From positions 1,148-65,147 of the forward strand of contig CAZWCA010000014.1 in the NCBI GenBank assembly GCA_964632255.1: a DNA stretch of 64,000 nucleotides, in the 5' to 3' direction. Positions 1-64,000 of this stretch are shown in pieces. The DNA is from an uncultured Smithella sp. GTDB lineage: Bacteria > Desulfobacterota > Syntrophia > Syntrophales > Smithellaceae. Both the position numbers and the translations under genes were made by a program. Numbering within the stretch: the first letter of the stretch is position 1; the number at the start of each line of letters is the position of its first letter. The notes beneath the pieces were generated by a model. That model saw only the letters and a list, made by a program, of their open reading frames with translations. It did no database searches and had not been told where the DNA came from.

Positions 1-199
1 CTTCGCTTAATTCTGTTATTACTCTATTTAATGTCTCAATTTGTGCTTTTGCTATTTCAGAATAGGCCTCAATTTGCCCCTGACATTCACAATAATCTTG
101 AGCATCTAATTGCGTAGCCTCTGCTATGACGGTTAAGGCGCCTTTCATTGTTTTAAGGCTAAACAAGGCACTATCGACTTTAACTTCAATCATTGTCAT
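1..199 (-). CDS. hypothetical small protein (C-terminus beyond the window edge)
   Basis: Open minus-strand frame from ATG at 199 (MTMIEVKVDSALFSLKTMKG...). AAGGAG lies upstream. ATGA start/stop overlap with the 196-456 ORF. Confidence 0.4.
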   Translation of the reverse strand, partial: MTMIEVKVDSALFSLKTMKGALTVIAEATQLDAQDYCECQGQIEAYSEIAKAQIETLNRVITELSE

Positions 200-456
200 G
201 TAGTAGTCTCCTTTGCTGTATTTGACAGGAAATTGATATTAATAGTATCTATTATTTCCAGTACTTCACTAATTTGATCCATAATTTCGAGTAAAATTTT
301 GCTTTGACCACAAAAAACAAGGGGATCATCGGTTAATTTATCAGTACTTTCTATCAAATCGTTTAAGGTTTTTAACACCATTGCTTTGCTGTTGCAGCCT
401 AAAAGAATATTACTCGCTATAGCTAACTTGCCTTTTATATCGTCATGGGTTTTCAT
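196..456 (-). CDS. hypothetical small protein
   Basis: 86-aa ORF from the track. It overlaps its neighbours at both ends, suggesting translational coupling. No family recognised. Confidence 0.45.
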   Translation of the reverse strand: MKTHDDIKGKLAIASNILLGCNSKAMVLKTLNDLIESTDKLTDDPLVFCGQSKILLEIMDQISEVLEIIDTININFLSNTAKETTT

Positions 457-824
457 TATTGCGTTACCTCCGGCCCTTGTGCTTTATTCACCTCGCAAGG
501 CTCAAAAATTATATCAAAAATTGTTTCCGGCTTTATTCTGTTCTGTGCATAGGACGCCCTTACAAGTTTGATCATTCCGTGATTTTTTATAACGTAACCA
601 ATAGTTGTATTTATTTTTTCTTCGACTCTTTGCAAAAGAATTTCGGCTATGTTAGCCATTTTTTGAGCTTCATCATCATCAAAGACCATACCGAGAAAAT
701 CTTTCAGGGGTTCTAATACACAAGAAATCATGAAATCTAATTCATCTTCGTATGTGCTAATTTCTCCTTCCGTATCACAATAGACAACCTTACCGTTTTT
801 ATTTTGCTTGGTAACCTTTTCCAT
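456..824 (-). CDS. hypothetical acidic protein
   Basis: 122-aa ORF. GGAGGA lies 6-7 nt upstream of the ATG at 824. No family recognised. Confidence 0.5.
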   Translation of the reverse strand: MEKVTKQNKNGKVVYCDTEGEISTYEDELDFMISCVLEPLKDFLGMVFDDDEAQKMANIAEILLQRVEEKINTTIGYVIKNHGMIKLVRASYAQNRIKPETIFDIIFEPCEVNKAQGPEVTQ

Positions 825-1061
825 TTCTCGTCCTCCAAATAAAAATAACCCCTGGAAGACCTCTCACGGCCATAGGGTGCCGCCTGTCCGTCACCGGTTC
901 AGGAATCTTCCAAGGGTTTATTTAAAATAGTCATATTCTGTTTTTACTACCCTGTGTTTTGAGAGTTCATCTATGTTTCTATGTAACAATGTAGAAAAAG
1001 AAAGTCAAATGAATTTTCTATTTAAATTGATTTCTATATATTCATGTGGTAAAAAGACTTT

Positions 1062-1229
1062 ATGGATGAACAAAGAAAAAATTATAATACGACACTGAAG
1101 GCCTCTATCATTAAGAAGCTAAAAATCCTTTCCGCTGAAATAGACAAGCGTCAAAATGATCTTCTTGAAGAAGCTATTGAAGATTTACTGAAGAAATACG
1201 GCAATCAAGATAAGGTAGGAAAAAAATAG
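1062..1229 (+). CDS. ribbon-helix-helix (CopG/Arc-like) DNA-binding protein, 55 aa, below the ORF-track cutoff
   Basis: My own translation gives MDEQRKNYNTTLKASIIKKLKILSAEIDKRQNDLLEEAIEDLLKKYGNQDKVGKK. The pattern is a beta-strand (TTLKASI) followed by two helices, as in RHH proteins. It is the only plus-strand ORF in the element. Confidence 0.55.
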   Translation: MDEQRKNYNTTLKASIIKKLKILSAEIDKRQNDLLEEAIEDLLKKYGNQDKVGKK

Positions 1230-1395
1230 GAAACCGTCGCGTTTAAACGCCCTATAAGGCACGATCTCCCCTTGGCGGCTATGAAGCCCTTCACATAAGA
1301 ACGTTCGTTCTATCAAAAAGCAAGAGGAACGATTTTTGTAATGGTTCACAGCCAGACAATCACTTGCCTTTTGATTGCCTGACTGTTCGCTTCTA

Positions 1396-2514
1396 CTATT
1401 TGCTCTGTTTATTCTCCGGCACAAAATCCGACATTCCCGGCATCAGATTGATAGGCTGCACGTCAAATGCTTGCGGCGGCATTATTACTAAATCTGCCGT
1501 CGTTCCATTGTCGTCAAGATGATAAGTAACTTCAGAAATAAGCCACATTTTTTTATTGATTCTAAGATTCGGAAAATCTACAAGTACAAGGCTGTTCGGT
1601 TCCCACAACTTTCCTTTTTTATCACGCCAACTATCGGCAGTTAAGGTCAATTGATTTCCTCTGCCTATTCTTCTATTGCATTCCCATGTGACACGCTTTT
1701 TCAGGACTTCGCCGCCTTCTGGATCACCCGTCTCGGCTATGATCATTAATTTACGGTTGCGGCTAATACCGCCATCTAATTCTACCCAAGTAAATTCATT
1801 TACCGGACTTATATCACCGAATATCCGCGCTGATATTAAGTAGCCCTGATATTCAAAAAAGCGCTGATCGTCTGAAAAAGACATTGTAGCGAACTGAGCA
1901 TTTTGTCCTTCGGTAAACCCACTGCTCATTTTGGACGTGCCAGCTCTACTTAAACACAGGCTGCCATCGGCCAGCTCATAGCAAAGAGGAGCGCGCCATC
2001 TGCATATTCTCTCTATGATCTGGTAAGCAGTTTCTCCCCTAATCTGGTTTAGCTGTTTTATTGGTTTGCCACCTTCTGCGCCTATTTCAACAACTTTAAT
2101 TCCGTAATAATGGGCAAGCTTTTGAGCTATGACCAAAACAGTTGATTCAGTTATTTGCCCGTGGGGATATTCCGCCGAACAGTCAACTAAGTCCTGACAC
2201 TTTCCCCGGCCTACAATCCTTATGGTGTGAGAGGTAGGCGTAATGCTTGGAATGTATCGATTGACATATCCGGTTATAACTGTGTCGTTGCCGATTTTGA
2301 CAACGCATGAATCACCCGGCTTGACGAGAATCTTTTCTGTTTCGCCTGGATAAAATTCTGTCATGGTAAAATCAAAGTGCGATGGACATATCTCAATACC
2401 GCGTGTGATTGATACAGATTCCCAGCCTGATATTTTTTGATTATTGGCTATTAATGTGATGTCGTCTGTTATTAAATTAAATCTCCTTTTAATTTGTTGG
2501 CTTTTCAATTCCAT
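1396..2514 (-). CDS. Mu gpP/gp44-like phage baseplate (late control D family) protein
   Basis: 372 aa. The length and the N-terminal pattern (ISGWESVSITRGIE..., GRGKCQDLVDCSAE) resemble Mu-like prophage tail protein gpP. Confidence 0.6.
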   Translation of the reverse strand: MELKSQQIKRRFNLITDDITLIANNQKISGWESVSITRGIEICPSHFDFTMTEFYPGETEKILVKPGDSCVVKIGNDTVITGYVNRYIPSITPTSHTIRIVGRGKCQDLVDCSAEYPHGQITESTVLVIAQKLAHYYGIKVVEIGAEGGKPIKQLNQIRGETAYQIIERICRWRAPLCYELADGSLCLSRAGTSKMSSGFTEGQNAQFATMSFSDDQRFFEYQGYLISARIFGDISPVNEFTWVELDGGISRNRKLMIIAETGDPEGGEVLKKRVTWECNRRIGRGNQLTLTADSWRDKKGKLWEPNSLVLVDFPNLRINKKMWLISEVTYHLDDNGTTADLVIMPPQAFDVQPINLMPGMSDFVPENKQSK

Positions 2515-3043
2515 ATTCCATCAAGAAATCTTTTAATGCTTCGGTTATGATATTTCTTAACATTTGCGCCATGTGTGCCGGATTGCTGCAATTGATCAAA
2601 TGCAATGCCTGTTCACTTGGGATCGCCATAAGCTTATTTCGTAAGCCTATACAGCGGGTAGAATTTATTTGATTGATCTTTTCAACTTCAATCAATCGGC
2701 CTTCCTGAATATCGGCTTCCCATTTAGCTTGACGCTTTTCATATTCGGCAATGGCAACTTTCTGAGCAGTTAAAAGGCGGTCAAGTTCTGCTTTGGGTAG
2801 GTCATTTAACTTTTCAAAATCATCACTGCTTAATAAAGCCGTGCTTCCCGGTAATGGCGGCTGGTTATCGTTAATGGGTGCAGAACGATATCTCTTAAGT
2901 TTTGCGTTGCTTTCTTCAACGTTGACCTTGCCATCATCTGCAAATGAGAGCCAGCCTTTCTTTCGCCACTTCGTGACCGCTGCTTTTGTAACGCCATGGA
3001 GCTTTCCATATTTGGTCATGGTCATTGTCTTTGTTGCTTTCAA
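2489..3043 (-). CDS. phage terminase small subunit-like protein (Nu1-type HTH)
   Basis: N-terminal HTH (YGKLHGVTKAAVTKWRKKGW), a coiled-coil middle region and LRNKLMAIPSEQALHL, resembling Nu1-family packaging proteins. It overlaps the downstream gpP-like gene by 26 nt. Confidence 0.5.
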   Translation of the reverse strand: MKATKTMTMTKYGKLHGVTKAAVTKWRKKGWLSFADDGKVNVEESNAKLKRYRSAPINDNQPPLPGSTALLSSDDFEKLNDLPKAELDRLLTAQKVAIAEYEKRQAKWEADIQEGRLIEVEKINQINSTRCIGLRNKLMAIPSEQALHLINCSNPAHMAQMLRNIITEALKDFLMEYGIEKPTN

Positions 3044-3313
3044 TTATTGTCTCCTTTTATGTCATGCATACAGTAGCACGATATACGCTTGTCATGTTAC
3101 CCCGGAATGCTTCAAGGTACTTCCTAATGCATTGAAATTACGCGGGTATTGCGCGCGCCCGACATTTCCCCAGCTATGGAATTTTTCAAAACTGGTTAAC
3201 TTGTCAAAGCAAGGTTTAATCAAAAACATTTAAGTTATTGAAAAAGCTCTGGAAAAATGCCGTGCTACATATCAACCAATTGTAAACCATTTTACTTTTG
3301 TTGGTTTACTAAA

Positions 3314-3344
3314 GGTCGGCCCCGAATGGCGAACGAAGCCGACC
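3314..3344 (-). terminator. hairpin downstream of the 3377-3931 gene
   Basis: GGTCGGC / GCCGACC 7-bp stem, followed on the minus strand by TTTAGTAAA. Confidence 0.4.
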
Positions 3345-3376
3345 AACAGCGGACTTGTTACTGCCGCCGCTATGGA

Positions 3377-3931
3377 TTACGAAAAATATTTTTTCAACAA
3401 CCCCGCCTTTTGATCTTCGATTTGAGGCCCGCTATTAGCAAAAAAGATTCTCTTGCAATGGTCGCCGCCATCAAAAGTGTACCAGCTCGACAACTCCCTT
3501 GCCGCTAGACTTTGAAGTAAGAGGGAACCTATAGCCTTTCTCGTTTTCTCTTCGAGTTCCTCAGCAACAAGAGCCCAGAACATTTTCTTTTCCAGTACAA
3601 CTTGTTGGCGTAATTCCTGGATTTTGGTTTTCAAACGAGCCTCTACTGGCACGCAGGCGGCGCAAATTGCTTCATGGTCTGCAACTTCGATTTCAATGTT
3701 TCGCACTTGGGCTCGTGCCGTTGCGAGGGTTTCCGTGGTTGCCGTATTGCAGACAATCGAATTAAGTGTCGTTTCAACGGCGTTTATTGCATCGGACAGC
3801 CGGTTTTTCGCCTCTGTCGCATCGGCTTGTGCTTTTTCTCTCGACCTTTGCGCATTTAACAAGTTTGTTTCTGTCGTTTTAAGTTCCGTTTCTAACTGAT
3901 CGATTTTGTTTTTTAATTCCTTGATTTCCAT
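3377..3931 (-). CDS. hypothetical coiled-coil protein
   Basis: 184-aa ORF. The N-terminal half is rich in heptad-like E/K/L/A sequence. No family recognised. Confidence 0.5.
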   Translation of the reverse strand: MEIKELKNKIDQLETELKTTETNLLNAQRSREKAQADATEAKNRLSDAINAVETTLNSIVCNTATTETLATARAQVRNIEIEVADHEAICAACVPVEARLKTKIQELRQQVVLEKKMFWALVAEELEEKTRKAIGSLLLQSLAARELSSWYTFDGGDHCKRIFFANSGPQIEDQKAGLLKKYFS

Positions 3932-3933
3932 AG

Positions 3934-4122
3934 TTATTTAATCCCCTTTTTGGTTGTTTTTCCGTTGACCTTCGCAAAGGCCTGGTCCCATCCGGCCCCT
4001 GTTTTTTTGTTTGAACTACTATGCTTGGCTTTTTTGAAGGCAGAGTCCCATTGATCGGCTGTACTTTGTCCGCCTGAGTTACCAGGTGCGAGGTGCGAAA
4101 AATCTAGATCATTACTTCCCAT
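3934..4122 (-). CDS. hypothetical small basic protein
   Basis: The start was moved to the internal ATG (MGSNDLDF...) because AAAGGAG lies 7 nt upstream. The longer track ORF would overlap the dnaB 3' end. Confidence 0.4.
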   Translation of the reverse strand: MGSNDLDFSHLAPGNSGGQSTADQWDSAFKKAKHSSSNKKTGAGWDQAFAKVNGKTTKKGIK

Positions 4123-4180
4123 AATTTTTTCTCCTTTTGGCCTATTTAGGCCTTTTGTTTCCGGTCTTTTGCCGGTTAAA

Positions 4181-5515
4181 TTATTTTGCCTCGATATCTG
4201 AAAACCGCGTCCGCTCTGCATCAAATATCATCTTGAATTTACCTGTGGACCCGTTCCTGTGTTTGCCAATAATGATTTCAGCAAAACCCCGTTCCGGATT
4301 GTCTTCTGAAGTGTTATAAACCTCGTCCCGGTAGAGAAATAAAACTACGTCTGCATCCTGCTCAATAGCGCCGGATTCTCTTAAATCTGACATTTGGGGG
4401 CGTCTGACGGTCCGGTCTTCGACCTTACGGGAAAGTTGAGATAGCGCGACCACGGGAATTTTCAATTCTTTTGCCAGAGCCTTTAGAGAACGGCTTATTT
4501 CGGCAATTTCTCTTTCTCGGGTGTCATGTCTGCCGGCAACCGTCATAAGCTGCAAATAGTCAACGATGATAAGGCCGATGTTATGCTCTATCTTTAGCCT
4601 GCGGGCCTTTGCCTTAAGCTGCATAGGTGTTAAAACCGAAGAGTCATCAATGAATAATGGCGCTTTGCTTATTTGATCTACGACTGACACAAGCCTTGAC
4701 CAATCAGCATCTCGGATAAAGCCACGTCTTAAATGTTTTCCGTTGATTCCGGATTGTGAAGAAAAAACACGAGTCATAAGAGATTCCCCGGACATTTCCA
4801 GGGAAAAAAGGGCAACAGGTACACCTGATAAAATGGCATTTTCTGCGATGTTTACAGCAAAGGCCGTTTTACCCATTGATGGCCTTGCGGCAATAATGAT
4901 TAACTCTGAGCTTTGAAGGCCGGATGTCCAGCTGTCTAAAGCCCGAAAGCCAGTTGACAGCCCTGTTATAGTATTTTTATTATTGTATCGTTTTTCGATT
5001 TCGTTGAAAGTTGCTCTGCAGAGCTCTTGAGCTGCTTTGAAATCGCTCTGTTTATCATTTACGGAAATGTTCATTAAAGCATGTTGGGCCATATCCAGGA
5101 GTTCTGCAGGGCCTTCCGTGTGTCCGGAGTAAACATTCTCGATTGTTTCTTCCGCTACGTTCAGGATCTGCCTTTTAACGGCATGATCTTTTACAATACG
5201 GCAATAGTGGAAAACATTCGCCGCGGATATTGCGTTGTCCAGGATCTCGGCAATAGATACATGCCCGCCTATTTTTTCCAGTTGTCCCTTTTGTGAAAGG
5301 TGATTGCAAAGACATATTGAATCGATTTTCTTGCCAGTGTTCGAAAGCTCAATCATTGCCTTGTAGATGGTCCCGGCTGCATCAGAATAGAAATCATCAG
5401 GCGAAATCATAGGCAGGCATATATTAAGCGCCTTGTTTTCCAAAAGAACAGCGCCAAGGATTGCCCGCTCTGCATCGGGATTATGTGGGGGAACTCGATA
5501 TTGATCTTTATTCAT
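4181..5515 (-). CDS. dnaB: replicative DNA helicase DnaB
   Basis: 444 aa. N-terminal ERAILGAVLLEN motif, Walker A ARPSMGKTAFAVNIA, then LIIVDYLQLM and SQLSR motifs. Confidence 0.9.
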   Translation of the reverse strand: MNKDQYRVPPHNPDAERAILGAVLLENKALNICLPMISPDDFYSDAAGTIYKAMIELSNTGKKIDSICLCNHLSQKGQLEKIGGHVSIAEILDNAISAANVFHYCRIVKDHAVKRQILNVAEETIENVYSGHTEGPAELLDMAQHALMNISVNDKQSDFKAAQELCRATFNEIEKRYNNKNTITGLSTGFRALDSWTSGLQSSELIIIAARPSMGKTAFAVNIAENAILSGVPVALFSLEMSGESLMTRVFSSQSGINGKHLRRGFIRDADWSRLVSVVDQISKAPLFIDDSSVLTPMQLKAKARRLKIEHNIGLIIVDYLQLMTVAGRHDTREREIAEISRSLKALAKELKIPVVALSQLSRKVEDRTVRRPQMSDLRESGAIEQDADVVLFLYRDEVYNTSEDNPERGFAEIIIGKHRNGSTGKFKMIFDAERTRFSDIEAK

Positions 5516-6288
5516 GCCAAATTCTCCAAAGGTTCGCAGTTAATACAGCCTCCGCCAAAACGGTCTGAAGGCGGAATTTGTGAGTGACAACGGGGACAAA
5601 TTGAAATTGAGGTTATTTCTCTAGCCGTTTCTTTTACTGCCGGCAAAGATGAAACCGCTTCATTTAGATAACGGTCAAAGTTAGAAGGCCGGAATAAGGT
5701 TTCCGGATTTAAAAATTTTGGGTTTGTTATGAAGTAAGGATCAATGATTTTCGTATCTATAACACGCTTACAGTCTTCAACGGTCCGTCCTTCTTTTAGA
5801 CGGGCTTCAATGTGTTTTGTGTTCCTATATTGCTTACCCGTTTTTTGATTAAGATAAAAAAGAACTTCTCGACTATATATATTTATATTCTTATATTCTT
5901 TTATTCTTGTATGTGGCCCTTTGTTGGTCACTTGTTGGTCGTTTAGCTGGTCGTTTTCATTTTCTTGTGATTGGTAAATACTCCAATTTACAATAGTAAT
6001 TACAGAAAATTTGTTGGTCGTTTTGATGGTCAAATTTCCGGCCTTTTTCAGAAATTCAAGAATAGTGCGGATTTCCCGCTCTGTAAGACCAGTCTCCTTT
6101 GATGCTTTTTTCCGGCCAAAGATAAATTGACCCGGCATAAGGTGAACAACTTGCAAGCCTATGATTGCATTAAATTCTTTATAACTGGCTTTCAGTAAGC
6201 AATATGTCCAAAATACCCACAGCTTATGATTTTTAAGCCAACCGGAATCTAATACTTTGCGCCATGTGCGAATATAGCCCCGATTCAT
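5512..6288 (-). CDS. phage replication initiator/helicase-loader-like protein (N-terminal wHTH plus conserved phage C-terminal domain)
   Basis: The C-terminal segment LNQKTGKQYRNTKHIEARLKEGRTVEDCKRVID...LFRPSNFDRYLNE fits the conserved phage replication-protein C-terminus. There is a terminal CPRC...CINC zinc ribbon. A 4-nt overlap links it to dnaB. Confidence 0.65.
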   Translation of the reverse strand: MNRGYIRTWRKVLDSGWLKNHKLWVFWTYCLLKASYKEFNAIIGLQVVHLMPGQFIFGRKKASKETGLTEREIRTILEFLKKAGNLTIKTTNKFSVITIVNWSIYQSQENENDQLNDQQVTNKGPHTRIKEYKNINIYSREVLFYLNQKTGKQYRNTKHIEARLKEGRTVEDCKRVIDTKIIDPYFITNPKFLNPETLFRPSNFDRYLNEAVSSLPAVKETAREITSISICPRCHSQIPPSDRFGGGCINCEPLENLA

Positions 6289-6476
6289 AGACTGGACCTC
6301 CGGGGATTATCACCGAAACGCGCATTAAATAATACTGCAAGCTCTTCGTCATTAGTATTGACTTGACCCTTTTCGTCTGCCAGCTCACAAAGCAAAAGGA
6401 GCATATTTGCCGCCACTGGGTCTTTCCGGTAAATCCGATTATAGTCACGTTTAAATTTACGGTTCGGTGTGAACAT
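6285..6476 (-). CDS. hypothetical small protein
   Basis: 63-aa ORF coupled by a 4-nt overlap to the replication gene. Confidence 0.4.
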   Translation of the reverse strand: MFTPNRKFKRDYNRIYRKDPVAANMLLLLCELADEKGQVNTNDEELAVLFNARFGDNPRRSSL

Positions 6477-6484
6477 GCTTTTTC

Positions 6485-6658
6485 TTACCCTCGCCCAAAT
6501 AGCTTTTTAATCCAGCCGAAATGTCCCGGATCCAGTAGACGGTTTAAAGCCTTTTCAAGTGTCGCCTGATCTTTTTCATTTCCAGCATTCAAAAAAATTG
6601 CCTGAATATTCCCTTTGTTGTCGAATTCAAAAAGCGCTGTTATTTTATTTTCGCTCAT
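6485..6658 (-). CDS. hypothetical small protein, 57 aa, below the ORF-track cutoff
   Basis: My own translation gives MSENKITALFEFDNKGNIQAIFLNAGNEKDQATLEKALNRLLDPGHFGWIKKLFGRG. GGTGGGGG lies 5 nt upstream of the ATG. Confidence 0.4.
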   Translation of the reverse strand: MSENKITALFEFDNKGNIQAIFLNAGNEKDQATLEKALNRLLDPGHFGWIKKLFGRG

Positions 6659-6673
6659 AATTCCCCCACCTGC

Positions 6674-6889
6674 TTATCGAGCCCGTCCCGCAAGCCATGC
6701 AACGTAGGGATACTTAGGATATCCGATCTTACGGCCAATTCTGATACGTTCCGGCCCTTTTCCAGCGCTATCAAGGTTCGCTTGGTATTTTTCGTTGATC
6801 ATGCCTCCAGTAAATTTTTTGATTTCCGTCCGTGCGATAATCTGAGAGGGCCATTTATCGGCCATTTGAATAAAAATTGAATCATCCAT
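6674..6889 (-). CDS. small HTH DNA-binding protein (excisionase/AlpA-like candidate)
   Basis: The start was set at MDDSIFIQ... because AGGAGG lies upstream. The C-terminal RIGRKIGYPKYPYVAWLAGR is typical of Xis/MerR-type HTH proteins in integrative elements. Confidence 0.45.
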   Translation of the reverse strand: MDDSIFIQMADKWPSQIIARTEIKKFTGGMINEKYQANLDSAGKGPERIRIGRKIGYPKYPYVAWLAGRAR

Positions 6890-6947
6890 AAAAAACCTCC
6901 TAATAATCATTTAAATTTCCCGTGTGATTTATTAGGAAGTCTAACTT

Positions 6948-6975
6948 TGTCAGATAGCTGACATGTCAAGTGACA
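6948..6975. promoter_or_regulatory. two abutting TGTCA/TGACA palindromes (candidate operator)
   Basis: TGTCAGatagCTGACA (6948-6963) is directly followed by TGTCAagTGACA (6964-6975). Confidence 0.4.
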
Positions 6976-7001
6976 AAAAAGCCGGAGAAATCCGGCTTTT
7001 A
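6975..7001. terminator. bidirectional intrinsic terminator
   Basis: AAAAAA GCCGGA gaaa TCCGGC TTTT. 6-bp GC stem with a GNRA loop, a T-run on the plus strand and a T6 run on the minus strand after the 7103-7855 gene. Confidence 0.6.
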
Positions 7002-7048
7002 GTCTTATAATTATTTGATTTATTAATGATTTATAGAATTGTTACACC

Positions 7049-7075
7049 TTGTCACTCTCATTGTCACTTGTGACA
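7049..7075. promoter_or_regulatory. TTGTCAC direct repeats plus a TGTCACttGTGACA palindrome (candidate operator)
   Basis: TTGTCAC occurs at 7049-7055 and 7061-7067. The palindrome spans 7062-7075, just downstream (minus sense) of the orphan cargo gene. Confidence 0.4.
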
Positions 7076-7102
7076 TTTTGCAACATGGTTTATTTTTTTG
7101 GC

Positions 7103-7855
7103 TCATTGAATTGCTTTTTTCAAGGACTTTTCCCACTTACCGCAAAGCCTTTTCCCTCTTTGTGTTATTGCGTTATTAGTAATGTGGATACCTTCTTTTA
7201 ATAGACCCATTGCTCGATAAAGTACCGAATATTCAATCCTATAAACATAGTGCAAATTATATGCTATTTCTGGATCACTCTTTCCTTCAGTGCGGCTTTT
7301 TTTAATATAGGAATCATAATCCATTGAATGAATGTCTTCATTTTTGTCGCTTAAATTTTGTTGTTGCTGATATGCCACAACGTCGCTTTTTTTAACAAAT
7401 ATTTCGTCTAGTACTTCAGAGATCATCTTTGAATTTAGCTGTGATATCGGGTAATGCTTAGGCTTAGATTTATTATTGAAGTCATTTCGAAAAAAAGCCC
7501 GGTCCCATGCATTACAAAAATTATCATGCCCGCTCCACCATCCCATTTCTATTGCCATTTTTTTAAGCGGTTCGAGCCTTTTGTTTTCCAACAGATCATA
7601 AACGGTAAGACGTCCATTTCTTCCATCGAATTCATTACCATATGCGCCATAAGCCGGTAATATGGTTTCATTCAAGATATTCACGCCAAGCAATTTTCCC
7701 CACTCTTTCCTTGAAAGAATAGAATCTTTCGGTATTTCGCTTATATTCGAGTATTGCGTTGGGATATTTAGGATAAGTCTCAAAAATTCATTGTCAGTCA
7801 TTTCCAGCATTTTTCCAGCCGTTTTTGCGCTAATTAGCCCATTGGTATTGCTCAT
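7103..7855 (-). CDS. hypothetical protein (orphan cargo next to the integrase)
   Basis: 250-aa ORF with its own terminator. No family recognised. Confidence 0.55.
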   Translation of the reverse strand: MSNTNGLISAKTAGKMLEMTDNEFLRLILNIPTQYSNISEIPKDSILSRKEWGKLLGVNILNETILPAYGAYGNEFDGRNGRLTVYDLLENKRLEPLKKMAIEMGWWSGHDNFCNAWDRAFFRNDFNNKSKPKHYPISQLNSKMISEVLDEIFVKKSDVVAYQQQQNLSDKNEDIHSMDYDSYIKKSRTEGKSDPEIAYNLHYVYRIEYSVLYRAMGLLKEGIHITNNAITQRGKRLCGKWEKSLKKAIQ

Positions 7856-7943
7856 TGCTTTCCCTCAAGCTCCCTATGAAGTTGGGGAAGCCGGTAGGGT
7901 GCCCGGCTTGTCGCGTTGCAATCGCTATCCCCCTCAATTTTAT

Positions 7944-9218
7944 TTATTTCTGGAAATTTACAACGTGCCCGGCCTTCTCTTCCGTCTGAAAAGTCCGGCT
8001 TAATGCCTCCGCCGCCGCTCTGAGCTTGTTTTCACTCAAATGCGCGTAGCGTTGCGTCATAACATTGGTTTTGTGTCCAAGGAGTTTTTGAACGGTGTAA
8101 AGGTCAACGCCCGATTCTATAAGCCATGAAGCGTAACTATGCCGACAGGAATGAAAGCATATTTGCAGGCGCGGATCATCAATGCCATCATTCAACTTAA
8201 GCTTGTCAACGGTACGAAAAAAGCTATGAGATATTTTTTTTAGTTTTCCGCCTACACGTGCTGGAAAAACATAATCAGAAGGATTTCCTTTTTGACGATT
8301 TCTTAGCATTGTCGCCGCTTGTTCGGTAAGAAAAGCAAATCGGCTTCCGGCTTTTGCGTCCCGGATCGTCAAAATACTACGATCAATATCAACGTCCTGC
8401 CATGTCAAAGATGCAATTTCACCAAAGCGTAAACCACAATGAAGCGATATAAGCGCCATATCGTGAACATCTAAACTTTTCTCTTTAAGTGATTGTAATA
8501 AAGTGTTCGCTTCGTCGTGGGTAAGAAAACGCATACGGCCATTATCAACTTTGGGTTTTTTGACTTTCGATGTCGGCGGTTCATTTTCGTATACAGATAT
8601 TTGACGGGCCATATTGAAAACCTGCCGGATTACAGCAAGGGCATATTCAATAGACCGGTTTGACTGCTTCTTATCTATCATTTTCTTTTTAAGTTGTTCT
8701 AAGTGGAATGATTTTATTGATTTTAAAGGTAATTCTCCGAGAATAGGCTTAAACCAATTATCAAAGAATCCTGATTCACGTTGTGCCGTGCTTGATTTCT
8801 TATCTGCTTTGCTTTGTGGAAGGTAGGTATTAGTAAAGAATTCCTCAAAGGTCATTGAATCCTTTAGCTGTTGTTCCTGCTTCGCTTTTTCTGCCTGTTT
8901 ACGTTTTGCTTCAATTGCTCGTTTTTCTGATATCCTGGTAGGCGCTTCAGTTTTCCCGTGCTTTGCTGCACTTTTCAATTTTTCAAGAACAAGCGCCGCT
9001 TTCGCTTCCGTCCAAAATTGCCCATCTTCGGGATCACGCTCACTTGTCCAGCCGATACCCTCTTCGATTCGCTTGCCGTCTTTCTGGTATCTTATGGCAA
9101 GGTAGTGGTCAAATTTAATGCCATGTTTCCGAGTTGGGTGTTTGTAATATCTGACGCCCGGATGAACTGGCTTCCCGGTTTCTTTGTCTATGGTGCTTTT
9201 CCATTTTTGCCCGGCCAT
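7944..9218 (-). CDS. int: tyrosine recombinase/phage integrase
   Basis: Catalytic-domain motifs LRFGEIASLTWQDVD, HSCRHSYASWLI and LGHKTNVMTQRYAHL. The start was set at MAGQKWKST because AAAGGGGA lies upstream. Confidence 0.9.
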   Translation of the reverse strand: MAGQKWKSTIDKETGKPVHPGVRYYKHPTRKHGIKFDHYLAIRYQKDGKRIEEGIGWTSERDPEDGQFWTEAKAALVLEKLKSAAKHGKTEAPTRISEKRAIEAKRKQAEKAKQEQQLKDSMTFEEFFTNTYLPQSKADKKSSTAQRESGFFDNWFKPILGELPLKSIKSFHLEQLKKKMIDKKQSNRSIEYALAVIRQVFNMARQISVYENEPPTSKVKKPKVDNGRMRFLTHDEANTLLQSLKEKSLDVHDMALISLHCGLRFGEIASLTWQDVDIDRSILTIRDAKAGSRFAFLTEQAATMLRNRQKGNPSDYVFPARVGGKLKKISHSFFRTVDKLKLNDGIDDPRLQICFHSCRHSYASWLIESGVDLYTVQKLLGHKTNVMTQRYAHLSENKLRAAAEALSRTFQTEEKAGHVVNFQK

Positions 9219-9342
9219 AATATCCCCTTTCGATTCTCTCCCCACTCTCTCCCCACTTTTTACCGGAAACAGTGTTTTTTTAAATGATGTATTGTGAAGG
9301 AAGATATAAGAAATATGTAATTAAGTCAAGTTGTTTGTGTGG

Positions 9343-9372
9343 TTATGTGAAATTATGTGAAGGTTATGTGAA
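9343..9372 (+). repeat. three direct TTATGTGAA repeats with 10-11 nt spacing
   Basis: Copies at 9343-9351, 9353-9361 and 9364-9372, immediately abutting the tRNA-derived core. Confidence 0.75.
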
Positions 9373-9373
9373 A

Positions 9374-9421
9374 GGACTGAAAATCCGAGTGTCGACAGTT
9401 CAATTCTGTCCTGACCCACCA
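9374..9421 (+). other. 3' fragment of tRNA-Phe(GAA), tRNA positions 29-76 including CCA; attachment-site copy
   Basis: GGA CTGAAAA TCCGA GTGTC GACAG TTCAATT CTGTC CTGACCC A CCA. It has an anticodon loop with GAA, a T-arm and an acceptor 3' strand. No complementary 5' acceptor (GGGTCAG) or D-arm lies upstream. Confidence 0.75.
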
Positions 9422-9431
9422 TTTATATCAG

Positions 9432-9468
9432 GGACTTAGCCAAACACGGTTAAGTCCTTTTCTTTTTC
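9432..9468 (+). terminator. intrinsic terminator after the tRNA fragment
   Basis: GGACTTA ... TAAGTCC 7-bp stem followed by TTTTCTTTTTC. Confidence 0.6.
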
Positions 9469-9485
9469 TGTTTGAGACTGTCCTG

Positions 9486-11036
9486 TCATGACAGTAACAA
9501 CTTATTATCTTTGGAGCGCGTCTCGCCGATACTGCTCACATAAATTGCTGCCTGGTCAAGAAGAGGACATTTTGCCTCACAGATGCCGCAGCCGATACAT
9601 AGTTCCGGATCAACATGCGGTTGATTTAAGATTATTAGATTCCCGTTTCTATTCATCACCTTGGCCTTTTCCAGCCAGATAGCTTTCTTCGGGACGGGAC
9701 AGACTTCCTGGCAAACAAGGCAAGGTGTGGCATGGGCATAGGGAAGACATCTCCCTTTATCAATCATCGCCAGACCTATCTTGATTTTCTCTCTTTCGGG
9801 CGGCTTCAATTGTTTTATCGCCCCGGTCGGGCAGACCTGACCGCAAAGTGTGCAACGGTATTCACAATAACCGATCCGCGGAATGAGGACCGGTGACCAA
9901 AGTCCCTCAATTCCCGCCTCCAGAAACGTCGGTTGGAGGCCGTTGGTAATACAGACTTTCATACATTCGCCGCATTTTACACATCTGGCCAGAAACTGCT
10001 TCTCATCAAGAGATCCCGGCGGCCGGATTAATTTAGGCTCCGCGGCACTAACCTGTTTGTTGATTGCCGAAATCCTTACCAGCGGTACGGCGGCCAGGCC
10101 TGACAAAATCATACCGACGACTCTTCTTTTACCCAAGTCTACAGATGCAGTGTGCGGTTTTTGGATAAATCCAAAATGAACGGCGTTTTGCGGACAAATA
10201 TCATCGCAATTCATACAGGCCAAACATTCCGATTTCTGCCATTTTTCTTTTTGATCAGGAGAGGCGCCGCCCTGACAGTAAAAATCACAAGCGCCGCATG
10301 AATTACAGCCTTCGCTCACCGACCTTTGCAGAAAGGCATAACGCGAGAACAGCCCGAGAAGAGCGCCCAGAGGGCAGAGATATTTACACCAGAAACGCTT
10401 CTCCAGAAGATTCAGGCCTAATATGGTAAAGAATAACAGCCCCACAAAAGCGCTTTGGAAAAAAAATGGCTGCTGAAAAGGAAGCCACGTTTTCTTGAAA
10501 AGTGAATAGAAAAATTCGGAGATATTGACAAGAAAAGGGATATTCAGCTCATAGAAGAAATCAAATACAGTCCTGGTCGCATATGACATCATTGGATAAA
10601 CAGACAATGAAAGCGAACGAATAAGGAGCGAAATGGGATCGACAAGTCCTGCCGCTTGCCAGGAAAAAAGAGACACGGTAATTAGAAAGATCAGAACGCA
10701 ATATTTCAGCCAGTGCCAGTTTAAGGGTGCTCTTCGGGAACGCCGTTTTTGCAGCGTGCCCGCCATATTATTGAGAGTACCCAGCGGACATACCCAGCCG
10801 CAGAAAACACGCCCCAAAAAGACAGTGGCAATTATAACCGCAACAGCCAGGAAAAAAGCATGATACCATGCACGGCTGGACAGAATTGTGGTTATAAAAA
10901 GAAGAGGATCGGCATCCAGGAATATTTTAACTGGATAACCAAGGTCGTCGGCGCCCTTTGATTCGGTCTGTAGAAAGAGCCACAAAAATGTCAGTAAAAA
11001 AAATCCCTGCGTTATTATGCGAATTTTTTTGATCAT
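9486..11036 (-). CDS. membrane-bound polyferredoxin (NapH/NosR-like 4Fe-4S protein)
   Basis: Several N-terminal TM segments. Two CxxCP motifs (CGWVCPLG, CKYLCPLG) and at least six CxxCxxC(xxx)C(P) ferredoxin motifs. Confidence 0.75.
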   Translation of the reverse strand: MIKKIRIITQGFFLLTFLWLFLQTESKGADDLGYPVKIFLDADPLLFITTILSSRAWYHAFFLAVAVIIATVFLGRVFCGWVCPLGTLNNMAGTLQKRRSRRAPLNWHWLKYCVLIFLITVSLFSWQAAGLVDPISLLIRSLSLSVYPMMSYATRTVFDFFYELNIPFLVNISEFFYSLFKKTWLPFQQPFFFQSAFVGLLFFTILGLNLLEKRFWCKYLCPLGALLGLFSRYAFLQRSVSEGCNSCGACDFYCQGGASPDQKEKWQKSECLACMNCDDICPQNAVHFGFIQKPHTASVDLGKRRVVGMILSGLAAVPLVRISAINKQVSAAEPKLIRPPGSLDEKQFLARCVKCGECMKVCITNGLQPTFLEAGIEGLWSPVLIPRIGYCEYRCTLCGQVCPTGAIKQLKPPEREKIKIGLAMIDKGRCLPYAHATPCLVCQEVCPVPKKAIWLEKAKVMNRNGNLIILNQPHVDPELCIGCGICEAKCPLLDQAAIYVSSIGETRSKDNKLLLS

Positions 11037-11114
11037 AAAAATCTTTACAGCGGTTGATTGCCTTTATAGCTGTAGGAACTTAATATAACGAGCAGGCGGC
11101 GTCTCGCCGAAAAG

Positions 11115-12017
11115 TTAAACATTAATTTTCCTGATTTTCAGTTTGGATAGATTCATCGTTCCCAGTCCGGCTTTGGATCCTGCCTTGACATAGCCCAGGT
11201 CCACCCCCTGCAAGCCGAAGAGTGTAGCGCCAAAAGCATCGACGGCCACCTGATCCCGGCCGGCAACAACTGTATTGAGCTGTTTGACATCGGCAAGGTC
11301 CCCTCCCTGCGGACCATGCGCCGTCAATATCCGCACGGCGTCGAGGACGACCAGCGTGGGTTTGACGGTCATGGCGAGATCCACCAAACTCTCATTGATG
11401 CGCTGGTGTATTCTGCCCCGTGAACCGCCCATGATTCCCATCAGGTTTTTCATTCCGAGAGTAAGACTCGAAAGACCATGGGTCTTGGCAATAGGAATAT
11501 TGATAAACTTGTCGGCCTCAATAGCTTCGGAGTAAAGAGGCCAAGATTTCAGGGCGACACCGGGTAATTTCATGTCGCGAAATTTTCTCTCATCGACATA
11601 ACTGACTATCCCGCCCGCTGCCGTGGCTGCCGCGGAGATGCCGCTTTGCTTATAGCAGCGCCGCGGATCAGCAACGCTGTTGTCAAAAACCTTCACCCGC
11701 TTAGCCCCGGCTCCGTAACACAGGCTGATCACTGTGGAGACGACTTCCGGATTTGTGGTTGCCGCATAGGCCGGAAGTCTATCCCAGCCGATATTGGGCT
11801 TCACGACAACAACATCTCCTCTGGAGATGAAGGCTTTAATTCCGCCTAAAGCGTTAATAGCGGCCTTTGTTATTGCGGCAGGCGATAGACCATGAGCGAC
11901 AACGAGATCAGTTTTCTCCGCCGCCTCCAGTACTTCAATTAATATATCTGAATTGCCGGGTATAGCCAAAGCTGCACTGGTAATAAGAGCAGTTTTAAGA
12001 AAATCCCTTCTATCCAT
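11115..12017 (-). CDS. Tat-signal DUF362-family protein
   Basis: Twin-arginine signal MDRRDFLKTALITSAALA. VVVKPNIGW and AKTHGLSSLTLGMKNLMG resemble DUF362. Confidence 0.65.
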   Translation of the reverse strand: MDRRDFLKTALITSAALAIPGNSDILIEVLEAAEKTDLVVAHGLSPAAITKAAINALGGIKAFISRGDVVVVKPNIGWDRLPAYAATTNPEVVSTVISLCYGAGAKRVKVFDNSVADPRRCYKQSGISAAATAAGGIVSYVDERKFRDMKLPGVALKSWPLYSEAIEADKFINIPIAKTHGLSSLTLGMKNLMGIMGGSRGRIHQRINESLVDLAMTVKPTLVVLDAVRILTAHGPQGGDLADVKQLNTVVAGRDQVAVDAFGATLFGLQGVDLGYVKAGSKAGLGTMNLSKLKIRKINV

Positions 12018-12439
12018 AATGTCCCCACCAAAAAGATTATATTGTTATTGTCTTAAGACCTGTTCGGCCCAGTGTCGATAAACAGGTTCGGGGTAGACAA
12101 AGAGCTCGGCGGCCATTGCCTGAGGAACGCAGGCAAGATCACTTGCCCCGGTTAGAGTTAAAGTAAATCTTAGTTTTTACCAATTATCATCAAATTTATA
12201 TGCTGTCAATTCCGGAAGGTTCCTGTGTAAGAAGCAAATAAGTTGTCCGGTTGGCAGCAAATTAATTTGTCCTGTTAAAAAATAACCAATTGGAAGTACG
12301 GATGAAGCGGGCATAATATGTATTACATGATGTTATAGATTACAATCTTTGCAGTGAATGTCAATTTCACGAAAATATGGTCTCTTATGGTTCCTATTGT
12401 TATTTAAAATGGAGTTTTTATCTTTCCACTAAAAAATAT

Positions 12440-12637
12440 CTATGAAATTCTCAATTCACTTTTTTTCTCAGGGAAAAGAGGAGCACCGCAATTATGACAG
12501 AACTTTGCTTCAGCGGATTTTATATCTCTTCCGCATAAAGGACAACTGCTAATCAGTTTTGATCCGCATTTAACACAAAAATGAAAATGACCATCTACAG
12601 TAGAAAAATCACCATTGGGACAAATATAATACCTCAT
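12440..12637 (-). CDS. double zinc-ribbon protein
   Basis: 65 aa with CVKCG, CPLCG and CHNCG pairs. Confidence 0.5.
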   Translation of the reverse strand: MRYYICPNGDFSTVDGHFHFCVKCGSKLISSCPLCGRDIKSAEAKFCHNCGAPLFPEKKSELRIS

Positions 12638-13454
12638 GATTATTGACCTCCTATTTGCTCCCTGTTCAAGTAAGACGAAAGTACGAAATCAAAATAAGAT
12701 GTCCTGCAAATTGCAAAATAAAAGGAAGCACCTTGCTTAAGGGCGCTCCCCTTTACCCGACGACTCGGAAGCCCACTTGGCAGAAGAGGGTTAAGAAAAT
12801 CCTAAATTATCCATAAAGCATTTGCAGCCTGATTTTGTGTAAGTGTGTTCCTTATTTACTGCTCCATTCCTGCTTCTTGCTGAGCCGTTCCCTGACTTGC
12901 TGGAAGTTGTTTACTGATACAAAATTCAAATATTCATATAATAGTTTTAACCTACTTTTATCCACTCTTTCGTCTATCGTTGTAAAAAAAGTAATACATT
13001 GTAAATTTAAATAACAAAGAAATAACGGTCATAATTAGCCGGATTAAAGCAAAAGCATAAAAAATGTATAACAAATCATTATTCGTTTCATTGCATATTT
13101 TTTGAGATGCGTATCAATGTAACTCAGAAAGCGGAGCTATATATAAGTTCCGATTAAATAACGGGAAACAATATCTGGTCATCTTGCCTGGCAAGATATA
13201 AAGCAACGCCATCATCGCTCCTAAGAGTTTTGATGCGGAATATGGAAAAAACAAATATAGGCCCTGGTTGAAGACGTAGTTGAATTCTCCGGTCTGTTAA
13301 TTCCACCAAAATCGTAGTTTTGGCCTCTCATAATCATACACTTATTCGGAATCAATGTAACAGGTTATTCGTCTCGAAAAAGGTGAAATCGTTTCGAATG
13401 AATGATTTGATTCTTTTATAAATATAATTTTTTAGATTTAAGGGAGTACAATAG

Positions 13455-14390
13455 ATGAAGGTATTGGTCACTGGTGCATGCGGTTATAAGGGAACAGTCC
13501 TTGTTCCCAAGTTGCTAAATGCCGGCCATGAAGTCATTGCTCTGGATATTATGTGGTTCGGCAACTTTCTTAAACCGCATTCCAGCCTGACTGTTCTTCA
13601 ACAGGATGTCCGCAAGATCGAAGAAATTGCTTTAAATGGTATTGATGCAATTATTCATTTATCCTCCGTTGCCAATGATCCTTGCAGCGATCTTGATCCA
13701 AATCTAACGTGGGAAATAAGTGCGCTGGCGACGATGCAGCTTGCTGATAAAGCCGTAAAGTGCGGCGTCAAACATTTTATTTATGCTTCGTCCGGAAGTG
13801 TTTACGGTGTTAAAGAAGAGCCGAAAGTGACTGAAGATTTAACGCTGAAGCCAATTTCCGTATATAACAAAACTAAAATGATCGCAGAGCGTGTTTTGTT
13901 GAGCTATGCAAATGATATGATTGTTCAGATTGTTCGGCCTGCTACCGTGTGCGGTTTTTCGCCGCGCATGCGACTTGACGTTTCCGTAAACATGCTCACC
14001 ATGCAAGCTTTGAGTAATAATAAAATCACGGTATTTGGAGGCAATCAGGTTCGTCCGAACATTCACATTGAAGACATCACCGATCTTTATGTCTTTCTAC
14101 TTGATCATCCCGATATCAGCGGTATCTTTAATGCCGGGTTTGAAAACATATCAATTCTCGACATTGCCAGGATAGTGACACATTATGTTCCAGCCGAAAT
14201 TATCGTGACTGAGTCTAACGATCCAAGATCTTACAGAGTTAACTCAGATAAACTCTTGGAAACCGGCTTTTATCCCAAAAGAACAGTCGAAGAAGCCATT
14301 ATGGAAATTATTGAAAAATATAATACCGGTGAATTGAAAGATGAAGATTGCTGCTATAATTTGAAATGGATGCAAAAATTCATTATCTAA
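13455..14390 (+). CDS. NAD-dependent sugar epimerase/dehydratase family protein (extended SDR)
   Basis: Rossmann motif VTGACGYKG and YNKTK (YxxxK). AAGGGAG RBS. Confidence 0.8.
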   Translation: MKVLVTGACGYKGTVLVPKLLNAGHEVIALDIMWFGNFLKPHSSLTVLQQDVRKIEEIALNGIDAIIHLSSVANDPCSDLDPNLTWEISALATMQLADKAVKCGVKHFIYASSGSVYGVKEEPKVTEDLTLKPISVYNKTKMIAERVLLSYANDMIVQIVRPATVCGFSPRMRLDVSVNMLTMQALSNNKITVFGGNQVRPNIHIEDITDLYVFLLDHPDISGIFNAGFENISILDIARIVTHYVPAEIIVTESNDPRSYRVNSDKLLETGFYPKRTVEEAIMEIIEKYNTGELKDEDCCYNLKWMQKFII

Positions 14391-14986
14391 TGAACGATCA
14401 ATTAAATTTAAGGCTGAATCACTTCGATGAATATGCTGCAAAACTGCAGTCTATTCTGGTAAATTTTGAGTGGACTGGTGTTAAGGAATTGGCTGTCGCT
14501 TTGAAGTCCTGCTGGGAGGAAGACCGTGGTGTGATGATTTGCGGGAATGGCGGCAGCGCTGCAAATGCCATTCATCTGGCCAATGATTTCCTTTATGGTG
14601 TTTCCGGGTCGCAGAAACCGGGACTTCGTGCAGTAGCACTTTCGGCCAATCCGTCGGTGATGACTTGTCTGGCTAACGATGAAGGATATGAAAATATTTT
14701 TTCTCTTCAACTAGCGGTTCATGGCCGTCCCCGGGACATTCTAATTGTTTTGTCCGGCAGCGGCAACTCACCCAATATTATCCATGTACTTGAACAGGCA
14801 CAGGCACAGGGAATCAGAAGCTTCGCAATCCTTGGTTATACCGGCGGAGTAGCGAAAAAGATGGCCGACGTCCCGATCCATTTTCCTATTGATGATATGC
14901 AAATCAGCGAAGATCTCCAACTCGTTGTCGGACACATGATTATGCAATTTCTTAAAACACCGGTGAAAAAAAATGACAAAATGTGA
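14390..14986 (+). CDS. gmhA: SIS-domain sugar-phosphate isomerase (GmhA-like phosphoheptose isomerase)
   Basis: CGNGGSAANAIHLANDF and SGSGNSPN motifs. The start was taken at the TAATG overlap (14390), not at the track start 14366. Confidence 0.7.
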   Translation: MNDQLNLRLNHFDEYAAKLQSILVNFEWTGVKELAVALKSCWEEDRGVMICGNGGSAANAIHLANDFLYGVSGSQKPGLRAVALSANPSVMTCLANDEGYENIFSLQLAVHGRPRDILIVLSGSGNSPNIIHVLEQAQAQGIRSFAILGYTGGVAKKMADVPIHFPIDDMQISEDLQLVVGHMIMQFLKTPVKKNDKM

Positions 14987-15968
14987 ATTCCTGGTTATTG
15001 GAAGTAATTCCTTTTCCGGTGCCACATTTATTTCTTATCTGCTGGAGAAAGGACATAATATTTGCGGCATAAGCAGATCTTCGGAGGCTGATACCTGTTT
15101 TCTACCGTATAAATGGTTTGATAGCACTGATCGATTTAAATTTTTTCAGTCTGACCTCAATCATGATTTTGAGAAGATAATGGACATTGTTGACACGGAG
15201 AGGCCCGACTATATTGTTAACTTTGCCGCTCAAAGCATGGTTGGCGAAAGCTGGAAAAATCCGGATCACTGGTTTATGACCAATACTGTATCCTGCGTCC
15301 GATTGCATAATCGTCTCCGGCAAAGGAATTTTTTAAAGAAGTATGTACATGTAACAACACCGGAAGTTTATGGAAGCACCAATGGTTTCATCACTGAGGA
15401 TGCACCGTTTTATCCAAGCACCCCGTATGCAGTATCCCGTGCCGCCTCCGATATGAGCCTCCGTACCTTCTTCGAAGCTTATAACTTTCCCGTTGTCTTT
15501 ACCCGTGCAGCCAATGTCTACGGTCCGGGGCAGCAGCTTTACCGGATTATTCCCCGTACCATTCTGTTCATTATGCTGAGGAAGAAGATACAGCTTCATG
15601 GCGGCGGCCATTCCCGACGATCTTTTATTCACATGCGCGATGTTTCAGAAGCCACTTACCGTATCGCCGTTAACGGAAATCCTGGTGAGACTTATCACAT
15701 TTCCACAAATGAGATTGTATCCATTCGCCATCTGGTAGAGCAAATCTGCCGAAAAATGAACGTTGATTTCAATGACCATGTCGAAATCGTTGATGACCGA
15801 TTGGGCAAGGATGCCGCCTATATGCTTGACAGCAGCAAATTACGGAATGCTTTGGGTTGGCAGGATAAAATTGCTCTTGATCCCGGCATTGATGATTGCA
15901 TTACCTGGGTAAAAGCAAATTTTCAGGCACTCAAATCACAGCCATTTGATTACATTCACAAGCCGTGA
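14973..15968 (+). CDS. extended SDR, nucleotide-sugar 4,6-dehydratase-like fold with atypical active-site residues
   Basis: VIGSNSFSGA Rossmann motif. TPEVYG stands where dehydratases have TDEVYG. PYAVSRAASD stands where they have PYSASKAASD. Confidence 0.7.
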   Translation: MTKCEFLVIGSNSFSGATFISYLLEKGHNICGISRSSEADTCFLPYKWFDSTDRFKFFQSDLNHDFEKIMDIVDTERPDYIVNFAAQSMVGESWKNPDHWFMTNTVSCVRLHNRLRQRNFLKKYVHVTTPEVYGSTNGFITEDAPFYPSTPYAVSRAASDMSLRTFFEAYNFPVVFTRAANVYGPGQQLYRIIPRTILFIMLRKKIQLHGGGHSRRSFIHMRDVSEATYRIAVNGNPGETYHISTNEIVSIRHLVEQICRKMNVDFNDHVEIVDDRLGKDAAYMLDSSKLRNALGWQDKIALDPGIDDCITWVKANFQALKSQPFDYIHKP

Positions 15969-15980
15969 TCAATATTAATC

Positions 15981-16814
15981 ATGAAACAAACATATCGCAT
16001 AAACGATCTTGAACAACGTGCCCGCATTCTTCGCGCCAGAATTATTGAAAATGCGCATCGGACGGAAACTCCACATCTTGGATCATGCCTTTCTTGTCTC
16101 GATATTCTTGTAGCCGCATACTTTGCAGTCTTAAACATTGATCCTGAATCGCCTCGCAGCCCGGAGCGCGACCGGTTTATTTTGAGTAAAGGGCACGGTG
16201 CACCGGCATTATTTCATGTATTGGCTATGCGTGGTTTTTTCCCGGAAGCTATGCTTGATTCCTATGGCGAGGACGGCGGTTTATTTGCCGAGCATCCGCC
16301 GACCCCTGATCGTCTGCCCGGCATCGAAGCTGCTACAGGCTCTCTCGGACACGGCTTGCCGATAGGACTGGGAATGGCTCTGGCGGCGCGGATGCAAAAA
16401 CGGAATTATCCTGTTCGTGTTTTACTCAGCGATGGCGAATGTAACGAGGGGGCGGTTTGGGAGGCGGCAATGCTTGCCGCTTCTCAAAAAATGGAAAATT
16501 TAATGGTCATCATTGATTTTAATAAATGGCAGGCAACGGGCCGCAGTGAAGAAGTTATGATGCTTTCTCCTCTAATTGAAAAATGGCGCGCCTTCGGTTG
16601 GAGCGCATATGAAATTGACGGACACGATATGTGCCTGTTAACTGATTTAATGGGCCGTTTGCCTGACGGTACAGGTAAACCTGTGGCTATTATCGCCCAT
16701 ACAATCAAAGGCAAAGGCGTTTCTTTCATGGAAGATGACAACAACTGGCATTATCGTATTCCTACCGCTAATGAAGTGCGTAAAGCCAGGATCGAACTTG
16801 GAATATGCGAATGA
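15981..16814 (+). CDS. transketolase, N-terminal (TPP-binding) subunit
   Basis: HLGSCLSCLDIL, SKGHGAPALF, GSLGHGLPIGLGMA and SDGECNEG motifs. Confidence 0.85.
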   Translation: MKQTYRINDLEQRARILRARIIENAHRTETPHLGSCLSCLDILVAAYFAVLNIDPESPRSPERDRFILSKGHGAPALFHVLAMRGFFPEAMLDSYGEDGGLFAEHPPTPDRLPGIEAATGSLGHGLPIGLGMALAARMQKRNYPVRVLLSDGECNEGAVWEAAMLAASQKMENLMVIIDFNKWQATGRSEEVMMLSPLIEKWRAFGWSAYEIDGHDMCLLTDLMGRLPDGTGKPVAIIAHTIKGKGVSFMEDDNNWHYRIPTANEVRKARIELGICE

Positions 16815-17737
16815 GAAATGCATTTGCTGATGAGATAACACAAATCGGCGCCCGAAAAGAGGAGGTTGTGCTTCTATCGGGAGATATAGGAAATAAGCTA
16901 TTCGATAATTTCAAGCAAACCCGCCAAAATAGATTTTTCAACTGTGGTGTTGCAGAAGCCAATATGGTGGGAGTTGCAACGGGGATGGCGCTTTCCGGAT
17001 TGAGGCCGGTTATTTACACTATTACTCCGTTTACTACCACCCGCTGTTATGAGCAAATACGGGTGGACATTTGTTATCACGGTGCGCCGGTTATAATCGT
17101 CGGCACCGGATCAGGCCTATCCTATGCCGAGCTTGGTCCTACACACCATTCCTGTGAGGATTTGGCAATTCTTCGTGTTCTTCCCGGAATGACCGTACTG
17201 GCTCCATGTGACAGTACTGAACTACGTCTATTATTGCGGGAATCGTTTGATCAGGAAGGCCCTGTCTATATTCGAATTGGGAAAAAAGGTGAACCCGTTA
17301 TTCATTTAGAAAATTCGCCGACGGTCAAAATTGGCCGGGCGACCCGGCTTCGTGAAGGCAACGATATTTGCCTTCTTGCTGCCGGCACAGTAATGATTGA
17401 AGCTCTGAAGGCAGCAGACATCCTGGCTGCACAGGGTATCTCAACACGCATCGAAAGTTTTCACACAATTAAACCGCTTGATGAAGAACGTCTTTTTGAT
17501 GCTTTTGCCAATTTCCCTATAGTTGGCGTCTGTGAAGAGCACAGTCAGATAGGGGGATTAGCCGGCAGTATCGCGGAATGGCGTATCCGACAAAAAGGAG
17601 AACTCGCAAATATGATTGGATTCGGCGTACCCGATGAATTTATGCATGAAGTGGGAAGCCAGTCTTATGCCCGTAAAAAATACGGCTTTGATGCACAAAG
17701 CATTGCAAAACAGTTAGCGGCGGCGCTGCACTTTTAA
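16805..17737 (+). CDS. transketolase, C-terminal (pyrimidine-binding) subunit
   Basis: FFNCGVAEANMVGVATGMA and GPTHHSCEDLAILRVLPGM. It overlaps the N-subunit gene. Confidence 0.85.
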   Translation: MRMRNAFADEITQIGARKEEVVLLSGDIGNKLFDNFKQTRQNRFFNCGVAEANMVGVATGMALSGLRPVIYTITPFTTTRCYEQIRVDICYHGAPVIIVGTGSGLSYAELGPTHHSCEDLAILRVLPGMTVLAPCDSTELRLLLRESFDQEGPVYIRIGKKGEPVIHLENSPTVKIGRATRLREGNDICLLAAGTVMIEALKAADILAAQGISTRIESFHTIKPLDEERLFDAFANFPIVGVCEEHSQIGGLAGSIAEWRIRQKGELANMIGFGVPDEFMHEVGSQSYARKKYGFDAQSIAKQLAAALHF

Positions 17738-17742
17738 ACCAT

Positions 17743-18360
17743 ATGCACATTGGTATCGATTTTGACAATACAATCATCAATTATGACGGCGTATTTCATC
17801 GAGTAGCCTTGGAGCGGAAAGTTGTGCCTCTAACAATCGAACCAACCAAACTTGCCGTACGCGACTGGCTGAGATCAATGGATAAGGAAGAGATCTGGAC
17901 AGAAATGCAGGGATATGTTTATGGAGCCCGAATGGCCGACGCCGAAGTTTATCCAGGTGTATATGAATTTCTTCGGTGGGCGAGATCGGAGCGAATTTGT
18001 ATTTCTATCATAAGTCAAAAAACAAAGAAACCTTTTCGCGGTCCAGGCTACGATTTACATAAGTCGGCGCAAATGTGGATAGAAGAAAATCTTCAAGATG
18101 AAACAGGGCCACTGGTTGCTTTGAAAAGTGTTTACCTTGAAACCACTAAAGAGAAAAAATGGACGAGGATTGCTTCAACTGCCGCGACCCACTTTATTGA
18201 TGATCTTCCTGAAATATTAATCGCGGACGCTTTCCCTGCAACTGCCCAGCGTATTCTTTTTGATCCTGAACATCACCACAGCGCGGTTGAAAATTCTTTG
18301 ATTACCATGCATAATTGGATTGACATTCTTCATTATTTTAATGGACACAACATCGGTTGA
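17743..18360 (+). CDS. HAD-superfamily hydrolase (sugar-phosphate phosphatase candidate)
   Basis: N-terminal DxDxT motif (IGIDFDNTI). Confidence 0.6.
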   Translation: MHIGIDFDNTIINYDGVFHRVALERKVVPLTIEPTKLAVRDWLRSMDKEEIWTEMQGYVYGARMADAEVYPGVYEFLRWARSERICISIISQKTKKPFRGPGYDLHKSAQMWIEENLQDETGPLVALKSVYLETTKEKKWTRIASTAATHFIDDLPEILIADAFPATAQRILFDPEHHHSAVENSLITMHNWIDILHYFNGHNIG

Positions 18361-19405
18361 TTTTGGCAAAGATAAGGATTTTTCAGTGCTGTTGCAGGCT
18401 GCAGGCGAACAGACTGAAAGTGTATCAGTCATTCCACGGAGTGGAGGCGGAAACAACCGTGTTTTTGTCATTCAGGCAAATAGCCGCCGGTATATAGCTA
18501 AACAATATTTTGTTCATCCATCCGATAAGCGTGATCGCCTGCAAGCCGAATACAAATTTCTTGAATATGCTCGTTGCCTTGGTTTGCGGTGTGTACCCGA
18601 ACCATTAGCCCATATTTTAAAAAACCATATAGGACTTTACGAATTTATCGAGGGCAGGCCTATTCAAGCTTATGAATTAGCGCCCCGTCATATTGAGGAA
18701 GCAATAAACTTTTTTTTGAGCTTAAACAGTCCGGCTCGTTTTGGAATGAAGGATGTTTTACCGGATGCTTCCGAAGCGTGCTTTAGCATAAGCAATCAAA
18801 TCGCGATGGTTCGGCAGAGAATTGCCCGCCTTTCAAACATTATACCGACAACACCGATTGATAAGGCAGTCTTTGAGTTTGTCAATCATCTAAAACGTGT
18901 TTTTGAAAAAACAGCCATTGATGTCATTGAGGCTTCGGTTAGCTCAGGCATGAATGTCGATGAAGTTCTCGCACTGGAGTACCGCTGCATCTCCCCGTCG
19001 GATTTCGGTTTTCATAATGCCCTGCTGGGAGGGGATAATAAAGTTTACTTTCTTGACTTTGAATATGCCGGCTGGGATGACCCTGCTAAAATGGCATGTG
19101 ATTTCTTTTGTCATCCCGCTGTACCGGTTGATATAAAATATTTCGATAATTTTTTGCAGAAAGTTATGTCCTTTTCCTCGAATCCTGCTCTTCTTATCAA
19201 CAGGGCTTTAATTACCCTGCCCCTGTATCGAATTAAGTGGTGCTGTATAATATTAAATGAATTTCTTCCTGAATCGGCGAGGCGCCGTCGTTTTGCCGAT
19301 CCGGACACCGATCCGGAGGAGCGTAAACTTATTCAGTTGGACAAAGCATATACTATGTTGAACAAATTTTTTCCGTTGGGAGTTCATACTAATGGCTTAC
19401 ATTGA
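18341..19405 (+). CDS. aminoglycoside/choline-kinase-fold phosphotransferase
   Basis: FGFHNALLGGDNKVYFLDFEYAGWDDP (Brenner and DFE motifs of the APH fold). The start is uncertain (18320 or 18341). Confidence 0.7.
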   Translation: MDTTSVDFGKDKDFSVLLQAAGEQTESVSVIPRSGGGNNRVFVIQANSRRYIAKQYFVHPSDKRDRLQAEYKFLEYARCLGLRCVPEPLAHILKNHIGLYEFIEGRPIQAYELAPRHIEEAINFFLSLNSPARFGMKDVLPDASEACFSISNQIAMVRQRIARLSNIIPTTPIDKAVFEFVNHLKRVFEKTAIDVIEASVSSGMNVDEVLALEYRCISPSDFGFHNALLGGDNKVYFLDFEYAGWDDPAKMACDFFCHPAVPVDIKYFDNFLQKVMSFSSNPALLINRALITLPLYRIKWCCIILNEFLPESARRRRFADPDTDPEERKLIQLDKAYTMLNKFFPLGVHTNGLH

Positions 19406-20063
19406 TTTTCTTTCCACTGTGCATAAAAGCACCAGGCGTGATTATCTTGCCCGTGTCAATGACCCGGATTATCCCAAACCAAAGGCTGCTGAATTGGCCA
19501 AAAAATGGGACTTTGATTACTGGGACGGAGACCGCAGAATTTGTTTTGGAGGTTACCACTATATACCAGGGCGCTGGACTCCGGTTGCCCGGGCGATGAT
19601 CGATCATTACAACGTTAAGCCCGGCGATAAAATTCTGGATATTGGCTGCGGCAAAGGATTCCTGCTTTATGAAATGTCACTGCTGGTTCCCGGAATCGAA
19701 ATATTCGGCATAGATATATCCCGCTATGCAATTGACAATGCAAAGGAGGAAATCAGGGATCGCCTGAAAGCTGCAAATGCCAATGACTTGCCTTTTCCCG
19801 ATAATTATTTTGATTTAACTTATTCGATTACAACACTGCATAATTTGCATAATTACGATCTTGATCGCGCTCTTCGTGAAATGGAAAGAGTTGGAAAAGA
19901 AAATAAATATCTTTGTGTGGAGTCCTATCGCAACGAAACGGAAAAAGCGAATCTCTTATATTGGCAAGTGACATGTGAAGCATTCTGCACGCCGGACGAG
20001 TGGAACTGGTGGTTCAAACAAACCGGCTACACCGGCGATCATTCATTTATCTATTTTGAGTAA
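19392..20063 (+). CDS. class I SAM-dependent methyltransferase
   Basis: Motif I ILDIGCGKGFLL. 14-nt overlap with the kinase gene. Confidence 0.8.
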   Translation: MAYIDFLSTVHKSTRRDYLARVNDPDYPKPKAAELAKKWDFDYWDGDRRICFGGYHYIPGRWTPVARAMIDHYNVKPGDKILDIGCGKGFLLYEMSLLVPGIEIFGIDISRYAIDNAKEEIRDRLKAANANDLPFPDNYFDLTYSITTLHNLHNYDLDRALREMERVGKENKYLCVESYRNETEKANLLYWQVTCEAFCTPDEWNWWFKQTGYTGDHSFIYFE

Positions 20064-20070
20064 AGGAATT

Positions 20071-21123
20071 ATGACAAATATTCCCAAAACAATGAAAGCC
20101 GCGGTTCTCACTAAACTGAAGGAACCCCTTGTCGTTGCTGAAATAACTATGCCTGAAAAACTAATGGTAGGCCAAGTTCTTGTAAAAATCCATTTCAGCG
20201 GTATCTGCGGTTCCCAGCTCGGTGAAATTGACGGCGCAAAAGGAGAGGATAATTTTTTACCGCACCTTCTCGGACATGAAGCATCGGGGTCAGTTGTTGA
20301 CATAGGTCCCGGAGTTCGTCATGTTAAAATTGGTAATAAAGTTGTTTTACACTGGCGTAAAGGATTAGGCATCGAATCAGAAACACCGCGTTTTTTATGG
20401 CAAGGACATAAAGTAAATGCCGGGTGGGTTACTACTTTTAATGAGTACGCCATCGTATCCGAAAACCGCGTTACGGCTATTCCCGATGACAGTGATTTGG
20501 AAGTAGCCGCTCTGTTTGGTTGTGCTGTTACAACCGGTTTCGGCATTGTTGAAAACAATGCAAAAGTTCGCATCGGTGAATCAGTGGTAGTTTATGGGGC
20601 TGGAGGAATCGGTCTCAATATCATTCAGGCTGCATCTCTTGTCAGTGCTTATCCTATTATTGCTGTGGATTTATATGAGAAGAAATTGGAACTGGCCAAA
20701 ATGATAGGTGCTACGCATATCATCAACAGCAGTTCAGATGATGTCAGGCAGGCAATTTTAGATATCGCCGGAAATGCCGGCGTTGATGCTTTTATTGATA
20801 ACACAGGCCAGCCGGAAATTATTGAGTTCGGTTACCAGATTACAAAACCTCAGGGTCGGGTTACGCTTGTCGGTGTGCCGCGCAAAGGAAAAAATATCAA
20901 TATCTACTCGCTGCCGTTGCACTTCGGCAAAGGGCTTAGTGGTTCACATGGCGGCGAGGCAATGCCCCATCTTGACATTCCGCGTTACCAGCAACTCTAT
21001 CGTGTTGGACGAATCAAGCTTCGTGAACTTATAACAGAACGTCTACCATTGAGAGATATAAATATTGCTATAGAAATGATGAGATCAGGCAAAACAGGTG
21101 GACGATGCCTAATCAGTATGTAG
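20071..21123 (+). CDS. zinc-dependent alcohol dehydrogenase family (MDR) oxidoreductase
   Basis: GICGSQ...GHEASG zinc motif and VYGAGGIGL NAD motif. The start was set at the ATG at 20071 (MTNIPKTMKAAVL). Confidence 0.8.
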   Translation: MTNIPKTMKAAVLTKLKEPLVVAEITMPEKLMVGQVLVKIHFSGICGSQLGEIDGAKGEDNFLPHLLGHEASGSVVDIGPGVRHVKIGNKVVLHWRKGLGIESETPRFLWQGHKVNAGWVTTFNEYAIVSENRVTAIPDDSDLEVAALFGCAVTTGFGIVENNAKVRIGESVVVYGAGGIGLNIIQAASLVSAYPIIAVDLYEKKLELAKMIGATHIINSSSDDVRQAILDIAGNAGVDAFIDNTGQPEIIEFGYQITKPQGRVTLVGVPRKGKNINIYSLPLHFGKGLSGSHGGEAMPHLDIPRYQQLYRVGRIKLRELITERLPLRDINIAIEMMRSGKTGGRCLISM

Positions 21124-21144
21124 ATTTTATTCATAAAAATTATC

Positions 21145-22362
21145 ATGATAAAATGTATAAGTTGTAACACGAACACCATTAGAAAGATTATCGATCTCGG
21201 GCCCAATCCCCCGAGTAACCGTTATCTGGATAAGATTGACGAGAACTGTGAAAAACATCCCATAGAATTTGCTTATTGCAGTAGCTGTGGCTTACTGCAA
21301 CTTGTCAATGCTATGCCGCCGGAAATAGTTAAGTCACGTTTCGGCTGGATTACCTATAATGAACCTGAAGCACATCTCGATAATCTCGTGAATCTACTTA
21401 ATTTAAAATATGGATATTCTCCAAAGGTGCGTATTGTAGGTCTCACATATAAAGATGACTCGACTCTTCTTCGCTTTAATAAAATGGGAATTAAAGATAC
21501 TTACCGTCTTAAACAATCCGAAGATCTTGGAATTGATGATCCGTTCGCAAGTCTGGAAACAATACAGGGAGTATTAAATCCGGAGAAGGCCGGAGAGATA
21601 GCTGAAAGGATAGATATGGCGGATATTATTCTTGTTCGTCATATTCTCGAGCATGCCCATCATCCCCGCGTTTTACTTGAAGCTTGCAGCAGCCTGGTTA
21701 AACCAGGGGGGCTATTGGTTTTCGAAGTTCCAGATTGCCGCAAAATGCTGAATGGTCATGATCATTGTTTTCTATGGGAGGAACATATTAGTTACTTTAC
21801 CCCGGAGACATTAAGGCTGTTTTTTGAGCATGCCGGGTTCAGAGATTTTGAGATTAGAATTTACTCATACCCAATGGAAGATTCACTGGTCGCCATTGTT
21901 CGTAATGTTGCTTCAAACCCACTTCAAACAAATAATGATGTTATTCATGAAATATCTCCACTGGAAAATTTTGCCGGTTCATTCAAATCACGAGGCATCA
22001 AAATCAGAAAATATTTACAAAACTTACAGAGTCAGGGGCAGTCGGTAGCACTATTTGGAGCTGGACACGTGGCTGTAAAGTTCATTAACTTTTATAACTT
22101 ATCTTCTTGCTTGATCGGTGTAATCGACGACAATCCCAATAAAATCGGACGCTTCATGCCTGGTTCGCAACTACAAATCTTTAGTTCGGATTGTCTTGAT
22201 TCCGGCGAGATTAAATTATGCCTGTCGGCGCTCAATCCTGAAAGTGAAAAAAAGGTACTTAAAGCAAATGCTGGATATCTGTCTCTGGGTGGAAAATTTT
22301 GCTCCATATTTTCAGCTGGTAGGAACAATATTGATCTGAATATTAATAATGTTAGAAATTAA
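21145..22362 (+). CDS. C-methyltransferase-family protein (Zn-ribbon N-domain plus MTase plus C-domain) with a degenerate SAM motif I
   Basis: CISCN...CSSCGLLQL zinc ribbon and ILEHAHHP...VKPGGLLVFEVP. VRIVGLTYKDDS stands where the paralogue has VVDIGSNDGS. Confidence 0.6.
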   Translation: MIKCISCNTNTIRKIIDLGPNPPSNRYLDKIDENCEKHPIEFAYCSSCGLLQLVNAMPPEIVKSRFGWITYNEPEAHLDNLVNLLNLKYGYSPKVRIVGLTYKDDSTLLRFNKMGIKDTYRLKQSEDLGIDDPFASLETIQGVLNPEKAGEIAERIDMADIILVRHILEHAHHPRVLLEACSSLVKPGGLLVFEVPDCRKMLNGHDHCFLWEEHISYFTPETLRLFFEHAGFRDFEIRIYSYPMEDSLVAIVRNVASNPLQTNNDVIHEISPLENFAGSFKSRGIKIRKYLQNLQSQGQSVALFGAGHVAVKFINFYNLSSCLIGVIDDNPNKIGRFMPGSQLQIFSSDCLDSGEIKLCLSALNPESEKKVLKANAGYLSLGGKFCSIFSAGRNNIDLNINNVRN

Positions 22363-22888
22363 ACGGTTAAATAATGAAGTTTTTGTTGTTGATAGCCCCA
22401 TTGTTTTCTTGGGTGAAGAAGAAATAAACTTTTTAACACAAAAAGCAATGCAAAACCTGCGAAGACGATCAAGAATATGTGCACACAGAACGTCTGATGA
22501 TCCTCTGCACGAGATGATTATAGTAATTGCTTCAGACAGCTATATACGTCCTCATAAACATCTTGCTAAGTCCGAATCATTTCACATTATTGAAGGTCTG
22601 GTTGATATTATTATCTTTGACAATGATGGTTCGATTACAGACGTAATTTCGCTGGGTAACCGGGAATCCGGTCTGAATTTTTACTATCGTCTGTCAGACA
22701 GCAGGTTTCATACGATGCTTATTCATACGGATATCCTTGTTATTCATGAAGTAACAAATGGGCCCTTTGATAAAGCAAAAACGAAATTAGCATCTTTTGC
22801 ACCATCAGAAGAAAATAAAATAGCTGTAAGTGATTACATGGAACATCTTTTAAAAGAAGTGGCTATATTTAAGGCTATGAAACAATGA
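22349..22888 (+). CDS. WbuC-family cupin-fold protein
   Basis: RRSRICAHRTSDDPLHEMIIVIASDSYIRPHKH is characteristic of WbuC-type cupins found in O-antigen loci. Confidence 0.7.
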   Translation: MLEIKRLNNEVFVVDSPIVFLGEEEINFLTQKAMQNLRRRSRICAHRTSDDPLHEMIIVIASDSYIRPHKHLAKSESFHIIEGLVDIIIFDNDGSITDVISLGNRESGLNFYYRLSDSRFHTMLIHTDILVIHEVTNGPFDKAKTKLASFAPSEENKIAVSDYMEHLLKEVAIFKAMKQ

Positions 22889-23811
22889 CTCAAAAAAAAT
22901 CTTTTCTGATTGTTGGCGGAGATAGTTTGGTAGGTGGCGGGCTTGTACATGCATTGCATAAACGCGGTCACTTTGCCTATTCCAGTACACGAAGAAAGAA
23001 TACATTGAATGATCGACGAATTTATCTGGATTTTGAGAGTAGTGAGACATTCATTGTTCCCCCCGAAGTTGACTATGCTTTTATCGTAGCAGCAGCAACT
23101 AACTATGATCGCTGTGAAAAAGACCCATTGGCATACAAAATCAATGTCGAGTTAATTCCCAAAATGATTTCATCGCTCTTGAAGCAAGGAATATTTGTTT
23201 CTTTTATTTCTACAAATTCAGTTTTCGGTGGTGAACGGCCATGGCCGCAAGAAGATGATCCTCATGCTCCGGGGATTGCATATGCAAAGCAAAAAGATGA
23301 AGCGGAGAAAGCAATATATTCCGTGGCGTCCGAATTAAGGGCGAAGGAACGCTTGAATATAACGAGGCTTACTAAAATTCTGGGTCTTAGCACCTCACCA
23401 TTGCCGAATTGGTTCGATACCTGGAAGCGCGGTGAGACCGTACCAGCTTTTTCCGATCTGATTTTTGCTCCAATGTCGGTAAAATTTGTCGGGGAAGCTC
23501 TTACAATACTTGGTGAAAAGCGTATCAATGGTAATTTACATTTGTCCGGAGCCGATAATGTTAGCTACGTTGATTTTGCCCAGGCATTGGCGGGAAAACT
23601 AGGTGTCGATCGGCGATCTATTTCCCCAACCACTGCGACGGCTATGGGGGTGCGTATTGCCTTTAAACCGCGTTACAGCGGATTAAGTATGACAAGAACA
23701 ACAGAGTTGAGCAGTGTCCTGCCGCAACCGTTGTCAGATGTCGTAAATGATCTTGTTTCGGAGGTTGAATTTATCAAAGGAGGACATTGTGGACGCACAG
23801 GTATTTCATAG
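22885..23811 (+). CDS. RmlD-like nucleotide-sugar reductase/epimerase (SDR)
   Basis: LIVGGDSLVGG Rossmann motif and YAKQK (YxxxK). 4-nt overlap with the cupin gene. Confidence 0.65.
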   Translation: MTQKKSFLIVGGDSLVGGGLVHALHKRGHFAYSSTRRKNTLNDRRIYLDFESSETFIVPPEVDYAFIVAAATNYDRCEKDPLAYKINVELIPKMISSLLKQGIFVSFISTNSVFGGERPWPQEDDPHAPGIAYAKQKDEAEKAIYSVASELRAKERLNITRLTKILGLSTSPLPNWFDTWKRGETVPAFSDLIFAPMSVKFVGEALTILGEKRINGNLHLSGADNVSYVDFAQALAGKLGVDRRSISPTTATAMGVRIAFKPRYSGLSMTRTTELSSVLPQPLSDVVNDLVSEVEFIKGGHCGRTGIS

Positions 23812-25060
23812 AGAAACGTGCAGATTATGTAATTCCGGTAATGTGAAAATGGTGGTGAAACTTGAACCCATTCCAATTTCGGAAAACTATTGCCAGAACA
23901 GCGAAACAGGAAAAAATGCTCCACGCTATCCCGTTGATCTTTATATGTGTGCAGATTGCGGGCATGTGCAACAGCTTGATGTTGTCGATTCTAAAACTCT
24001 TTGGGAAAATTATACCTACTATTCCGGAGATGCGAAAGGTATGCCGGAACATTTTGAACAAGTTGCCGGGGAAATTATCAATAAATACCTGATGCCTGTC
24101 GGTTCGCTCGTTGTAGATATAGGCAGCAACGACGGATCATTACTACGGCCATTTATGAAGAGAGGATACAGCGTGCTTGGCATTGATCCCGCAAAAGAGA
24201 TTGCATTGCAGGCAAGCAAATCCGGTATCGAGACTATACCGGAACTAATGTCCTTTAATTTAGCGAAAAAAATTCGTGAGGAGCGTGGACCGGCGCAAGT
24301 CGTTTGTATGTTTAACGCCTTTGCGCATGCGGATAATATGGGAGAAATAGCAGAAAGTATCCGTACCCTGCTTGCTCCGAATGGTGTGTTCGTCTTTGAA
24401 GCGCAGTATCTTCTCGATATTATCGATCGCGTGTTGATTGCGACAATTTTCCATGAGCACATGAGCCATCATTCCGTAATGGCTCTTACAGTGTTCCTTG
24501 AATGTCATGGGATGGAGCTGATTGATGTGGAACGTGTGCCTATTCAACACGGATCGTTAATCGGCACAGTGCAACTCAAGGGAGGCAAGCACTTGAAAAA
24601 CGCTTCTGTAAGGCAGTTATTAGAGCTTGAAGCCCGGCGAGGCTTGAATAGGATTGAAACACTCCGGCAATTTGCGGAAAAAATCGATCAACAAAAGGAG
24701 CGTACGGCACGGCTGGTCACTGAATGGAAAAGGGCTGGAATGTCAATTGCAGGGTATGGTGCTGCGCGGAGTGGGCCCACCTTAATATCACAGCTTGGTC
24801 TTACGGGAACGATCGAGTATATCTTTGATGATCATCCCCAGAAAGTGAACAAGTATTCTTCGGGGGATGGCATCAAGATTATACCGACGTCCGAACTTTG
24901 CCGGCGAATGCCCGCTTACACGATTATTCTTGCCTGGGTGCATTCCGCGAAGATTATAGAAAATAATCAGGAATATCTTGATAAAGGCGGACATTTCGTT
25001 GTTTTGTGCCCCGAAACAAGAGTGATCGGGAAAGAAGGAAACGTAAATATAGGTATTTAA
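23789..25060 (+). CDS. NDP-sugar C-methyltransferase-family protein (TylCIII-like architecture)
   Basis: CRLCN...CADCGHVQQ zinc ribbon, VVDIGSNDGSLL motif I and a C-terminal Rossmann-like domain. A GTG start at 23789 is preceded by AGGAGG. Confidence 0.7.
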   Translation: MDAQVFHRETCRLCNSGNVKMVVKLEPIPISENYCQNSETGKNAPRYPVDLYMCADCGHVQQLDVVDSKTLWENYTYYSGDAKGMPEHFEQVAGEIINKYLMPVGSLVVDIGSNDGSLLRPFMKRGYSVLGIDPAKEIALQASKSGIETIPELMSFNLAKKIREERGPAQVVCMFNAFAHADNMGEIAESIRTLLAPNGVFVFEAQYLLDIIDRVLIATIFHEHMSHHSVMALTVFLECHGMELIDVERVPIQHGSLIGTVQLKGGKHLKNASVRQLLELEARRGLNRIETLRQFAEKIDQQKERTARLVTEWKRAGMSIAGYGAARSGPTLISQLGLTGTIEYIFDDHPQKVNKYSSGDGIKIIPTSELCRRMPAYTIILAWVHSAKIIENNQEYLDKGGHFVVLCPETRVIGKEGNVNIGI

Positions 25061-25198
25061 TTTGAATTAAACGTATTGCGCTCCAAACCCAGACGGTTGT
25101 GATCGGATGTTTTTCCGAGACCGGCACTGGATCCTATTATTCTCCACGGCACCTGACCTCTTCAGCGCCCGGCACCTAAATCATTTTTCAGTACCAAA

Positions 25199-28174
25199 TT
25201 GGTAAACAAGAAAGAAAAACTTGATGAATGTTCAATTTATAGATGTCTTATGCAAGTGGACAAGGCAATGAAATACTTCCACAAAATTGGGCAGGCATTA
25301 CGGGCCTTTCCGCACATATATTTCTTTACCAGTACCGCCCTGCTTATGTTATTTTGCATATTTGTCTGGATAGATATGCCTCAGGGGCTGTTTGCCGGCA
25401 CGGATGGCCGTCTATACAAGAATCTGATTTCGACTCAAATTCAGTTCTCCGAGTGGTTTTCATTAAACGCATTTAATCCGCTGCAAGGTATGGGTAATCA
25501 GATTATTCCCATGAATGTCTGGTTGCATCCGGCTTATCTGCCTTTCCATTTTTTCTCGGACGGCACAGCAGCGCTGATTTCTACAGCACTCTCCTGGCTG
25601 GCGTTAGTTACTTCGTGCTATTTTCTCTCTCGTAAATTGGGAATCGGCGAGGCGACATCCATCGTTGCTGCACAAATATCGACGGTGTTGTTTTTCCCGT
25701 TCCAATATGAATTCGATCAGCATATAAATTACCTGCTGAACCCCGGGGTCGCCCTCATTACGGCTCTGGTCATCACAGGCTTGACATTGATTGATCGCCT
25801 TGCTGATGATTTTTCTAAAGGTCGTCTTGGTGTTATTAACCTGTCATTACTGTTTGCAATAGCGGCGTTCGGGATTCTCGCTGACCCAATCTGGTTTGTT
25901 GTAAACTGCATTTTTTTTCTACCGTTTCTCGCCGAAAAAATATTTTCATCTTCAACACGCACCAGATGGTTGGTTCTGGGTTCACTAGCTTTGCTGGTGG
26001 TTATCTTTTATTTTTTGGGCGTAATTCAGTACATCCTCACTCTGTTTAGCTACACAGCAAGAACATTTGCCCCTGGTGAAGTATTTGGACATTCGCCAAG
26101 TGCCGGGAATGTCTCATCCATGTTCCTGACGAAATCGCGCCCTCTTTATCTTTTTCTCAGCATCGGCCTGATTTTCAGTATCGCCTTTGGCGGGAGGAAG
26201 CTGCGCATCCTTGCCTACTGTGCACTGGGCTATTTTGTGATGCTACTCACACTGGGTGCCGTCTATGTTGTCGCAAATACTTGGACTCTGCCCATCCCGG
26301 CATATGCTGAGTTCGCTGTAATGCCTGTTTGGCTTATCATTAGCTGTGCAGGTATTTTCATTGTTATTGATCGATCACTCAAGCAAGCTTCCTTCTTAAT
26401 TGAAGGTATAGGAGGTAGAGTAGTTGTTCTATCGCAATATATCAAATCCCATCAATTGCCGTGCAAAATCGGCGCTCGGCTACGGTCAGCAGCCCAATTA
26501 GTGGTGATTTTTGCCGTGCCTCTTACGGTTTTTTACTACTGTGCTATGGTCATGCCTGACCGTCACGGAATATATATAGAAGAAGTTGAGAAGGTGAATC
26601 CCCCTGGTGAGTTGCTTGCCTCTCTTGATAAATACGCCATCGGGAATGGTAAGCAATTTAATGGTTATGTTGCAAATTTAAATTCGCAGGGTGTGATCAA
26701 GAGAACTATCCATGATGGGGACATCATGAATGCATTGTGGCAAAGAAACATACCAACGATTAATGAGTACTCTCAGTTGATTACTCCATTCAGCCATTTC
26801 TTTTTCACCAGGCTGGCTGCTGGAAATAATTTTGGCGGTATAAACGGGACACCCATTTTCGAACCGAATAAAACCGTTCTGGAGCTTTTAGGAGTGTCTG
26901 CAATTGTTAGCAATAGTCCGCGAGAATTACCCGGATACAAATTAACGGATAGTTATAGAAGTGCCGCCGGCTGTTGGGACCTGTACCTGTATGAACGGTC
27001 TCGCCATTTTTCGCTCCTCAATCCAACAGTTTGGGAATACAAGGGATCGTTAAAAGAGATCTATGACGAAATCCGATCACCAAACTTTAATCCCCACAAG
27101 AGAGTATTGGTGCAGGAACCGCTGGAGTCCAAACTCGTCACGGCGCGCACCAGTAAGCTGGAGATTATCCGCGGCGGCTACCGTGTTTCGGCGGAGGCGG
27201 ATGATTCAAGATCATCGTTACTTATTTTACCTATACAATATTCGAATTGCATTACAGTCAAGAACAATTCCCCGCATCGTCCTGTTCGCCTGTTTCGTGC
27301 AAATGGTCTTCAAACGGGTGTGATTTTTCAAGGAGCTGTTACATTCGACCTCATGTATTCCCTGGCGATAAATTCCTCTGAATGCAAAAGACGAGACATC
27401 GAGGACTTGCGTTTTGCAGTGAAGGGTCTGCCGCCAAGACCCGTTACGATCAGACAACCTGATGCGCAAACGCAATTTAATTTAATCGAAGCTTCAGCAA
27501 CAATTAAGAAATTTTGGCATACTACACCGATTGCAGAGTGGCTTGCGCAAAAGCAAACCAGTTTTTCGTCCATTCCTGAGTATAAGTTTTCCGCGAACAC
27601 CCCGGCATGCCAAGCTTATGCAGACAATACTGACAGGTATACAGGGAACCCTTATCTGGAAAACTATGGGCCACCAGCATTCAGTAATACGAAGAATGAC
27701 ATGTCCTGGCTTCAGGCGCCGGCTGGGCAACGTAAGACTTTGAATATGTCAGAACCATTCCTCGGTTTCGGATGGGGGCCAATCGGACAACTTGCTCAAG
27801 GAAGCGTTCGACGGATCGCATTCGGACACAATGAGGGACTGATCCTGTTGCGTGTTGAAAAGGCAGCACGATACAAACTGCGGCTTTTCTATTCGAGGCA
27901 TATTCCCATACATGTGGCTTCTGCCCTGACAGTGTCATTTAATGGCGTGAAGGCAGATGTCATTTCATCCGGGCAGGACGGCGAACTCGCATGGTCGGAA
28001 TTCGTGCTGGGTGAACGCGCGACGAAAAGTTGCAACGGTTGGGTGGAGATTATGGTGTCTACGCGGGGCAATACTTCACGCCCGCCGGATAAGCATGGCA
28101 CCGAATGGACGGGCTTCCATTTTTTGTTGAAAAACATATCAGTAGTTCGCGAGAGTACGCAGCGTGCCATTTAA
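25199..28174 (+). CDS. large polytopic membrane protein with a ~500-aa C-terminal extracytoplasmic domain (GT-C/YfhO-like candidate)
   Basis: About 12 hydrophobic segments in the first ~450 aa, then a soluble domain. The track start is TTG; in-frame ATGs lie at 25250 and 25268. It sits next to a GtrB-like gene. Confidence 0.5.
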   Translation: MVNKKEKLDECSIYRCLMQVDKAMKYFHKIGQALRAFPHIYFFTSTALLMLFCIFVWIDMPQGLFAGTDGRLYKNLISTQIQFSEWFSLNAFNPLQGMGNQIIPMNVWLHPAYLPFHFFSDGTAALISTALSWLALVTSCYFLSRKLGIGEATSIVAAQISTVLFFPFQYEFDQHINYLLNPGVALITALVITGLTLIDRLADDFSKGRLGVINLSLLFAIAAFGILADPIWFVVNCIFFLPFLAEKIFSSSTRTRWLVLGSLALLVVIFYFLGVIQYILTLFSYTARTFAPGEVFGHSPSAGNVSSMFLTKSRPLYLFLSIGLIFSIAFGGRKLRILAYCALGYFVMLLTLGAVYVVANTWTLPIPAYAEFAVMPVWLIISCAGIFIVIDRSLKQASFLIEGIGGRVVVLSQYIKSHQLPCKIGARLRSAAQLVVIFAVPLTVFYYCAMVMPDRHGIYIEEVEKVNPPGELLASLDKYAIGNGKQFNGYVANLNSQGVIKRTIHDGDIMNALWQRNIPTINEYSQLITPFSHFFFTRLAAGNNFGGINGTPIFEPNKTVLELLGVSAIVSNSPRELPGYKLTDSYRSAAGCWDLYLYERSRHFSLLNPTVWEYKGSLKEIYDEIRSPNFNPHKRVLVQEPLESKLVTARTSKLEIIRGGYRVSAEADDSRSSLLILPIQYSNCITVKNNSPHRPVRLFRANGLQTGVIFQGAVTFDLMYSLAINSSECKRRDIEDLRFAVKGLPPRPVTIRQPDAQTQFNLIEASATIKKFWHTTPIAEWLAQKQTSFSSIPEYKFSANTPACQAYADNTDRYTGNPYLENYGPPAFSNTKNDMSWLQAPAGQRKTLNMSEPFLGFGWGPIGQLAQGSVRRIAFGHNEGLILLRVEKAARYKLRLFYSRHIPIHVASALTVSFNGVKADVISSGQDGELAWSEFVLGERATKSCNGWVEIMVSTRGNTSRPPDKHGTEWTGFHFLLKNISVVRESTQRAI

Positions 28175-28228
28175 CAATTTGGTGTGCTAAGGCGTTACTA
28201 ATGATGATTCGATAGAAAGGAAATAAGG

Positions 28229-29173
28229 ATGTTATCAATAATTATCCCAATTTTCAATGAAGAAGACAATTTGTACGCTTTATATGATCGGTTGATCAAT
28301 ACTCTCGATCAGTTACAGGACTCCTTTGAGATAATTCTTGTTAACGATGGAAGCTGCGATAAGTCGGAATTACTTTTAATGGAGCTCGCCAAACGAGACA
28401 AACGAGTGAAAATAGTTAATTTTCGGCGAAACCATGGGCAAACAGCAGCAATGATGGCTGGTATTGATTATGCCACCGGCGACATTATCATCCCGATGGA
28501 TGGCGACCTTCAAAACGATCCGGGCGATATTGGCCGACTTGTGGCCAAACTAGATGAAGGATTTGATGTCGTATCCGGTTGGAGAAAGGATAGAAAAGAC
28601 AGCAAGTGGCGCCGCAATCTACCAAGCAAGATTGCCAACAGCTTAATTTCAGAAATTTCAGGTGTGCATCTTAAAGACTTCGGCTGTTCTCTTAAGGCGT
28701 ATCGTAGTGATGTGGTTAAGGGGGTACGACTCTATGGAGAGATGCATCGATTCATTCCCATCTACGCTTCCTGGCAAGGAGGCCATGTTGCCGAGATTCC
28801 GGTTCAGCATCACCCGCGAGTGCATGGCAAGTCCAAGTATGGGCTGGAGCGCATAGCCAAGGTAATTCTCGACCTTATTGTAATCAAGTTCTTGGCTGAT
28901 TATGCCTCCAAACCAATTTATGTATTTGGAGGCTTTGGCGCATTGAGCATCCTGTTTTCCGGAGTTTCAGGTACTTACGCACTGTACCTTAAGTTGTTTC
29001 ACGGCATATCGTTCATACTGACGCCTTTGCCGCTACTCACTGTATTCACCTTTATTATGGGGGTCATGAGCATTCTTCTGGGATTGGTTGCCGAGATCAT
29101 CATGCGTACCTACTATGAATCTCAAGGCAAGCGTGCTTACCTGGTGAAAAACACTTTGAATTTTAGAGCTTGA
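28229..29173 (+). CDS. GT2 polyprenyl-phosphate glycosyltransferase (GtrB/ArnC/DPM1-like)
   Basis: LSIIIPIFNEE, NDGSCDKS and DGDLQNDP motifs, plus two C-terminal TM helices. Confidence 0.8.
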   Translation: MLSIIIPIFNEEDNLYALYDRLINTLDQLQDSFEIILVNDGSCDKSELLLMELAKRDKRVKIVNFRRNHGQTAAMMAGIDYATGDIIIPMDGDLQNDPGDIGRLVAKLDEGFDVVSGWRKDRKDSKWRRNLPSKIANSLISEISGVHLKDFGCSLKAYRSDVVKGVRLYGEMHRFIPIYASWQGGHVAEIPVQHHPRVHGKSKYGLERIAKVILDLIVIKFLADYASKPIYVFGGFGALSILFSGVSGTYALYLKLFHGISFILTPLPLLTVFTFIMGVMSILLGLVAEIIMRTYYESQGKRAYLVKNTLNFRA

Positions 29174-29175
29174 CT

Positions 29176-31038
29176 ATGTGCGGTATTACGGGCTTTGTCG
29201 GTGAAGGTGATATCCAGACCCTGTCTGGTATGACGGAGGTGCTTACACATCGTGGCCCTGATGGATTCGGTTATTTCCACTACCCTCAGGCCAATGCGTT
29301 TCTAGGCCACCGTAGGTTATCAATAATCGACATTGAAGGCGGACGCCAGCCGATGGCTAATGAAGATGGCATGGTCCAGGTTGTGTTCAATGGCGAAATA
29401 TACAACCACCGGGAACTTCGCGAAGAGCTGGTGGCCAAGGGGCATGTCTTTCGCACAGATCACTCGGATACCGAAGTTCTCGTGCATGGTTATGAAGAAT
29501 GGGAAAGCGACCTGCCGTTGCGATTAAATGGGATGTTTGCCTTCGCTGTCCTGGATATAGCAAAACAGAAGCTTATGCTTGCCCGTGACCGCTTTGGAGA
29601 AAAGCCTCTTTATTACTGCGTTCAACAAAACTTCTTTGCTTTTGCCTCTGAGTTGAAGGCGCTGCTGATACACCCAAGAATCAAGCGGGAAGTCAGCAAG
29701 ACCGCCATGATGAAATTGTTTGCACTTGGTTTCATTCCCGCGCCAAGTTCGATTATAGAAGCAATTACCAAAGTGCCTCCAGCTCATTTAGTAGTCCTTG
29801 ATTTACAAACATGGCGTGTCAATGTAAAGAGCTATTGGACATTTCATGTTGGCTCGGCCTCTTCGCCTGTTCTGCAATCCGATGAACTCGCTGAGCAGCT
29901 TCGTTACCTCATATCTCAGGCTGTCAAGCGGCGTCTGATGAGTGATGTCCCATTGGGTGTTTTTTTAAGTGGGGGTCTGGATTCAACCATTGTCTTATCT
30001 GCAGTCGCAGAGCATGCTCGAGACATTTATACATTTTCCATCGGCTTTAACGAACCATCTTTTGACGAATCCAGTTATGCACGGCTGGTTGCCGAATACT
30101 TTGGCACAAGACACTACACAGAAATTATCGACATGAATAAGGCCCGCGTGCTGCTTGACCAAGTTCTCGATAATCTTGACGAACCTATCGGTGATCCATC
30201 AATTCTACCTACATTTCTTCTGGCCCAATTTGCGCAAAGACGGGTAAAGGTTGCGCTCGGTGGTGATGGTGGGGATGAACTGTTTGCAGGATATGATCCG
30301 TTTCGTGCCCTCGCGCCCGCCAAACTCTACGCGCAATTAGTTCCCAAATGGATGCACAGCTCTGGAAGAGCTGTACTGCAGCATTTGCGGCCATCCGAGC
30401 GCAACATGAGTTGGGAATTTCGGCTTCAACGCACCCTGAGGGGGCTATCCTATCCGATTGAATTATGGAATGCGGTATGGCTCGGGCCAATGGCTCCGCT
30501 GGGTCTTTCTCATTTGTTTGGCGAATCTATCCGGATAGAAGAAGTTTACGAAGATGTCCTGCACCTTTGGGCACAATCCGGAAATAGCGAATTAGGAGAC
30601 AAGACATTGGAATTCTACTCTCGGCTCTATCTGCCAAACGACATTCTCACGAAAGTGGACCGGGCATCGATGATGGTGTCCCTTGAGGCAAGAGCACCGC
30701 TGCTCGATAACGATCTTGTCGATTTCGCTCGAAAGTTGCCGTTTCGTTACAAATTGTCGGGGCAGACGACCAAATACCTCATTAAATCTGCATACAAGAA
30801 CAAGATTCCAAATGAAGTAATTCGACGCCCAAAGAAAGGGTTCGGGATCCCCCTTGGAAAATGGTTGAGAGAATGGGATGATTTTTCATTCCTTGATTCC
30901 TTACCATTCGTAGACAGGGACTGGCTAAAGAGTTGCTGGGATGATCATAGAAAAGGGCTTGTTGATCATCGCCAACTTTTATGGTGTGCTATCAGTATTC
31001 ACAGCTTTCTGAAAGCCGGTAATCTGAAGATACATTGA
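29176..31038 (+). CDS. asnB: asparagine synthase (glutamine-hydrolysing) family amidotransferase
   Basis: The start was set so that Cys is residue 2 (MCGITGF). Contains the SGGLDS PP-loop. Confidence 0.85.
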   Translation: MCGITGFVGEGDIQTLSGMTEVLTHRGPDGFGYFHYPQANAFLGHRRLSIIDIEGGRQPMANEDGMVQVVFNGEIYNHRELREELVAKGHVFRTDHSDTEVLVHGYEEWESDLPLRLNGMFAFAVLDIAKQKLMLARDRFGEKPLYYCVQQNFFAFASELKALLIHPRIKREVSKTAMMKLFALGFIPAPSSIIEAITKVPPAHLVVLDLQTWRVNVKSYWTFHVGSASSPVLQSDELAEQLRYLISQAVKRRLMSDVPLGVFLSGGLDSTIVLSAVAEHARDIYTFSIGFNEPSFDESSYARLVAEYFGTRHYTEIIDMNKARVLLDQVLDNLDEPIGDPSILPTFLLAQFAQRRVKVALGGDGGDELFAGYDPFRALAPAKLYAQLVPKWMHSSGRAVLQHLRPSERNMSWEFRLQRTLRGLSYPIELWNAVWLGPMAPLGLSHLFGESIRIEEVYEDVLHLWAQSGNSELGDKTLEFYSRLYLPNDILTKVDRASMMVSLEARAPLLDNDLVDFARKLPFRYKLSGQTTKYLIKSAYKNKIPNEVIRRPKKGFGIPLGKWLREWDDFSFLDSLPFVDRDWLKSCWDDHRKGLVDHRQLLWCAISIHSFLKAGNLKIH

Positions 31039-31039
31039 C

Positions 31040-31786
31040 ATGGATGATGCAACGTACGCTGTCGAATGCAAGGTGGAGCGCACGCATTGGTGGTTTGTCG
31101 TCAGGCGTTACCTTTTGTGCTCCATTGTTAAAGAGTTTTCTATGCCGGAAAATGCCGCCATTTTGGATGTTGGAACCAGTACAGGAACCAATCTTCGCAT
31201 GCTCAAGGAAATGGGTTTCAAAAACTATCAAGGAATCGATATAAGCTCCGAGGCAATTAGTTGGTGCGCGAAAAAAGGGCTTGGGGTCGTTCGCCAAGGC
31301 AGTATTTGTGCAATTCCATTTCCCAATGAAAGCTTCGATCTGATTCTGGCGACAGACATTATCGAACATGTAGACGATGACTTGCAGGCGCTTAAGGAAT
31401 TGCGGCGCGTGCTGCGAAAAACAGGAAATCTGATCATTACTGTACCAGCTTATCCCTCTTTGTGGGGGCTTCAGGACGAGGTCGCACACCACAAGCGCCG
31501 TTACCGTCATGATGAGCTTTTATCAAGAATGATCGCTGCAGGACTTCTATCCCATTTATCGTTTCACTTCAATTTTTTGCTGTTTGTTCCCATTTGGCTG
31601 GCTCGGCGAATTATCCGGTTGTTTGGCATTAAGCTGAATAGCGAAAATCAAGTCAATACACCCATGTTAAATCGATTTTTAACCATGGTATTTACTATCG
31701 ACGTAAAGATAGCCCGATTGCTCAGACCGCCTTTTGGTGTTTCCATCCTGGTTATAGCCAATCCTTGCTGTCGAGATTACGATTAG
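31040..31786 (+). CDS. class I SAM-dependent methyltransferase with a C-terminal hydrophobic tail
   Basis: ILDVGTSTGTNL and DIIEHVDDD motifs. Hydrophobic segments follow residue 180. Confidence 0.75.
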   Translation: MDDATYAVECKVERTHWWFVVRRYLLCSIVKEFSMPENAAILDVGTSTGTNLRMLKEMGFKNYQGIDISSEAISWCAKKGLGVVRQGSICAIPFPNESFDLILATDIIEHVDDDLQALKELRRVLRKTGNLIITVPAYPSLWGLQDEVAHHKRRYRHDELLSRMIAAGLLSHLSFHFNFLLFVPIWLARRIIRLFGIKLNSENQVNTPMLNRFLTMVFTIDVKIARLLRPPFGVSILVIANPCCRDYD

Positions 31787-31788
31787 CG

Positions 31789-32730
31789 ATGATAAATTTT
31801 GATCCGCGCATGGCCGCAAAGTTGCGATGCCCAGTATCCCATTTGCCGTTATTGTATGATGGCCCCCGACGACTTGTTACTTTTAACGGGCAGTTCAGCT
31901 ATCATGTTACGAAGTCAGGCATACCCTTGTTCGCCGAACAATATTGTTCAAAGGATGCAAGACGACAACAGGAACATTATGACAAGGTTGCTGCAAAATA
32001 TATTGAAAACCTGCAATATCCCCATACTCAAGAATACATGAATTATCTGGATACGGTTTTTCGAGAAGTTATAACCCCGGCAGATTTAAGCGAGGCGGCG
32101 GAAATATGTTGCGGACGGGGAGAGTTGCTCGGTTTGTTTGGTGAGAATGCGGTAAAAGGGGTTGGAGTCGATATTTCGTCAACAATGCTTGAGGCAGGTA
32201 CACGGTTTCACAAGAATCCGGGTAACTTTATATTTATTCAGGGCGATGCGACCAAACTTCCCTTAGGCGATGAAGAGTTTTCCGGTGTCTTTATGTTGGG
32301 AGGAATTCATCATGTGATGGATAGGGAAGCCCTCTTTCGAGAAGCATTCAGAATCCTGCACCCCGGAGGTCATCTATATTGGCGAGAGCCGGTAAATGAT
32401 TTCTTTCTTTGGCGTTTGTTGCGGAAAGTAATTTATCGACTATCCCCGACGCTGGATTCGAAAACGGAACGCCCCTTAAGACTCGCTGAAACGCTTCTGC
32501 CTCTTGAACGTGCCGGGTTCCGTCTTAAATTATGGAAGACTTATGGTTTCTTGGGTTTTTGCTTTTTCATGAATAGCGACGTTCTTATGTTTAACAAGTT
32601 TTTCCGTTTTATTCCGGGTATTCGATCCATAACAAGAGTTGCCGTTTGCCTTGATGACTGGGTAACGAACATTCCAAGATTACGGTATGCAGGTTTACAA
32701 GTCATAGGGGTTGCAGAGAAACATAAATGA
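31789..32730 (+). CDS. SAM-dependent methyltransferase with a Trm112-like N-terminal segment
   Basis: LRCPVSHLPLLYD, then EICCGRGEL, VGVDIS and GDATKLPL motifs. Confidence 0.7.
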   Translation: MINFDPRMAAKLRCPVSHLPLLYDGPRRLVTFNGQFSYHVTKSGIPLFAEQYCSKDARRQQEHYDKVAAKYIENLQYPHTQEYMNYLDTVFREVITPADLSEAAEICCGRGELLGLFGENAVKGVGVDISSTMLEAGTRFHKNPGNFIFIQGDATKLPLGDEEFSGVFMLGGIHHVMDREALFREAFRILHPGGHLYWREPVNDFFLWRLLRKVIYRLSPTLDSKTERPLRLAETLLPLERAGFRLKLWKTYGFLGFCFFMNSDVLMFNKFFRFIPGIRSITRVAVCLDDWVTNIPRLRYAGLQVIGVAEKHK

Positions 32731-32839
32731 TCAATTCGTGACTGTTGCCGATTCGTGTTTGAATCATGATGGAGGTCAACTGGTGTGATAATCTTTTGAA
32801 TAGTTCATCTCTGGCAGTTATTAAAAAGGAATTTTCAAT

Positions 32840-33859
32840 ATGAAGAAGATGACTAAAATTTTAGTAACAGGTGCAGCAGGGTTCATAGGCTATCATCTTT
32901 CAAAACGTCTATTGCAGGATGGTTATATCGTCACTGGTCGCGATAATCTAACTGATTATTATGATGTTGATCTCAAGCAAGCGCGAATACAACAACTGGC
33001 GGAGTATAAGAATTTTACATTTATTAAAGAAGATATTGCAAATCGAAAGGAGATGGAAGAATTCTTCCGAAAAGATAGTTTTGATGTTGTCGTAAATTTG
33101 GCTGCTCAACCAGGCGTTCGCTACTCCTTGAAGAACCCTCATTCTTATATTGACAGCAATATTATCGGATTCACAAACATACTCGAAGGTTGCAGGCGAA
33201 ACAAAGTTAAGCATCTTGTCTTCGCATCATCAAGCTCGATTTACGGCATAAATTCCAAAATTCCATTTTCGGTGAGAGATAATGTTGATCATCCCGCATC
33301 GCTATATGCTGCCTCTAAAAAGGCAAATGAACTGATGGCACACACCTATGCCCATTTATATGGCCTACCCTGTACCGGGCTCAGGTTTTTTACGGTCTAT
33401 GGTCCCTGGGGCCGACCAGACATGGCTTACTTCTCATTCACTAAAGCCATTATGGAAGGGAAACCTATAGATGTGTTCAATTTTGGTAATATGGAACGAG
33501 ACTTTACCTATGTTGACGATATCGTTGAGGGCATTGTTCTTGTCATTGACAGGATTCCACAGGCGAATCCTGACTGGGACAGTGCAAACCCTGATCCGGG
33601 ATCAAGTTATGCACCTTATAAGTTGTACAACATCGGCAATAATAACCCCGTAAAACTGATACAATTTATCGAAGTACTGGAAACATGTCTCGGTAAGAAA
33701 GCCCGGAAAAACATGCTTCCAATGCAGTTGGGTGATGTACCGGTCACATATGCAGATGTTGACGATCTGATTAGAGATATAGGATTTAAACCGGCCACAT
33801 CTATCGAAGAAGGGATAAGAAAATTCGTTGAATGGTATCGTGAGTATTATCAAGTCTAA
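32840..33859 (+). CDS. NAD-dependent UDP-glucuronate 4-epimerase-like SDR
   Basis: [14 protein letters not shown] and YAASKKANE. Overall pattern (DNL.DYYDV.LK..R) resembles CapI/WbnF-type epimerases. Confidence 0.75.
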
Positions 33860-34050
33860 GGACAATGCTTATGCAAACAATGATGCCGAAAAAAGAAATA
33901 AATTTTTCACATTTTCCGGCGACCTTGAGGTGAAATTAACCATAAATGCTCAGAGGAGAGAAAAAGTGTCAGCACTATCCCGGATTAGCTGTCTTCCACT
34001 ATGAAAAAGGTTCTGAGCAATATGGTCTGTTTTAAAGGAAAGTAAGTCGT

Positions 34051-35193
34051 ATGGGGATTTCATTAGGAATGATCGAGAGGATGCATGGACTTGGTCTTTT
34101 TGGCCAGGGCGGAATTTCAATTCTTGATGTGGGATCATCAAATCTATATTCGGCATCGCCTGCCGGAATCATCGCCTTTTTATCCAGCTTTGGAATTGCG
34201 ATGACTACAGAGCTGGAAAGTTTTGCTGCACGACTGGCCCAGGGATCGGCATATAATCCGGTGGACGGCGGTGCCAACGGAGCTTTCGTCGGAGAGTTAT
34301 TTGAAAAGGCAGGCTTTCGCTATAATGCTATAGATATTGCCGATGGCTACCGGACGACTATCCTTGATTTGAACCATGAATCTGCCCCGCAGGAATTTGT
34401 CGACACATTTGATTTAATCCTCAATTTCGGCACTACTGAACATCTTCTCAATCAATATAACGCTTTCAAGGTTATACATGACTCTACTAAAGTTGGTGGC
34501 TATATTGTTAACTCGCTGCCATGTGTAGGATATTCCGATCATGGTTATTTCACCTATACTCCTCGCTGCCTGTTTGATCTTGCTGGATACAATGAATATG
34601 AACTCGTTGGTTTCTGGTTTGAAGGCCCCGGTAGAAATAATGATCTGTATTCACCATTAAGGAACTATCAATCTTACTTCCCCGTACTATCAACTGCTCT
34701 TGACGAACGAGAAATTACCGAAGCGGGCAAAACGGTAAGCACACTTAATATCCCTGATATCGGCTTACTCATGATTTGCAGGAAAGTTAAAGCGCGACCT
34801 TTCATGGGTGCTTTGGAATGTAGCACATCAGTGGGAATTGTACCACAATCCGTGACTTCTGGATATGAGGCCGGGCAAACTTCATTGCGAGTAGACAATA
34901 GCCGGCAGCTTGCTCATGATGAAGCGCCATCGGCAATTTCCGATCAGATAGATTGGCATGATGAATTCCTGCTGTCCGATGTTGCAGACAAGCTCCGTAG
35001 AAAATTTGTATCGGGGAAAATGGGGCTTGAGGAAAGCCTGGCATTTTACAATATAATTGTCGAAACTTATGGTTCATTTCCTTTAGACTGGGAATATCGA
35101 ATCTTACTGCTGGCACTTGAAAGAGAGCCGGAACGGCCTGATTTGGTGCAGCGCATGGCTTTGGTCAGCAAGGTAATGTCACGGAGATGCTGA
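34051..35193 (+). CDS. atypical methyltransferase-fold protein (paralogue of 41413-42252) with a C-terminal helical module
   Basis: ILDVGSSNL...FDLILNFGTTEHLLNQYNAFKVIH aligns with the 41413 ORF. The C-terminal ~70 aa align with the N-terminus of the 36178 ORF. Confidence 0.6.
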   Translation: MGISLGMIERMHGLGLFGQGGISILDVGSSNLYSASPAGIIAFLSSFGIAMTTELESFAARLAQGSAYNPVDGGANGAFVGELFEKAGFRYNAIDIADGYRTTILDLNHESAPQEFVDTFDLILNFGTTEHLLNQYNAFKVIHDSTKVGGYIVNSLPCVGYSDHGYFTYTPRCLFDLAGYNEYELVGFWFEGPGRNNDLYSPLRNYQSYFPVLSTALDEREITEAGKTVSTLNIPDIGLLMICRKVKARPFMGALECSTSVGIVPQSVTSGYEAGQTSLRVDNSRQLAHDEAPSAISDQIDWHDEFLLSDVADKLRRKFVSGKMGLEESLAFYNIIVETYGSFPLDWEYRILLLALEREPERPDLVQRMALVSKVMSRRC

Positions 35194-35294
35194 CGAGCTC
35201 AGTGTTATCAATAACGCTGCTGGAATCCGGCATTTGATGCGCATAGATATTGGATACCGGCAGAGCATACATAATAATCAATTTCGGAAAAAAT

Positions 35295-35996
35295 ATGACA
35301 GGAAAAAAGAATGATGGTTTGAAGGAGAGGACTCGCGAACCTCAATATCAGGAATGCATCGATGCGATGACCTCTCGCGGGTTTGAGCGGCTTGGATTAC
35401 GAAGCAGTCAGAGTTGGCATGATGACCCCAAGCATCTGTTATTCAGACTTGCGCGTTACAAGTTTGTAGCAAAGATGCTGTCAGGCAGCGAGCATGTGCT
35501 GGAAATTGGCTGTGGCGACGCCTTCGGAACTCGATTAGTCCAACAGGAGGTGAAATTACTTAGCGCCACAGACTTTGATCCTGTCTTTATCACGGATGTT
35601 GAGGAAAGGATGGTCGATCGGTGGTGCTTTCCTGTTTTTACCCACGATTTACTCGACGGCCCGATTTTAGGTAACTTTGATGGTATTTTCTTCCTCGATG
35701 TGCTGGAGCACATTGACCCGGAAAATGAACATATGTTTATAACAAATGCTATTGCGCCGCTTTCAGTCCATGGAGTTGTAATTGTTGGTATGCCTTCACT
35801 GGAAAGCCAGATCTGTGCATCTCCAACAAGCAAGGCAGGTCATGTTAATTGCAAGAGCATGCCTGCATTTAAAAAAACTATGAAGGAATTTTTTCATAAT
35901 GTTTTCATGTTCTCTATGAACGACGAGGTTGTACATACAGGCTACTACCCCATGGCGCATTATCTTTTTGCGGTATGTACAGGCAAAAGAAAATAA
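35295..35996 (+). CDS. class I SAM-dependent methyltransferase
   Basis: VLEIGCGDAFG and FLDVLEHIDPE motifs. The start was set at the first ATG (the track start is TTG at 35250). Confidence 0.7.
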   Translation: MTGKKNDGLKERTREPQYQECIDAMTSRGFERLGLRSSQSWHDDPKHLLFRLARYKFVAKMLSGSEHVLEIGCGDAFGTRLVQQEVKLLSATDFDPVFITDVEERMVDRWCFPVFTHDLLDGPILGNFDGIFFLDVLEHIDPENEHMFITNAIAPLSVHGVVIVGMPSLESQICASPTSKAGHVNCKSMPAFKKTMKEFFHNVFMFSMNDEVVHTGYYPMAHYLFAVCTGKRK

Positions 35997-36010
35997 AAAA
36001 TCATTATTGT

Positions 36011-36178
36011 ATGAGTAAACATCGAATAAGCGAAAAAGAAAATCAAGTGGTCAACGATACGCCTATGGCAGCCTTATATGAAAAATTTGATAGCCAAATC
36101 GATAAAGAGGAGGCTCAAACTGTATTTCGAAATCTCATAACCAAAAAACGCGCTTCAGGCAAGGAGGCATATTGTTGA
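36011..36178 (+). CDS. hypothetical small protein
   Basis: 55 codons from ATG 36011. Its TGATG stop/start overlap with the next gene is the only support. Confidence 0.3.
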   Translation: MSKHRISEKENQVVNDTPMAALYEKFDSQIDKEEAQTVFRNLITKKRASGKEAYC

Positions 36179-37209
36179 TGAAAATCATGGACGAGAACAA
36201 ATTCACATTGACTAAAAGTGAAAACGAACTCTTGTCAAAGCTTCTCAATGGTCGCCTTAGTCTGGCACAAGGGTTACAGCTCTATACCCAGTTAACTGAA
36301 CGTGGCATCCCATTTTGCATGGAATGGGAGGAAAAGGTTCTTGAACTTGCCCTCACCAAGGAACCGGATAGAGCTGACCTTGTAAGCCGCTATCGGCAGG
36401 TTTTATTGACGTTAGGCCGCCCGATTCCCGCAAGCATTGAGCATCGTTTTGCTAATATCACTAGAGATGAGGAATATGGCACTGATCATCAGCATTCTGC
36501 TGCACAATATGATGTTAAAACCGGCATGAAAGACACTGAATCCGAATTTCAAATTCTTAGCAACCGTATACGTACTTATACAATGACCTCCTTCGAGCGC
36601 ATGTATGCGCTATACAAAGCAGTCGAATATATTGAACAGGCCAAAATTCCCGGTGATATTGTTGAATGCGGTGTCTGGCGGGGAGGCAGCATGATGCTGG
36701 CAGCACTCACACTGCTTGCACTCGGGAGTTCGGATCGCGATCTCTACCTGTTTGATACTTATGAAGGGCTTCCAAAGCCGGATGAACTAAAGGACATTGA
36801 TGTCTGGGGAAATCGTGCTATTGATGGCTGGTTACCCAGGCGAACTAGTGAAGAAGGAAGTCACTGGGCTGAGGCCAGCCTGGAAGACGTGCAAACTAAC
36901 CTGCAATCCACTGGCTACCCCTCCAATCGGATACATTTTGTGAAAGGGATGGTCGAGCGCACAATACCCCATTCTGCTCCTCCAACAATAGCGTTACTAC
37001 GTCTTGACACTGATTGGTATACGTCCACTAAACACGAATTGGAACATCTTTTCCCGCACTTGTCCCCTAATGGCATCCTGATTATCGATGATTACGGTCA
37101 TTTTATGGGAGCCCGCCGCGCCGTGGATGGATATTTGGCCGAGCAGAGGTTGCCGGTGTTGCTCAATCGCATTGATTATTCAGGGCGTCTGATTGTGAAA
37201 ACCTGCTAA
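36178..37209 (+). CDS. TylF/MycF-family O-methyltransferase with an N-terminal helical module
   Basis: ECGVWRGGSMM and LRLDTDWYTSTKHELEHLFPHLSPNGILIIDDYG. AGGAGG lies 10 nt upstream of the ATG at 36178. Confidence 0.8.
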   Translation: MKIMDENKFTLTKSENELLSKLLNGRLSLAQGLQLYTQLTERGIPFCMEWEEKVLELALTKEPDRADLVSRYRQVLLTLGRPIPASIEHRFANITRDEEYGTDHQHSAAQYDVKTGMKDTESEFQILSNRIRTYTMTSFERMYALYKAVEYIEQAKIPGDIVECGVWRGGSMMLAALTLLALGSSDRDLYLFDTYEGLPKPDELKDIDVWGNRAIDGWLPRRTSEEGSHWAEASLEDVQTNLQSTGYPSNRIHFVKGMVERTIPHSAPPTIALLRLDTDWYTSTKHELEHLFPHLSPNGILIIDDYGHFMGARRAVDGYLAEQRLPVLLNRIDYSGRLIVKTC

Positions 37210-37373
37210 GCTTAAATTTCTTTCTAATGTATATCGGCTTTCATCGCTAACCCCCAAAATTTCAGTATCTAAGCGGCCGATATATCTTGGCGACGGCGGA
37301 AATGGAGAGCCGGTCGTTGGTCATGATGGTGCCTGGACCAGTTGTAGATGGTGGGGAAAGGATCATATGCCTT

Positions 37374-37396
37374 AGGAGGATTCCCCTCCTTTTATT
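37374..37396 (+). terminator. intrinsic terminator between the methyltransferase block and wzm
   Basis: AGGAGG attcc CCTCCT followed by TTTTATT. Confidence 0.5.
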
Positions 37397-37505
37397 CTCT
37401 GCACATTTGTTATCAATTTAGGCAAATTTCACTGAACATAACATCCGCTGTTCCGGGCAATATCATATTCAAACCGGCAAGAAAAGTTCTCGGGAGTTTT
37501 TTGAA

Positions 37506-38369
37506 ATGAACATACTCACTATTGATAAACATACAAGAAATCAAAGATATTCGGCATGTTCCGTATCGCCTACACCTGGTGGGGCATTCGCAGTTGCTTT
37601 TGGCGATATAAAAGCTGCAATGCAAATGGCATCTATGTGGATTCATACCGGTTGGATTGAGGTGGTCTGGCGACATCGCAGAACACGGCTTGGCCCTTTC
37701 TGGCATACGCTGAGTCTGGCTTTGTTTGTAATTGTTATGGGGGTTATCTGGGGCAAAGTTCTTAACCAAAATCCTGCTGAGCATTTTCGTTATGTCGGTG
37801 TAAATCTGATCATATGGTCTCTAGTCGTCTCACAGATCACAGATGCTGCGGGTATTATTATTTCCGGAGAATCTTCTGCAATGTCTATGCGGTTTCCTTA
37901 TATTGCTTTTGCGTTTAAACATGTATGGAGTTCCCTGCTTCTTTTTGCCCATCACATGATCCTCTATGTCGCAATCATGGTTGTATCGCTTAAATTTCCT
38001 GGTTGGCCCCTCTTGATGCTGGTGCCGGCGTTGCTGCTGATTCTGGCAAATGGCGTTTGGATGAGCCTTCTTGTCGGCATCATATGTCTAAGCAAACGCG
38101 ATTTTGTTCTCGTTATCGCCAGTGCAATGCAGATCATGATGTTTGTAACTCCTATTTTTTGGCCTAAAAATCTTCTGGGACCGGAACTTGCCTACATTGT
38201 CGATTTTAATCCTCTCTATCATTTGGTAACTATTGCACGCTTCCCTATGCTTGGAGGACTGCCGCCGCTGAGCAGCTGGTTGTGGGCTCTCGGTACTCTG
38301 GCAGTTGGTCTTTGCCTCACATTATGGATATACGGCCGATGCAGAGATCAGATGGCTTATTGGTTCTAG
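37506..38369 (+). CDS. wzm: ABC-2 type polysaccharide export permease
   Basis: About six TM segments. N-terminal pattern W..R.RRTRLGPFW typical of Wzm/KpsM/TagG. It lies next to the ATPase gene. Confidence 0.75.
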   Translation: MNILTIDKHTRNQRYSACSVSPTPGGAFAVAFGDIKAAMQMASMWIHTGWIEVVWRHRRTRLGPFWHTLSLALFVIVMGVIWGKVLNQNPAEHFRYVGVNLIIWSLVVSQITDAAGIIISGESSAMSMRFPYIAFAFKHVWSSLLLFAHHMILYVAIMVVSLKFPGWPLLMLVPALLLILANGVWMSLLVGIICLSKRDFVLVIASAMQIMMFVTPIFWPKNLLGPELAYIVDFNPLYHLVTIARFPMLGGLPPLSSWLWALGTLAVGLCLTLWIYGRCRDQMAYWF

Positions 38370-38379
38370 AAAGAAATAC

Positions 38380-39465
38380 GTGAGATCGATAAAAGTAGAA
38401 AATGCTTGGGTCGAGTTTCCCGTGCGGTCTGTCCGGGGTAACAGATTGCAACATGGTCAAACTGGAGGCACTATTGATCCTGAACGCGGTGTAGTAATGG
38501 CGCTCCAGAATATATGTTACAAACTCAAGGATGGTGAACGACTTGGTCTGATCGGCCACAACGGTGCCGGAAAGACGACAATGTTGCGGCTTCTTGCAGG
38601 TGTCTATGCGCCGACACGCGGTCGAGTCTTCAGCGTTGGACGAATTTCCACCCTTTTCAACACAACCCCCGGTTTAAATGTTAACGGGACAGGACGAGAA
38701 AATATTGTAACCTGCGGTTTGCATCTTGGGATGACTCGTCGTGAAATTGCAAGTAAAATGGATGAAATAATCGAGTTCTCCGAACTTGGCCAATATATCG
38801 ATTTGCCGGTGCGCATTTATTCATCAGGCATGCTGACCCGCTTGGGCTTTTCCATTGCTACAGCGGTAGAACCGGAAATACTGCTTTTGGACGAAGGTCT
38901 TGCCACCGGCGATGCGCAATTCGCACAAAAAGCTCAATTAAAGATGAAAGAATTAATGGGAAAATCATCGATTCTTGTCATTGCCTCTCATTCAGAAACG
39001 CTTGTGTCCAATATCTGCACACGCTGCCTTTTGCTGGAACAGGGGCGGATTCTTAGTGATGGTCCTGCAGCTGCTCTCGTGGAAGAATATCATGATTTGG
39101 TGATTCATGCCGCGCGGAATAATGATCTTGACGGTCTTCATCGCTCTTATCTTCTGGCGACCGAAATGGTTAAACGCGGAAAGATTCCGCCACTGGCTCT
39201 TGAAGAACAAGGTCTGCGCTATGCATTGCGGCTATCGCCAAATGATCTCAGCATGTGGCGCCGTTATGCGCAAGTTAGAATTATGCAAGGGGCATCAGTC
39301 CCGCCCGAAGCTGAAATTCGATTATTCCTGGGTAATTATGAAGCTAATCCATCCGGCGCGGATTTGAGCAGGCTCAGTGATATTCTTAACAATTGTTCAA
39401 AAGAGGATATTTCGCGTGATATTCTGGCACGAACAGAAGAGCTCCTGATGAGGCAAGAAAATTAA
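38380..39465 (+). CDS. wzt: polysaccharide ABC exporter ATP-binding protein with a ~110-aa C-terminal extension
   Basis: Walker A GHNGAGKTT, signature YSSGM and Walker B ILLLDEG. The start is uncertain (GTG 38380, or ATG 38305 overlapping wzm). Confidence 0.8.
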   Translation: MRSIKVENAWVEFPVRSVRGNRLQHGQTGGTIDPERGVVMALQNICYKLKDGERLGLIGHNGAGKTTMLRLLAGVYAPTRGRVFSVGRISTLFNTTPGLNVNGTGRENIVTCGLHLGMTRREIASKMDEIIEFSELGQYIDLPVRIYSSGMLTRLGFSIATAVEPEILLLDEGLATGDAQFAQKAQLKMKELMGKSSILVIASHSETLVSNICTRCLLLEQGRILSDGPAAALVEEYHDLVIHAARNNDLDGLHRSYLLATEMVKRGKIPPLALEEQGLRYALRLSPNDLSMWRRYAQVRIMQGASVPPEAEIRLFLGNYEANPSGADLSRLSDILNNCSKEDISRDILARTEELLMRQEN

Positions 39466-39525
39466 TGAGCTACAGCCAGTGGAAAAAGATTACTTTTCAT
39501 TCATGCAATCTTTCAAAAGAAATTT

Positions 39526-41400
39526 ATGAATCAAATTTCACTTGAATCTACTTGCCCGAAGGTAAAGTTTCTAACAGTCGTTTGGGGCAAAACTTATATA
39601 AAACGTTTTTGTACACTTTCTTTGCCTTCATTTCTTGCACCGGGTAATCTTCCGGCGCTGGCAACGTCCACTCAGCTTGAAGTAGTGATCATGACAAGCG
39701 CTGCTGATATAGATTATTTTGAAAACAATGTCAGTTTTCAAAAACTCAAAACAATTTGCCCAGTCCGTTTTGTCCCGATTGATGACCTCATCACAAACTC
39801 TGTTTATGGAGTTATTCTAACTTTGGCTTACGCACGCCCGATCATCGAGTGCGGAGATTCCATGCTTGAAACACACTTTGTCTTTATGAATGCCGATTTC
39901 GTTCTGGCTAATGGATCGCTTAAATCTTTGGTAAAGCATATTTATAAGGGACGCTCGATTGTTCTGGGGCCAAGCTATAGAGCGATTACCGAAGAGCTCG
40001 AACCGCAGCTTGAAAGTATGGTAAATACCCATGATGGAATCCTCGACGTTCCACCGAGAAAACTTGTAGGTATGGCGCTCAAACATCCGCATCGCACAAC
40101 GGTCGCTAAATGTTTAAATCAATGCGCATTTTCGTCTTCGCATCCAAATCAATTATTCTGGCAGGTTGATGAAAATACAGTCCTAGGCCGCTATTTTCTA
40201 ATTTTCATGCTGTGCCTCAAACCGGAGCGAGTGATGGTTTCGGTCAACGGCTATTGTGATTATTCATTTATCCCCGATCTTTGCCCTTCGGGAGATGAGA
40301 TTGCCATGACTGATTCAGATGAATTCTTCATGCTGGAGCTCCAAAGTCGCTTGCAGGAAACGTCTATGCTCAAACAGATGGAAATGATGCCCAAAAAGAT
40401 TGCCAAAAGCATGCAGGAATGGTCCACAATAGCTCAACAGCGCGCTGCCAGTTACGACATCGTTTTTCATGCGAAAGATATCCCTCCCCAATTGGCGGAT
40501 GCCAAAGCATTTGCAAGGGAAATTGTGAATGATATTCGTGGACAAATGAATAAACCGAAGTCCCATCAGAATCATCACTACTGGATCATGGGTGTCGAGA
40601 CATGGAGAGAACACCGTTTAAAGCAGGGATTGTCCTGCAGCGTGCCGGAACTTGCACATTACCGTCCCGGATTCAGAACACGTTTTTTTATGCAGAAAAA
40701 TTACTTGATCAAGCGTATTAAACATTTCTATGCTCATTCAATAATCTCACCTTATCAGCCAATTATAAAAGAGAATCTTGACTCTCTAAAAATCATTAAG
40801 AAATATGAGCAGGAAAAATCGTGTCTGATATTATACGATCCAGACTGTGAACAATGGCTGGAAAATATAACGGACATGCACTGTAACATGATCTGCATAT
40901 CAAAAATACTGGATCCGCCAGATCGCCTCTTATCAAACCAATACGATAATATCGTTTGTATCATAGCTACTTTTGATAAATCTACGCTGATAAATAACCT
41001 GGTTTCAACATTAAGCCTTTTGAATCCAAACGGATCCCTGTTTATTGCATCCATCCGTCCGCAGCAGGATTATGTTGTTCATTCATCTTTGATTCAAATT
41101 GCTGAACTGTTTGCAAACCAAATTAAAGCTTTCAATGTTCATTCACAAGTTAACATGTTGTTGTACTTTAGTCATCGCACGCTGCAGATCGCATCGCGTC
41201 TGATACGCAGCAGATACCGTCCAATAATAGGGATCATGTCTATACCCATGCTTTTTCTCTCGGCGGCAGCTGCATTTTACGGAAACATTTTTTCATCTTC
41301 TATTGCGAAACCAAAGTTCGTTAAATTTAATATTGGAATTACAATTGAGTTAGAATTATTCGGCATCTTTGATTCGAACAAAAAAATAGCAAATAATTAA
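39526..41400 (+). CDS. hypothetical 624-aa tail-anchored protein (candidate novel transferase)
   Basis: No family recognised. The N-terminal half alternates beta and alpha segments (KFLTVVWGKTY..., FVFMNADFVLANGSL). The central part has a Rossmann-like segment. A single TM helix lies near the C-terminus. Confidence 0.45.
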   Translation: MNQISLESTCPKVKFLTVVWGKTYIKRFCTLSLPSFLAPGNLPALATSTQLEVVIMTSAADIDYFENNVSFQKLKTICPVRFVPIDDLITNSVYGVILTLAYARPIIECGDSMLETHFVFMNADFVLANGSLKSLVKHIYKGRSIVLGPSYRAITEELEPQLESMVNTHDGILDVPPRKLVGMALKHPHRTTVAKCLNQCAFSSSHPNQLFWQVDENTVLGRYFLIFMLCLKPERVMVSVNGYCDYSFIPDLCPSGDEIAMTDSDEFFMLELQSRLQETSMLKQMEMMPKKIAKSMQEWSTIAQQRAASYDIVFHAKDIPPQLADAKAFAREIVNDIRGQMNKPKSHQNHHYWIMGVETWREHRLKQGLSCSVPELAHYRPGFRTRFFMQKNYLIKRIKHFYAHSIISPYQPIIKENLDSLKIIKKYEQEKSCLILYDPDCEQWLENITDMHCNMICISKILDPPDRLLSNQYDNIVCIIATFDKSTLINNLVSTLSLLNPNGSLFIASIRPQQDYVVHSSLIQIAELFANQIKAFNVHSQVNMLLYFSHRTLQIASRLIRSRYRPIIGIMSIPMLFLSAAAAFYGNIFSSSIAKPKFVKFNIGITIELELFGIFDSNKKIANN

Positions 41401-41412
41401 GGAGCTGCTGTA

Positions 41413-42252
41413 ATGGGCGCTGGCATAAAAACCATTCAACGGATCATGGAAATGACAGAGACAGGTTGTCTTCCTTACGGAAGTAATATCTGTGACATAG
41501 GTACTACGCAGTTGTTCGGGGCTGGTATCAATGACGCCGCGTGCTCAATGGCAGATTATTATGCTCGTCGCGCACCGAAAGGCCCGTTCCAAGCCAGGAT
41601 TACTGACGCTCAACTATCGTCCATCACTGACGGCAGTTTCTTTGGAGAATTATTGATGTTGGCAGGCTTTCGTTACACCGCATTGGATATATTTAAAGCA
41701 CCGAACACAATCCTATTTGATTTGAACAGGCATGCTCCCGGACCGAAGCTGGAAAACCATTTCGATTTGGTTATGAACTTTGGCACGACCGAGCACGTAT
41801 TCAATCAGGTTAATGCGTTCCGCACTATCCATCAGCTCGCCAAAGTGAACGGCATTATGTATCACGATTTACCTATGGCAGGTTATCTGAACCATGCTTT
41901 TTTTCGGTATGACCCGCTTTTTTTTAATATGTTAGCGCCTGAGAACAAGTATAAATTAAACAACCTAATGTTTAGCATTGGTCAGAGCCAGATAGTCCCG
42001 GATGAATTACGCTCACATGGTTTGTCAATCGAGACTATCCACGATGTTGGAATCGAGGTAATCTTTACTAAGACCCAAGATACCCCGTTTCGTCTTCCCC
42101 TGGAACAATCAACCAGCTTGGCAGTGGAACCAATGCCGGCCAATGTTATTGATAATATAAATGTCATCAATGCCGATCAAAAAAAGATTTATTCCCGGCG
42201 AAAACATCTATGGCGTATAGCTAAGTGGACCGGTTTTCTCAAATCAATTTGA
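41413..42252 (+). CDS. atypical methyltransferase-fold protein (paralogue of 34051-35193)
   Basis: ICDIGTTQL...FDLVMNFGTTEHVFNQVNAFRTIH aligns along its length with the N-domain of the 34051 ORF. Confidence 0.6.
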   Translation: MGAGIKTIQRIMEMTETGCLPYGSNICDIGTTQLFGAGINDAACSMADYYARRAPKGPFQARITDAQLSSITDGSFFGELLMLAGFRYTALDIFKAPNTILFDLNRHAPGPKLENHFDLVMNFGTTEHVFNQVNAFRTIHQLAKVNGIMYHDLPMAGYLNHAFFRYDPLFFNMLAPENKYKLNNLMFSIGQSQIVPDELRSHGLSIETIHDVGIEVIFTKTQDTPFRLPLEQSTSLAVEPMPANVIDNINVINADQKKIYSRRKHLWRIAKWTGFLKSI

Positions 42253-42274
42253 GAGATCAACTAATCGATGTGTA

Positions 42275-43549
42275 TTATAATAGCTCAGGATGTTTGCAAA
42301 GGAACAGTGATGCAATACGAGCGCGCGAGCCAAAGGAATAGTGATTCTCTTTTAATTGGGAGAGGAAGCAATTGAAGCGTTCTTTATCAGCATTTGATTC
42401 AACAAAGCTATTGTCCAAACGGTCAATCATTTCAACTGCCAGGTTACGGATATCTTCAGCGGAGTTTTCTTCGACTCTGATTTTTGCTTTCCTGTATAGC
42501 GCCGCGTAACGGTATTTGGCGAGAGATGATGAAATTACTTCGTCAAACCGGAGATAGCGATTGAGATGCTCGGACCAAAGCAGCTTCGGAATGCTGATAT
42601 CACGGATGCCATACCATAGGTCGGACATAGGAATCATATTGGCAATGGCACAAGGGATACCAAAGACAGATCCGACAAGCGCAATGCCGGATGTATTGCC
42701 GAGGATGAATTTTGCTTTTGCGCAAAGTATTATGTCCAATTGTTCTGATTTCATAGGATGGTGAGCGTAGTCAATAATTTTTGGCAATGGCGGCAATGGG
42801 GTCATGCTAGCATCGCCGATTCTGATAACCCACCCTCCACGAGCTATGATTTCCTGTATTGCAGGCATTATGTTTTCGATGCTTGCATTGCGATGAGATT
42901 GCAGCTCCTCATCAACAGGAGAAAAACCAGGTTCTCTTACATGAACGCAGACAAACCATGCACCTTCGGGCAATCCTAATTGGCGCAATGCATGTGCGCT
43001 CCATTTCTCATCCTCCTTTGTAAGGGAGAGCAGTGGCGGCCGGCCATCCCATAGTGCATTAATTTTATAGGCAGCCTGAGCCTTATTGACGGCAAGTACG
43101 TAACGAGAAATATCATAGCGCATGAAACCGAAGAGACTCATGCTCGACAAAACATAACAGGCCAAGCCGTTTTCGTAGATACGAATGAATGGTTTCCAGT
43201 AATTCAATAAATGATGATTGGCTACACGCCCTGGAGGGGCAAGAATAAACCAGCGGCATTGGGGAATAAGACCGAGCCTCTGCTCTTTGAGAAGACAATC
43301 AGGCTCAATGGCCAGATGACCAATTCGATCTGTAAATACTGTAACACGCCGGTAACCTGCCAAATGAAGAACGATTGTCAAGGGCAAGAGAAGCAGCCAT
43401 AAAAAAATGCTGATTATGTGTTTAGCCGCTTTGAAAAGCAGTATATCAAGCCTTTGCCGGTAAATGCGGCGCCATTCATAAGCGATTCCATGCCAAAAGT
43501 GAGGCCAGTTCAACAAGCGTTCGTCCTTTCCACCGATTAAATCTTTCAA
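42275..43549 (-). CDS. putative GT-B-type glycosyltransferase with an N-terminal TM segment
   Basis: It is the only minus-strand gene in the locus. The C-terminal half (ARGGWVIRIGD...LDIILCAKAKFILGNTSGIALVGSVFGIPCAIANM) resembles the donor-binding half of GT9/heptosyltransferase-like enzymes. The family assignment is tentative. Confidence 0.35.
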   Translation of the reverse strand: MKDLIGGKDERLLNWPHFWHGIAYEWRRIYRQRLDILLFKAAKHIISIFLWLLLLPLTIVLHLAGYRRVTVFTDRIGHLAIEPDCLLKEQRLGLIPQCRWFILAPPGRVANHHLLNYWKPFIRIYENGLACYVLSSMSLFGFMRYDISRYVLAVNKAQAAYKINALWDGRPPLLSLTKEDEKWSAHALRQLGLPEGAWFVCVHVREPGFSPVDEELQSHRNASIENIMPAIQEIIARGGWVIRIGDASMTPLPPLPKIIDYAHHPMKSEQLDIILCAKAKFILGNTSGIALVGSVFGIPCAIANMIPMSDLWYGIRDISIPKLLWSEHLNRYLRFDEVISSSLAKYRYAALYRKAKIRVEENSAEDIRNLAVEMIDRLDNSFVESNADKERFNCFLSQLKENHYSFGSRARIASLFLCKHPELL

Positions 43550-43799
43550 TGATAATTATAATGAATTCTGAAACTTTAGAATGATCTTCATGTTCCGCTC
43601 ACATCAATTGATATCATACTCTTAAATCTATGCAAGGAAGAAGATATTCCAACTGATAATTTCCCTTAAATCAGTGGCGCACAACACCGTGAAATGATCA
43701 AAAGCAAACTAAGGTTAAATTCACGAATGCTCATATTTGATTTAATACAACCGCCATTTCTCCTGAATCTCAAAAACTACTTTTTTATGGAGGCATTTT

Positions 43800-45326
43800 A
43801 TGTCGGAAAGTGAAGGAGTGAAGAATCTGGCACTCAATGAAAGTCCTTTTGAATATACAGCTCGTATTGTAAGTGAAATTAAGGCATGCGCCGGAAATGA
43901 CAAAAGGATAGTCTTTGTTTCCGGAAATTTTAATATTTTGCATCCAGGCCATCTTCGCCTTCTAAATTTTGCCGCTGAATGCGGTGATTTTCTAGTCGTT
44001 GGAGTTAATAAAGATAATACCAGTGGCACTATAGTTCCCGAATATCTTCGGCATGAAAGTGTTAAAGCTATTTCAGTAGTTAATTTTTCTTTTATAATGA
44101 AGACGGACCCGGAATATTTTATTTTAACCTTGCGTCCTCATGTTGTAGTCAAAGGCAAAGAACATGAAAATAAATATAATCCGGAAAAAGCGATAATTAA
44201 AAGCTATGGCGGCAAGCTTTTATTTAGTTCGGGAGAAGTGCGCTTTTCCTCATTAGATCTTATGCAACGGGAATTGCATGAGATAAGTCTTTCTTTTATA
44301 CGTAAACCAATTGATTACTTGGAACGGCATGAAATTAATTTTTCAAAACTTGCTTCATATGTGAAAAAATTTTCTGATCTTAAGGTCATCGTAATTGGAG
44401 ACATCATTGTTGATGAATACGTTAATTGCGATCCTCTCGGCATGTCTCGGGAAGATCCAACGCTCGTTGTCACTCCGCTTAACTGCAATCGTTATATTGG
44501 TGGAGCCGGAATTGTTTCTGCACATTCCCGCGGATTAGGGGCTAAAGTTTTATATTTTGGCGTGACCGGCGGCGATGAAACAGCGGAATTCGCCAAAAAC
44601 ACTTTAGAATCCTACGGCGTAATGACTCACCTATTTATCGACGAAAGCCGCCCAACTACATTAAAGCAACGTTATCGAGCCGGTTCTAAAACATTGCTCC
44701 GGGTAAGTCATTTGCGCCAGCATGATATCAGTCATGAATTGGAAAAACTTATATTTGAACGGTTAGCTGCGGAAATTGAGGATACTGATTTGCTCATCTT
44801 TTCCGATTTCAATTATGGCTGTTTACCGCAATCCCTGGTTAATTCCATTATTGATTGCTGTAATCAGCATAATGTCATGATGGCAGCGGACAGCCAGGCA
44901 TCTTCACAGTCCTCGGATATAACACGCTTTAAAGGAATGCATTTGATTACTCCTACCGAGTATGAAGGACGATTGTCTATTCATGATATGACATCGGGCC
45001 TCGTTGTTCTGGCGACCAATCTTCTATTGAATTCAAATGCAAAGCATATTTTCATAACTCTCGGCTCAGAAGGTGTTTTAATACATGCACCTTCTTCTAT
45101 GCAAAATCAATTAATAACCGATCAATTGCCCTCCTTCAATACTGCACCCAAGGATGTTTCAGGAGCTGGAGATTCAATGCTCACATGCGCCGCTATGGCT
45201 ATGGCGGTTGGCGCAAGCATTTGGGAAAGCGGCTATCTCGGCTCCATTGCCGCTGCCTGCCAGGTAGGAAGGATAGGAAATTTGCCACTTTCGGCAATGG
45301 ATATAATCAGGGAATTGCGACTTTGA
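43800..45326 (+). CDS. bifunctional nucleotidyltransferase (HxGH) plus PfkB sugar kinase; HldE/RfaE-like with the domain order reversed
   Basis: The N-domain has VSGNFNILHPGHLRLL...VVKGKEH. The C-domain has VIVIGDIIVDEY...GGAGIV...DVSGAGDSML (PfkB signature). Confidence 0.75.
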   Translation: MSESEGVKNLALNESPFEYTARIVSEIKACAGNDKRIVFVSGNFNILHPGHLRLLNFAAECGDFLVVGVNKDNTSGTIVPEYLRHESVKAISVVNFSFIMKTDPEYFILTLRPHVVVKGKEHENKYNPEKAIIKSYGGKLLFSSGEVRFSSLDLMQRELHEISLSFIRKPIDYLERHEINFSKLASYVKKFSDLKVIVIGDIIVDEYVNCDPLGMSREDPTLVVTPLNCNRYIGGAGIVSAHSRGLGAKVLYFGVTGGDETAEFAKNTLESYGVMTHLFIDESRPTTLKQRYRAGSKTLLRVSHLRQHDISHELEKLIFERLAAEIEDTDLLIFSDFNYGCLPQSLVNSIIDCCNQHNVMMAADSQASSQSSDITRFKGMHLITPTEYEGRLSIHDMTSGLVVLATNLLLNSNAKHIFITLGSEGVLIHAPSSMQNQLITDQLPSFNTAPKDVSGAGDSMLTCAAMAMAVGASIWESGYLGSIAAACQVGRIGNLPLSAMDIIRELRL

Positions 45327-46033
45327 GAGCACTACTGTTAGCCGCCGGCTTTGGAACCCGCCTGCGCCCGATTACCAATTCTGTTCCGAAATGCCTGGTA
45401 CCGGTCTGCGGCAGGCCTCTGTTGGACTATTGGCTTGATTTATTGTTGCCCGGCGGGATCGAACATATTCTCATCAACACCCATTATCTTTCGAATATTG
45501 TAAGAAATCATATTGACCGTTCTCCCTGGAGAAATTCAGTCGAGATCGCCTATGAAGATAGACTATTAGGTACAGGCGGTACTGTGTTGAAAAATCGCCG
45601 TTTTTTTAAAAATAAATCATTTATGGTTGCTCACGCCGATAACTTAACCAGATTTGATGTTAAAGAATTCATTGCCGCTCATGTTCAACGGCCGCGCGGA
45701 GTGGAAATAACAATGATGACTTTTGATACGGACAGGCCGCAGACATGCGGGATAGTCGAGCAGAATAACAGATACATTGTTACAGCTTTCCATGAAAAAT
45801 CATTATCAGCACCGGGAAACAGAGCAAATGCAGCAGTTTACATTTTTGAACCATCGATAATCGATTTTCTTGCAGGAATAGGACGTGAAGTAATCGACAT
45901 AAGTCTTGAAGTTCTGCCTCATTATCTGGGACGCATCCAGACATTTCATAATGGTGTCTATCATCGAGATATCGGCAACCTGGAAAGTCTGGCTTGCGCT
46001 GAGCAGGAGTTCAAACAAATCTCATTTCGGTAA
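45323..46033 (+). CDS. sugar-1-phosphate nucleotidyltransferase (HddC/ManC-like)
   Basis: LLLAAGFGTRLRPIT signature. A TTG start at 45323 overlaps the upstream TGA. The track's upstream extension lacks conservation. Confidence 0.75.
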   Translation: MRALLLAAGFGTRLRPITNSVPKCLVPVCGRPLLDYWLDLLLPGGIEHILINTHYLSNIVRNHIDRSPWRNSVEIAYEDRLLGTGGTVLKNRRFFKNKSFMVAHADNLTRFDVKEFIAAHVQRPRGVEITMMTFDTDRPQTCGIVEQNNRYIVTAFHEKSLSAPGNRANAAVYIFEPSIIDFLAGIGREVIDISLEVLPHYLGRIQTFHNGVYHRDIGNLESLACAEQEFKQISFR

Positions 46034-46061
46034 TGTCATTTAATCTCAATAGAGAGTCACA

Positions 46062-47066
46062 TTGCCTATGCCGGCTATAAATGAACGAGTCGCTGTTGCA
46101 GTAGTCAATTTCAACGGTGGAGATATGCTGCAGCATTGTCTGAAATCCATTGTCAATCAGTCATTTCCTCCATCACGCATAATAGTGATTGATAATGCAA
46201 GCACCGATGATTCGGCGGATATTGCCATACGCTCATTTCCTGATGTTGAATTTATCCTTTTGAATGAGAATATAGGTTTTGCTGCCGCAAATAATTATGC
46301 CGCGCATCTTGCAGCGGATTGCAAATGGATCGCCTTATTGAACCCGGATGCGTGCGCTGCGCCGGGCTGGCTGGAAAAAATGATTATTGCCGCCCGTACT
46401 CATCCTGAATTCAGCTTTTACGGCTCCTGCATGTATGCAAAGAATGATTTATCACGGCTTGATGGCATTGGAGATGTCTATCATGCGAGCGGTCTTGCCT
46501 GGCGTGACAGCCATGGTCGAATAGCCGGACAAAGTGCCATTGAAACAAAAGAGATATTCTCGGCATGCGCTGCAGCCGTACTTTACAGGCGCGATATATT
46601 CCTTTCCGTCGGAGGTTTGGACGAAGATTTTTTTTGTTACCTGGAGGATGTTGATTTGGGTTTCCGGTTACATTTGGCAGGACATCGCTGTTTATTAGTC
46701 GCGGATGCCGTCGTTTATCATGCAGGATCAGCCCTTGCAGGAGGAAAACATGGTAATTTTGCAGTTTATCACGGTCACCGGAATCTTGTTTGGACTTATA
46801 TAAAAAATATGCCCGGACTGCTTTTCTGGTTATTTCTTCCCCTGCATCTTATTCTTAATCTGGGAAGCATTATCTGGTTCTATTTGCGGGGCCAGGGAAC
46901 CGTCATATTGCAAGCTAAGAAGGATGCGTTACTGGGTGTCCCCCATATGTGGAAGAAGCGATGTCACATCCAGAAAAATCATACAGCTTCTACAAGTGAG
47001 ATATGGAGAGTGTTGGATAAGCGTCTATTACCTAACAGGCTTCACCTTTCAAGGATAAAATCATAA
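46062..47066 (+). CDS. GT2 family glycosyltransferase
   Basis: VAVVNFNGGDML..., DNASTDDS and LNPDA (DxD-type) motifs. There is a C-terminal hydrophobic segment. Confidence 0.8.
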   Translation: MPMPAINERVAVAVVNFNGGDMLQHCLKSIVNQSFPPSRIIVIDNASTDDSADIAIRSFPDVEFILLNENIGFAAANNYAAHLAADCKWIALLNPDACAAPGWLEKMIIAARTHPEFSFYGSCMYAKNDLSRLDGIGDVYHASGLAWRDSHGRIAGQSAIETKEIFSACAAAVLYRRDIFLSVGGLDEDFFCYLEDVDLGFRLHLAGHRCLLVADAVVYHAGSALAGGKHGNFAVYHGHRNLVWTYIKNMPGLLFWLFLPLHLILNLGSIIWFYLRGQGTVILQAKKDALLGVPHMWKKRCHIQKNHTASTSEIWRVLDKRLLPNRLHLSRIKS

Positions 47067-47113
47067 ATCCTCAGATTACTGCAATAATAGTTAACTATAA
47101 TGCCGGTCGCGCT

Positions 47114-47983
47114 TTGCTGAATGCCGTCCGTTCCGTACTGGCATCTGCATGCGTAAAGGAAATTTTTGTTATTGATAATGGATCTTCCGATTCCAGTATG
47201 AATGATTTAAAAAAATATGCAGAAAATAATTCCCGGATTACATGTATCAACAATAATAAAAATTTAGGATTCTCCAAGGCTTGCAATATCGGAGCGAGGA
47301 AAGCGGAAAGTGACTATCTCCTTTTCCTTAATCCCGACTGCATCCTTCATCCAAATTCTTTGGAAAAAATGTTAAATGTTATTAATTTACAGATTGATGT
47401 GGGAATGGCCGGTCCTTGTCTGCTGAATGAAGATGGAAGTGAGCAGGCCGGTGGAAGAAGAGCTGTACCCACGCCATGGCGTTCCCTAATGCGTACATTC
47501 GGCTTGTCATGTTTGAGTAAACGCTATCCACGTCTTTGTTCCGATTTTAATTTACACAGACAGCCTTTACCGGAATATCCTATAGAAGTGGAGGCAATTT
47601 CCGGCTCCTGTATGCTTGTTCGTTCAAAAGCGATGAGACAAGTCGGCCTTTTGGACGAAGGGTATTTTATGCATTGTGAAGATTTGGACTGGTGTATGCG
47701 CTTTCGGCAAAATGAATGGAAAATCATTTTTGTACCCTCTGCTCCCGTAATTCATTACAAAGGTTTAAGCAGTGCGGGACGTCCGATTTTTGTTGAGTGG
47801 CACAAACATAAGGGGATGGTGCGTTTTTATCGAAAATTTTTTAAAAGCCAATATCCTGTTTTAATAATGTGGCTGGTAATTATCGGTGTCTGGCTTCGGT
47901 TCAGCTTAGCAACGGTAAGTCATAGTTTTGATTTCATTAAGAATGGCGCAGCAACCCGGGAAAGAAAATGCGCGTTGGAGTAA
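47114..47983 (+). CDS. GT2 family glycosyltransferase (the conserved N-terminus extends upstream of the first canonical start)
   Basis: DNGSSDSS and LNPDC motifs. The in-frame upstream codons 47075-47113 encode ITAIIVNYNAGRA, the conserved first beta-strand, but no ATG, GTG or TTG lies in the open frame 47036-47113. Confidence 0.7.
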   Translation: MLNAVRSVLASACVKEIFVIDNGSSDSSMNDLKKYAENNSRITCINNNKNLGFSKACNIGARKAESDYLLFLNPDCILHPNSLEKMLNVINLQIDVGMAGPCLLNEDGSEQAGGRRAVPTPWRSLMRTFGLSCLSKRYPRLCSDFNLHRQPLPEYPIEVEAISGSCMLVRSKAMRQVGLLDEGYFMHCEDLDWCMRFRQNEWKIIFVPSAPVIHYKGLSSAGRPIFVEWHKHKGMVRFYRKFFKSQYPVLIMWLVIIGVWLRFSLATVSHSFDFIKNGAATRERKCALE

Positions 47984-48858
47984 TTGGAGCGACAAGTTTT
48001 ATCGGGCAATGTCTTTTACACTTACCGGCGGCTCAAAAAAATTGTAATATTGTCGCCTTTTCCCGGCGGATGCAATGTAAGCAAAGTCATCAAAAAACAG
48101 GCTCCGTTAAATGGCAACATCTTCAGAAGTCTGACTATTCTCTAATGGATTCATGCCCCGCCGAAGAGCAAATACCGGACTGGATTTGTCTGGCTCCGAT
48201 ATGGGTCCTTCCTGATTATTTTTCGATGCTTTCCTTTTACGGAGCAAACCATATAGTGGTTCTTTCTTCAACAAGCCGATTCTCAAAAAAATTATCATCC
48301 GATCCTGTAGAGCGCACATTGGCGCAAAAACTGACAAGCAGTGAAGATAAACTTGTTTCCTGGGCGAGGGCCAAAGGCGTAGCATGGACAATTCTAAGGC
48401 CGACAATGATTTACGGTCTTGGAAAAGATAAGACAATCAGTGTAATTATTAAGTTCATTCGCCGTTTTTCCTTTTTCCTTTTATATGGCAATGGTAAAGG
48501 CTTGCGGCAACCAATCCATGTAAGCGATGTTGCAACAAGTTGTTTTGCTGCTCTTAGAGAAATGAAAACCATTAATCGCTCGTACAATCTTTCCGGCGGT
48601 GAAATTCTTACTTATCATGAAATGGTCCGGCGTATTTTTTCCATACTGGACAAGTCACCGCGCTTTCTAAGATTACCTCCCTCTTTTTTCAGATTGGCCT
48701 TAAACTGTTTACGTTTGTTGCCGCGTTTTCAATACTTGTCATTTGCCATGGTTGAGAGAATGAATCAGGATCTCGTCTTTGAACATAAAGATGCCTGCCG
48801 CGATTTTAATTTTTCTCCGAGACCTTTCATCATAAATCGGGAAGATATACCGGCTTGA
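47968..48858 (+). CDS. NAD(P)-binding Rossmann (SDR-like) protein
   Basis: N-terminal VGVIGATSFIG motif. It overlaps the upstream GT2 gene. Confidence 0.6.
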   Translation: MRVGVIGATSFIGQCLLHLPAAQKNCNIVAFSRRMQCKQSHQKTGSVKWQHLQKSDYSLMDSCPAEEQIPDWICLAPIWVLPDYFSMLSFYGANHIVVLSSTSRFSKKLSSDPVERTLAQKLTSSEDKLVSWARAKGVAWTILRPTMIYGLGKDKTISVIIKFIRRFSFFLLYGNGKGLRQPIHVSDVATSCFAALREMKTINRSYNLSGGEILTYHEMVRRIFSILDKSPRFLRLPPSFFRLALNCLRLLPRFQYLSFAMVERMNQDLVFEHKDACRDFNFSPRPFIINREDIPA

Positions 48859-48908
48859 TTGCTGCGGCCGAAATAGCTGCCGGCCATGGTGGTTTTCAAA
48901 TTTAAAAT

Positions 48909-49325
48909 TCAAGTGAAAAATGATTCGGTCACTTGGGCAGCATGAATGGCTGATAACTGTTCAGGTATTTTATCCGGATCTATGCCGGAGATAATAAAAG
49001 GCACCGCGCCTTCTCCGGAAAAAGCCGGGTAGCATGCAAGCCTCTGACCAAGCTGGCATTTTGCAATATTTCCATCATACCGGGTTCAGCAAAAAGTTCA
49101 AAGAAGATCGTAGCTCAGCTTGTTATGAATATCCACGAGCTGCAAAAAAAGGTTCAACACTGCGGCTTTCCCACCAAGGATAAGAAAACCATTTATCTTT
49201 GCCGCCGACTGCAACAAGCAAACCTTAACGGGGATGATCAATTCCATATTTCTTTGATCATTCCTGCCCCTCATCATCTCAATGCCTTCCGCCTTTTTCA
49301 AGCAACTCTTCACTTTTCCTTCCAT
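48909..49325 (-). pseudogene. possible frameshifted gene remnant
   Basis: A 75-aa ORF (49098-49325) is followed in another frame by a 57-codon open stretch with no start codon (48909-49082, ...GEGAVPFIISGIDPDKIPEQLSAIHAAQVTESFFT). No family recognised. Confidence 0.2.
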
Positions 49326-49555
49326 GTCCTTTTTTGTATAAATATGAGCAATCTATTGCAAATGCCGCCGGATGTTCAATGTCCAGGTATCACGGCCATG
49401 TATTAAACGAACATTGAGAAACCCGGCCTGCCGCGGGACTTTGCAGTATAGCATTGCAGGACTAAATACTGTCCATGAAAGGTCTTCTTATGCTATAGCA
49501 TGATTACCTGAATCTGATTGAAAGAAGAAAAACGCGAGCTAAAAGGGAGAAAGCA

Positions 49556-50758
49556 ATGATTAAACAAGTAATTCCGGCTGCCGAATTACAAAAAAGGCTG
49601 GATCGTTTTCAAGAAGTTTTGCGAAGCAAAGATATTGACGGAACACTTCTCGTACATCGTGTCGACACTATGTATTTTACGGGAACCGCACAAGACCTGC
49701 ATGTTTACATACCAAACACGGGAAAACCTTTAATTCTCGCTTACCGCTATCTGGAACGCGCCCGTAAGGAATGTCCATGGGAAATCATGCCGCTTGCCGG
49801 TATTTCGAAACTGCCTCAGTTTATTGCTGCCGCAGGGCACCCCGTGCCAAAAATACTGGGTCTGGAATATGACGTCCTGCCGGTGGCGCGTTTTGAACAA
49901 TACCGTAAAGCATTTACTGAAACAAAATTCGTCGATATCTCCTATGCGCTTCGTTTTGTCCGGGCTGTCAAATCGGATTGGGAAGTCACTCAAATCGAAA
50001 AGGCTTGCGGCATCTATTCAAAATTGCTGGAGTATGTTTCAACCATACTGCGTCCCGGCATGACCGAAGTCGAACTGGAAAGCCTGCTCGGAGTTAAGTC
50101 ACGCCTGCTCGGGCAGGAACCTATCGTGCGCCTGCGAAGCTTTTGCGGCGAGATTCATTTCGGCGGCGTTACTGCCGGTGCGCGGGCCGCAGTTCCGACC
50201 AATTTTGATGGTCCCACAGGCGGATTGGGCCCTTCCTGGGCTTATCCTATCGGGCCTTCGCACAGCATAATCCAGGCTGGCGAGCCCATTGTCATGGATT
50301 TTGCACTGGCTTTTAACGGTTATCTTGCCGATGTCACGAGAATGCTGGTTCTTGGAAAACTTTCCGAAAAATTCCGGCGTGCTTATGAAATATCGCTGGA
50401 GATCGAAGAGCGCATCCGTCGGGCGCTTGTCCCCGGTCGTACTGCCGGCGAGGTTTATGATGAAATCATTGTCTGGGTGCAAAAAGAGACTCCCTTTGCT
50501 GAAAACTTCATGGGATTCGGTGATGCCAAAGTACGTTTCGTGGGACATGGTATCGGTTTGGAGCTTGACGAACTCCCCATTATTTGCCGGGGTGCAAAAG
50601 AGATCCTGCAACCGGGAATGGTCATTGCTATCGAACCGAAGTTTTTCTTTCCCGGGGAAGGTGTTATCGGGGTGGAAGATGACGTGGTCGTTGCAGGTAA
50701 AGAAGGAGCCCGTTATCTTTCTTCAGCATCGAGGGAAATCGTAAGAATAATTCCCTGA
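49556..50758 (+). CDS. M24-family metallopeptidase (Xaa-Pro aminopeptidase/creatinase-like)
   Basis: DFALAFNGYLADVTR, VGHGIGLELDE and IEPKFF...GVEDDVVV metal-ligand motifs. Confidence 0.85.
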   Translation: MIKQVIPAAELQKRLDRFQEVLRSKDIDGTLLVHRVDTMYFTGTAQDLHVYIPNTGKPLILAYRYLERARKECPWEIMPLAGISKLPQFIAAAGHPVPKILGLEYDVLPVARFEQYRKAFTETKFVDISYALRFVRAVKSDWEVTQIEKACGIYSKLLEYVSTILRPGMTEVELESLLGVKSRLLGQEPIVRLRSFCGEIHFGGVTAGARAAVPTNFDGPTGGLGPSWAYPIGPSHSIIQAGEPIVMDFALAFNGYLADVTRMLVLGKLSEKFRRAYEISLEIEERIRRALVPGRTAGEVYDEIIVWVQKETPFAENFMGFGDAKVRFVGHGIGLELDELPIICRGAKEILQPGMVIAIEPKFFFPGEGVIGVEDDVVVAGKEGARYLSSASREIVRIIP

Positions 50759-50824
50759 TATTTAATATTTAACCTTTTGAATTGTCCTTTTAAATTATTT
50801 CCCGGCATATGGGTTTTAAAAACG

Positions 50825-50855
50825 AAAAAAGGCCGCCATGAATGACGGCCTTTTT
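50825..50855. terminator. bidirectional terminator between convergent genes
   Basis: AAAAAAGGCCG ... CGGCCTTTTT. Confidence 0.6.
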
Positions 50856-50868
50856 AATTTAAAAAATT

Positions 50869-51606
50869 TTAAACCTTACTTTTTTCCGCAATTACCATTA
50901 TTTCATATTCATCAAGTTTGAGAGGCTCCTTATTCCATGAACCTGCCGTGCCTCCCCAAAGATACAGCAGCCGGAAGCCCGACTCACTAAGCATACATTC
51001 AAGCTCGTTCGGTAGAAAACCTTTCTCGCAAAGCGTGACCGCCTTCCCGTCGCCGAGTTTTATTTTGTATGCGGTTGTTAACGTTTCCGGGTCGAAAATC
51101 CCCTTGGCAATATCTTCGTCGGAATGCTCTCTTATCTTTTTATAACCGTTCAGAACAGTCATTAAAAGTTTCCCGCCCGGCTTAAGCATGCTGTTCACAT
51201 TTCTTAGAATACCGAGATTAAAGCCGATCGGCTCCTCACCCTTTTCATGCAGGCCAAAGCCTCCTTCGCAGATGCATATTGCATGATCAAACTTCTTTTC
51301 CAGCCTTATCTTTGAAGCGTCGCCCTCAATAAACTCCACATCGAGTTTTTCTTTTTCGCCCTTTTCCCTGGCAATAGTCAGCATATCAGGAGAGAGGTCT
51401 ATCCCGGTTACTTTCATCTCTTTTGCGGCAAGCCCCAGCGAGTGCCTGCCGGTACCGCATCCGATATCGAGGATATGTTCCCCGCCTTGAAGATCAAGCT
51501 CATTGATAATGAATCCTACTTCAAACTCCGTATTTTTCGTGAAGCAGTTATCCAGGTAGCGCGGTGCTTCGTCTTTAAAAAATACTTTCCAGCTTTTATC
51601 GTGCAT
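50869..51606 (-). CDS. class I SAM-dependent methyltransferase
   Basis: ILDIGCGTGRHSL motif I. Confidence 0.8.
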   Translation of the reverse strand: MHDKSWKVFFKDEAPRYLDNCFTKNTEFEVGFIINELDLQGGEHILDIGCGTGRHSLGLAAKEMKVTGIDLSPDMLTIAREKGEKEKLDVEFIEGDASKIRLEKKFDHAICICEGGFGLHEKGEEPIGFNLGILRNVNSMLKPGGKLLMTVLNGYKKIREHSDEDIAKGIFDPETLTTAYKIKLGDGKAVTLCEKGFLPNELECMLSESGFRLLYLWGGTAGSWNKEPLKLDEYEIMVIAEKSKV

Positions 51607-52185
51607 AATGATTTCTCCATTTTCTTAATAAATTTTTGAATAACAAATTAATATCGAGGAGAAATCTCTTTCATTTTTTGACCCGGAGAGATTTCACCTC
51701 TCTATCTCACCGAATCCATTTTCTTTTTAAACATCCACCCTCCAAAAAATATTATAATTTATTAAAACTTCGAAGTTATATCTTTTTTAATAAACTTGTA
51801 TAATTTTTTTATAAGTAAATCAAAAGTATACAATGCACACTTTGATCTAAATTTTATTAAGTAAAAATTTTACAGTCAGTCCTTTGCGGATGAATGTTCT
51901 TATCTCATCCGGATTTTACTTTGTCATAGAATATTTTCAGGCAAAGTTCTTTATTTTTAAATACTAATCATTGGAACTCTTTCTTCATTTTGATCGTACT
52001 CGATATCTGTCTAACTTTGTTATCATTTTTCACATTTTCCTTTGTCGAACTCATTTACAATTTTTTTATTTAAAGCACATGTCACGTGAACTTCCGAGCT
52101 CAATATATCAATAATTTAAATAGGTTATTAACAAAGGCATATTATATGCAAAAAATTGGTAAAAAAATAAATAAAGGAGGTATTT

Positions 52186-52905
52186 ATGAAGAAAGTAAGT
52201 CTTGTTTTATTAGCGCTGCTCATTTCCTTTGGAAGTGGGTTGGCGCGTGCGGACAACATAAGACCTGTAACGGGTAATCTTACTTCGTTACAGAGCTTTT
52301 TTGACGGCAACTTAAGCAAACTACAGACACAAGACCTTGGTATTAACGCAACAACCGATCAGTATTCAGCCGGTTATTTCCAGACAACAGGTCAAGATCC
52401 AAGCAATATCTCGGCTCTTTTATTCTATGAAGGCGCGGGTTTTGCGAAATCAAATGTATTCGGTATTTATGCATATGGCGACACTTCGAAAAAAATTCAG
52501 ATTTTCTCCGGAGCGGCGTCAGCCAACAGCAATACAGCAGTTATTTGGGTGGGCAACGATGTGTATGTAAACAATGTAAGCGGTGCGCCGGCGATTGCAA
52601 ACTTCGGCAAAACATTTGGCTACTACATTACCAGCCCGCAGGGTACATTCTACTCCGACGACTCATTAAATTCCGATAAGCTTGGCCACATACTCGCTTA
52701 CAAGAGCAAGACTAACGAAAACGAATGGTGGCTTGGCATGGAGGATCTCTTAGGGGGTGGAGATAGAGATTATGATGATATGGTCATGAAAATTTCCGGA
52801 ATCTCATCAACTACCGTAGCGGCCGTATCCGAACCGGCAACAATATTTTTCCTTGGCCTTGGATTGATTGGTCTGGCGGGAATAAAGAGAAAATATCAAT
52901 TCTAA
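52186..52905 (+). CDS. secreted DUF4114-like protein with a PEP-CTERM-type sorting tail
   Basis: Signal peptide MKKVSLVLLALLISFGSGLARA. GGGDRDYDDMVMKISG motif. The C-terminus VSEPATIFFLGLGLIGLAGIKRK has a TM segment plus a basic tail. Confidence 0.7.
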   Translation: MKKVSLVLLALLISFGSGLARADNIRPVTGNLTSLQSFFDGNLSKLQTQDLGINATTDQYSAGYFQTTGQDPSNISALLFYEGAGFAKSNVFGIYAYGDTSKKIQIFSGAASANSNTAVIWVGNDVYVNNVSGAPAIANFGKTFGYYITSPQGTFYSDDSLNSDKLGHILAYKSKTNENEWWLGMEDLLGGGDRDYDDMVMKISGISSTTVAAVSEPATIFFLGLGLIGLAGIKRKYQF

Positions 52906-52924
52906 ATGTTTTATTTTAAATAAA

Positions 52925-52951
52925 GGCAGGGCCGCATGGCTCTGCCTTTTT
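52925..52951 (+). terminator. intrinsic terminator
   Basis: GGCAGGGCC gcat GGCTCTGCC (9-bp stem with one G-U pair) followed by TTTTT. Confidence 0.65.
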
Positions 52952-52973
52952 CATTTGAATTACATCGAATAAA

Positions 52974-52991
52974 GCGGCGTCGTGACGCCGC
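52974..52991 (-). terminator. intrinsic terminator for the 53007-54701 gene
   Basis: GCGGCG tcgtga CGCCGC, followed on the minus strand by TTTATT. Confidence 0.5.
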
Positions 52992-53006
52992 ACTCCAAAT
53001 TGAAAA

Positions 53007-54701
53007 CTATTTAATTGTCAATCCCGAAACCCGGTAATTAAATTCATAAGAGAGCGCACCACTCCAGTCATCCTGAAAGACTCCTTTATAACGGGTTCCG
53101 TAAACAGGACCCACCGGTTTACCGTAAGTATAAAACCAGTTAATAATCGGACTGCCGGAGAAGCCAAGGGCGATCCAGTAAGAGCCGGGCATTAAGACCG
53201 GAGAATCTTTCTGAAAATCAAAATTGGCCCAGCGGTAACCGGGCTTCATCGAAAACTGATCCAGACTGATCATCTCGCTTGTATAAAGAGGAGCGCCGGG
53301 CTTGCCTTGATCGTCCCGGAAAATATCGACCCAGAGCCATCCCTCACCGCCGAATTTATGAAGCGCCAAAGCAACATTTTGCAGTTTAACAGGCTTCTTT
53401 AAAACCACGACCTGTGCATATTGTGTAGCTTTGGTCGTAACATATTCGGCTGTTTCCACCAGAAAGCTCCGGGACATTTCATAGTTGTCGGCACCGGAAG
53501 CGGAAGTGGAGCGGGGGAAAGCAAAATCGATATTTTCCGGAAAATCCAGGTTCCCGTAGACGAAGGGGACAGTATATTGCAATGATTTCTTTTTATCCTC
53601 CGGTATGACAACAGGAGGCGGCGGTGGAGGTACTTCAATCTTCTTAAATTCCGCTTTCACCGCCGGTCCCAGGAGCAGATTTTTCGGACCGTAGCTCTGG
53701 CGGGTTCCCTTAAATTTGACGGAATCGGAAACGAAGTTGGCATCGATCATCTCCTGCAATTTCGGTTTGGTACGGGCATCGCTTGTTTGTGACCAGCGCA
53801 CCAAGCCGTCATTCCTGGTTTCATTATTATCTACGCCAACCTCGATACGAACAAAGCGATTGGAAACGAAAAGCTGCATATTTTGCGGATCATAGGGCAC
53901 CCAGCCGTTATCGGGAAACCATACTTCAATCCAGGAATGCCTGCCTTGACCCATTTTAAATGTAAGCGTTCCTTTTGCCCAGGCGATATCAAAAGGTTGA
54001 TTCAAAGTAACGCCGTTGACAATACGCACGGGAATCCCGGCTGCACGTAAAAGAGCTGCGGCAAGATGGGAAAAGTTCTGACAATTCCCTTTGCCTGATT
54101 CAAGAGAATAAAGGGCATCATACTTAACCGGCGGATTAACATAACGCACATTATCCACCACCCAGGAAACAACCCGCTGAACGGCATCGAACTGGGTTTT
54201 GACATTTTTCGTTAATTGCAGAGAAAGTTTTTGAATTTCCTGATTATCCATTTGTACTTGTGCGGTAGCTTTCAAATAATCATTCATATCGGAAGGAATT
54301 GAGGCAAGCGGGAAGGGAGCAGTGGTTTCAATGGTTTTCAAACCTGTACGATTCGCAGCATCAAAGGAAATAACGGCGTTAACTCTGTCGGGGACATTCT
54401 TCCAGGTAGCCAGAACCGTGCTGTTGCCGCGCTTATCCGTTAATGTCTGTCTTTCATCGGCCTCCGGCGAAAATGACACCTTTAAGTTTGAAATCTGCTG
54501 GCCGTAAGTCGGAGATTTAAAACTCTGGGGGAGGACAAAACTTACGGAAAGCTTACGCATGGCGTCGCCCGCCGTTATCTGCTGCTGCAATTCGTAATGA
54601 ATCGCCGACGACATATCGCCATTCACTACAAAATTTTCGGCAAAAGAGGGAATTGCCGTTAATACTGCGGCCAACAAAATCAACAGGAAAATCTTCTTCA
54701 T
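53007..54701 (-). CDS. secreted transglutaminase-like domain protein
   Basis: Signal peptide MKKIFLLILLAAVLTAIPSFA (start moved to 54701). Cys-His-Asp core: GKGNCQNFSHL, GRHSWIEVW, VPYDPQ. Confidence 0.75.
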   Translation of the reverse strand: MKKIFLLILLAAVLTAIPSFAENFVVNGDMSSAIHYELQQQITAGDAMRKLSVSFVLPQSFKSPTYGQQISNLKVSFSPEADERQTLTDKRGNSTVLATWKNVPDRVNAVISFDAANRTGLKTIETTAPFPLASIPSDMNDYLKATAQVQMDNQEIQKLSLQLTKNVKTQFDAVQRVVSWVVDNVRYVNPPVKYDALYSLESGKGNCQNFSHLAAALLRAAGIPVRIVNGVTLNQPFDIAWAKGTLTFKMGQGRHSWIEVWFPDNGWVPYDPQNMQLFVSNRFVRIEVGVDNNETRNDGLVRWSQTSDARTKPKLQEMIDANFVSDSVKFKGTRQSYGPKNLLLGPAVKAEFKKIEVPPPPPPVVIPEDKKKSLQYTVPFVYGNLDFPENIDFAFPRSTSASGADNYEMSRSFLVETAEYVTTKATQYAQVVVLKKPVKLQNVALALHKFGGEGWLWVDIFRDDQGKPGAPLYTSEMISLDQFSMKPGYRWANFDFQKDSPVLMPGSYWIALGFSGSPIINWFYTYGKPVGPVYGTRYKGVFQDDWSGALSYEFNYRVSGLTIK

Positions 54702-54883
54702 GGAAATACCCCCGTAGTTTGATTGTCGCGTAATATATGCGAGGGAAGCTTTAAATGTCAATGGAACATTAAAATTATCGCTACATTATGCACCGGACAA
54801 AAATTGTAATTGACAATACTTTGATTATGGATAAGTTACGGAAAAGTCTGTTAATCAAGACAATCCGAGAAAGGGGTTAATTA

Positions 54884-55201
54884 ATGTTCACAGTTACAGA
54901 TAAAGCATCCGAAGTAATCAAGGAATTTCTCAAAGATAAAGATGAAAATTCCGCGATTAGAATTACAATATCCATGGGATGTTGCGGGCCCGCTCTGGGC
55001 ATGGCTCTGGATGAGCCTAAAGATGAAGATCAGATGATCGACGAAAAAGGCATCAAATTCGTCATTGATAAGGACCTCCTTAATCAGGCACAGCCGATTA
55101 GTGTAGATTTTATCGAAACGCCGCGTGGTTCAGGATTTCAATTGACTTCCGCTCTGCCAAAGGCGGAAGGAGGCTGCGGATCATCGTGCAGCGGTTGTTG
55201 A
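54884..55201 (+). CDS. HesB/IscA-like Fe-S assembly domain protein with a Cys-rich tail
   Basis: Pattern VTDKA...IKEFL...IRI....GCCG...M.LDE....D...E..GI.F.ID. The C-terminus is GGCGSSCSGC. Confidence 0.55.
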   Translation: MFTVTDKASEVIKEFLKDKDENSAIRITISMGCCGPALGMALDEPKDEDQMIDEKGIKFVIDKDLLNQAQPISVDFIETPRGSGFQLTSALPKAEGGCGSSCSGC

Positions 55202-55254
55202 ACTCTCGGGGGAGATTATTCTCCCCCTCTTTTTTCTCTGTTTTAAGGTGAAAA

Positions 55255-56169
55255 ATGGAAAGAATAGATATGGCGGATAAGTTTCTGAATGAAGAGAAAT
55301 ATTCGGAGGCCATTTCGCTTTTGGAAGAACTTAAGCAGGAATATCCCGGGGAAGAATCAATTTTGCTGCGGCTTGCCTGGGCTCATCTCGACAGCGGCGC
55401 GACGGCGAAAGCTGTAGAATACCTGGAAATCCTGCTTGATCGGGAACTGCAAAGAAAAATATTTACGGGATTTGCTTTTGACGAACTGGTGCGCATTTAT
55501 AAACAGGAAAAAAATTTCAGCAGGCTTGTGGAAATTTGTGCAACCGCCATTGCCCGCCAGCCGGAAGATGTATGCCTGCTTTCCGAACTGGGTAATGCTT
55601 ATCTTTTGGCTGAACGTACAGGAGATGCCTGCCGCACTTTTGAAAAGCTGGTTGAGTTGGAAAATGATAACACCTCTTTTTACTGCCTCCTGGGAGAAGC
55701 TTTGTTCGCCGACGGTAAAACCAACGAAAGTGAAGCCGCCTATCTGCAGGCGGGCAAAATAGATTCGGACCAAGCCGACCGATACTATTATAGGATTGCC
55801 GATTTATATGATAAAAAAGGGAATTATGCAGATGCAAAAAGATTGCTCGATGCCTGTATTGCGGAAAAACCGTCTAATCCCCTGTATCATTGCTGCCTGG
55901 GCGATGCCCTGGTCGGCTTGGGGCGAATCAGTGATGCGCGGTTGGAATACGAAAAAGCCGCGCACTACGACAATTCCGGTGCCGGTGCATATTATAACCG
56001 ATTCGGTAATATACTTGCCCGGCTGAATCATCATCGGGAAGCAATGGAAGCCTTTAAGAAAGCCTTGGCAATAGAGCCCGGCAATCCGGTTTATACCCGG
56101 CACCTCGCCCTTTCATATAAAGCACTGGGTTTGCTGGACATAGCAGATGATACCGGGAAGAAAAGATAA
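55255..56169 (+). CDS. TPR-repeat protein
   Basis: Repeated ~34-aa units with the A..Y..A...P pattern throughout. Confidence 0.75.
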   Translation: MERIDMADKFLNEEKYSEAISLLEELKQEYPGEESILLRLAWAHLDSGATAKAVEYLEILLDRELQRKIFTGFAFDELVRIYKQEKNFSRLVEICATAIARQPEDVCLLSELGNAYLLAERTGDACRTFEKLVELENDNTSFYCLLGEALFADGKTNESEAAYLQAGKIDSDQADRYYYRIADLYDKKGNYADAKRLLDACIAEKPSNPLYHCCLGDALVGLGRISDARLEYEKAAHYDNSGAGAYYNRFGNILARLNHHREAMEAFKKALAIEPGNPVYTRHLALSYKALGLLDIADDTGKKR

Positions 56170-56197
56170 AATTAGTATGCGCTCCCGGTCAACAGCC

Positions 56198-56237
56198 TGC
56201 TAAGGCGGCGAGCAGCAATAGGCTCACCGCCTTAGCA
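56198..56237 (+). terminator. long hairpin between convergent genes
   Basis: TGCTAAGGCGG(c)GAGC ... GCTC(a)CCGCCTTAGCA, 15 paired positions, followed by ATTTTA. Confidence 0.55.
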
Positions 56238-56251
56238 ATTTTAGAAGACTT

Positions 56252-56767
56252 CTAAATCCGGCCCGTTTTCCTTAAGGTTTCCCTATAAACGTTATAAAAA
56301 GATTTATTATCGTCCAGCCCACGCTTGATAATGGCGGCAAAGTTATCGATATTTTTCTTATTGATAACTAAATCTACGCTTTTATTGAAGGCTGCCATAT
56401 TATCCATAGTGCGATGGTTATCCGAAAGCAGCGTAACCATTGTATTTCTTCTCGTGGCTGCGGACAGATTCTGTAAATAATTCAAGACTTCATTATTGCC
56501 TTGCGCTTCCGTTGCAAAGTTTTCATCGATCACAATCAGATCATATGTATGAAACCGCATGTTTTTCAAGGCTTCCCGGTCGGTAGCAGGTTCCGTAATA
56601 TGATAGCTCAAATCCGCTAAGGATTTTGTGATTTTTTCTTTTAAAGCTGCATCGGATTCACAAACCAGGACGGTTTCATTATTTACGCCTATAAAATCAA
56701 AAGAAACTCCCGCGGCATCATAGTTCATAGATGTAACTTCATCGGCAACTGATTTTTTCTCTTCCAT
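56252..56767 (-). CDS. receiver (REC)-like single-domain protein
   Basis: VLVCESD, YDLIVIDENF, VTLLSD and LVINKK sit at the expected beta1, beta3, beta4 and beta5 positions. AGGAGG lies upstream of the ATG at 56767. Confidence 0.45.
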   Translation of the reverse strand: MEEKKSVADEVTSMNYDAAGVSFDFIGVNNETVLVCESDAALKEKITKSLADLSYHITEPATDREALKNMRFHTYDLIVIDENFATEAQGNNEVLNYLQNLSAATRRNTMVTLLSDNHRTMDNMAAFNKSVDLVINKKNIDNFAAIIKRGLDDNKSFYNVYRETLRKTGRI

Positions 56768-56784
56768 AACCTGAATTCCTCCTG

Positions 56785-57963
56785 TTACCAAGGCTTTTTC
56801 GGCTTACCATAATCAGTGTCAACCTGTAATTTTCCAAGCAGATCCGTGGTCTTCTCACCGCGTGAACTCTTAACGGAGTCAATACCCCTGCCCACGATGC
56901 CTTTGTTGGAAGCATAGGCTTTGGCTGTCTCTTCACTGATTAGTCCCTGTTTATACAAATCAACAATATAGTCATCAAAGGTCACCCACCCGTATGCCTT
57001 GGAGGACTGAATAATTTCGTAAAAAGTCTTGCCTTCCGACTCACCATTCAGAATGGAATCTTTAATCCGTAAATTTGTGCCCATAATTTCAAAAGCGGCA
57101 ATTCTGCCCCCCCCTTCTTTCGGCAGCAATCTCTGACAGACAATCCAGCGGACAGTGTCAGCTAGACGAATGCGTATCTGTTTTTCCTCTTCAATTGAAA
57201 ACATGCCCAGAATACGATTGATCGTCTGACCGGCATCAACAGTGTGAAGAGTACTGACGACAAGATGGCCTGTTTCCGCGGCCGACATGCCGATTTCCAC
57301 TGTTTCGCGGTCGCGCATTTCACCGACAAGGATTACTTTCGGTGCCTGCCTCAGTGCTGCGCGCAATCCATTGGCAAAAGAATCAAAATCCTGTCCCATT
57401 TCCCGCTGGTTGAAAGTAGCTTTTTTATGAGTGTGCCCGAATTCCACCGGGTCTTCCAGCGTAATGATATGACATGCTTTTGTCTCATTTATCGCATCAA
57501 GCATGGCGGCAAGCGATGTCGACTTACCACTGCCGGTTGCACCGGTAACCAGAATAATTCCGTTTTTTTCCTCTGCCATTTTTTTAAAAGGCTCGGGAAG
57601 ATTTAAATCTTCAATTGTCGGTATCTTGGTTTCCAGTTTTCTTAAAACAATGGAATAGTTGCCGCGCTGGGAAAAAATATTAACGCGGAAACGCGCCTTG
57701 CCGGGAAGTTCATAAGATAAATCGCAAGAACCCTGAGTAAGAAGTATTTGAGTCAACCTTCTGTCATTACCGATCAGGTTTAAAGCGAATATTTCCGTCT
57801 GAAACGGCGTAAGTTTATCAAAGGGCGGTTCGATGTCGACAGTCATCAACTGTCCGGAGCTCTCTACCTGGAAAGGTTTCCCGACTGTGATGTTCAAATC
57901 GGAAACATTTTTGTGAGAATCCAGCATCTTGCCCAGAATATAATCAATTTCCTGTTTCCTCAT
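56785..57963 (-). CDS. pilU: PilT/PilU-family type IV pilus retraction ATPase
   Basis: Walker A GATGSGKST, ITLEDPVEF, ILVGEMRD and TLHT motifs. It is longer at the C-terminus than the adjacent PilT. Confidence 0.8.
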   Translation of the reverse strand: MRKQEIDYILGKMLDSHKNVSDLNITVGKPFQVESSGQLMTVDIEPPFDKLTPFQTEIFALNLIGNDRRLTQILLTQGSCDLSYELPGKARFRVNIFSQRGNYSIVLRKLETKIPTIEDLNLPEPFKKMAEEKNGIILVTGATGSGKSTSLAAMLDAINETKACHIITLEDPVEFGHTHKKATFNQREMGQDFDSFANGLRAALRQAPKVILVGEMRDRETVEIGMSAAETGHLVVSTLHTVDAGQTINRILGMFSIEEEKQIRIRLADTVRWIVCQRLLPKEGGGRIAAFEIMGTNLRIKDSILNGESEGKTFYEIIQSSKAYGWVTFDDYIVDLYKQGLISEETAKAYASNKGIVGRGIDSVKSSRGEKTTDLLGKLQVDTDYGKPKKPW

Positions 57964-58014
57964 AGCCTACTCCCGTCTAAAAGATGCCTGGTATGAATCA
58001 GAATTTTGTCAGTT

Positions 58015-59097
58015 TTATACTTCCGTAAAATCTGCCGGCGCACTTTTGAGGAACTGCCGGAAACGACTTTTATCATTGCATTTGGCATAGGCGTCGTCTC
58101 CGCTGATCCAACCTTTATTGAGAAGGTCGTAAATGGCATCGTCAAGAAGCTGCATACCGTACTTTTTACCGGTTTGAATCATTGAAGGAATCTGGAAGGT
58201 TTTAGATTCACGAATAAGGTTGCGGACAGCCGAAGTGGCGATGAGGATTTCCATGGCCGCACAACGCCCCTTTTTATCTACGCGCTTAAAGAGCGTCTGA
58301 CAAATAACCGCACGGATACCGTCGGCCAGGGTTGAACGAATTTGCGCCTGCTGATTGGCCGGAAAAACTTCAATAACTCTGTCCACAGTTTTGGCCGCGC
58401 TGGTTGTGTGCAAAGTACCGAAAACAAGATGACCGGTAGATGCCGCCTCTATGGCCAGATTAATGGTTTCCAAATCCCGCATTTCACCGACAAGAATAAT
58501 ATCGGGGTCTTCACGCAGGGCTCCGCGCAAAGCCGCCGAAAATGTCTTTGTATGCATGCCTACTTCTCTGTGGTTGACAATACATCCCTGGCTTTTATGA
58601 ACAAATTCAATAGGATCTTCAATGGTAATGATATGATCTTTGCGTAATCTGTTCGCTTCATTGATAATGGCCGCCAGTGTTGTGGATTTACCACTGCCGG
58701 TAGGTCCCGTGACCAGGACAAGCCCTCTGGGCAGTAATGCCAGCTTAGCAATAACATCGGGTAAAGATAACTGCTGACAGGTCATGATTTCGCTGGGAAT
58801 TTCACGAAAAACCGCCGCCACACCCCACTTTTGCTGGAAATAATTGGCACGATAGCGGGCCAGCCCCGGTATTTCATATGCAAAATCAACATCGCCTGTT
58901 TCTTCAAATTGTTTGACCTTGTATTCCGGAGCAATTTCGTAAAGCATAGCTTTAAGAGAATCATTATCCAGGATATCGAACTTAATACGTTCAATTTCTC
59001 CCCGGATTCTCATCGCCGGCTGCTGTCCGGTTACAAGATGAAGGTCGGATGCACCCTGTTCATTCAAGAGCTGAAAAAAAGCATCAATTTTTGCCAT
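58015..59097 (-). CDS. pilT: type IV pilus twitching-motility ATPase PilT
   Basis: ASDLHL, GPTGSGKSTTLAA, ITIEDPIEF, ILVGEMRDLET and GTLHTTSA motifs. Confidence 0.9.
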   Translation of the reverse strand: MAKIDAFFQLLNEQGASDLHLVTGQQPAMRIRGEIERIKFDILDNDSLKAMLYEIAPEYKVKQFEETGDVDFAYEIPGLARYRANYFQQKWGVAAVFREIPSEIMTCQQLSLPDVIAKLALLPRGLVLVTGPTGSGKSTTLAAIINEANRLRKDHIITIEDPIEFVHKSQGCIVNHREVGMHTKTFSAALRGALREDPDIILVGEMRDLETINLAIEAASTGHLVFGTLHTTSAAKTVDRVIEVFPANQQAQIRSTLADGIRAVICQTLFKRVDKKGRCAAMEILIATSAVRNLIRESKTFQIPSMIQTGKKYGMQLLDDAIYDLLNKGWISGDDAYAKCNDKSRFRQFLKSAPADFTEV

Positions 59098-59393
59098 GGT
59101 AAAACTCCCTCAGAGGTTAATTATTACGATAAGACTTACAACTTTAATGCGACTGTGGTTAGAGACTACATCGGCTTTTCCGGCTAAAAATTGAGGCGAG
59201 TATAGGGAAATTGAGCTAAATTTGTCAAGGCAAGAATAAGAAATAATAATTTTCAATATTTAAACATTCATTTTTAACAAAATCGACCGGTATCCCAAGC
59301 CGGTAAATAAAGAGTAAACCGGCCATAACAAATCCTTGACACTGGGACAGACAATAATATATGCTTTGAACTTTCCATGCAGGTTACAAGCTT

Positions 59394-59469
59394 GGGGATG
59401 TAGCTCAGCTGGGAGAGCGCGGCGTTCGCAATGCCGAGGCCAGGGGTTCGATCCCCCTCATCTCCACCA
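59394..59469 (+). tRNA. tRNA-Ala (anticodon CGC)
   Basis: 76-nt cloverleaf parsed by hand. Acceptor GGGGATG/CATCTCC with the G3:U70 Ala identity pair, anticodon loop TTCGCAA, T-arm AGGGG TTCGATC CCCCT, encoded CCA. Confidence 0.95.
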
Positions 59470-59506
59470 GAAGATAATCCAAGTACAGTCCAAAGAAAGA
59501 CAAAAA

Positions 59507-59529
59507 GCCCGCTAAAACGCGGGTTTTTT
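59507..59529 (+). terminator. intrinsic terminator after tRNA-Ala
   Basis: GCCCGC taaaa(c) GCGGG(T), followed by TTTTTT and preceded by an A-run. Confidence 0.6.
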
Positions 59530-59652
59530 GTTGCCGTTTGTCCAATGCAGTGCTATAAGGTTTATCAAAATCCGGTAGCTTTGGGGGCCTATTTCAGCCG
59601 TAAAAGCCCCCAAGCAAAGTTACAGGCCCCCAAAACAATAAAGAAGGTTATC

Positions 59653-60891
59653 ATGCCAAAGAGAATTTTGCCCTTATCAGAAATTAAAATTCGTACTTCT
59701 AAGCCTCAAGAAAAAGAATACAAGCTATTTGATGGCGGCGGCCTCTATCTTCTAATAACTGCATCCGGAGGTAAACTATGGCACTTTAAATACCGCTTTA
59801 ACGGTAAGGAAAAGAAACTTTCCTTTGGTTCATATCCCGAAATAAGCCTTTTGGATGCACGAAAACGGCGCGACGATGCACGAAAGCTTTTAGCAAATGA
59901 CGTTGATCCCGGCGCTGTTCGCAAAGCCCAAAAACAGGCAAAAATCGAGGACACAGAAACTTTTGAAGTTATAGCCCGTGAATGGCATGAAAAATTTAAG
60001 ACAACATGGACCGAAGGACATGCACAGAAACTTTTAAGGCAATTAGAATTAAATATTTTCCCGTGGATCGGCACAAGGCCCATTAAGGAAATTAAAGCGC
60101 CTGAATTATTGGCCGTGTTAAGACGAACTGAATCACGCGGCGTTTTAGAAGGCGCACACCGTTTAAGAGGAATATGCAGTCAGGTTTTCCGCTATGCTTT
60201 GGCAACTGGACGCTGTGAACGTAATCCCGCACAAGACCTGATAGGATCATTAGCACCGGCAAAAGAAAAGCACTTGGCATCTATAACAGACCCCAAAAAA
60301 GTTTGTGAATTATTACGTACTATTGACGAATATTCCGGCAGTTATATTGTAAAATTGGCATTACAGCTTTCACCACTAGTGTTTACCAGACCGGGCGAAC
60401 TTCGGCACATGGAATGGACGGAAGTTGATTTTGAAAACGCTCTTTGGAGCATACCAACGGAAAAAATGAAAATGCGAGAACCTCACCTTGTTCCGTTATC
60501 AAATCAGGCTATCCAAATTTTAACAGAGATTAAGAAACTGACCGGAACCGGCAAATATGCTTTTCCTTCCGCCAGAACCGTCGCCAGACCAATGTCAAAC
60601 AATGCTCTTTTAGCCGCTCTACGCCGCATGGGATACACAAAAGATGAAATGACACCTCACGGATTTCGTGCAATGGCAAGAACGATCTTGGATGAAATTT
60701 TGCAAGTAAGACCGGATTTTATCGAAGCTCAATTGGCACATCGGGTAAGCGATCCTTTAGGCCGCAGTTACAACCGGACGCAGCACCTTAATGAACGCCG
60801 GAAAATGATGCAGATGTGGGCTGATTATCTGGATGGTTTAAAAGAAGGAGCAAAAATTTTGCCTTTTAAGCCGCAAAAGGATAATCTTTAA
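59653..60891 (+). CDS. int: P4-type tyrosine integrase
   Basis: N-terminal LSEIKIRTSKPQEKEYKLFDGGGLYLLITASGGKLWHFKYRFNGKEKKLSFGSYPEISL (arm-binding domain). Catalytic HGFRAMARTIL and GRSYNR. The start was set at ATG 59653. Confidence 0.9.
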   Translation: MPKRILPLSEIKIRTSKPQEKEYKLFDGGGLYLLITASGGKLWHFKYRFNGKEKKLSFGSYPEISLLDARKRRDDARKLLANDVDPGAVRKAQKQAKIEDTETFEVIAREWHEKFKTTWTEGHAQKLLRQLELNIFPWIGTRPIKEIKAPELLAVLRRTESRGVLEGAHRLRGICSQVFRYALATGRCERNPAQDLIGSLAPAKEKHLASITDPKKVCELLRTIDEYSGSYIVKLALQLSPLVFTRPGELRHMEWTEVDFENALWSIPTEKMKMREPHLVPLSNQAIQILTEIKKLTGTGKYAFPSARTVARPMSNNALLAALRRMGYTKDEMTPHGFRAMARTILDEILQVRPDFIEAQLAHRVSDPLGRSYNRTQHLNERRKMMQMWADYLDGLKEGAKILPFKPQKDNL

Positions 60892-60897
60892 ATTCAT

Positions 60898-61101
60898 CTA
60901 CCCTGCCTTTTCGATTAATAATTTAATATCTGAAACCCTCCAGACAGTAGTTCTTTTACCAAGTTTAACAGGTTGCGGAAATCTACCTTCTTTAACACCT
61001 GCCCACCAACTTGATTTAGAAACAGGAATAATTGCCGGTTCTGTTTTACTGCCTATAATCTGATTCAATCGTAAAAATCCTTCAATTGGCAAACTGTGCA
61101 T
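60898..61101 (-). CDS. alpA: AlpA-family transcriptional regulator/excisionase
   Basis: FLRLNQIIG...PVSKSSWWAGVKEGRFPQPVKLGKRTTVWRVSDI is the classic AlpA HTH pattern. The start was set at MHSLPIEG. Confidence 0.7.
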   Translation of the reverse strand: MHSLPIEGFLRLNQIIGSKTEPAIIPVSKSSWWAGVKEGRFPQPVKLGKRTTVWRVSDIKLLIEKAG

Positions 61102-61135
61102 GTTATATTTTACCCCTTTAGTTTTCAAAAAGGTG

Positions 61136-62320
61136 TTAAGAATATTTTTCACTTCGCCTTAGCTCGTACAATGTTTGGCCTTTTTCAATCGGCGGTGTTT
61201 CCCGATGATATTTAGAGCGTTTCTTTTTCATTTTTGTTTGTATTTCCGCTTGATCAGGATAATTGTTTGTCAATTCGCATTTATATGAACGTATACAGTC
61301 TTCCATATTTACAGGTTTATCTTGATCCTCTCCTTTTTCTTCCTGATCAATAGCATGCAAAGAAAGAACTAATCCGTTCACTTGCTGCATTAATCGCTTT
61401 TTATCCATACTGACTGCTTTTTCTCTAATAAGAGGTTCAGCTCCCTGTATACCTTGGAAACCATCTTGAATTTCTTCATACCATCTAAAAGTCGAGCGTT
61501 GCGTATGATGAAGGCCTGGCCGATCTTGGAACTTTAGCCAATTCTTTGTGCAATATGCCCAAACCTGGTCATTTTTTTGTAAAAGGTCATTAGCCGTTTT
61601 AATGCCAAGTTCTTTCAAAACCTCCCTTCTTAACTGAAACTCAATTCGGATTACCTTCTTGCCTTCAGGAACTTCCTCAAGTCCCCATATATCAAACATC
61701 CACACTTTTTTTGATTGCTGTTCAATTTCCAGCGGTTTGTCATAGAGTCTTGCCGAAATAATGCCTTTGCCAATTCTTATTCCTGTAAGTTTATTATTTC
61801 TTTTGTAAATGCCGGAATCTGTTGCCCTTGAGACGACAAAATCCGCTAAGTCTTGCGCCCAGCGTTCTTCCGGCATAAGGAAATCAAGACAAAGATCAAC
61901 TCGACTCAGATTTGCTTTAATTATATGCCCACCATTGGCTTCAATTATATTCAAAGCAATTCTTAATACATCTGCTGGGCCTAACCTCCATAATGCCTCT
62001 GATCGAAATTCAATCATGCCGTTTGGCCTTGAACCAGGTTGTACTGAATTGGCTATTTTATAAGTGAAGTCAGCTCCGTTTAGTATCCAGGAAAAGCCCT
62101 TTGTTCCATTAGGTTTTATTGTGAAGGGATAAACTTCTTCATTGTTGAAATGTTTGATATTTCCAGGATAATCGAGGCTATATTGTTTCGCCTTTTCTTT
62201 AAGTTCCTCAAGAGCAATAAAAAAAGACTCATCTTTCCACTCAATACCCATTGATATTACAAGAGAATCAACTCCTGATGCTAATATATTTTTCACCTTT
62301 GCGGGGTGCCTGATAGTCAT
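61136..62320 (-). CDS. rolling-circle replication initiator-like protein (Rep_trans-type)
   Basis: SRVDLCLDF and ARLYDKPLEI resemble the conserved R.D...D and YDK motifs of Rep_trans initiators. The assignment is tentative. Confidence 0.5.
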   Translation of the reverse strand: MTIRHPAKVKNILASGVDSLVISMGIEWKDESFFIALEELKEKAKQYSLDYPGNIKHFNNEEVYPFTIKPNGTKGFSWILNGADFTYKIANSVQPGSRPNGMIEFRSEALWRLGPADVLRIALNIIEANGGHIIKANLSRVDLCLDFLMPEERWAQDLADFVVSRATDSGIYKRNNKLTGIRIGKGIISARLYDKPLEIEQQSKKVWMFDIWGLEEVPEGKKVIRIEFQLRREVLKELGIKTANDLLQKNDQVWAYCTKNWLKFQDRPGLHHTQRSTFRWYEEIQDGFQGIQGAEPLIREKAVSMDKKRLMQQVNGLVLSLHAIDQEEKGEDQDKPVNMEDCIRSYKCELTNNYPDQAEIQTKMKKKRSKYHRETPPIEKGQTLYELRRSEKYS

Positions 62321-62550
62321 ATGGCACCCCTTTTTGATGAATTGCTTTTGAAGTCGAAAGACAATTGTTGAAAAGAAATTCCTTGCTGATGACAGGAAAC
62401 CGCGGGCGGCGTTTTCCTGTCATCAGCAAGGTCAAATATTTCGCTTAGTTTCTTTCTGGAACCGTCAAGTCTTATTATTTCGGCATTTGGAAATTGCTGA
62501 TAAATAGCCTTCCATAATCTTAACTCTTTCTCTACTGCTTCATGCAGCAT
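62317..62550 (-). CDS. hypothetical small protein, translationally coupled to rep
   Basis: The start was set at MLHEAVEKEL because GGGGAGG lies upstream. ATGA overlap with the rep start. It contains the 19-bp inverted repeat. Confidence 0.4.
   Translation of the reverse strand: MLHEAVEKELRLWKAIYQQFPNAEIIRLDGSRKKLSEIFDLADDRKTPPAVSCHQQGISFQQLSFDFKSNSSKRGAI
62381..62431. repeat. perfect 19-bp inverted repeat with a 13-nt GC-rich spacer
   Basis: CCTTGCTGATGACAGGAAA (62381-62399), spacer ccgcgggcggcgt, TTTCCTGTCATCAGCAAGG (62413-62431). Confidence 0.85.
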
Positions 62551-62725
62551 AAAAAAAACCTCCCCTGGACGTTCCAAGAGAGGCTGCTTGACAGAATAAT
62601 CAGTGATGTTATATTAAAAACGAATCACTTCTAATGCATGAAGCCTGGTCGCTAATTGCCTATCTGGAACGTGATTTAGAAAGTCCGGTCATGTTGGCGC
62701 ATGGTCGGATTTTCGTTTATTTTAA

Positions 62726-63013
62726 TTATTTTCTGATTTCTAAATCTCCTTTTTCATCTAATTTAATATCACCTTTTCTTAGTGCGTCTTTCAGTTTCTT
62801 ATACATCTTATCCCCAATTGCAACTGCCTGTATTATGCCCAATCTATCAAGCGCTTGAATATCCTCCAAACCAAGCTCAATAAGATTTGCGATCATTTCA
62901 CTTCTAGAAAAACGACCTCTTATTGCTCTTATTCTGTCTATCTCTGCAATTACGCTCGGTTTAAGCATTATTGTATATTGCTGTTTGGGTTCTTCTATTT
63001 TCGGTCTTCCCAT
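62726..63013 (-). CDS. ribbon-helix-helix (CopG-like) protein
   Basis: N-terminal KQQYTIMLKPSVIAEIDRIRAIRGRFSRSEMIANLIELGL has the beta-alpha-alpha pattern. Confidence 0.5.
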   Translation of the reverse strand: MGRPKIEEPKQQYTIMLKPSVIAEIDRIRAIRGRFSRSEMIANLIELGLEDIQALDRLGIIQAVAIGDKMYKKLKDALRKGDIKLDEKGDLEIRK

Positions 63014-63580
63014 AATTATTCCTCTTTAAATAATGTGTTTTTAATAATAAATATATTAGGTTTATATTGTGTTTAATCTCTAATAAACATTAGGGATAAG
63101 TTTGTCAAGGAAAAATTAAAAATATTTTTTGTACATGAATTAAGAGCTTGAAGGAGTCCGAACCCAATATTGAGAACAAATTCATCACGGGTTTGGGCTG
63201 GTTAGGGAAGGCACAGGAAGGGGCTTAATTAGCCACTGCGGAACATTGATTCACGTTAGCCGCAGGAAGAAAAAATGGCTGATCGAACGTGGCGCACCGC
63301 GCACCTGATTAAAGTTTTTTTAGTTTATCGTTCACAAAGCGGCGGCAATCCGGCGCTCTGGTGTCGCGGCGGTTACCGCCTCTACTAGTTGAAGGTAAAT
63401 CAAGAAAGATCATTTTTGTTCGAAATCTATTAGTATAAATGACGGAATTCTAAGAGATTCAATGTAAAGCTAATTCTCTTTTCTATCCTAATCAATGATC
63501 TAAATAGGCTGAAATATTGTGGAAAAAATCACTTAAATATGCTTTAAAATTTTTTTCAAAATTAATATTAAGGAATAAGA

Positions 63581-64000
63581 ATGAATAAGTTCTCCCTGAA
63601 TGACGTTTCAGTTTTGCAGGTGCTTGAAGAAATGCAAGCGCGTTATAGAAGTGCGCGTAGTGTTATGGTTTTGTTTGATAAACTTCAAATTAATCACGGT
63701 ATTAGTCAACAAGAAGCATTAAATTCATTACAATACCTGGAGAAAATTAATTATGTTGCAGTAAATGGAAGAGGAAGTCACATATCACTGACAGAATATT
63801 TAGACTCTTTGTTAAGTCAAGGAAGGGAGAAAATCTTGAATAACTTTTATTCTTTAGAAGAAAAGAAAGCAGCTCGTTTTAAGATGTTGGAAAAATTATA
63901 TATGGAATCTGGAAGCTCGGAAAATATAATATTCAATATTCATGATATTGGAAAAGATTTAAAGTTTACACCGGATTTAAATAAAATAACCTATCAATAT
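63581..64000 (+). CDS. hypothetical protein (N-terminal 140 codons; continues beyond the window)
   Basis: My own translation from ATG 63581 (MNKFSLNDVSVLQVLEEMQARYRS...) is open to the window end. AAGGA lies upstream. Two wHTH-like segments. It is absent from the ORF track because it has no stop codon. Confidence 0.5.
   Translation, partial: MNKFSLNDVSVLQVLEEMQARYRSARSVMVLFDKLQINHGISQQEALNSLQYLEKINYVAVNGRGSHISLTEYLDSLLSQGREKILNNFYSLEEKKAARFKMLEKLYMESGSSENIIFNIHDIGKDLKFTPDLNKITYQY

Follow-up and report, generated by a model that had tools for sequence, protein, structure and literature searches.

A methyltransferase-rich, mosaic cell-surface glycan gene cluster in an uncultured Syntrophales bacterium

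A methyltransferase-rich glycan cluster

The stretch between positions 13455 and 48858 (35 kb) of the 64,000-nucleotide window analyzed here, from an uncultured Syntrophales bacterium, is a genuine cell-surface sugar-polymer gene cluster that is unusually rich in methyltransferases (MTs). It has 32 genes, all on the plus strand except 42275. Seven of them are solid SAM methyltransferases (19392, 21145, 23747, 31040, 31765, 35250, and 36172), including two TylC3-type NDP-sugar C-methyltransferases (21145 and 23747) and one TylF-type enzyme (36172); two further MT-like genes, 34051 and 41413, are divergent and paralogous to each other. The probability of finding at least seven MT genes among 32 is 3e-6 under a background of 2%, an assumed rather than measured figure, and the enrichment is far beyond chance expectation. 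Orthologues of all the MT genes are conserved in related loci, i.e., the MT density is a conserved trait common to a family of loci. We consider it slightly better than an even bet that this three-module mosaic directs a surface glycan made by an ABC-transporter-dependent route, multiply O- and C-methylated and decorated further in the periplasm.

An MT-rich glycan locus with nine MT-signature ORFs had been proposed in a sequence-only reading of this DNA. The density was confirmed, and so were seven of the nine genes: six exceeded the Pfam gathering threshold (19392, 21145, 23747, 31040, 31765, and 36172) and 35250, which is sub-threshold, has canonical motifs, but 34051 and 41413 gave weak matches only. 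The ORFs themselves were present, although for some the start lies a few codons away from the one given (the longest ORFs begin at 23747, 31765, 35250, and 36172). The amidotransferase (AsnB, 29170) and the several SDR tailoring enzymes (five in all) had been correctly recognized, whereas the three or four glycosyltransferases (GTs) were an undercount: there are three GT2 genes (28229, 46062, and 47057), a TIGR04372 GT, the GT-A domain of 39526 and a candidate membrane transferase (25199). The locus also includes several protein families without any characterized member.

Mosaic structure and conservation

The cluster had been treated as a single unit, with an insert of ca. 8.7 kb (module C, 25199–33859), to which two of the nine MT-signature ORFs belong, overlooked. 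Comparison with related loci indicates that the cluster was pieced together from three laterally mobile modules, S (13455–25060 plus 43800–46033), P (34051–43549), and C, that recur elsewhere. They were found in Polynucleobacter, Sideroxydans, Marivibrio, Parvibaculum, and Prosthecobacter, and the locus shares them with distant freshwater bacteria. In Sideroxydans (L097) module S joins module P directly, without module C, and genes of S and P occur intermingled in L100, L103, L107, L108, and L110. Module C was found as a block in L081, L082, L084, L086 (Marivibrio), and L092. Module P accompanies wzm/wzt in Polynucleobacter paneuropaeus (L087; 10 genes, 32–76% identity) and in L088 has waaA, a heptosyltransferase gene and rml genes as its neighbors. 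Around the 39526 family, 16 GTDB loci keep a core quartet, with a 35250-like MT in 14 of 16 (57–78% identity to 35250), an HldE-like gene in 14 and a nucleotidyltransferase in 13. In only 3 of the 16 are wzm/wzt no farther than 10 kb from the homologue of 39526, and the module-P glycan may not always be exported by Wzm/Wzt.

The nucleotide-sugar pathway

Module S begins with an SDR of the epimerase/dehydratase family (13455–14390; PF01370, 122.7 bits), kept beside the SIS isomerase and the dehydratase in L085 (78%) and L107/L108 (68–74%). These neighbors are a GmhA-like SIS ketose-phosphate isomerase (14366–14986; PF13580, 81.8 bits; TIGR00441 gmhA, 121.7 bits, below the cut-off of 209) and an RmlB-like NDP-sugar 4,6-dehydratase (14973–15968; PF16363, 173 bits; TIGR01181, 210 bits) that matches PDB 2hun/6bi4 over its full length (E 1e-43). 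The transketolase is split into an N-terminal, ThDP-binding subunit with an SDGE...N variant of the ThDP motif (15981–16814; PF00456, 109.8 bits; NF004559, 250 bits) and a C-terminal, pyrimidine-binding subunit (16805–17737; PF02779 and PF02780; NF004559, 200.9 bits). A candidate HAD-like phosphatase (17743–18360; N-terminal DFDNT, i.e., DxDxT, motif; weak HAD Pfam matches, E 0.007) is likewise flanked by transketolase and kinase genes in L081, L082, L085, and L097. The kinase, of the APH/choline-kinase fold (18320–19405; PF01636, 38 bits), has intact motifs (catalytic D..N loop SDFGFHN and Mg motif IDFEY), and no relative was found in the PDB. Translationally coupled to it is a class I MT (19392–20063; PF13847 Methyltransf_31, 77.1 bits; PF08241 Methyltransf_11, 70.6 bits) with orthologues in L085, L097, and L100 (72–84% identity), followed by an oxidoreductase of the Zn-dependent alcohol dehydrogenase family (19975–21123; PF00107 and PF08240; orthologues at 67–74%).

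Both C-methyltransferases have the Pfam layout Methyltransf_13, class I domain, Methyltransf_14. The divergent one (21145–22362; class I domain Methyltransf_23) aligns with TylC3 4rv9 over residues 3–385 (E 3e-17) and has a counterpart in all loci carrying the 25199 family; the other, of the TylC3/TcaB9/KijD1 3-C-methyltransferase type (23747–25060; PF08484, 125.7 bits, and PF08421), matches 4rv9 over its full length (E 2e-72). Between them lie a WbuC-family cupin, a candidate sugar epimerase/isomerase (22349–22888; TIGR04366, 133.2 bits, above the cut-off of 42), and an RmlD-like NDP-4-ketosugar reductase (22885–23811; PF04321, 88.2 bits; TIGR01214, 76 bits, sub-threshold). The distal part of the module encodes an HldE-like bifunctional enzyme of swapped domain order, nucleotidyltransferase (PF01467, residues 40–121) before PfkB kinase (PF00294, residues 195–493) (43800–45326; rfaE_dom_I, 190 bits, and rfaE_dom_II, 68.6 bits, both sub-threshold), and a short sugar-1-phosphate nucleotidyltransferase (45185–46033; PF00483, 121.7 bits) whose real start is probably near 45320.

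From these families we infer the substrates and order of steps as follows. The split transketolase and the GmhA-like isomerase would produce a higher-carbon (heptose-type) sugar phosphate, to be activated by the kinases, HAD phosphatase and nucleotidyltransferases. The RmlB-like dehydratase would give a 4-keto-6-deoxy intermediate, C-methylated by the two TylC3-type enzymes, and the cupin and the RmlD-like reductase would complete the nucleotide sugar.

Chain assembly and methylation

Besides Wzm/Wzt, module P encodes a 624-aa GT-A protein and the TIGR04372 GT, and four of its genes are O-MT-like. Two of these four are well defined, a class I MT (35250–35996; Pfam 24.3 bits; motifs VLEIGCGDAFG and FFLDVLEHI) and a TylF-family sugar O-methyltransferase (36172–37209; PF05711, 158.8 bits). 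The divergent pair 34051–35193 and 41413–42252 (Methyltransf_23, 23.9 bits, below the gathering threshold, and 24.9 bits; paralogy by alignment) lacks the glycine-rich SAM loop, and hhalign joined it to bona fide MTs over 41 columns only (probability 87%). The C-terminal tail of 34051 is homologous to the TylF N-terminus and its counterpart in L088 is fused to TylF; the Polynucleobacter orthologue has 64% identity.

The 624-aa protein (39526–41400) has no Pfam match, and its 464 homologues are all named hypothetical. An AF2 model (pLDDT 85.5) and Foldseek showed a highly conserved N-terminal GT-A-like domain joined by a helical linker to a C-terminal, non-conserved fold of the class I MT type, with a single TM helix at the C-terminus, and gave matches to SpsA and XylT1 (GT-A) and to many MTs. 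The motifs DD, NADF, and DSD are invariant in the family. A tenth MT had been suspected in the center of this protein; the fold does exist, but it sits in the C-terminal third (residues ca. 430–610) and has no conserved SAM-binding residues.

The TIGR04372-family putative GT (42275–43549; 201.8 bits, above the cut-off of 45), the sole minus-strand gene, has a counterpart in 8 of 16 related loci. Downstream of module S are three strain-specific genes, a GT2 (46062–47066; PF00535, 75.3 bits) with no orthologue among the related loci, a second GT2 with a non-canonical start (47057–47983; PF00535, 76.6 bits) and an SDR-like protein (47968–48858) with a weak, partial match to PF01370 (Epimerase; 46.4 bits, residues 125–208 only). 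In 47057 an N-terminal strand is found in frame upstream of the first TTG. The two strain-specific GT2s would act with the 624-aa protein and the TIGR04372 GT to assemble the chain on a cytoplasmic polyprenyl carrier, and TylF, 35250 and probably also 34051 and 41413 would O-methylate it.

Export and termination

The export genes reported before are present: a Wzm ABC-2 permease (37506–38369; PF01061, 42 bits; NF050109, 183 bits, sub-threshold; ca. 6 TM segments) and a Wzt ATPase (38305–39465; PF00005, 67 bits; NF050108, 239 bits, residues 29–263). The helical C-terminal extension of this Wzt (ca. 120 aa) contains no Wzt_C or recognizable cap-binding CBM, the orthologues in L087 and L085 consist of the nucleotide-binding domain alone, and no coiled-coil terminator is present at the locus. 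Methylation extending past a terminal cap is therefore plausible, and at least two of the MTs, as NDP-sugar C-methyltransferases, work on precursors and not on caps. The CBM-less transporter would export the methylated chain.

As had been noticed, WecA/WbaP, Wzx, Wzy, and Wzz are missing from the window: Pfam/NCBIfam searches gave no Glycos_transf_4, Bac_transf, Wzx, Wzy, or Wzz match, and the only polytopic ORFs are 25199, wzm, and one Fe-S protein. This is no anomaly, because ABC-dependent loci normally lack WecA, Wzx, Wzy, and Wzz. The product would most likely be an LPS O-antigen-type polymer; since WecA, WaaL, and Ugd have no candidate in the window, attachment to LPS is putative.

A proposed periplasmic decoration module

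Module C centers on a 991-aa membrane protein (25199–28174) that is a candidate polyprenyl-P-sugar-dependent transferase. Alignment hydropathy and the positive-inside rule predict 11 TM helices, N-in, with perfect alternation of K/R-rich and K/R-poor loops, a conserved first outer loop of 73 aa in which one Asp (D46) is nearly invariant, and a C-terminal domain of ca. 520 aa on the periplasmic side. The family comprises 5 close and 1,266 distant relatives. Searches with 25199 and 46 relatives gave no Pfam, NCBIfam, or PDB match, nor any detectable sequence similarity to a GT-C family or solved structure. The AF2 model is unreliable (pLDDT 46.6), and in Foldseek it aligned over the whole length with AglB (E 0.012) and DPY19 (E 0.24), in neither case significantly.

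Next to it is an ArnC/GtrB-like polyprenyl-phosphate GT2 (28229–29173; full-length matches to ArnC 9hwj, E 7e-53, and GtrB 5ekp, E 6e-43) with C-terminal TM helices (hydrophobic segments at residues 256–294). In each of the five loci having the block it lies no more than one gene away from the 25199-family protein, and relatives of 25199 at only 21–27% identity still adjoin C-MT, GT2, and AsnB genes. The module continues with an AsnB-type glutamine amidotransferase, a candidate for uronic-acid amidation (29170–31038; TIGR01536, 470.9 bits, above the cut-off of 267; PF00733 and GATase_7), a class I MT (31040–31786; PF08241, 74.7 bits) whose counterpart adjoins AsnB in L081, L084, L086, and L092, another with an N-terminal extension (31765–32730; PF08241, 69.7 bits; orthologues in L082 and L092, 50–51%), and a UDP-glucuronate 4-epimerase-like SDR (32840–33859; PDB 5u4q, E 8e-147; Bacillus cereus UDP-GlcA 4-epimerase 6zl6, E 6e-51; MoeE5 6kv9, E 1e-32).

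The combination of an ArnC-like GT2 and a polytopic membrane protein implies periplasmic, polyprenyl-phosphate-dependent glycosylation. The SDR would epimerize UDP-GlcA, probably followed by amidation by AsnB and methylation by 31040 and 31765, and 28229 would place the modified sugar on polyprenyl phosphate. The loaded carrier would then be flipped (the window has no flippase gene of the GtrA or ArnE/F type), and the 991-aa protein may transfer the sugar, with either the exported glycan or lipid A-core as acceptor.

Comparison with known systems

A heavily O- or C-methylated polymer, or else a lipid-linked glycan of a type new to this architecture, had been suggested. The first part agrees with the conserved density and with at least two C-MTs acting on precursors, but the novelty was overstated. 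The O-antigen of Rhizobium etli CE3 is an example of a multiply O-methylated, ABC-dependent one. Coxiella burnetii combines wzm/wzt with the TylCIII-like C-3 methyltransferase CBU0691 for virenose, a C-methyl branched sugar (PMC3204966, PMC3539893). Its ABC-dependent O-antigen has C-methyl branched sugars as chain constituents, so that a C-methylated glycan of this architecture is not unprecedented. Module C resembles the Arn/Rgt systems of accessory periplasmic sugar transfer via polyprenyl phosphate, in which RgtE, with RgtD/F, provides bactoprenyl-P-GalA and the transfer of GalA in the periplasm (PMC7663294).

Methyltransferase content of the locus

The sequence-only reading of the locus at 13455–48858 as rich in methyltransferases (MTs) held up: HMM searches placed six of its ORFs, named here by their start coordinate in the window, above the Pfam gathering threshold (GA) in MT families, i.e., the candidates do not mostly belong to other families. 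Three of them (19392, 31040 and 31765) are class I MTs, two (21145 and 23747) combine a zinc ribbon, a class I domain and a C-methyltransferase (C-MT) C-terminal domain, and 36172 carries a TylF domain (PF05711, 158.8 bits vs. a GA of 23). In 23747 the Zn-ribbon N-domain, the class I SAM domain and the C-terminal Methyltransf_14 are all present in Pfam searches, and the protein aligns over its full length with the sugar 3-C-methyltransferases TylC3, TcaB9 and KijD1 of the PDB (4rv9, E 2e-72). Domains and full-length homology thus make it a predicted member of the NDP-hexose 3-C-methyltransferases (TylC3, TcaB9, KijD1). The architecture of 21145 is also of the TylC3 type, but the relationship is distant (E 3e-17). 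Both C-MTs share their module (module S, the nucleotide-sugar enzymes) with the 4,6-dehydratase 14973.

Nine MTs had been proposed initially, and seven of these are solid, counting 35250, which is below threshold in Pfam, has textbook MT motifs and is among the best conserved genes of the system. The other two, the paralogues 34051 and 41413, are MT-like and unproven. Their Pfam matches to Methyltransf_23 are weak, in a profile-profile comparison with real MTs the alignment was confined to 41 columns of motifs IV/V (probability 87%), and their motif I reads D-[VI]-G-[ST]-[ST], not GxGxG. A tenth MT had been suspected in 39526. The C-terminal domain of this protein (residues ca. 430–610) does have a class I Rossmann-like fold (AF2 pLDDT 85.5; Foldseek), but no conserved residues or SAM motif were found there among 32 homologues; an active MT is not supported there, and the domain is not counted. 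As GT137 illustrates, MT-like folds may be glycosyltransferases (GTs) (PMC11231755). Seven to nine MTs among 32 genes are still far above any reasonable background, assumed here at 1–5%, and every MT of the locus has orthologues in related loci.

The C-terminal ca. 50 residues of 34051 (window 35050–35190) are homologous to the N-terminal region of the TylF protein (36172–36400), and in one related locus (L088, 14191–16230) the 34051-type and TylF proteins are a single fusion of 679 aa. Because of this fusion, 34051 and TylF 36172 probably act as a pair.

Gene order and flanking regions

The 32 ORFs at 13455–48858 are tightly packed, with 31 of them on the + strand, a coding density of ca. 97% and frequent stop/start overlaps. 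An AT-rich gap of 1.4 kb precedes the locus and a gap of 0.7 kb follows it. The RfaH ops element GGCGGTAG was not present, and a promoter/terminator scan of the 1.4-kb leader gave results no better than shuffled sequences. A small (65 aa) double-zinc-ribbon ORF at 12440–12637 (− strand) stands alone in this upstream gap.

The flanking genes are not related to glycan synthesis. The left end is occupied by the remnant of a prophage or integrative element (1–9245, − strand), with a Mu GpP-like baseplate protein (1396–2514), a DnaB-like helicase (4181–5515), a Phg_2220_C protein (5512–6288) and a tyrosine integrase (7944–9245), all on the − strand, and then come Fe-S/DUF362 genes (9486–12017). The remaining flank genes code for an M24 peptidase, a stand-alone MT, a PEP-CTERM protein, a transglutaminase-like protein and two PilT ATPases. 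The 83% identity of PilT to that of a Syntrophaceae MAG, with no species-level genome among the GTDB representatives, makes the host an uncultured Syntrophales-type deltaproteobacterium. The stand-alone MT (50869–51606, − strand) is a strong class I member (Methyltransf_25, 70.7 bits) located 2 kb outside the locus, past the M24 peptidase, and nothing ties it to the glycan system. The PEP-CTERM protein (52186–52905) is a secreted DUF4114 protein, and its sorting tail implies an exosortase system in the organism. Within 59394–64000 a tRNA-Ala(CGC) is directly followed by a P4-type integrase (Arm-DNA-bind_3, Phage_int_M and Phage_integrase), and the GC content falls to 0.35 at 62–64 kb, so that a tRNA-targeted genomic island appears to begin at the right edge of the window. 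A Coxiella-like O-antigen region, which the C-MT, wzm/wzt and a GC content of ca. 43% had suggested, was rejected because the flanks are Syntrophales-like (PilT at 83%) and hold the Fe-S/DUF362 genes.

Three modules and their distribution

The locus has a mosaic structure, with conserved modules that form three units. Module S (13455–25060 plus 43800–46033) starts with an SDR, a GmhA-like SIS isomerase, an RmlB-like 4,6-dehydratase, a split transketolase and a HAD-like protein, continues with an APH/ChoK-fold kinase whose catalytic motifs are intact, MT 19392, a Zn-ADH and C-MT 21145, and ends with a WbuC cupin, an RmlD-like reductase and C-MT 23747; its second segment codes for an HldE-like protein whose domains are swapped and for a short nucleotidyltransferase. 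In module P (34051–43549), wzm and wzt are grouped with the two MT-like paralogues, MT 35250, TylF, the 39526 protein and a TIGR04372 GT. Module C (25199–33859) is an insert with Arn/Rgt-like genes. The last three genes of the locus (two GT2s and one SDR-like) have no counterpart elsewhere and are strain-specific. For the GT2 at 47114, no ATG, GTG or TTG lies upstream of the first beta-strand (47057–47114), where KIINPQITAIIVNYN, which is in frame, overlaps the stop codon of the GT2 gene before it. A pseudogene was therefore rejected, the missing first strand having been found in frame upstream, and the arrangement suggests an ATT/ATA start or translational coupling.

The family of the 39526 product (624 aa) has at least 464 members, all of them named hypothetical. 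We examined the neighborhoods of 39526 homologues in Polynucleobacter paneuropaeus, in another betaproteobacterium and in 16 GTDB species that take in Sideroxydans, Burkholderiales, Nitrosomonadales, Parvibaculum, Inquilinaceae and Prosthecobacter. A 35250-like MT, the HldE-like gene and the nucleotidyltransferase accompany the 39526 homologue in 13–14 of the 16 loci, the TIGR04372 GT and the 34051/41413 family in eight each, TylF in six, the set of C-MT, cupin and RmlD-like genes in five to eight, and wzm/wzt in three (also in the P. paneuropaeus locus and in L085). In Sideroxydans, module S passes directly into 35250-39526-HldE. Module C was found in none of the 16, and occurs as a block in three Polynucleobacter-like contigs (L081, L084 and L092; a neighboring protein in L081 is 98% identical to one of P. 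paneuropaeus), in L082 and in Marivibrio. Being absent from the 16 loci and present as a block elsewhere, module C is an insertable accessory.

The proteins 19392, 23747, 35250 and 13455 are 72–84% identical between this deltaproteobacterial window and the betaproteobacterial loci. As these values, across such groups, are as high as that of PilT within the Syntrophaceae, the glycan modules have probably been transferred laterally across phyla. The same level can be read off gene by gene, for 19392–20063, 23747–25060 and 35250–35996 against the Sideroxydans, Burkholderiales and Polynucleobacter loci (L097, L100 and L087).

Some of the related loci have genes that are missing from the window. 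A protein of 415–429 aa with no Pfam domain adjoins TylF in six of them (L081, L082, L084, L087, L088 and L092; e.g., L087 6687–7976); its identity is ca. 50–52% between the more distant loci and 98% between L081 and L087, and it is a further uncharacterized component of module P. Radical SAM/SPASM genes are located beside TylF in Polynucleobacter (L087, 3922–5631) and beside a distant relative of 25199 in L094 (6355–7410), and may provide these loci with an additional route of radical methylation or modification.

Export machinery and likely position of the methyl groups

Wzm (PF01061) and Wzt (PF00005) are encoded together in the locus, and both assignments of the sequence-only reading, like that of the AsnB amidotransferase, were confirmed by Pfam/NCBIfam. 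The best NCBIfam models are the galactan exporters Wzm/RfbD (183 bits) and Wzt/RfbE (239 bits), both below the equivalog cut-offs. Five SDR tailoring enzymes could be verified. GTs are present as expected, although their number had been put at three or four and we found five plus a candidate sixth. The reported lack of Wzx, Wzy, Wzz and WecA/WbaP was also borne out, with no candidate in the 64-kb window: no locus ORF matched Wzx, Wzy or Wzz in Pfam, the window has no gene for WecA, WbaP, WaaL or Ugd, and its only polytopic ORFs are 25199, wzm and one Fe-S protein. This absence is the expected state of standard ABC-dependent O-antigen biosynthesis, whose export logic is the one found here.

Wzt gave no match to Wzt_C and has no recognizable cap-binding carbohydrate-binding module (CBM), and its C-terminal 120 aa are not conserved, since the orthologues consist of the nucleotide-binding domain only. 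A coiled-coil terminator is absent from the locus, and the model of 39526 has no long coiled coil. Without a CBM and a ruler, the locus fits the O2a-type terminator-less subclass, if any, and module P export resembles the terminator-less ABC-dependent subclass described by the Whitfield laboratory (PMC11231755). With neither a cap-recognizing CBM nor a coiled-coil terminator, methylation along the chain and not just at its cap is the simpler reading.

These features bear directly on the alternative of a conventional ABC-dependent O-antigen in which most MTs would act in termination or capping (WbdD-like methyl or methyl-phosphate), with kinase 18320 and MT 19392 as a split terminator. The two genes overlap and are adjacent in every case, and in Klebsiella O3 and O7 methyl-phosphate terminators have a kinase fold of the APH type (PMC11231755). 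However, 18320 and 19392 do not have the make-up of a WbdD-type terminator (kinase and MT with coiled coil and membrane anchor): they are separate soluble proteins with no coiled coil, and the pair sits between the HAD phosphatase and the ADH, inside the nucleotide-sugar module. For the kinase, no similarity to WbdD or to PDB kinases could be detected (PDB sequence searches with 39526, 34051 and 18320 found no relatives, for the kinase none at E ≤ 0.1). Neither a coiled-coil ruler nor a CBM on Wzt is available, and caps do not explain a set of at least seven MTs that includes two NDP-sugar C-MTs. We consider this alternative very unlikely.

A membrane protein family with a predicted periplasmic domain

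The product of 25199, the first gene of module C, has 991 aa, and a search of 5.8 billion proteins gave only five close homologues of it; their contigs and Marivibrio halodurans have long syntenic runs in common with the window. Nine contigs from several sequencing runs carry an identical 968-aa product of 25199, and contigs with this protein reach 124 kb. The wider family has 1,266 representatives at 50% clustering, which is a lower bound. Its predicted topology is N-in with 11 transmembrane helices (TMs) followed by a periplasmic domain of ca. 520 residues. The first outer loop (73 residues) bears the most conserved motif of the family, with a near-invariant Asp, and the periplasmic domain has the further conserved motifs IPTxNEYSQL and LPxQYSxC. 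This predicted topology is compatible with a GT-C-type membrane transferase. No relationship to GT-C or other families was detected in Pfam and NCBIfam (46 members), with a PDB profile, or in Pfam at E ≤ 10 (ten TM domains), and no sequence similarity to the ArnT, Rgt, Gtr, YfhO or PMT families was found. The AF2 model from six sequences was poor (pLDDT 46.6), and Foldseek gave no match to it at E ≤ 0.001 (AglB, at E 0.012, was not significant). Scanning GTDB genomes with the single sequence gave nothing, and with an alignment only Marivibrio (24% identity).

The other genes of module C are easier to place. The 28229 product is a full-length homologue of ArnC (9hwj, E 7e-53) and GtrB (5ekp, E 6e-43) with a hydrophobic C-terminus and is a predicted GT2 polyprenyl-phosphate glycosyltransferase, 32840 is closest to UDP-glucuronate 4-epimerases, and 29170 is a bona fide AsnB-type amidotransferase that is followed by two MTs. 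The best-scoring model for 29170 is the XrtA/PEP-CTERM amidotransferase, yet below its cut-off (512 vs. 817 bits). For a small flippase (GtrA, ArnE/F), no ORF of 70–260 aa with at least three hydrophobic segments was found in the window. From context and topology, 25199 and 28229 could function by analogy with RgtE and RgtA-F, which transfer bactoprenyl-P-GalA to LPS (PMC7663294).

The analogy can be taken further, to two independent systems side by side, in which modules S and P would make an ABC-exported polymer while module C, as an Arn/Rgt-type lipid A/core modification, would add a (methylated, amidated) uronic acid to lipid A or the inner core, unconnected with the polymer. The absence of module C from most loci with modules S and P (0/16), its presence as a block insert in others and the parallel of its enzyme set with LpsL/RgtE/RgtA-F and ArnA-T (PMC7663294) would be in keeping with this, although module C is always found between the module-S C-MT and the module-P genes and never alone. 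Moreover, C-MT genes are still neighbors of distant 25199 relatives, suggesting a functional link with the pathway for the C-methyl sugar. Two separate systems seem to us unlikely on balance.

A different possibility is that the product is not LPS-linked at all (capsule/EPS, S-layer or protein-linked glycan, or a free methylated glycolipid) and that 25199 is an en-bloc transferase of the exported chain (oligosaccharyltransferase/ligase), not a monosaccharide transferase. WaaL is not in the window, a PEP-CTERM/exosortase-type secreted protein is encoded nearby, and the best whole-length structural alignment of 25199, non-significant, is the archaeal oligosaccharyltransferase AglB. Against this, the neighbors of the module in L088 are waaA, a GT9 heptosyltransferase gene and rml genes, as is typical of LPS regions; that 25199 consistently has an ArnC-like monosaccharide-phosphoprenol synthase as its partner speaks for a polyprenyl-P-monosaccharide donor; and the 25199 family is absent from most module-S/P loci. 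A product of this kind is improbable.

Proposed biosynthetic route

The most likely product of the locus is an ABC-exported, multiply O- and C-methylated glycan that module C would decorate further in the periplasm. Module S would supply the complete set of activities for a higher-carbon nucleotide sugar (C-C bond-forming enzyme, SIS isomerase, kinase, HAD phosphatase and nucleotidyltransferase); 4,6-dehydration would come next, then C-methylation of the 4-keto intermediate, epimerization of the cupin type and 4-ketoreduction, and we infer as its product a C-methyl-branched 6-deoxy sugar of the heptose or hexose type. The isomerase (121.7 bits, not reaching the TIGR00441 cut-off of 209.45) is related to GmhA, with an uncertain substrate. 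In 43800 both HldE-type domains are present in reversed order and below the cut-offs (190 vs. 345 and 68.6 vs. 181.5 bits), and by these scores the protein is HldE-like, not HldE. Module P would provide the cytoplasmic GTs, the O-methyltransferases and the Wzm/Wzt exporter. In module C, a (methylated) galacturonamide-type residue would be loaded on polyprenyl phosphate and then added in the periplasm, either to the exported chain or to lipid A-core, in the manner of ArnC/ArnT or of RgtE with RgtA-F; the galacturonamide-type residue is proposed because of the ArnC-like 28229, the UDP-GlcA 4-epimerase-like 32840, AsnB, the two MTs and the topology of 25199.

TylF, TylC3-type C-MT, RmlD-like and AsnB-type genes are also typical of antibiotic deoxysugar pathways, for 23747 and 36172 the nearest homologues of solved structure belong to macrolide and tetronate pathways, and moenomycin biosynthesis also has MoeE5-like and AsnB-like enzymes. 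A cluster for a glycosylated natural product is nevertheless extremely unlikely and was rejected, as PKS, NRPS, terpene and aglycone genes are missing, while Wzm/Wzt, ArnC-like, GmhA-like and HldE-like genes are part of the locus and L088 has the context of an LPS region.

Three features of the ABC-exported, methylated glycan system are new: its methylation functions in this combination and at this density, a putative branch for a doubly C-methylated sugar that is fed by transketolase and tied to an HldE-like enzyme with swapped domains, and three uncharacterized protein families in conserved context. A literature search on TIGR04372, on Polynucleobacter O-antigen and on transketolase with C-methyltransferase in O-antigen clusters found nothing relevant. 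We tentatively suggest, as a reading that is less likely than not, that two undescribed pieces of glycan machinery are present together. The 25199 family may represent a new GT class (GT-C-like or of a new fold) that faces the periplasm, depends on polyprenyl-phosphate sugars, partners ArnC-like synthases and recurs beside sugar C-methyltransferases. The swapped-domain HldE-like enzyme, the short nucleotidyltransferase, the 39526-type GT-A and the 35250-type MT may form a widespread, laterally mobile system, spanning Thermodesulfobacteriota, Beta- and Alphaproteobacteria and Verrucomicrobiota and often extended by the transketolase-fed, doubly C-methylated deoxy-higher-sugar branch; its product would be a permethylated heptose- or octose-type surface glycan, chemically not yet seen. 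If true, environmental Gram negatives, including the abundant freshwater Polynucleobacter, would hold a common mobile toolkit for hydrophobic, heavily O- and C-methylated surface glycans, and these could influence recognition by phages and grazers. The locus also gives a gene-context handle on a polytopic membrane family (>1,200), a GT-A family (>460) and a divergent MT-like family, with Marivibrio halodurans and Polynucleobacter paneuropaeus as cultured carriers.

Comparison with known systems

The ABC-dependent O-antigens (E. coli O8/O9a, Klebsiella O2a/O3/O4/O7/O12) have in common with this locus the Wzm/Wzt pair, cytoplasmic GTs, the absence of Wzx/Wzy/Wzz, a unidirectional locus and the lack of a priming-enzyme gene, which would lie elsewhere. 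The locus differs from them in having no coiled-coil terminator or Wzt carbohydrate-binding module, seven to nine MTs where they have one, and main GT candidates (the 39526 family and TIGR04372) that belong to uncharacterized families. The ABC-dependent paradigm would be extended, not overturned, by a branch for C-methylation at the precursor level and a periplasmic add-on of the Arn type. A periplasmic add-on to an ABC-exported O-antigen exists in Klebsiella gmlABC. Multiple O-methylation of an exported chain has a precedent in the Wzm/Wzt-exported O-antigen of Rhizobium etli CE3, which contains a tri-O-methylfucose cap, 3-O-methyl-6-deoxytalose and methyl-esterified GlcA, and whose locus has several wre methyltransferases; the likeness is at the level of gene content, and R. 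etli is not known to have C-MTs or an Arn-like module. The activity set of module S is that of the GDP-heptose (GmhA-HddA-GmhB-HddC) and lincosamide GDP-octose (LmbR-N-P-K-O) routes, i.e., C-C bond-forming enzyme, SIS isomerase, kinase, HAD phosphatase, nucleotidyltransferase and SDR tailoring, with a transketolase in place of the transaldolase and, in place of the GHMP kinase, a kinase of APH fold and/or PfkB (swapped-domain HldE-like).

Module C shares with ArnC/ArnT, RgtE/RgtA-F, GtrB/Gtr* and gmlABC an ArnC/GtrB homologue adjoining a large polytopic protein with a periplasmic domain, and with LpsL/RgtE a UDP-GlcA 4-epimerase-like SDR (PMC7663294). Unlike these systems, it has no flippase gene, its membrane partner 25199 is without sequence similarity to theirs, and an AsnB amidotransferase and two MTs are added. 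Coxiella burnetii also has an ABC-dependent locus (wzm/wzt CBU0703/0704) with a TylC3-type NDP-sugar 3-C-methyltransferase (the TylCIII-like CBU0691), and its O-antigen, which contains virenose and dihydrohydroxystreptose, has C-methyl-branched 6-deoxy sugars among its chain constituents (PMC3204966, PMC3539893). The locus described here differs in having five to seven O-MT-type genes in addition to two C-MTs, a heptose-type branch (transketolase, GmhA-like and HldE-like), an Arn-like module and an unrelated host of the Syntrophales.

Follow-up and report, generated by a model that had tools for sequence, protein, structure and literature searches.

The genes at 14390-19405 of the window (the 64,000-nucleotide stretch of DNA from an uncultured Smithella sp. 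analysed here) were found to belong to a conserved cassette that is horizontally mobile, occupies positions 13455-21123 and has these genes as its core. Our preferred, still tentative, reading is that a specialised transketolase makes a ketose phosphate of a non-standard kind, and that enzymes of the heptose type would isomerise and activate it, leading to an unusual NDP-sugar for a surface glycan.

The cassette and its conservation

The genes of the cassette and of the surrounding glycan locus were as follows (14390-19405 corresponds to the six genes from SIS to the kinase).

13455..14390, + strand: SDR1, GalE-like extended SDR (Pfam Epimerase, 122.7 bits)
14366..14986, + strand: SIS, GmhA-like sugar-phosphate isomerase of a variant subfamily (SIS_2, 81.8 bits; alternative start codon at 14390)
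14973..15968, + strand: SDR2, RmlB-like extended SDR (TIGR01181, 210 bits)
15981..16814, + strand: TktN, ThDP/PP-domain subunit of a split transketolase (Transketolase_N, 109.8 bits)
16805..17737, + strand: TktC, Pyr and C-domain subunit of the split transketolase (Transket_pyr and Transketolase_C)
17743..18360, + strand: HAD, capped HAD-superfamily phosphatase-like protein of 205 aa (HAD motifs and AF2 model)
18341..19405, + strand: APH/choline-kinase-fold small-molecule kinase (the mechanical ORF starts with TTG at 18320)
19392..20063, + strand: class-I SAM methyltransferase of 223 aa (Methyltransf_31/11/25)
20071..21123, + strand: Zn-dependent alcohol dehydrogenase, ADH (ADH_N and ADH_zinc_N)
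21145..25060, + strand: optional tailoring sub-module (C-methyltransferase, WbuC-family cupin, RmlD-like reductase, second C-methyltransferase)
37506..39465, + strand: Wzm/Wzt-type ABC-2 exporter (ABC2_membrane and ABC_tran)
42275..43549, - strand: TIGR04372-family glycosyltransferase (201.8 bits vs. a cutoff of 45)
43800..45326, + strand: rHldE, N-terminal cytidylyltransferase-like domain and C-terminal PfkB kinase (Pfam)
45185..46033, + strand: NTP_transferase-family sugar-1-phosphate nucleotidyltransferase (PF00483, 121.7 bits; domain from residue 49)

The ORF check and domain calls recovered all six ORFs that an earlier note on this DNA had listed, and Pfam likewise found the two further genes that it had placed at 43800-46033, a kinase-nucleotidyltransferase fusion and another nucleotidyltransferase. 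The six ORFs share the + strand, and neighbours overlap slightly or are separated by short gaps, as expected for a single operon, and there were fewer terminator-like sites within 12000-26000 than expected (6 vs. 13.7). The real start of the NTP_transferase gene is probably near 45329 rather than 45185, and for the ADH, whose mechanical ORF begins at 19975, a check of the start codon made the ATG at 20071 the likely one.

The earlier note had treated 14390-19405 as the unit. Its core genes stood, but the conserved unit proved to be larger: it begins one gene upstream (SDR1, 13455), runs at least through the methyltransferase and the ADH, and often continues to 25060. The cassette kinase was carried by at least 575 species-level genomes, belonging to many bacterial phyla and to methanogenic archaea. 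From these, 80 loci were mapped, namely those most similar to the kinase query, a non-random sample in which the presence of the kinase is true by construction. Co-occurrence, computed over the 40 loci with full flanks, was 100% for HAD, 95% for TktN/TktC, 95% for the methyltransferase, 90% for SDR2, 88% for the ADH, 82% for SDR1, 75% for rHldE, 60% for SIS, 38% for an NTP_transferase-family nucleotidyltransferase and 25-60% for components of the tailoring sub-module.

Gene order was common to unrelated contigs, one of them plasmid-like with Rep3 and ParA, and its recurrence there and in the 80 mapped loci makes the arrangement far from chance. HAD was always directly upstream of the kinase in the mapped loci; HAD-kinase-methyltransferase was the tightest and most conserved adjacency, and the methyltransferase was the most conserved gene (median identity of 66.8% across loci). 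Type-A loci, found in Herbaspirillum and other Betaproteobacteria, had SDR2 adjoining TktN; in type-B loci SDR2 was not adjacent to the transketolase, and the ADH was directly 3' of TktC. Microcoleus loci had no SIS, and a distant HAD-kinase-transketolase-methyltransferase core was located in a pseudaminic-acid-type locus. Herbaspirillum and other Betaproteobacteria already possess housekeeping tkt, gmhA and hldE, which makes it unlikely that the copies in the cassette simply duplicate these functions.

The split transketolase

TktN and TktC matched the N- and C-subunits of 6yak (E 1.5e-61 and 1.1e-54, respectively). In the alignment, TktN retained H26, H66, D155, N185 and the WH histidine, and it had family-specific residues (GSLG-H-G, DFNK-W-Q and DDNNWHYR). 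The TktC loop was GTGSGLSYAELGPTHHS, as against ATHAGLTVGEDGASHQ in the canonical enzyme, and substitutions were family-wide: H461G, D469L/N and R520K in 65 of 65 members each, and S385K/R in 61 of 65; R358, E411 and H473 were retained. Overall, the ThDP-binding and catalytic residues and the donor-binding histidines were all kept.

In the E. coli and yeast transketolases the sugar phosphate is held by H461, R520 and S385, and the 2-hydroxyl of the acceptor is read by D469. These canonical pocket residues were retained in the split transketolase of Carboxydothermus but replaced in that of the cassette. A Solidesulfovibrio plasmid provided an internal control, as the altered pocket was present only in the transketolase pair adjoining HAD, kinase and methyltransferase; the other pair of the same locus was canonical. 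Because the substrate-binding residues were systematically replaced while the catalytic ones were kept, the cassette transketolase is predicted not to be a standard pentose-phosphate enzyme. A dedicated transketolase supplying a ketose-phosphate precursor, of a chain length that cannot be read from the sequence, is viable as the leading hypothesis.

Isomerase, HAD protein and kinase

The kinship of the SIS protein to GmhA was corroborated (31% identity to E. coli GmhA, E 2e-27), with a score against the gmhA model TIGR00441 (121.7 bits) under the cutoff of 209.45. Asp replaced the catalytic Glu in 40 of 41 sequences, Glu replaced the Zn-site Gln in 38 of 41, and the Ser-rich phosphate loop was retained; by alignment, these proteins are a consistent D/E variant subfamily of GmhA homologues.

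HAD had no Pfam domain match, but carried all four HAD motifs (DFDNT, SxxSxKT, the conserved Lys and FIDDLPE), conserved across 36 sequences, and its AF2 model gave a confident HAD fold (pLDDT 94.6). Its best PDB neighbours were 5'(3')-deoxyribonucleotidase-type HADs (TM up to 0.75), and there was no similarity to E. coli GmhB (E = 1.3), which argues against the GmhB-type phosphatase originally proposed. In Microcoleus, a GmhB homologue (40% identity to E. coli GmhB) adjoined the fusion, and the cassette HAD was present as well.

All 34 members of the kinase family matched PF01636, and 20 of the 34 also PF01633; the catalytic motifs SPSDFGFHN and DFEYAGWDD were invariant. The AF2 model (pLDDT 92.3) resembled choline kinases, APH(9), LicA and NahK in Foldseek (TM 0.5-0.57), a fold different from that of heptose kinases. 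The heptose-type kinase is instead the PfkB domain of the fusion, so the kinase at 18341 is surplus to the scheme of the earlier note; with HAD not GmhB-like either, a one-to-one mapping on GmhA/HldE/GmhB/HddC fails.

Activation, tailoring and glycan context

The domain order of rHldE was the reverse of that of HldE. It scored below cutoff against rfaE_dom_I (190 bits vs. 345) and rfaE_dom_II (68.6 vs. 181.5), kept the HPGH (HxGH) and GAGD motifs, and on motif inspection lacked the canonical GxSTT. Both HldE domain models were the best-scoring ones for the reversed fusion in four lineages, and the architecture recurred in loci of Acidobacteria, Cyanobacteria (Microcoleus) and the archaeon Methanoregula. 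In 75% of the full-flank loci the reversed fusion was no more than 10 kb from the cassette, which supported the functional link that had been suggested between the distant fusion and the cassette. The NTP_transferase, directly 3' of rHldE in many type-A loci, had ManC- and RmlA-like proteins as best NCBIfam matches, every one below cutoff.

SDR1 motifs SS(G/S)SVYG and YxxxK were conserved in 50 family members. SDR2 scored under the TIGR01181 cutoff of 365 and, aligned to solved RmlB structures, showed (S/T)(S/T)-P-E-V-Y-G instead of the dehydratase T-D-E motif; it lacks the dehydratase Asp. In its family, Pro was present in 59 of 61 members, Tyr was invariant and the Lys of YxxxK was Arg in 30 of 61. 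The closest PDB match of the methyltransferase was generic. The nearest NCBIfam models of the ADH were class-III/formaldehyde-type ADHs (209 bits, below cutoff), which classes it, by similarity, as a primary alcohol/aldehyde type. The tailoring sub-module matched Methyltransf_13/14 and RmlD_sub_bind, and the WbuC cupin scored 133 bits against TIGR04366, above the cutoff of 42.

A sugar-nucleotide pathway within a glycan locus, as the earlier note had read it, agreed with the presence of GT2s, the TIGR04372 glycosyltransferase and the Wzm/Wzt exporter in the same locus. In several loci from Betaproteobacteria, a homologous Wzm/Wzt pair immediately preceded the cassette. At least 11 cassette loci carried homologues of the TIGR04372 glycosyltransferase, and the annotation of the Solidesulfovibrio locus named the same family. 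We regard the glycosyltransferase of the window as a candidate for transferring what the cassette makes.

Proposed pathway and alternatives

The preferred model was drawn from gene content, synteny, co-occurrence, catalytic-motif retention and altered pockets, and from these we infer every substrate, the step order and the product. The cassette and rHldE would build a nucleotide-activated sugar of at least seven carbons, other than ordinary glycero-manno-heptose. The transketolase would move a two-carbon ketol unit to a non-canonical phosphorylated aldehyde, which the class-III-like ADH may make or handle, yielding a non-standard 2-ketose phosphate; the acceptor pocket of the transketolase no longer has the Asp for reading the 2-hydroxyl of the acceptor, and its phosphate site is rebuilt but still cationic. 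SIS, with Asp for the catalytic Glu, would turn the ketose phosphate into an aldose phosphate, the PfkB domain would phosphorylate the anomeric position, and a HAD phosphatase would remove the distal phosphate. Formation of the NDP-sugar would then fall to the cytidylyltransferase-like domain of rHldE, the NTP_transferase at 45185, or both, and the sugar would be tailored by SDR1, SDR2, the methyltransferase and, where present, the C-methyltransferase, WbuC and RmlD-like genes. TIGR04372 and GT2 glycosyltransferases would build the sugar into a surface glycan, and the ABC transporter would export that glycan. The invariant HAD-kinase pair may be a second unit shifting phosphate between positions.

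Several observations fit this model poorly. The APH-fold kinase has no necessary role in it; HAD is not GmhB-like, and a true GmhB is additionally present in some loci; and only 60% of the full-flank loci had a detectable SIS, while the Microcoleus loci lack this gene. The cationic entrance of the transketolase and the TktC-ADH adjacency fit equally well a late reaction on an activated sugar aldehyde.

Such a late chain extension seems doubtful, though the least so of the alternatives. Ordinary NDP-heptose would be made first by SIS, rHldE and a phosphatase, with SDR2 perhaps giving the 6-deoxy-4-keto form; the ADH would oxidise the terminal primary alcohol to an aldehyde, the transketolase would add two carbons to give an NDP-nonose-type or other extended sugar, and SDR1 and the methyltransferase would finish it. 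The ADH type and its position 3' of TktC in type-B loci agree with this, as does an entrance that keeps R358, gains K/R385, K520 and R259, and carries more positive charge than a site for one phosphate. The changes H461G and D469L take away both bulk and contact with the 2-hydroxyl, as expected for an acceptor whose alpha-carbon has no hydroxyl, and several loci hold a complete canonical set (rHldE, true GmhB, SIS) besides the cassette transketolase, HAD and kinase, which places the transketolase outside the basic activation route. However, we know of no transketolase that takes a nucleotide sugar as its substrate, it is not obvious what the kinase/phosphatase pair would do once the sugar is activated, and the pocket argument is a qualitative one drawn from alignment.

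The primary reading of the earlier note, a standard transketolase reaction raising sedoheptulose-7-P for ordinary NDP-heptose, is unlikely. On this view the cassette could do without the pentose-phosphate pathway of its host where that is weak or absent; the reading is consistent with the intact catalytic residues, the GmhA- and HldE-like partners and the occurrence in methanogens and other anaerobes, where sedoheptulose-7-P may be scarce. Against it, the acceptor-binding residues H461, R520, S385 and D469 were replaced in 61-65 of 65 members across the whole family but kept in a true split transketolase, the altered pocket tracked with HAD-kinase-methyltransferase even beside a canonical pair in the same locus, the isomerase is likewise a variant, and Herbaspirillum-type carriers would already own the housekeeping enzymes.

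Equally improbable is that transketolase, HAD, kinase, methyltransferase and ADH make a phosphorylated, methylated alcohol or methyl-phosphate-type decoration, joined to the glycan or its terminal residue independently of the heptose-type enzymes, in the manner of ABC-transporter-dependent O-antigens capped by kinase and methyltransferase activities. Choline/ethanolamine kinase was the only subfamily signal of the kinase, and the tight HAD-kinase-methyltransferase order, the Wzm/Wzt genes directly upstream in several loci and the distant core in the pseudaminic-acid-type locus would all suit a cap. Nevertheless, the co-occurrence of two extended SDRs and the HldE-like fusion (75-90%) points to nucleotide-sugar chemistry, no phospho-alcohol transferase (LicD-type or similar) was seen within the window, and the kinase and methyltransferase are separate, soluble-looking proteins, unlike the kinase-methyltransferase fusion WbdD.

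Least probable is attack of the transketolase on the carbonyl of an NDP-4-keto sugar from SDR2, installing a glycolyl (hydroxyacetyl) branch for reduction by the ADH or SDR1, much as ThDP enzymes add acetyl branches in yersiniose-type sugars: the RmlB-like SDR2 adjoining TktN in type-A loci, the retained donor C1-OH-binding histidines (which imply a dihydroxyethyl, not a hydroxyethyl, unit) and the lost 2-hydroxyl contact (D469L), suited to a ketone acceptor, favour it, but the branching enzymes known so far come from other families of ThDP enzymes, SDR2 has neither the dehydratase Asp nor, in type-B loci, adjacency to the transketolase, and the isomerase, two kinases and phosphatase are left unexplained.

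No published characterisation of the cassette, or of any enzyme of its families, was found. The cassette is thus an uncharacterised sugar-building unit of hundreds of bacterial and archaeal species.

Gene content of the cassette and of the surrounding glycan locus

The six ORFs listed in the earlier note (isomerase, SDR, two transketolase subunits, HAD protein and kinase) were recovered in the ORF map as an uninterrupted run on the forward strand, with small overlaps or gaps. They belong to a longer conserved gene set at 13455-21123 (hereafter, the cassette), whose products were recognized by domain searches, except for the HAD ORF, which had no Pfam match:

13455-14390, forward strand: extended SDR (SDR1)
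14366 or 14390-14986, forward strand: SIS_2 domain protein (GmhA-like isomerase, SIS)
14973-15968, forward strand: extended SDR (SDR2)
15981-16814, forward strand: Transketolase_N protein (TktN)
16805-17737, forward strand: Transket_pyr and Transketolase_C protein (TktC)
17743-18360, forward strand: HAD-superfamily protein
18320 or 18341-19405, forward strand: APH-family kinase (APH)
19392-20063, forward strand: class-I methyltransferase (MT)
20071-21123, forward strand: Zn-ADH (ADH)

Downstream of the Zn-ADH gene were two genes for C-methyltransferases, a WbuC-family cupin and an RmlD-like reductase. The glycan locus extended to approximately 48.9 kb of the window and encoded GT2s, an AsnB-like amidotransferase, a Wzm/Wzt exporter, a TIGR04372 glycosyltransferase and around ten methyltransferases, which implies a heavily methylated glycan. 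Domain searches also confirmed that 43800-46033 encodes a cytidylyltransferase-like/PfkB fusion (43800-45326) followed by an NTP_transferase. All NCBIfam matches to named enzymes scored under their curated cutoffs, and the locus proteins must therefore be considered relatives, not equivalogs.

The methyltransferase genes were unusually dense (19392-42252 and 50869-51606), and included two TylC3-like C-methyltransferases and a TylF-type O-methyltransferase (36172-37209). Two large ORFs in the locus, at 25199-28174 (991 aa) and 39526-41400 (624 aa), had zero Pfam or NCBIfam matches; the second was weakly similar to proteins encoded in a few of the cassette loci. The 1.4 kb ahead of the glycan operon (12017-13455) were AT-rich (GC approximately 0.38) and had no long ORF; a 65-aa ORF in this stretch (12440-12637, reverse strand) showed two CxxC pairs and was zinc-ribbon-like. 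A DUF4114/PEP-CTERM protein was encoded downstream of the locus (52186-52905), and two adjoining T2SSE-family secretion ATPases beside a receiver-domain protein at 56785-59097 (reverse strand).

The left edge of the window (1396-9245, reverse strand) corresponded to a prophage remnant:

1396-2514, reverse strand: Mu GpP-like baseplate protein
4181-5515, reverse strand: DnaB-type helicase
5512-6288, reverse strand: Phg_2220_C protein
7944-9245, reverse strand: tyrosine integrase

The gene directly after a tRNA-Ala (CGC, 59394-59469) encoded another phage-type integrase, which has an Arm-DNA-binding domain; an integrated element seems to have its left border here (59394-60891). The glycan locus was considered as a genomic island between the two integrases and this was rejected: the only tRNA in the window precedes the right-hand integrase, which puts the element on the right-hand side of the glycan locus and leaves the locus outside it. 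Four sludge runs labelled “METAGENOMIC RNA-Seq” (X1, X2, X6 and X7) were also discarded as expression evidence; over 11000-27000 they gave flat-depth contigs of 33-44 kb including intergenic DNA, a DNA-like behaviour that is silent on transcription.

Distribution and gene order of the cassette

TktN had hundreds of metagenomic relatives (72-88% identity), and three unrelated contigs shared the order SDR-SIS-SDR-TktN-TktC-(approximately 200-aa ORF)-APH-MT-ADH, with or without the C-methyltransferase block. The cassette kinase was carried by at least 575 genomes in a scan using one genome per species, and the carriers included cultured Herbaspirillum, Microcoleus, Gemmataceae, Verrucomicrobia, Acidobacteria, Chlamydiales, Dehalococcoidia, Methanoregula and Methanosarcinales. 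All window proteins were mapped onto the 80 best loci (those most similar to the kinase used as query), each with 10 kb on either side; co-occurrence was calculated for the 40 loci with full flanks. The presence of the kinase is true by construction, since the scan was seeded with it.

Co-occurrence of window proteins in the 40 loci with full 10-kb flanks
HAD protein: 100%
TktN, TktC: 95%
MT: 95%
SDR2: 90%
ADH: 88%
SDR1: 82%
Reversed fusion: 75%
SIS: 60%
C-methyltransferases: 60%
WbuC cupin: 50%
NTP_transferase: 38%
GmhB-type phosphatase: 15%

Judged from the three contigs, the fusion and the nucleotidyltransferase had been placed outside the conserved unit, a view overturned by the 80-locus analysis. 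The co-occurrence of cassette and fusion (75%) supports the link between 14390-19405 and 43800-46033 that had been drawn from the window alone. Two orders were recurrent: type A, that of the window (SDR1-SIS-SDR2-TktNC-HAD-APH-MT-ADH), and type B ([SDR3]-fusion-SIS-SDR1-TktNC-ADH-HAD-APH-SDR2-MT). When all ORFs of the 80 loci were clustered without bias, no further universal partner emerged. The two full-flank loci without transketolase both ended in the minus-strand methyltransferase pair that precedes the transketolase genes in another locus (L071), so that their transketolase probably lies just beyond the retrieved flank.

The cassette is mobile, since it was found on plasmid-like and IS-flanked contigs. 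In L003/L004 (1-4500) its neighbours were a DDE transposase and genes for replication (Rep3) and partition (ParA); in L005 (15300-20377) it stopped after the ADH gene, with IS elements next (DDE_Tnp_1, IS21 IstB, rve). Some lineages had insertions of their own within the cassette: SDR2 and TktN were separated by two DegT-type aminotransferase genes in Herbaspirillum rhizosphaerae (L012, 5155-7405), and SIS and TktN by a gene for a radical SAM/SPASM protein in Methanoregula (L054, 6415-7467). TktN-TktC-HAD-APH-MT was present on a Ca. Kuenenia contig (L074).

A transketolase with an altered substrate pocket

The best solved relative of the cassette transketolase (TK) was the split TK of Carboxydothermus hydrogenoformans (PDB 6yak/6yaj; E 1.5e-61 and 1.1e-54), which shares its two-subunit architecture and ThDP/catalytic residues. 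Sixty-five cassette TKs were aligned to E. coli TktA, whose numbering is used here. The ThDP/catalytic set of canonical EC 2.2.1.1 enzymes was complete: H26, H66, D155, N185, E411, H473 and the donor-binding (WH) His were conserved in all 65; H100 was conserved in 58, and R358 was retained in the family. The canonical substrate phosphate/hydroxyl contacts were replaced: S385 by K/R in 61 of the 65, H461 by G and R520 by K in all of them, and D469 by L in 57 and N in 8. From the TK literature, mapped by alignment, we take S385, H461 and R520 to hold the sugar phosphate and D469 to read the acceptor 2-hydroxyl. All four are kept by the C. hydrogenoformans enzyme (6yak), whereas the cassette enzymes have K/R, G, K and L/N. 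I187 to W and F434 to I were also family-wide changes, and the His in GSLGHG, the Trp in DFNKWQ and the motif DDNNWHYR were invariant and peculiar to the family. On this sequence evidence, the cassette TK is not a standard transketolase.

Two TK pairs were encoded in a plasmid locus of Solidesulfovibrio carbinolicus: the pair beside HAD-APH-MT had the altered pocket, and the other was canonical. The alteration is, therefore, a property of the cassette. This locus, on plasmid pDCAR1 (L087; NZ_CP026539.1, 84605-115516), is of pseudaminic-acid type, with pseB, pseC, pseF and a NeuB-like gene, and the HAD-APH-TK-MT core in it is a distant one; the TktN of its cassette-type pair was an intact ORF (locus 15924-16848) in a stretch with no listed gene.

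Variant GmhA- and HldE-like enzymes

The isomerase was homologous to GmhA: its SIS_2 domain scored 81.8 bits, solved GmhA structures were matched at E 7.9e-28, and the E. coli enzyme was 31% identical (E 2e-27). It scored below the TIGR00441 equivalog, however (121.7 bits vs. a cutoff of 209.45), and type-B copies reached 67 bits. The catalytic Glu, which we take to be E65 in E. coli and E68 in B. pseudomallei, acting with His/Gln of the metal/active site, was Asp in 40 of 41 cassette-linked proteins; the Zn-site Gln was Glu in 38 of the 41, and both His residues and the phosphate loop were retained.

Each half of the fusion best matched the corresponding HldE domain model, as did the copies from Acidobacteria, Methanoregula and Microcoleus (L032, L054 and L018), with scores for the window protein under the cutoffs (rfaE_dom_I, 190 vs. 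345; rfaE_dom_II, 68.6 vs. 181.5) and a domain order reversed with respect to the kinase-then-transferase order of HldE. The motifs HxGH and GAGD were retained; the canonical GxSTT was absent from the fusion, which has FSSGEVRFSS at this position. Thus, of the GmhA/HldE-type enzymes proposed in the earlier note, the homologues are there, but they are consistent variants scoring below curated levels, and not ordinary GmhA or HldE.

The HAD protein and the APH-fold kinase

The residues of the HAD motifs (DxDxT, S/T, K, DD) were invariant in 36 sequences of the cassette HAD protein (D6, D8, T10, S91, T94, K139, D153 and D154), and the structure model (pLDDT 94.6) found HAD-fold neighbours, with the four catalytic motifs of the superfamily on a Rossmannoid core. 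The reading of this protein as a GmhB-type phosphatase failed: BLASTP against E. coli GmhB gave E = 1.3, NCBIfam gave no GmhB match, and GmhB was absent among the top 50 Foldseek matches of the model; the model was closest to HADs of the capped deoxyribonucleotidase type. Sequence searches of solved structures gave no significant match, either with the single sequence or with the 36-sequence profile. Microcoleus loci carried a true GmhB homologue (40% identity) downstream of the fusion, together with HAD-APH.

The kinase at 18341, expected from the earlier note to be a heptose anomeric kinase (HldA/HldE, of PfkB type, or HddA, of GHMP type), turned out to have an APH/choline-kinase fold (PF01636, PF01633, PDB profile and Foldseek). 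Beyond APH, its only affinity was to choline/ethanolamine kinase: the single sequence had no match among solved structures, and the profile had only weak choline-kinase matches (E approximately 0.01). The model (pLDDT 92) matched choline kinases, APH(9), LicA and NahK about equally (TM 0.5-0.57), a generic APH/choline-kinase fold from which the fold search indicated no substrate.

SDRs and methyltransferase

SDR1 was GalE-like. SDR2 was RmlB-like, but scored 210 bits on TIGR01181 (RmlB) vs. a cutoff of 365, and the segment of the RmlB T-D-E triad read (S/T)(S/T)-P-E, the Asp of the dehydratase being replaced by Pro in 59 of 61 sequences; the Lys of YxxxK was Arg in half of the family. The nearest solved relatives of MT were generic class-I enzymes and gave no substrate clue.

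Proposed route and alternatives

From the genes present and their synteny, the motifs they retain and the changes seen in the pocket, we infer, tentatively, a route in which every substrate is putative and the TK would make a non-standard ketose phosphate. This would be isomerised by SIS, phosphorylated at C1 by the PfkB domain of the fusion and deprived of its distal phosphate by an HAD phosphatase; activation would be performed by the transferase domain of the fusion and/or the NTP_transferase, and tailoring by the SDRs and methyltransferases, before the sugar would be used by glycosyltransferases and exported by Wzm/Wzt.

The closest counterparts are the ADP-L/D-glycero-beta-D-manno-heptose and GDP-D-glycero-alpha-D-manno-heptose pathways (GmhA, HldE or HldA/HldC, GmhB; HddA, HddC), like the cassette set in glycan loci. 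The window has in common with them a GmhA homologue, HldE-like kinase and nucleotidyltransferase domains, a HAD protein and an NTP_transferase; it differs in the reversed, sub-cutoff fusion, the Asp for Glu in the isomerase and a HAD protein unrelated to GmhB; further obligatory partners in the cassette are an additional kinase of APH fold, its own transketolase, a Zn-ADH and the conserved MT. Lincosamide GDP-octose is made by LmbR (transaldolase), LmbN (isomerase), LmbP (kinase), LmbK (phosphatase) and LmbO (guanylyltransferase). The logic would be shared: a pentose-phosphate-type C-C enzyme gives a non-standard ketose phosphate, which is isomerised, C1-phosphorylated, distally dephosphorylated and nucleotidylated. 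The likeness is one of logic. The lincosamide C-C enzyme is a transaldolase (three-carbon unit), whereas that of the cassette is a transketolase (two-carbon unit), and no LmbR-type transaldolase domain was found among the glycan-locus ORFs. Lincosamides come from an antibiotic cluster, the cassette from a widespread cell-surface glycan.

The ADH was nearest to class-III primary alcohol/aldehyde dehydrogenases, and hence could make or consume an aldehyde that the transketolase needs; that the ADH makes an aldehyde on an already activated heptose, which is then lengthened by two carbons at a late stage, is, in our estimation, an unlikely alternative. Plain supply of sedoheptulose-7-P by the transketolase appears improbable: the altered pocket is bound to the cassette, and Betaproteobacterial carriers would already have housekeeping enzymes, both of which disfavour it. 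The HAD and kinase genes were always adjoining and in constant order, which suggests a second unit relocating phosphate on a substrate; little credence was given to a separate phospho-methyl-type substituent. Two-carbon branching of a 4-keto sugar is very improbable. YerE and the E1 pairs of AviB1/AviB2 type carry out ThDP-dependent two-carbon branching of NDP-4-keto sugars, using pyruvate, and belong to the acetolactate-synthase/E1 families; as in the cassette, the ThDP enzyme, in some cases made of two subunits, is encoded close to tailoring genes and genes resembling NDP-sugar 4,6-dehydratases. In contrast, the cassette TK is a true transketolase relative keeping the donor-hydroxyl histidines, and its locus encodes isomerase, kinase and phosphatase functions for which branching has no use. 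Glycolyl transfer, in which a TK feeds an acyl carrier via a lipoyl-E2, as occurs in some natural-product pathways, was rejected, as there was no carrier or E2 among the clustered ORFs of the 80 loci.

We see an outside but appreciable chance that the TK reaction is new for its class in glycan biosynthesis, adding C2 onto a non-canonical acceptor to give an undescribed C8-C9 or rearranged surface monosaccharide in many bacterial phyla and methanogens. Candidate acceptors are a sugar phosphate of an unusual kind and an aldehyde formed on an activated (6-deoxy)heptose. An unidentified 174-Da residue is present in the published S-layer O-glycan of Kuenenia (PMC5088730) and is one conceivable product of such a reaction; its link to the cassette on the Kuenenia contig is speculative.

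Significance

We know of no surface-glycan sugar pathway with its own transketolase. Neither a description of the cassette nor a characterised glycan-locus transketolase was found in the literature searched, including that on NDP-heptose nucleotidyltransferases, Herbaspirillum O-polysaccharides and the Kuenenia glycan, and database names for the cassette proteins were uninformative. The parts belong to known families, and their logic resembles the NDP-heptose and lincosamide-octose routes; there is a real chance of new chemistry in the cassette.

The cassette ties a specificity-altered transketolase to heptose-type activation enzymes, and its carriers are hundreds of species, ranging from Proteobacteria to methanogenic archaea. 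The transketolase would add a new substrate class to those known for such enzymes, which is of interest for biocatalysis. Culturable carriers, such as Herbaspirillum, allow the cassette product to be tested directly. Solving it would give a function to large “hypothetical” families (more than 4,500 clusters of the HAD protein and more than 6,700 of the kinase). NDP-heptoses are innate-immune agonists, and a widespread variant pathway may therefore matter for the field of innate immunity. Once worked out, the product will probably be a new monosaccharide or reveal a new route to higher-carbon sugars.
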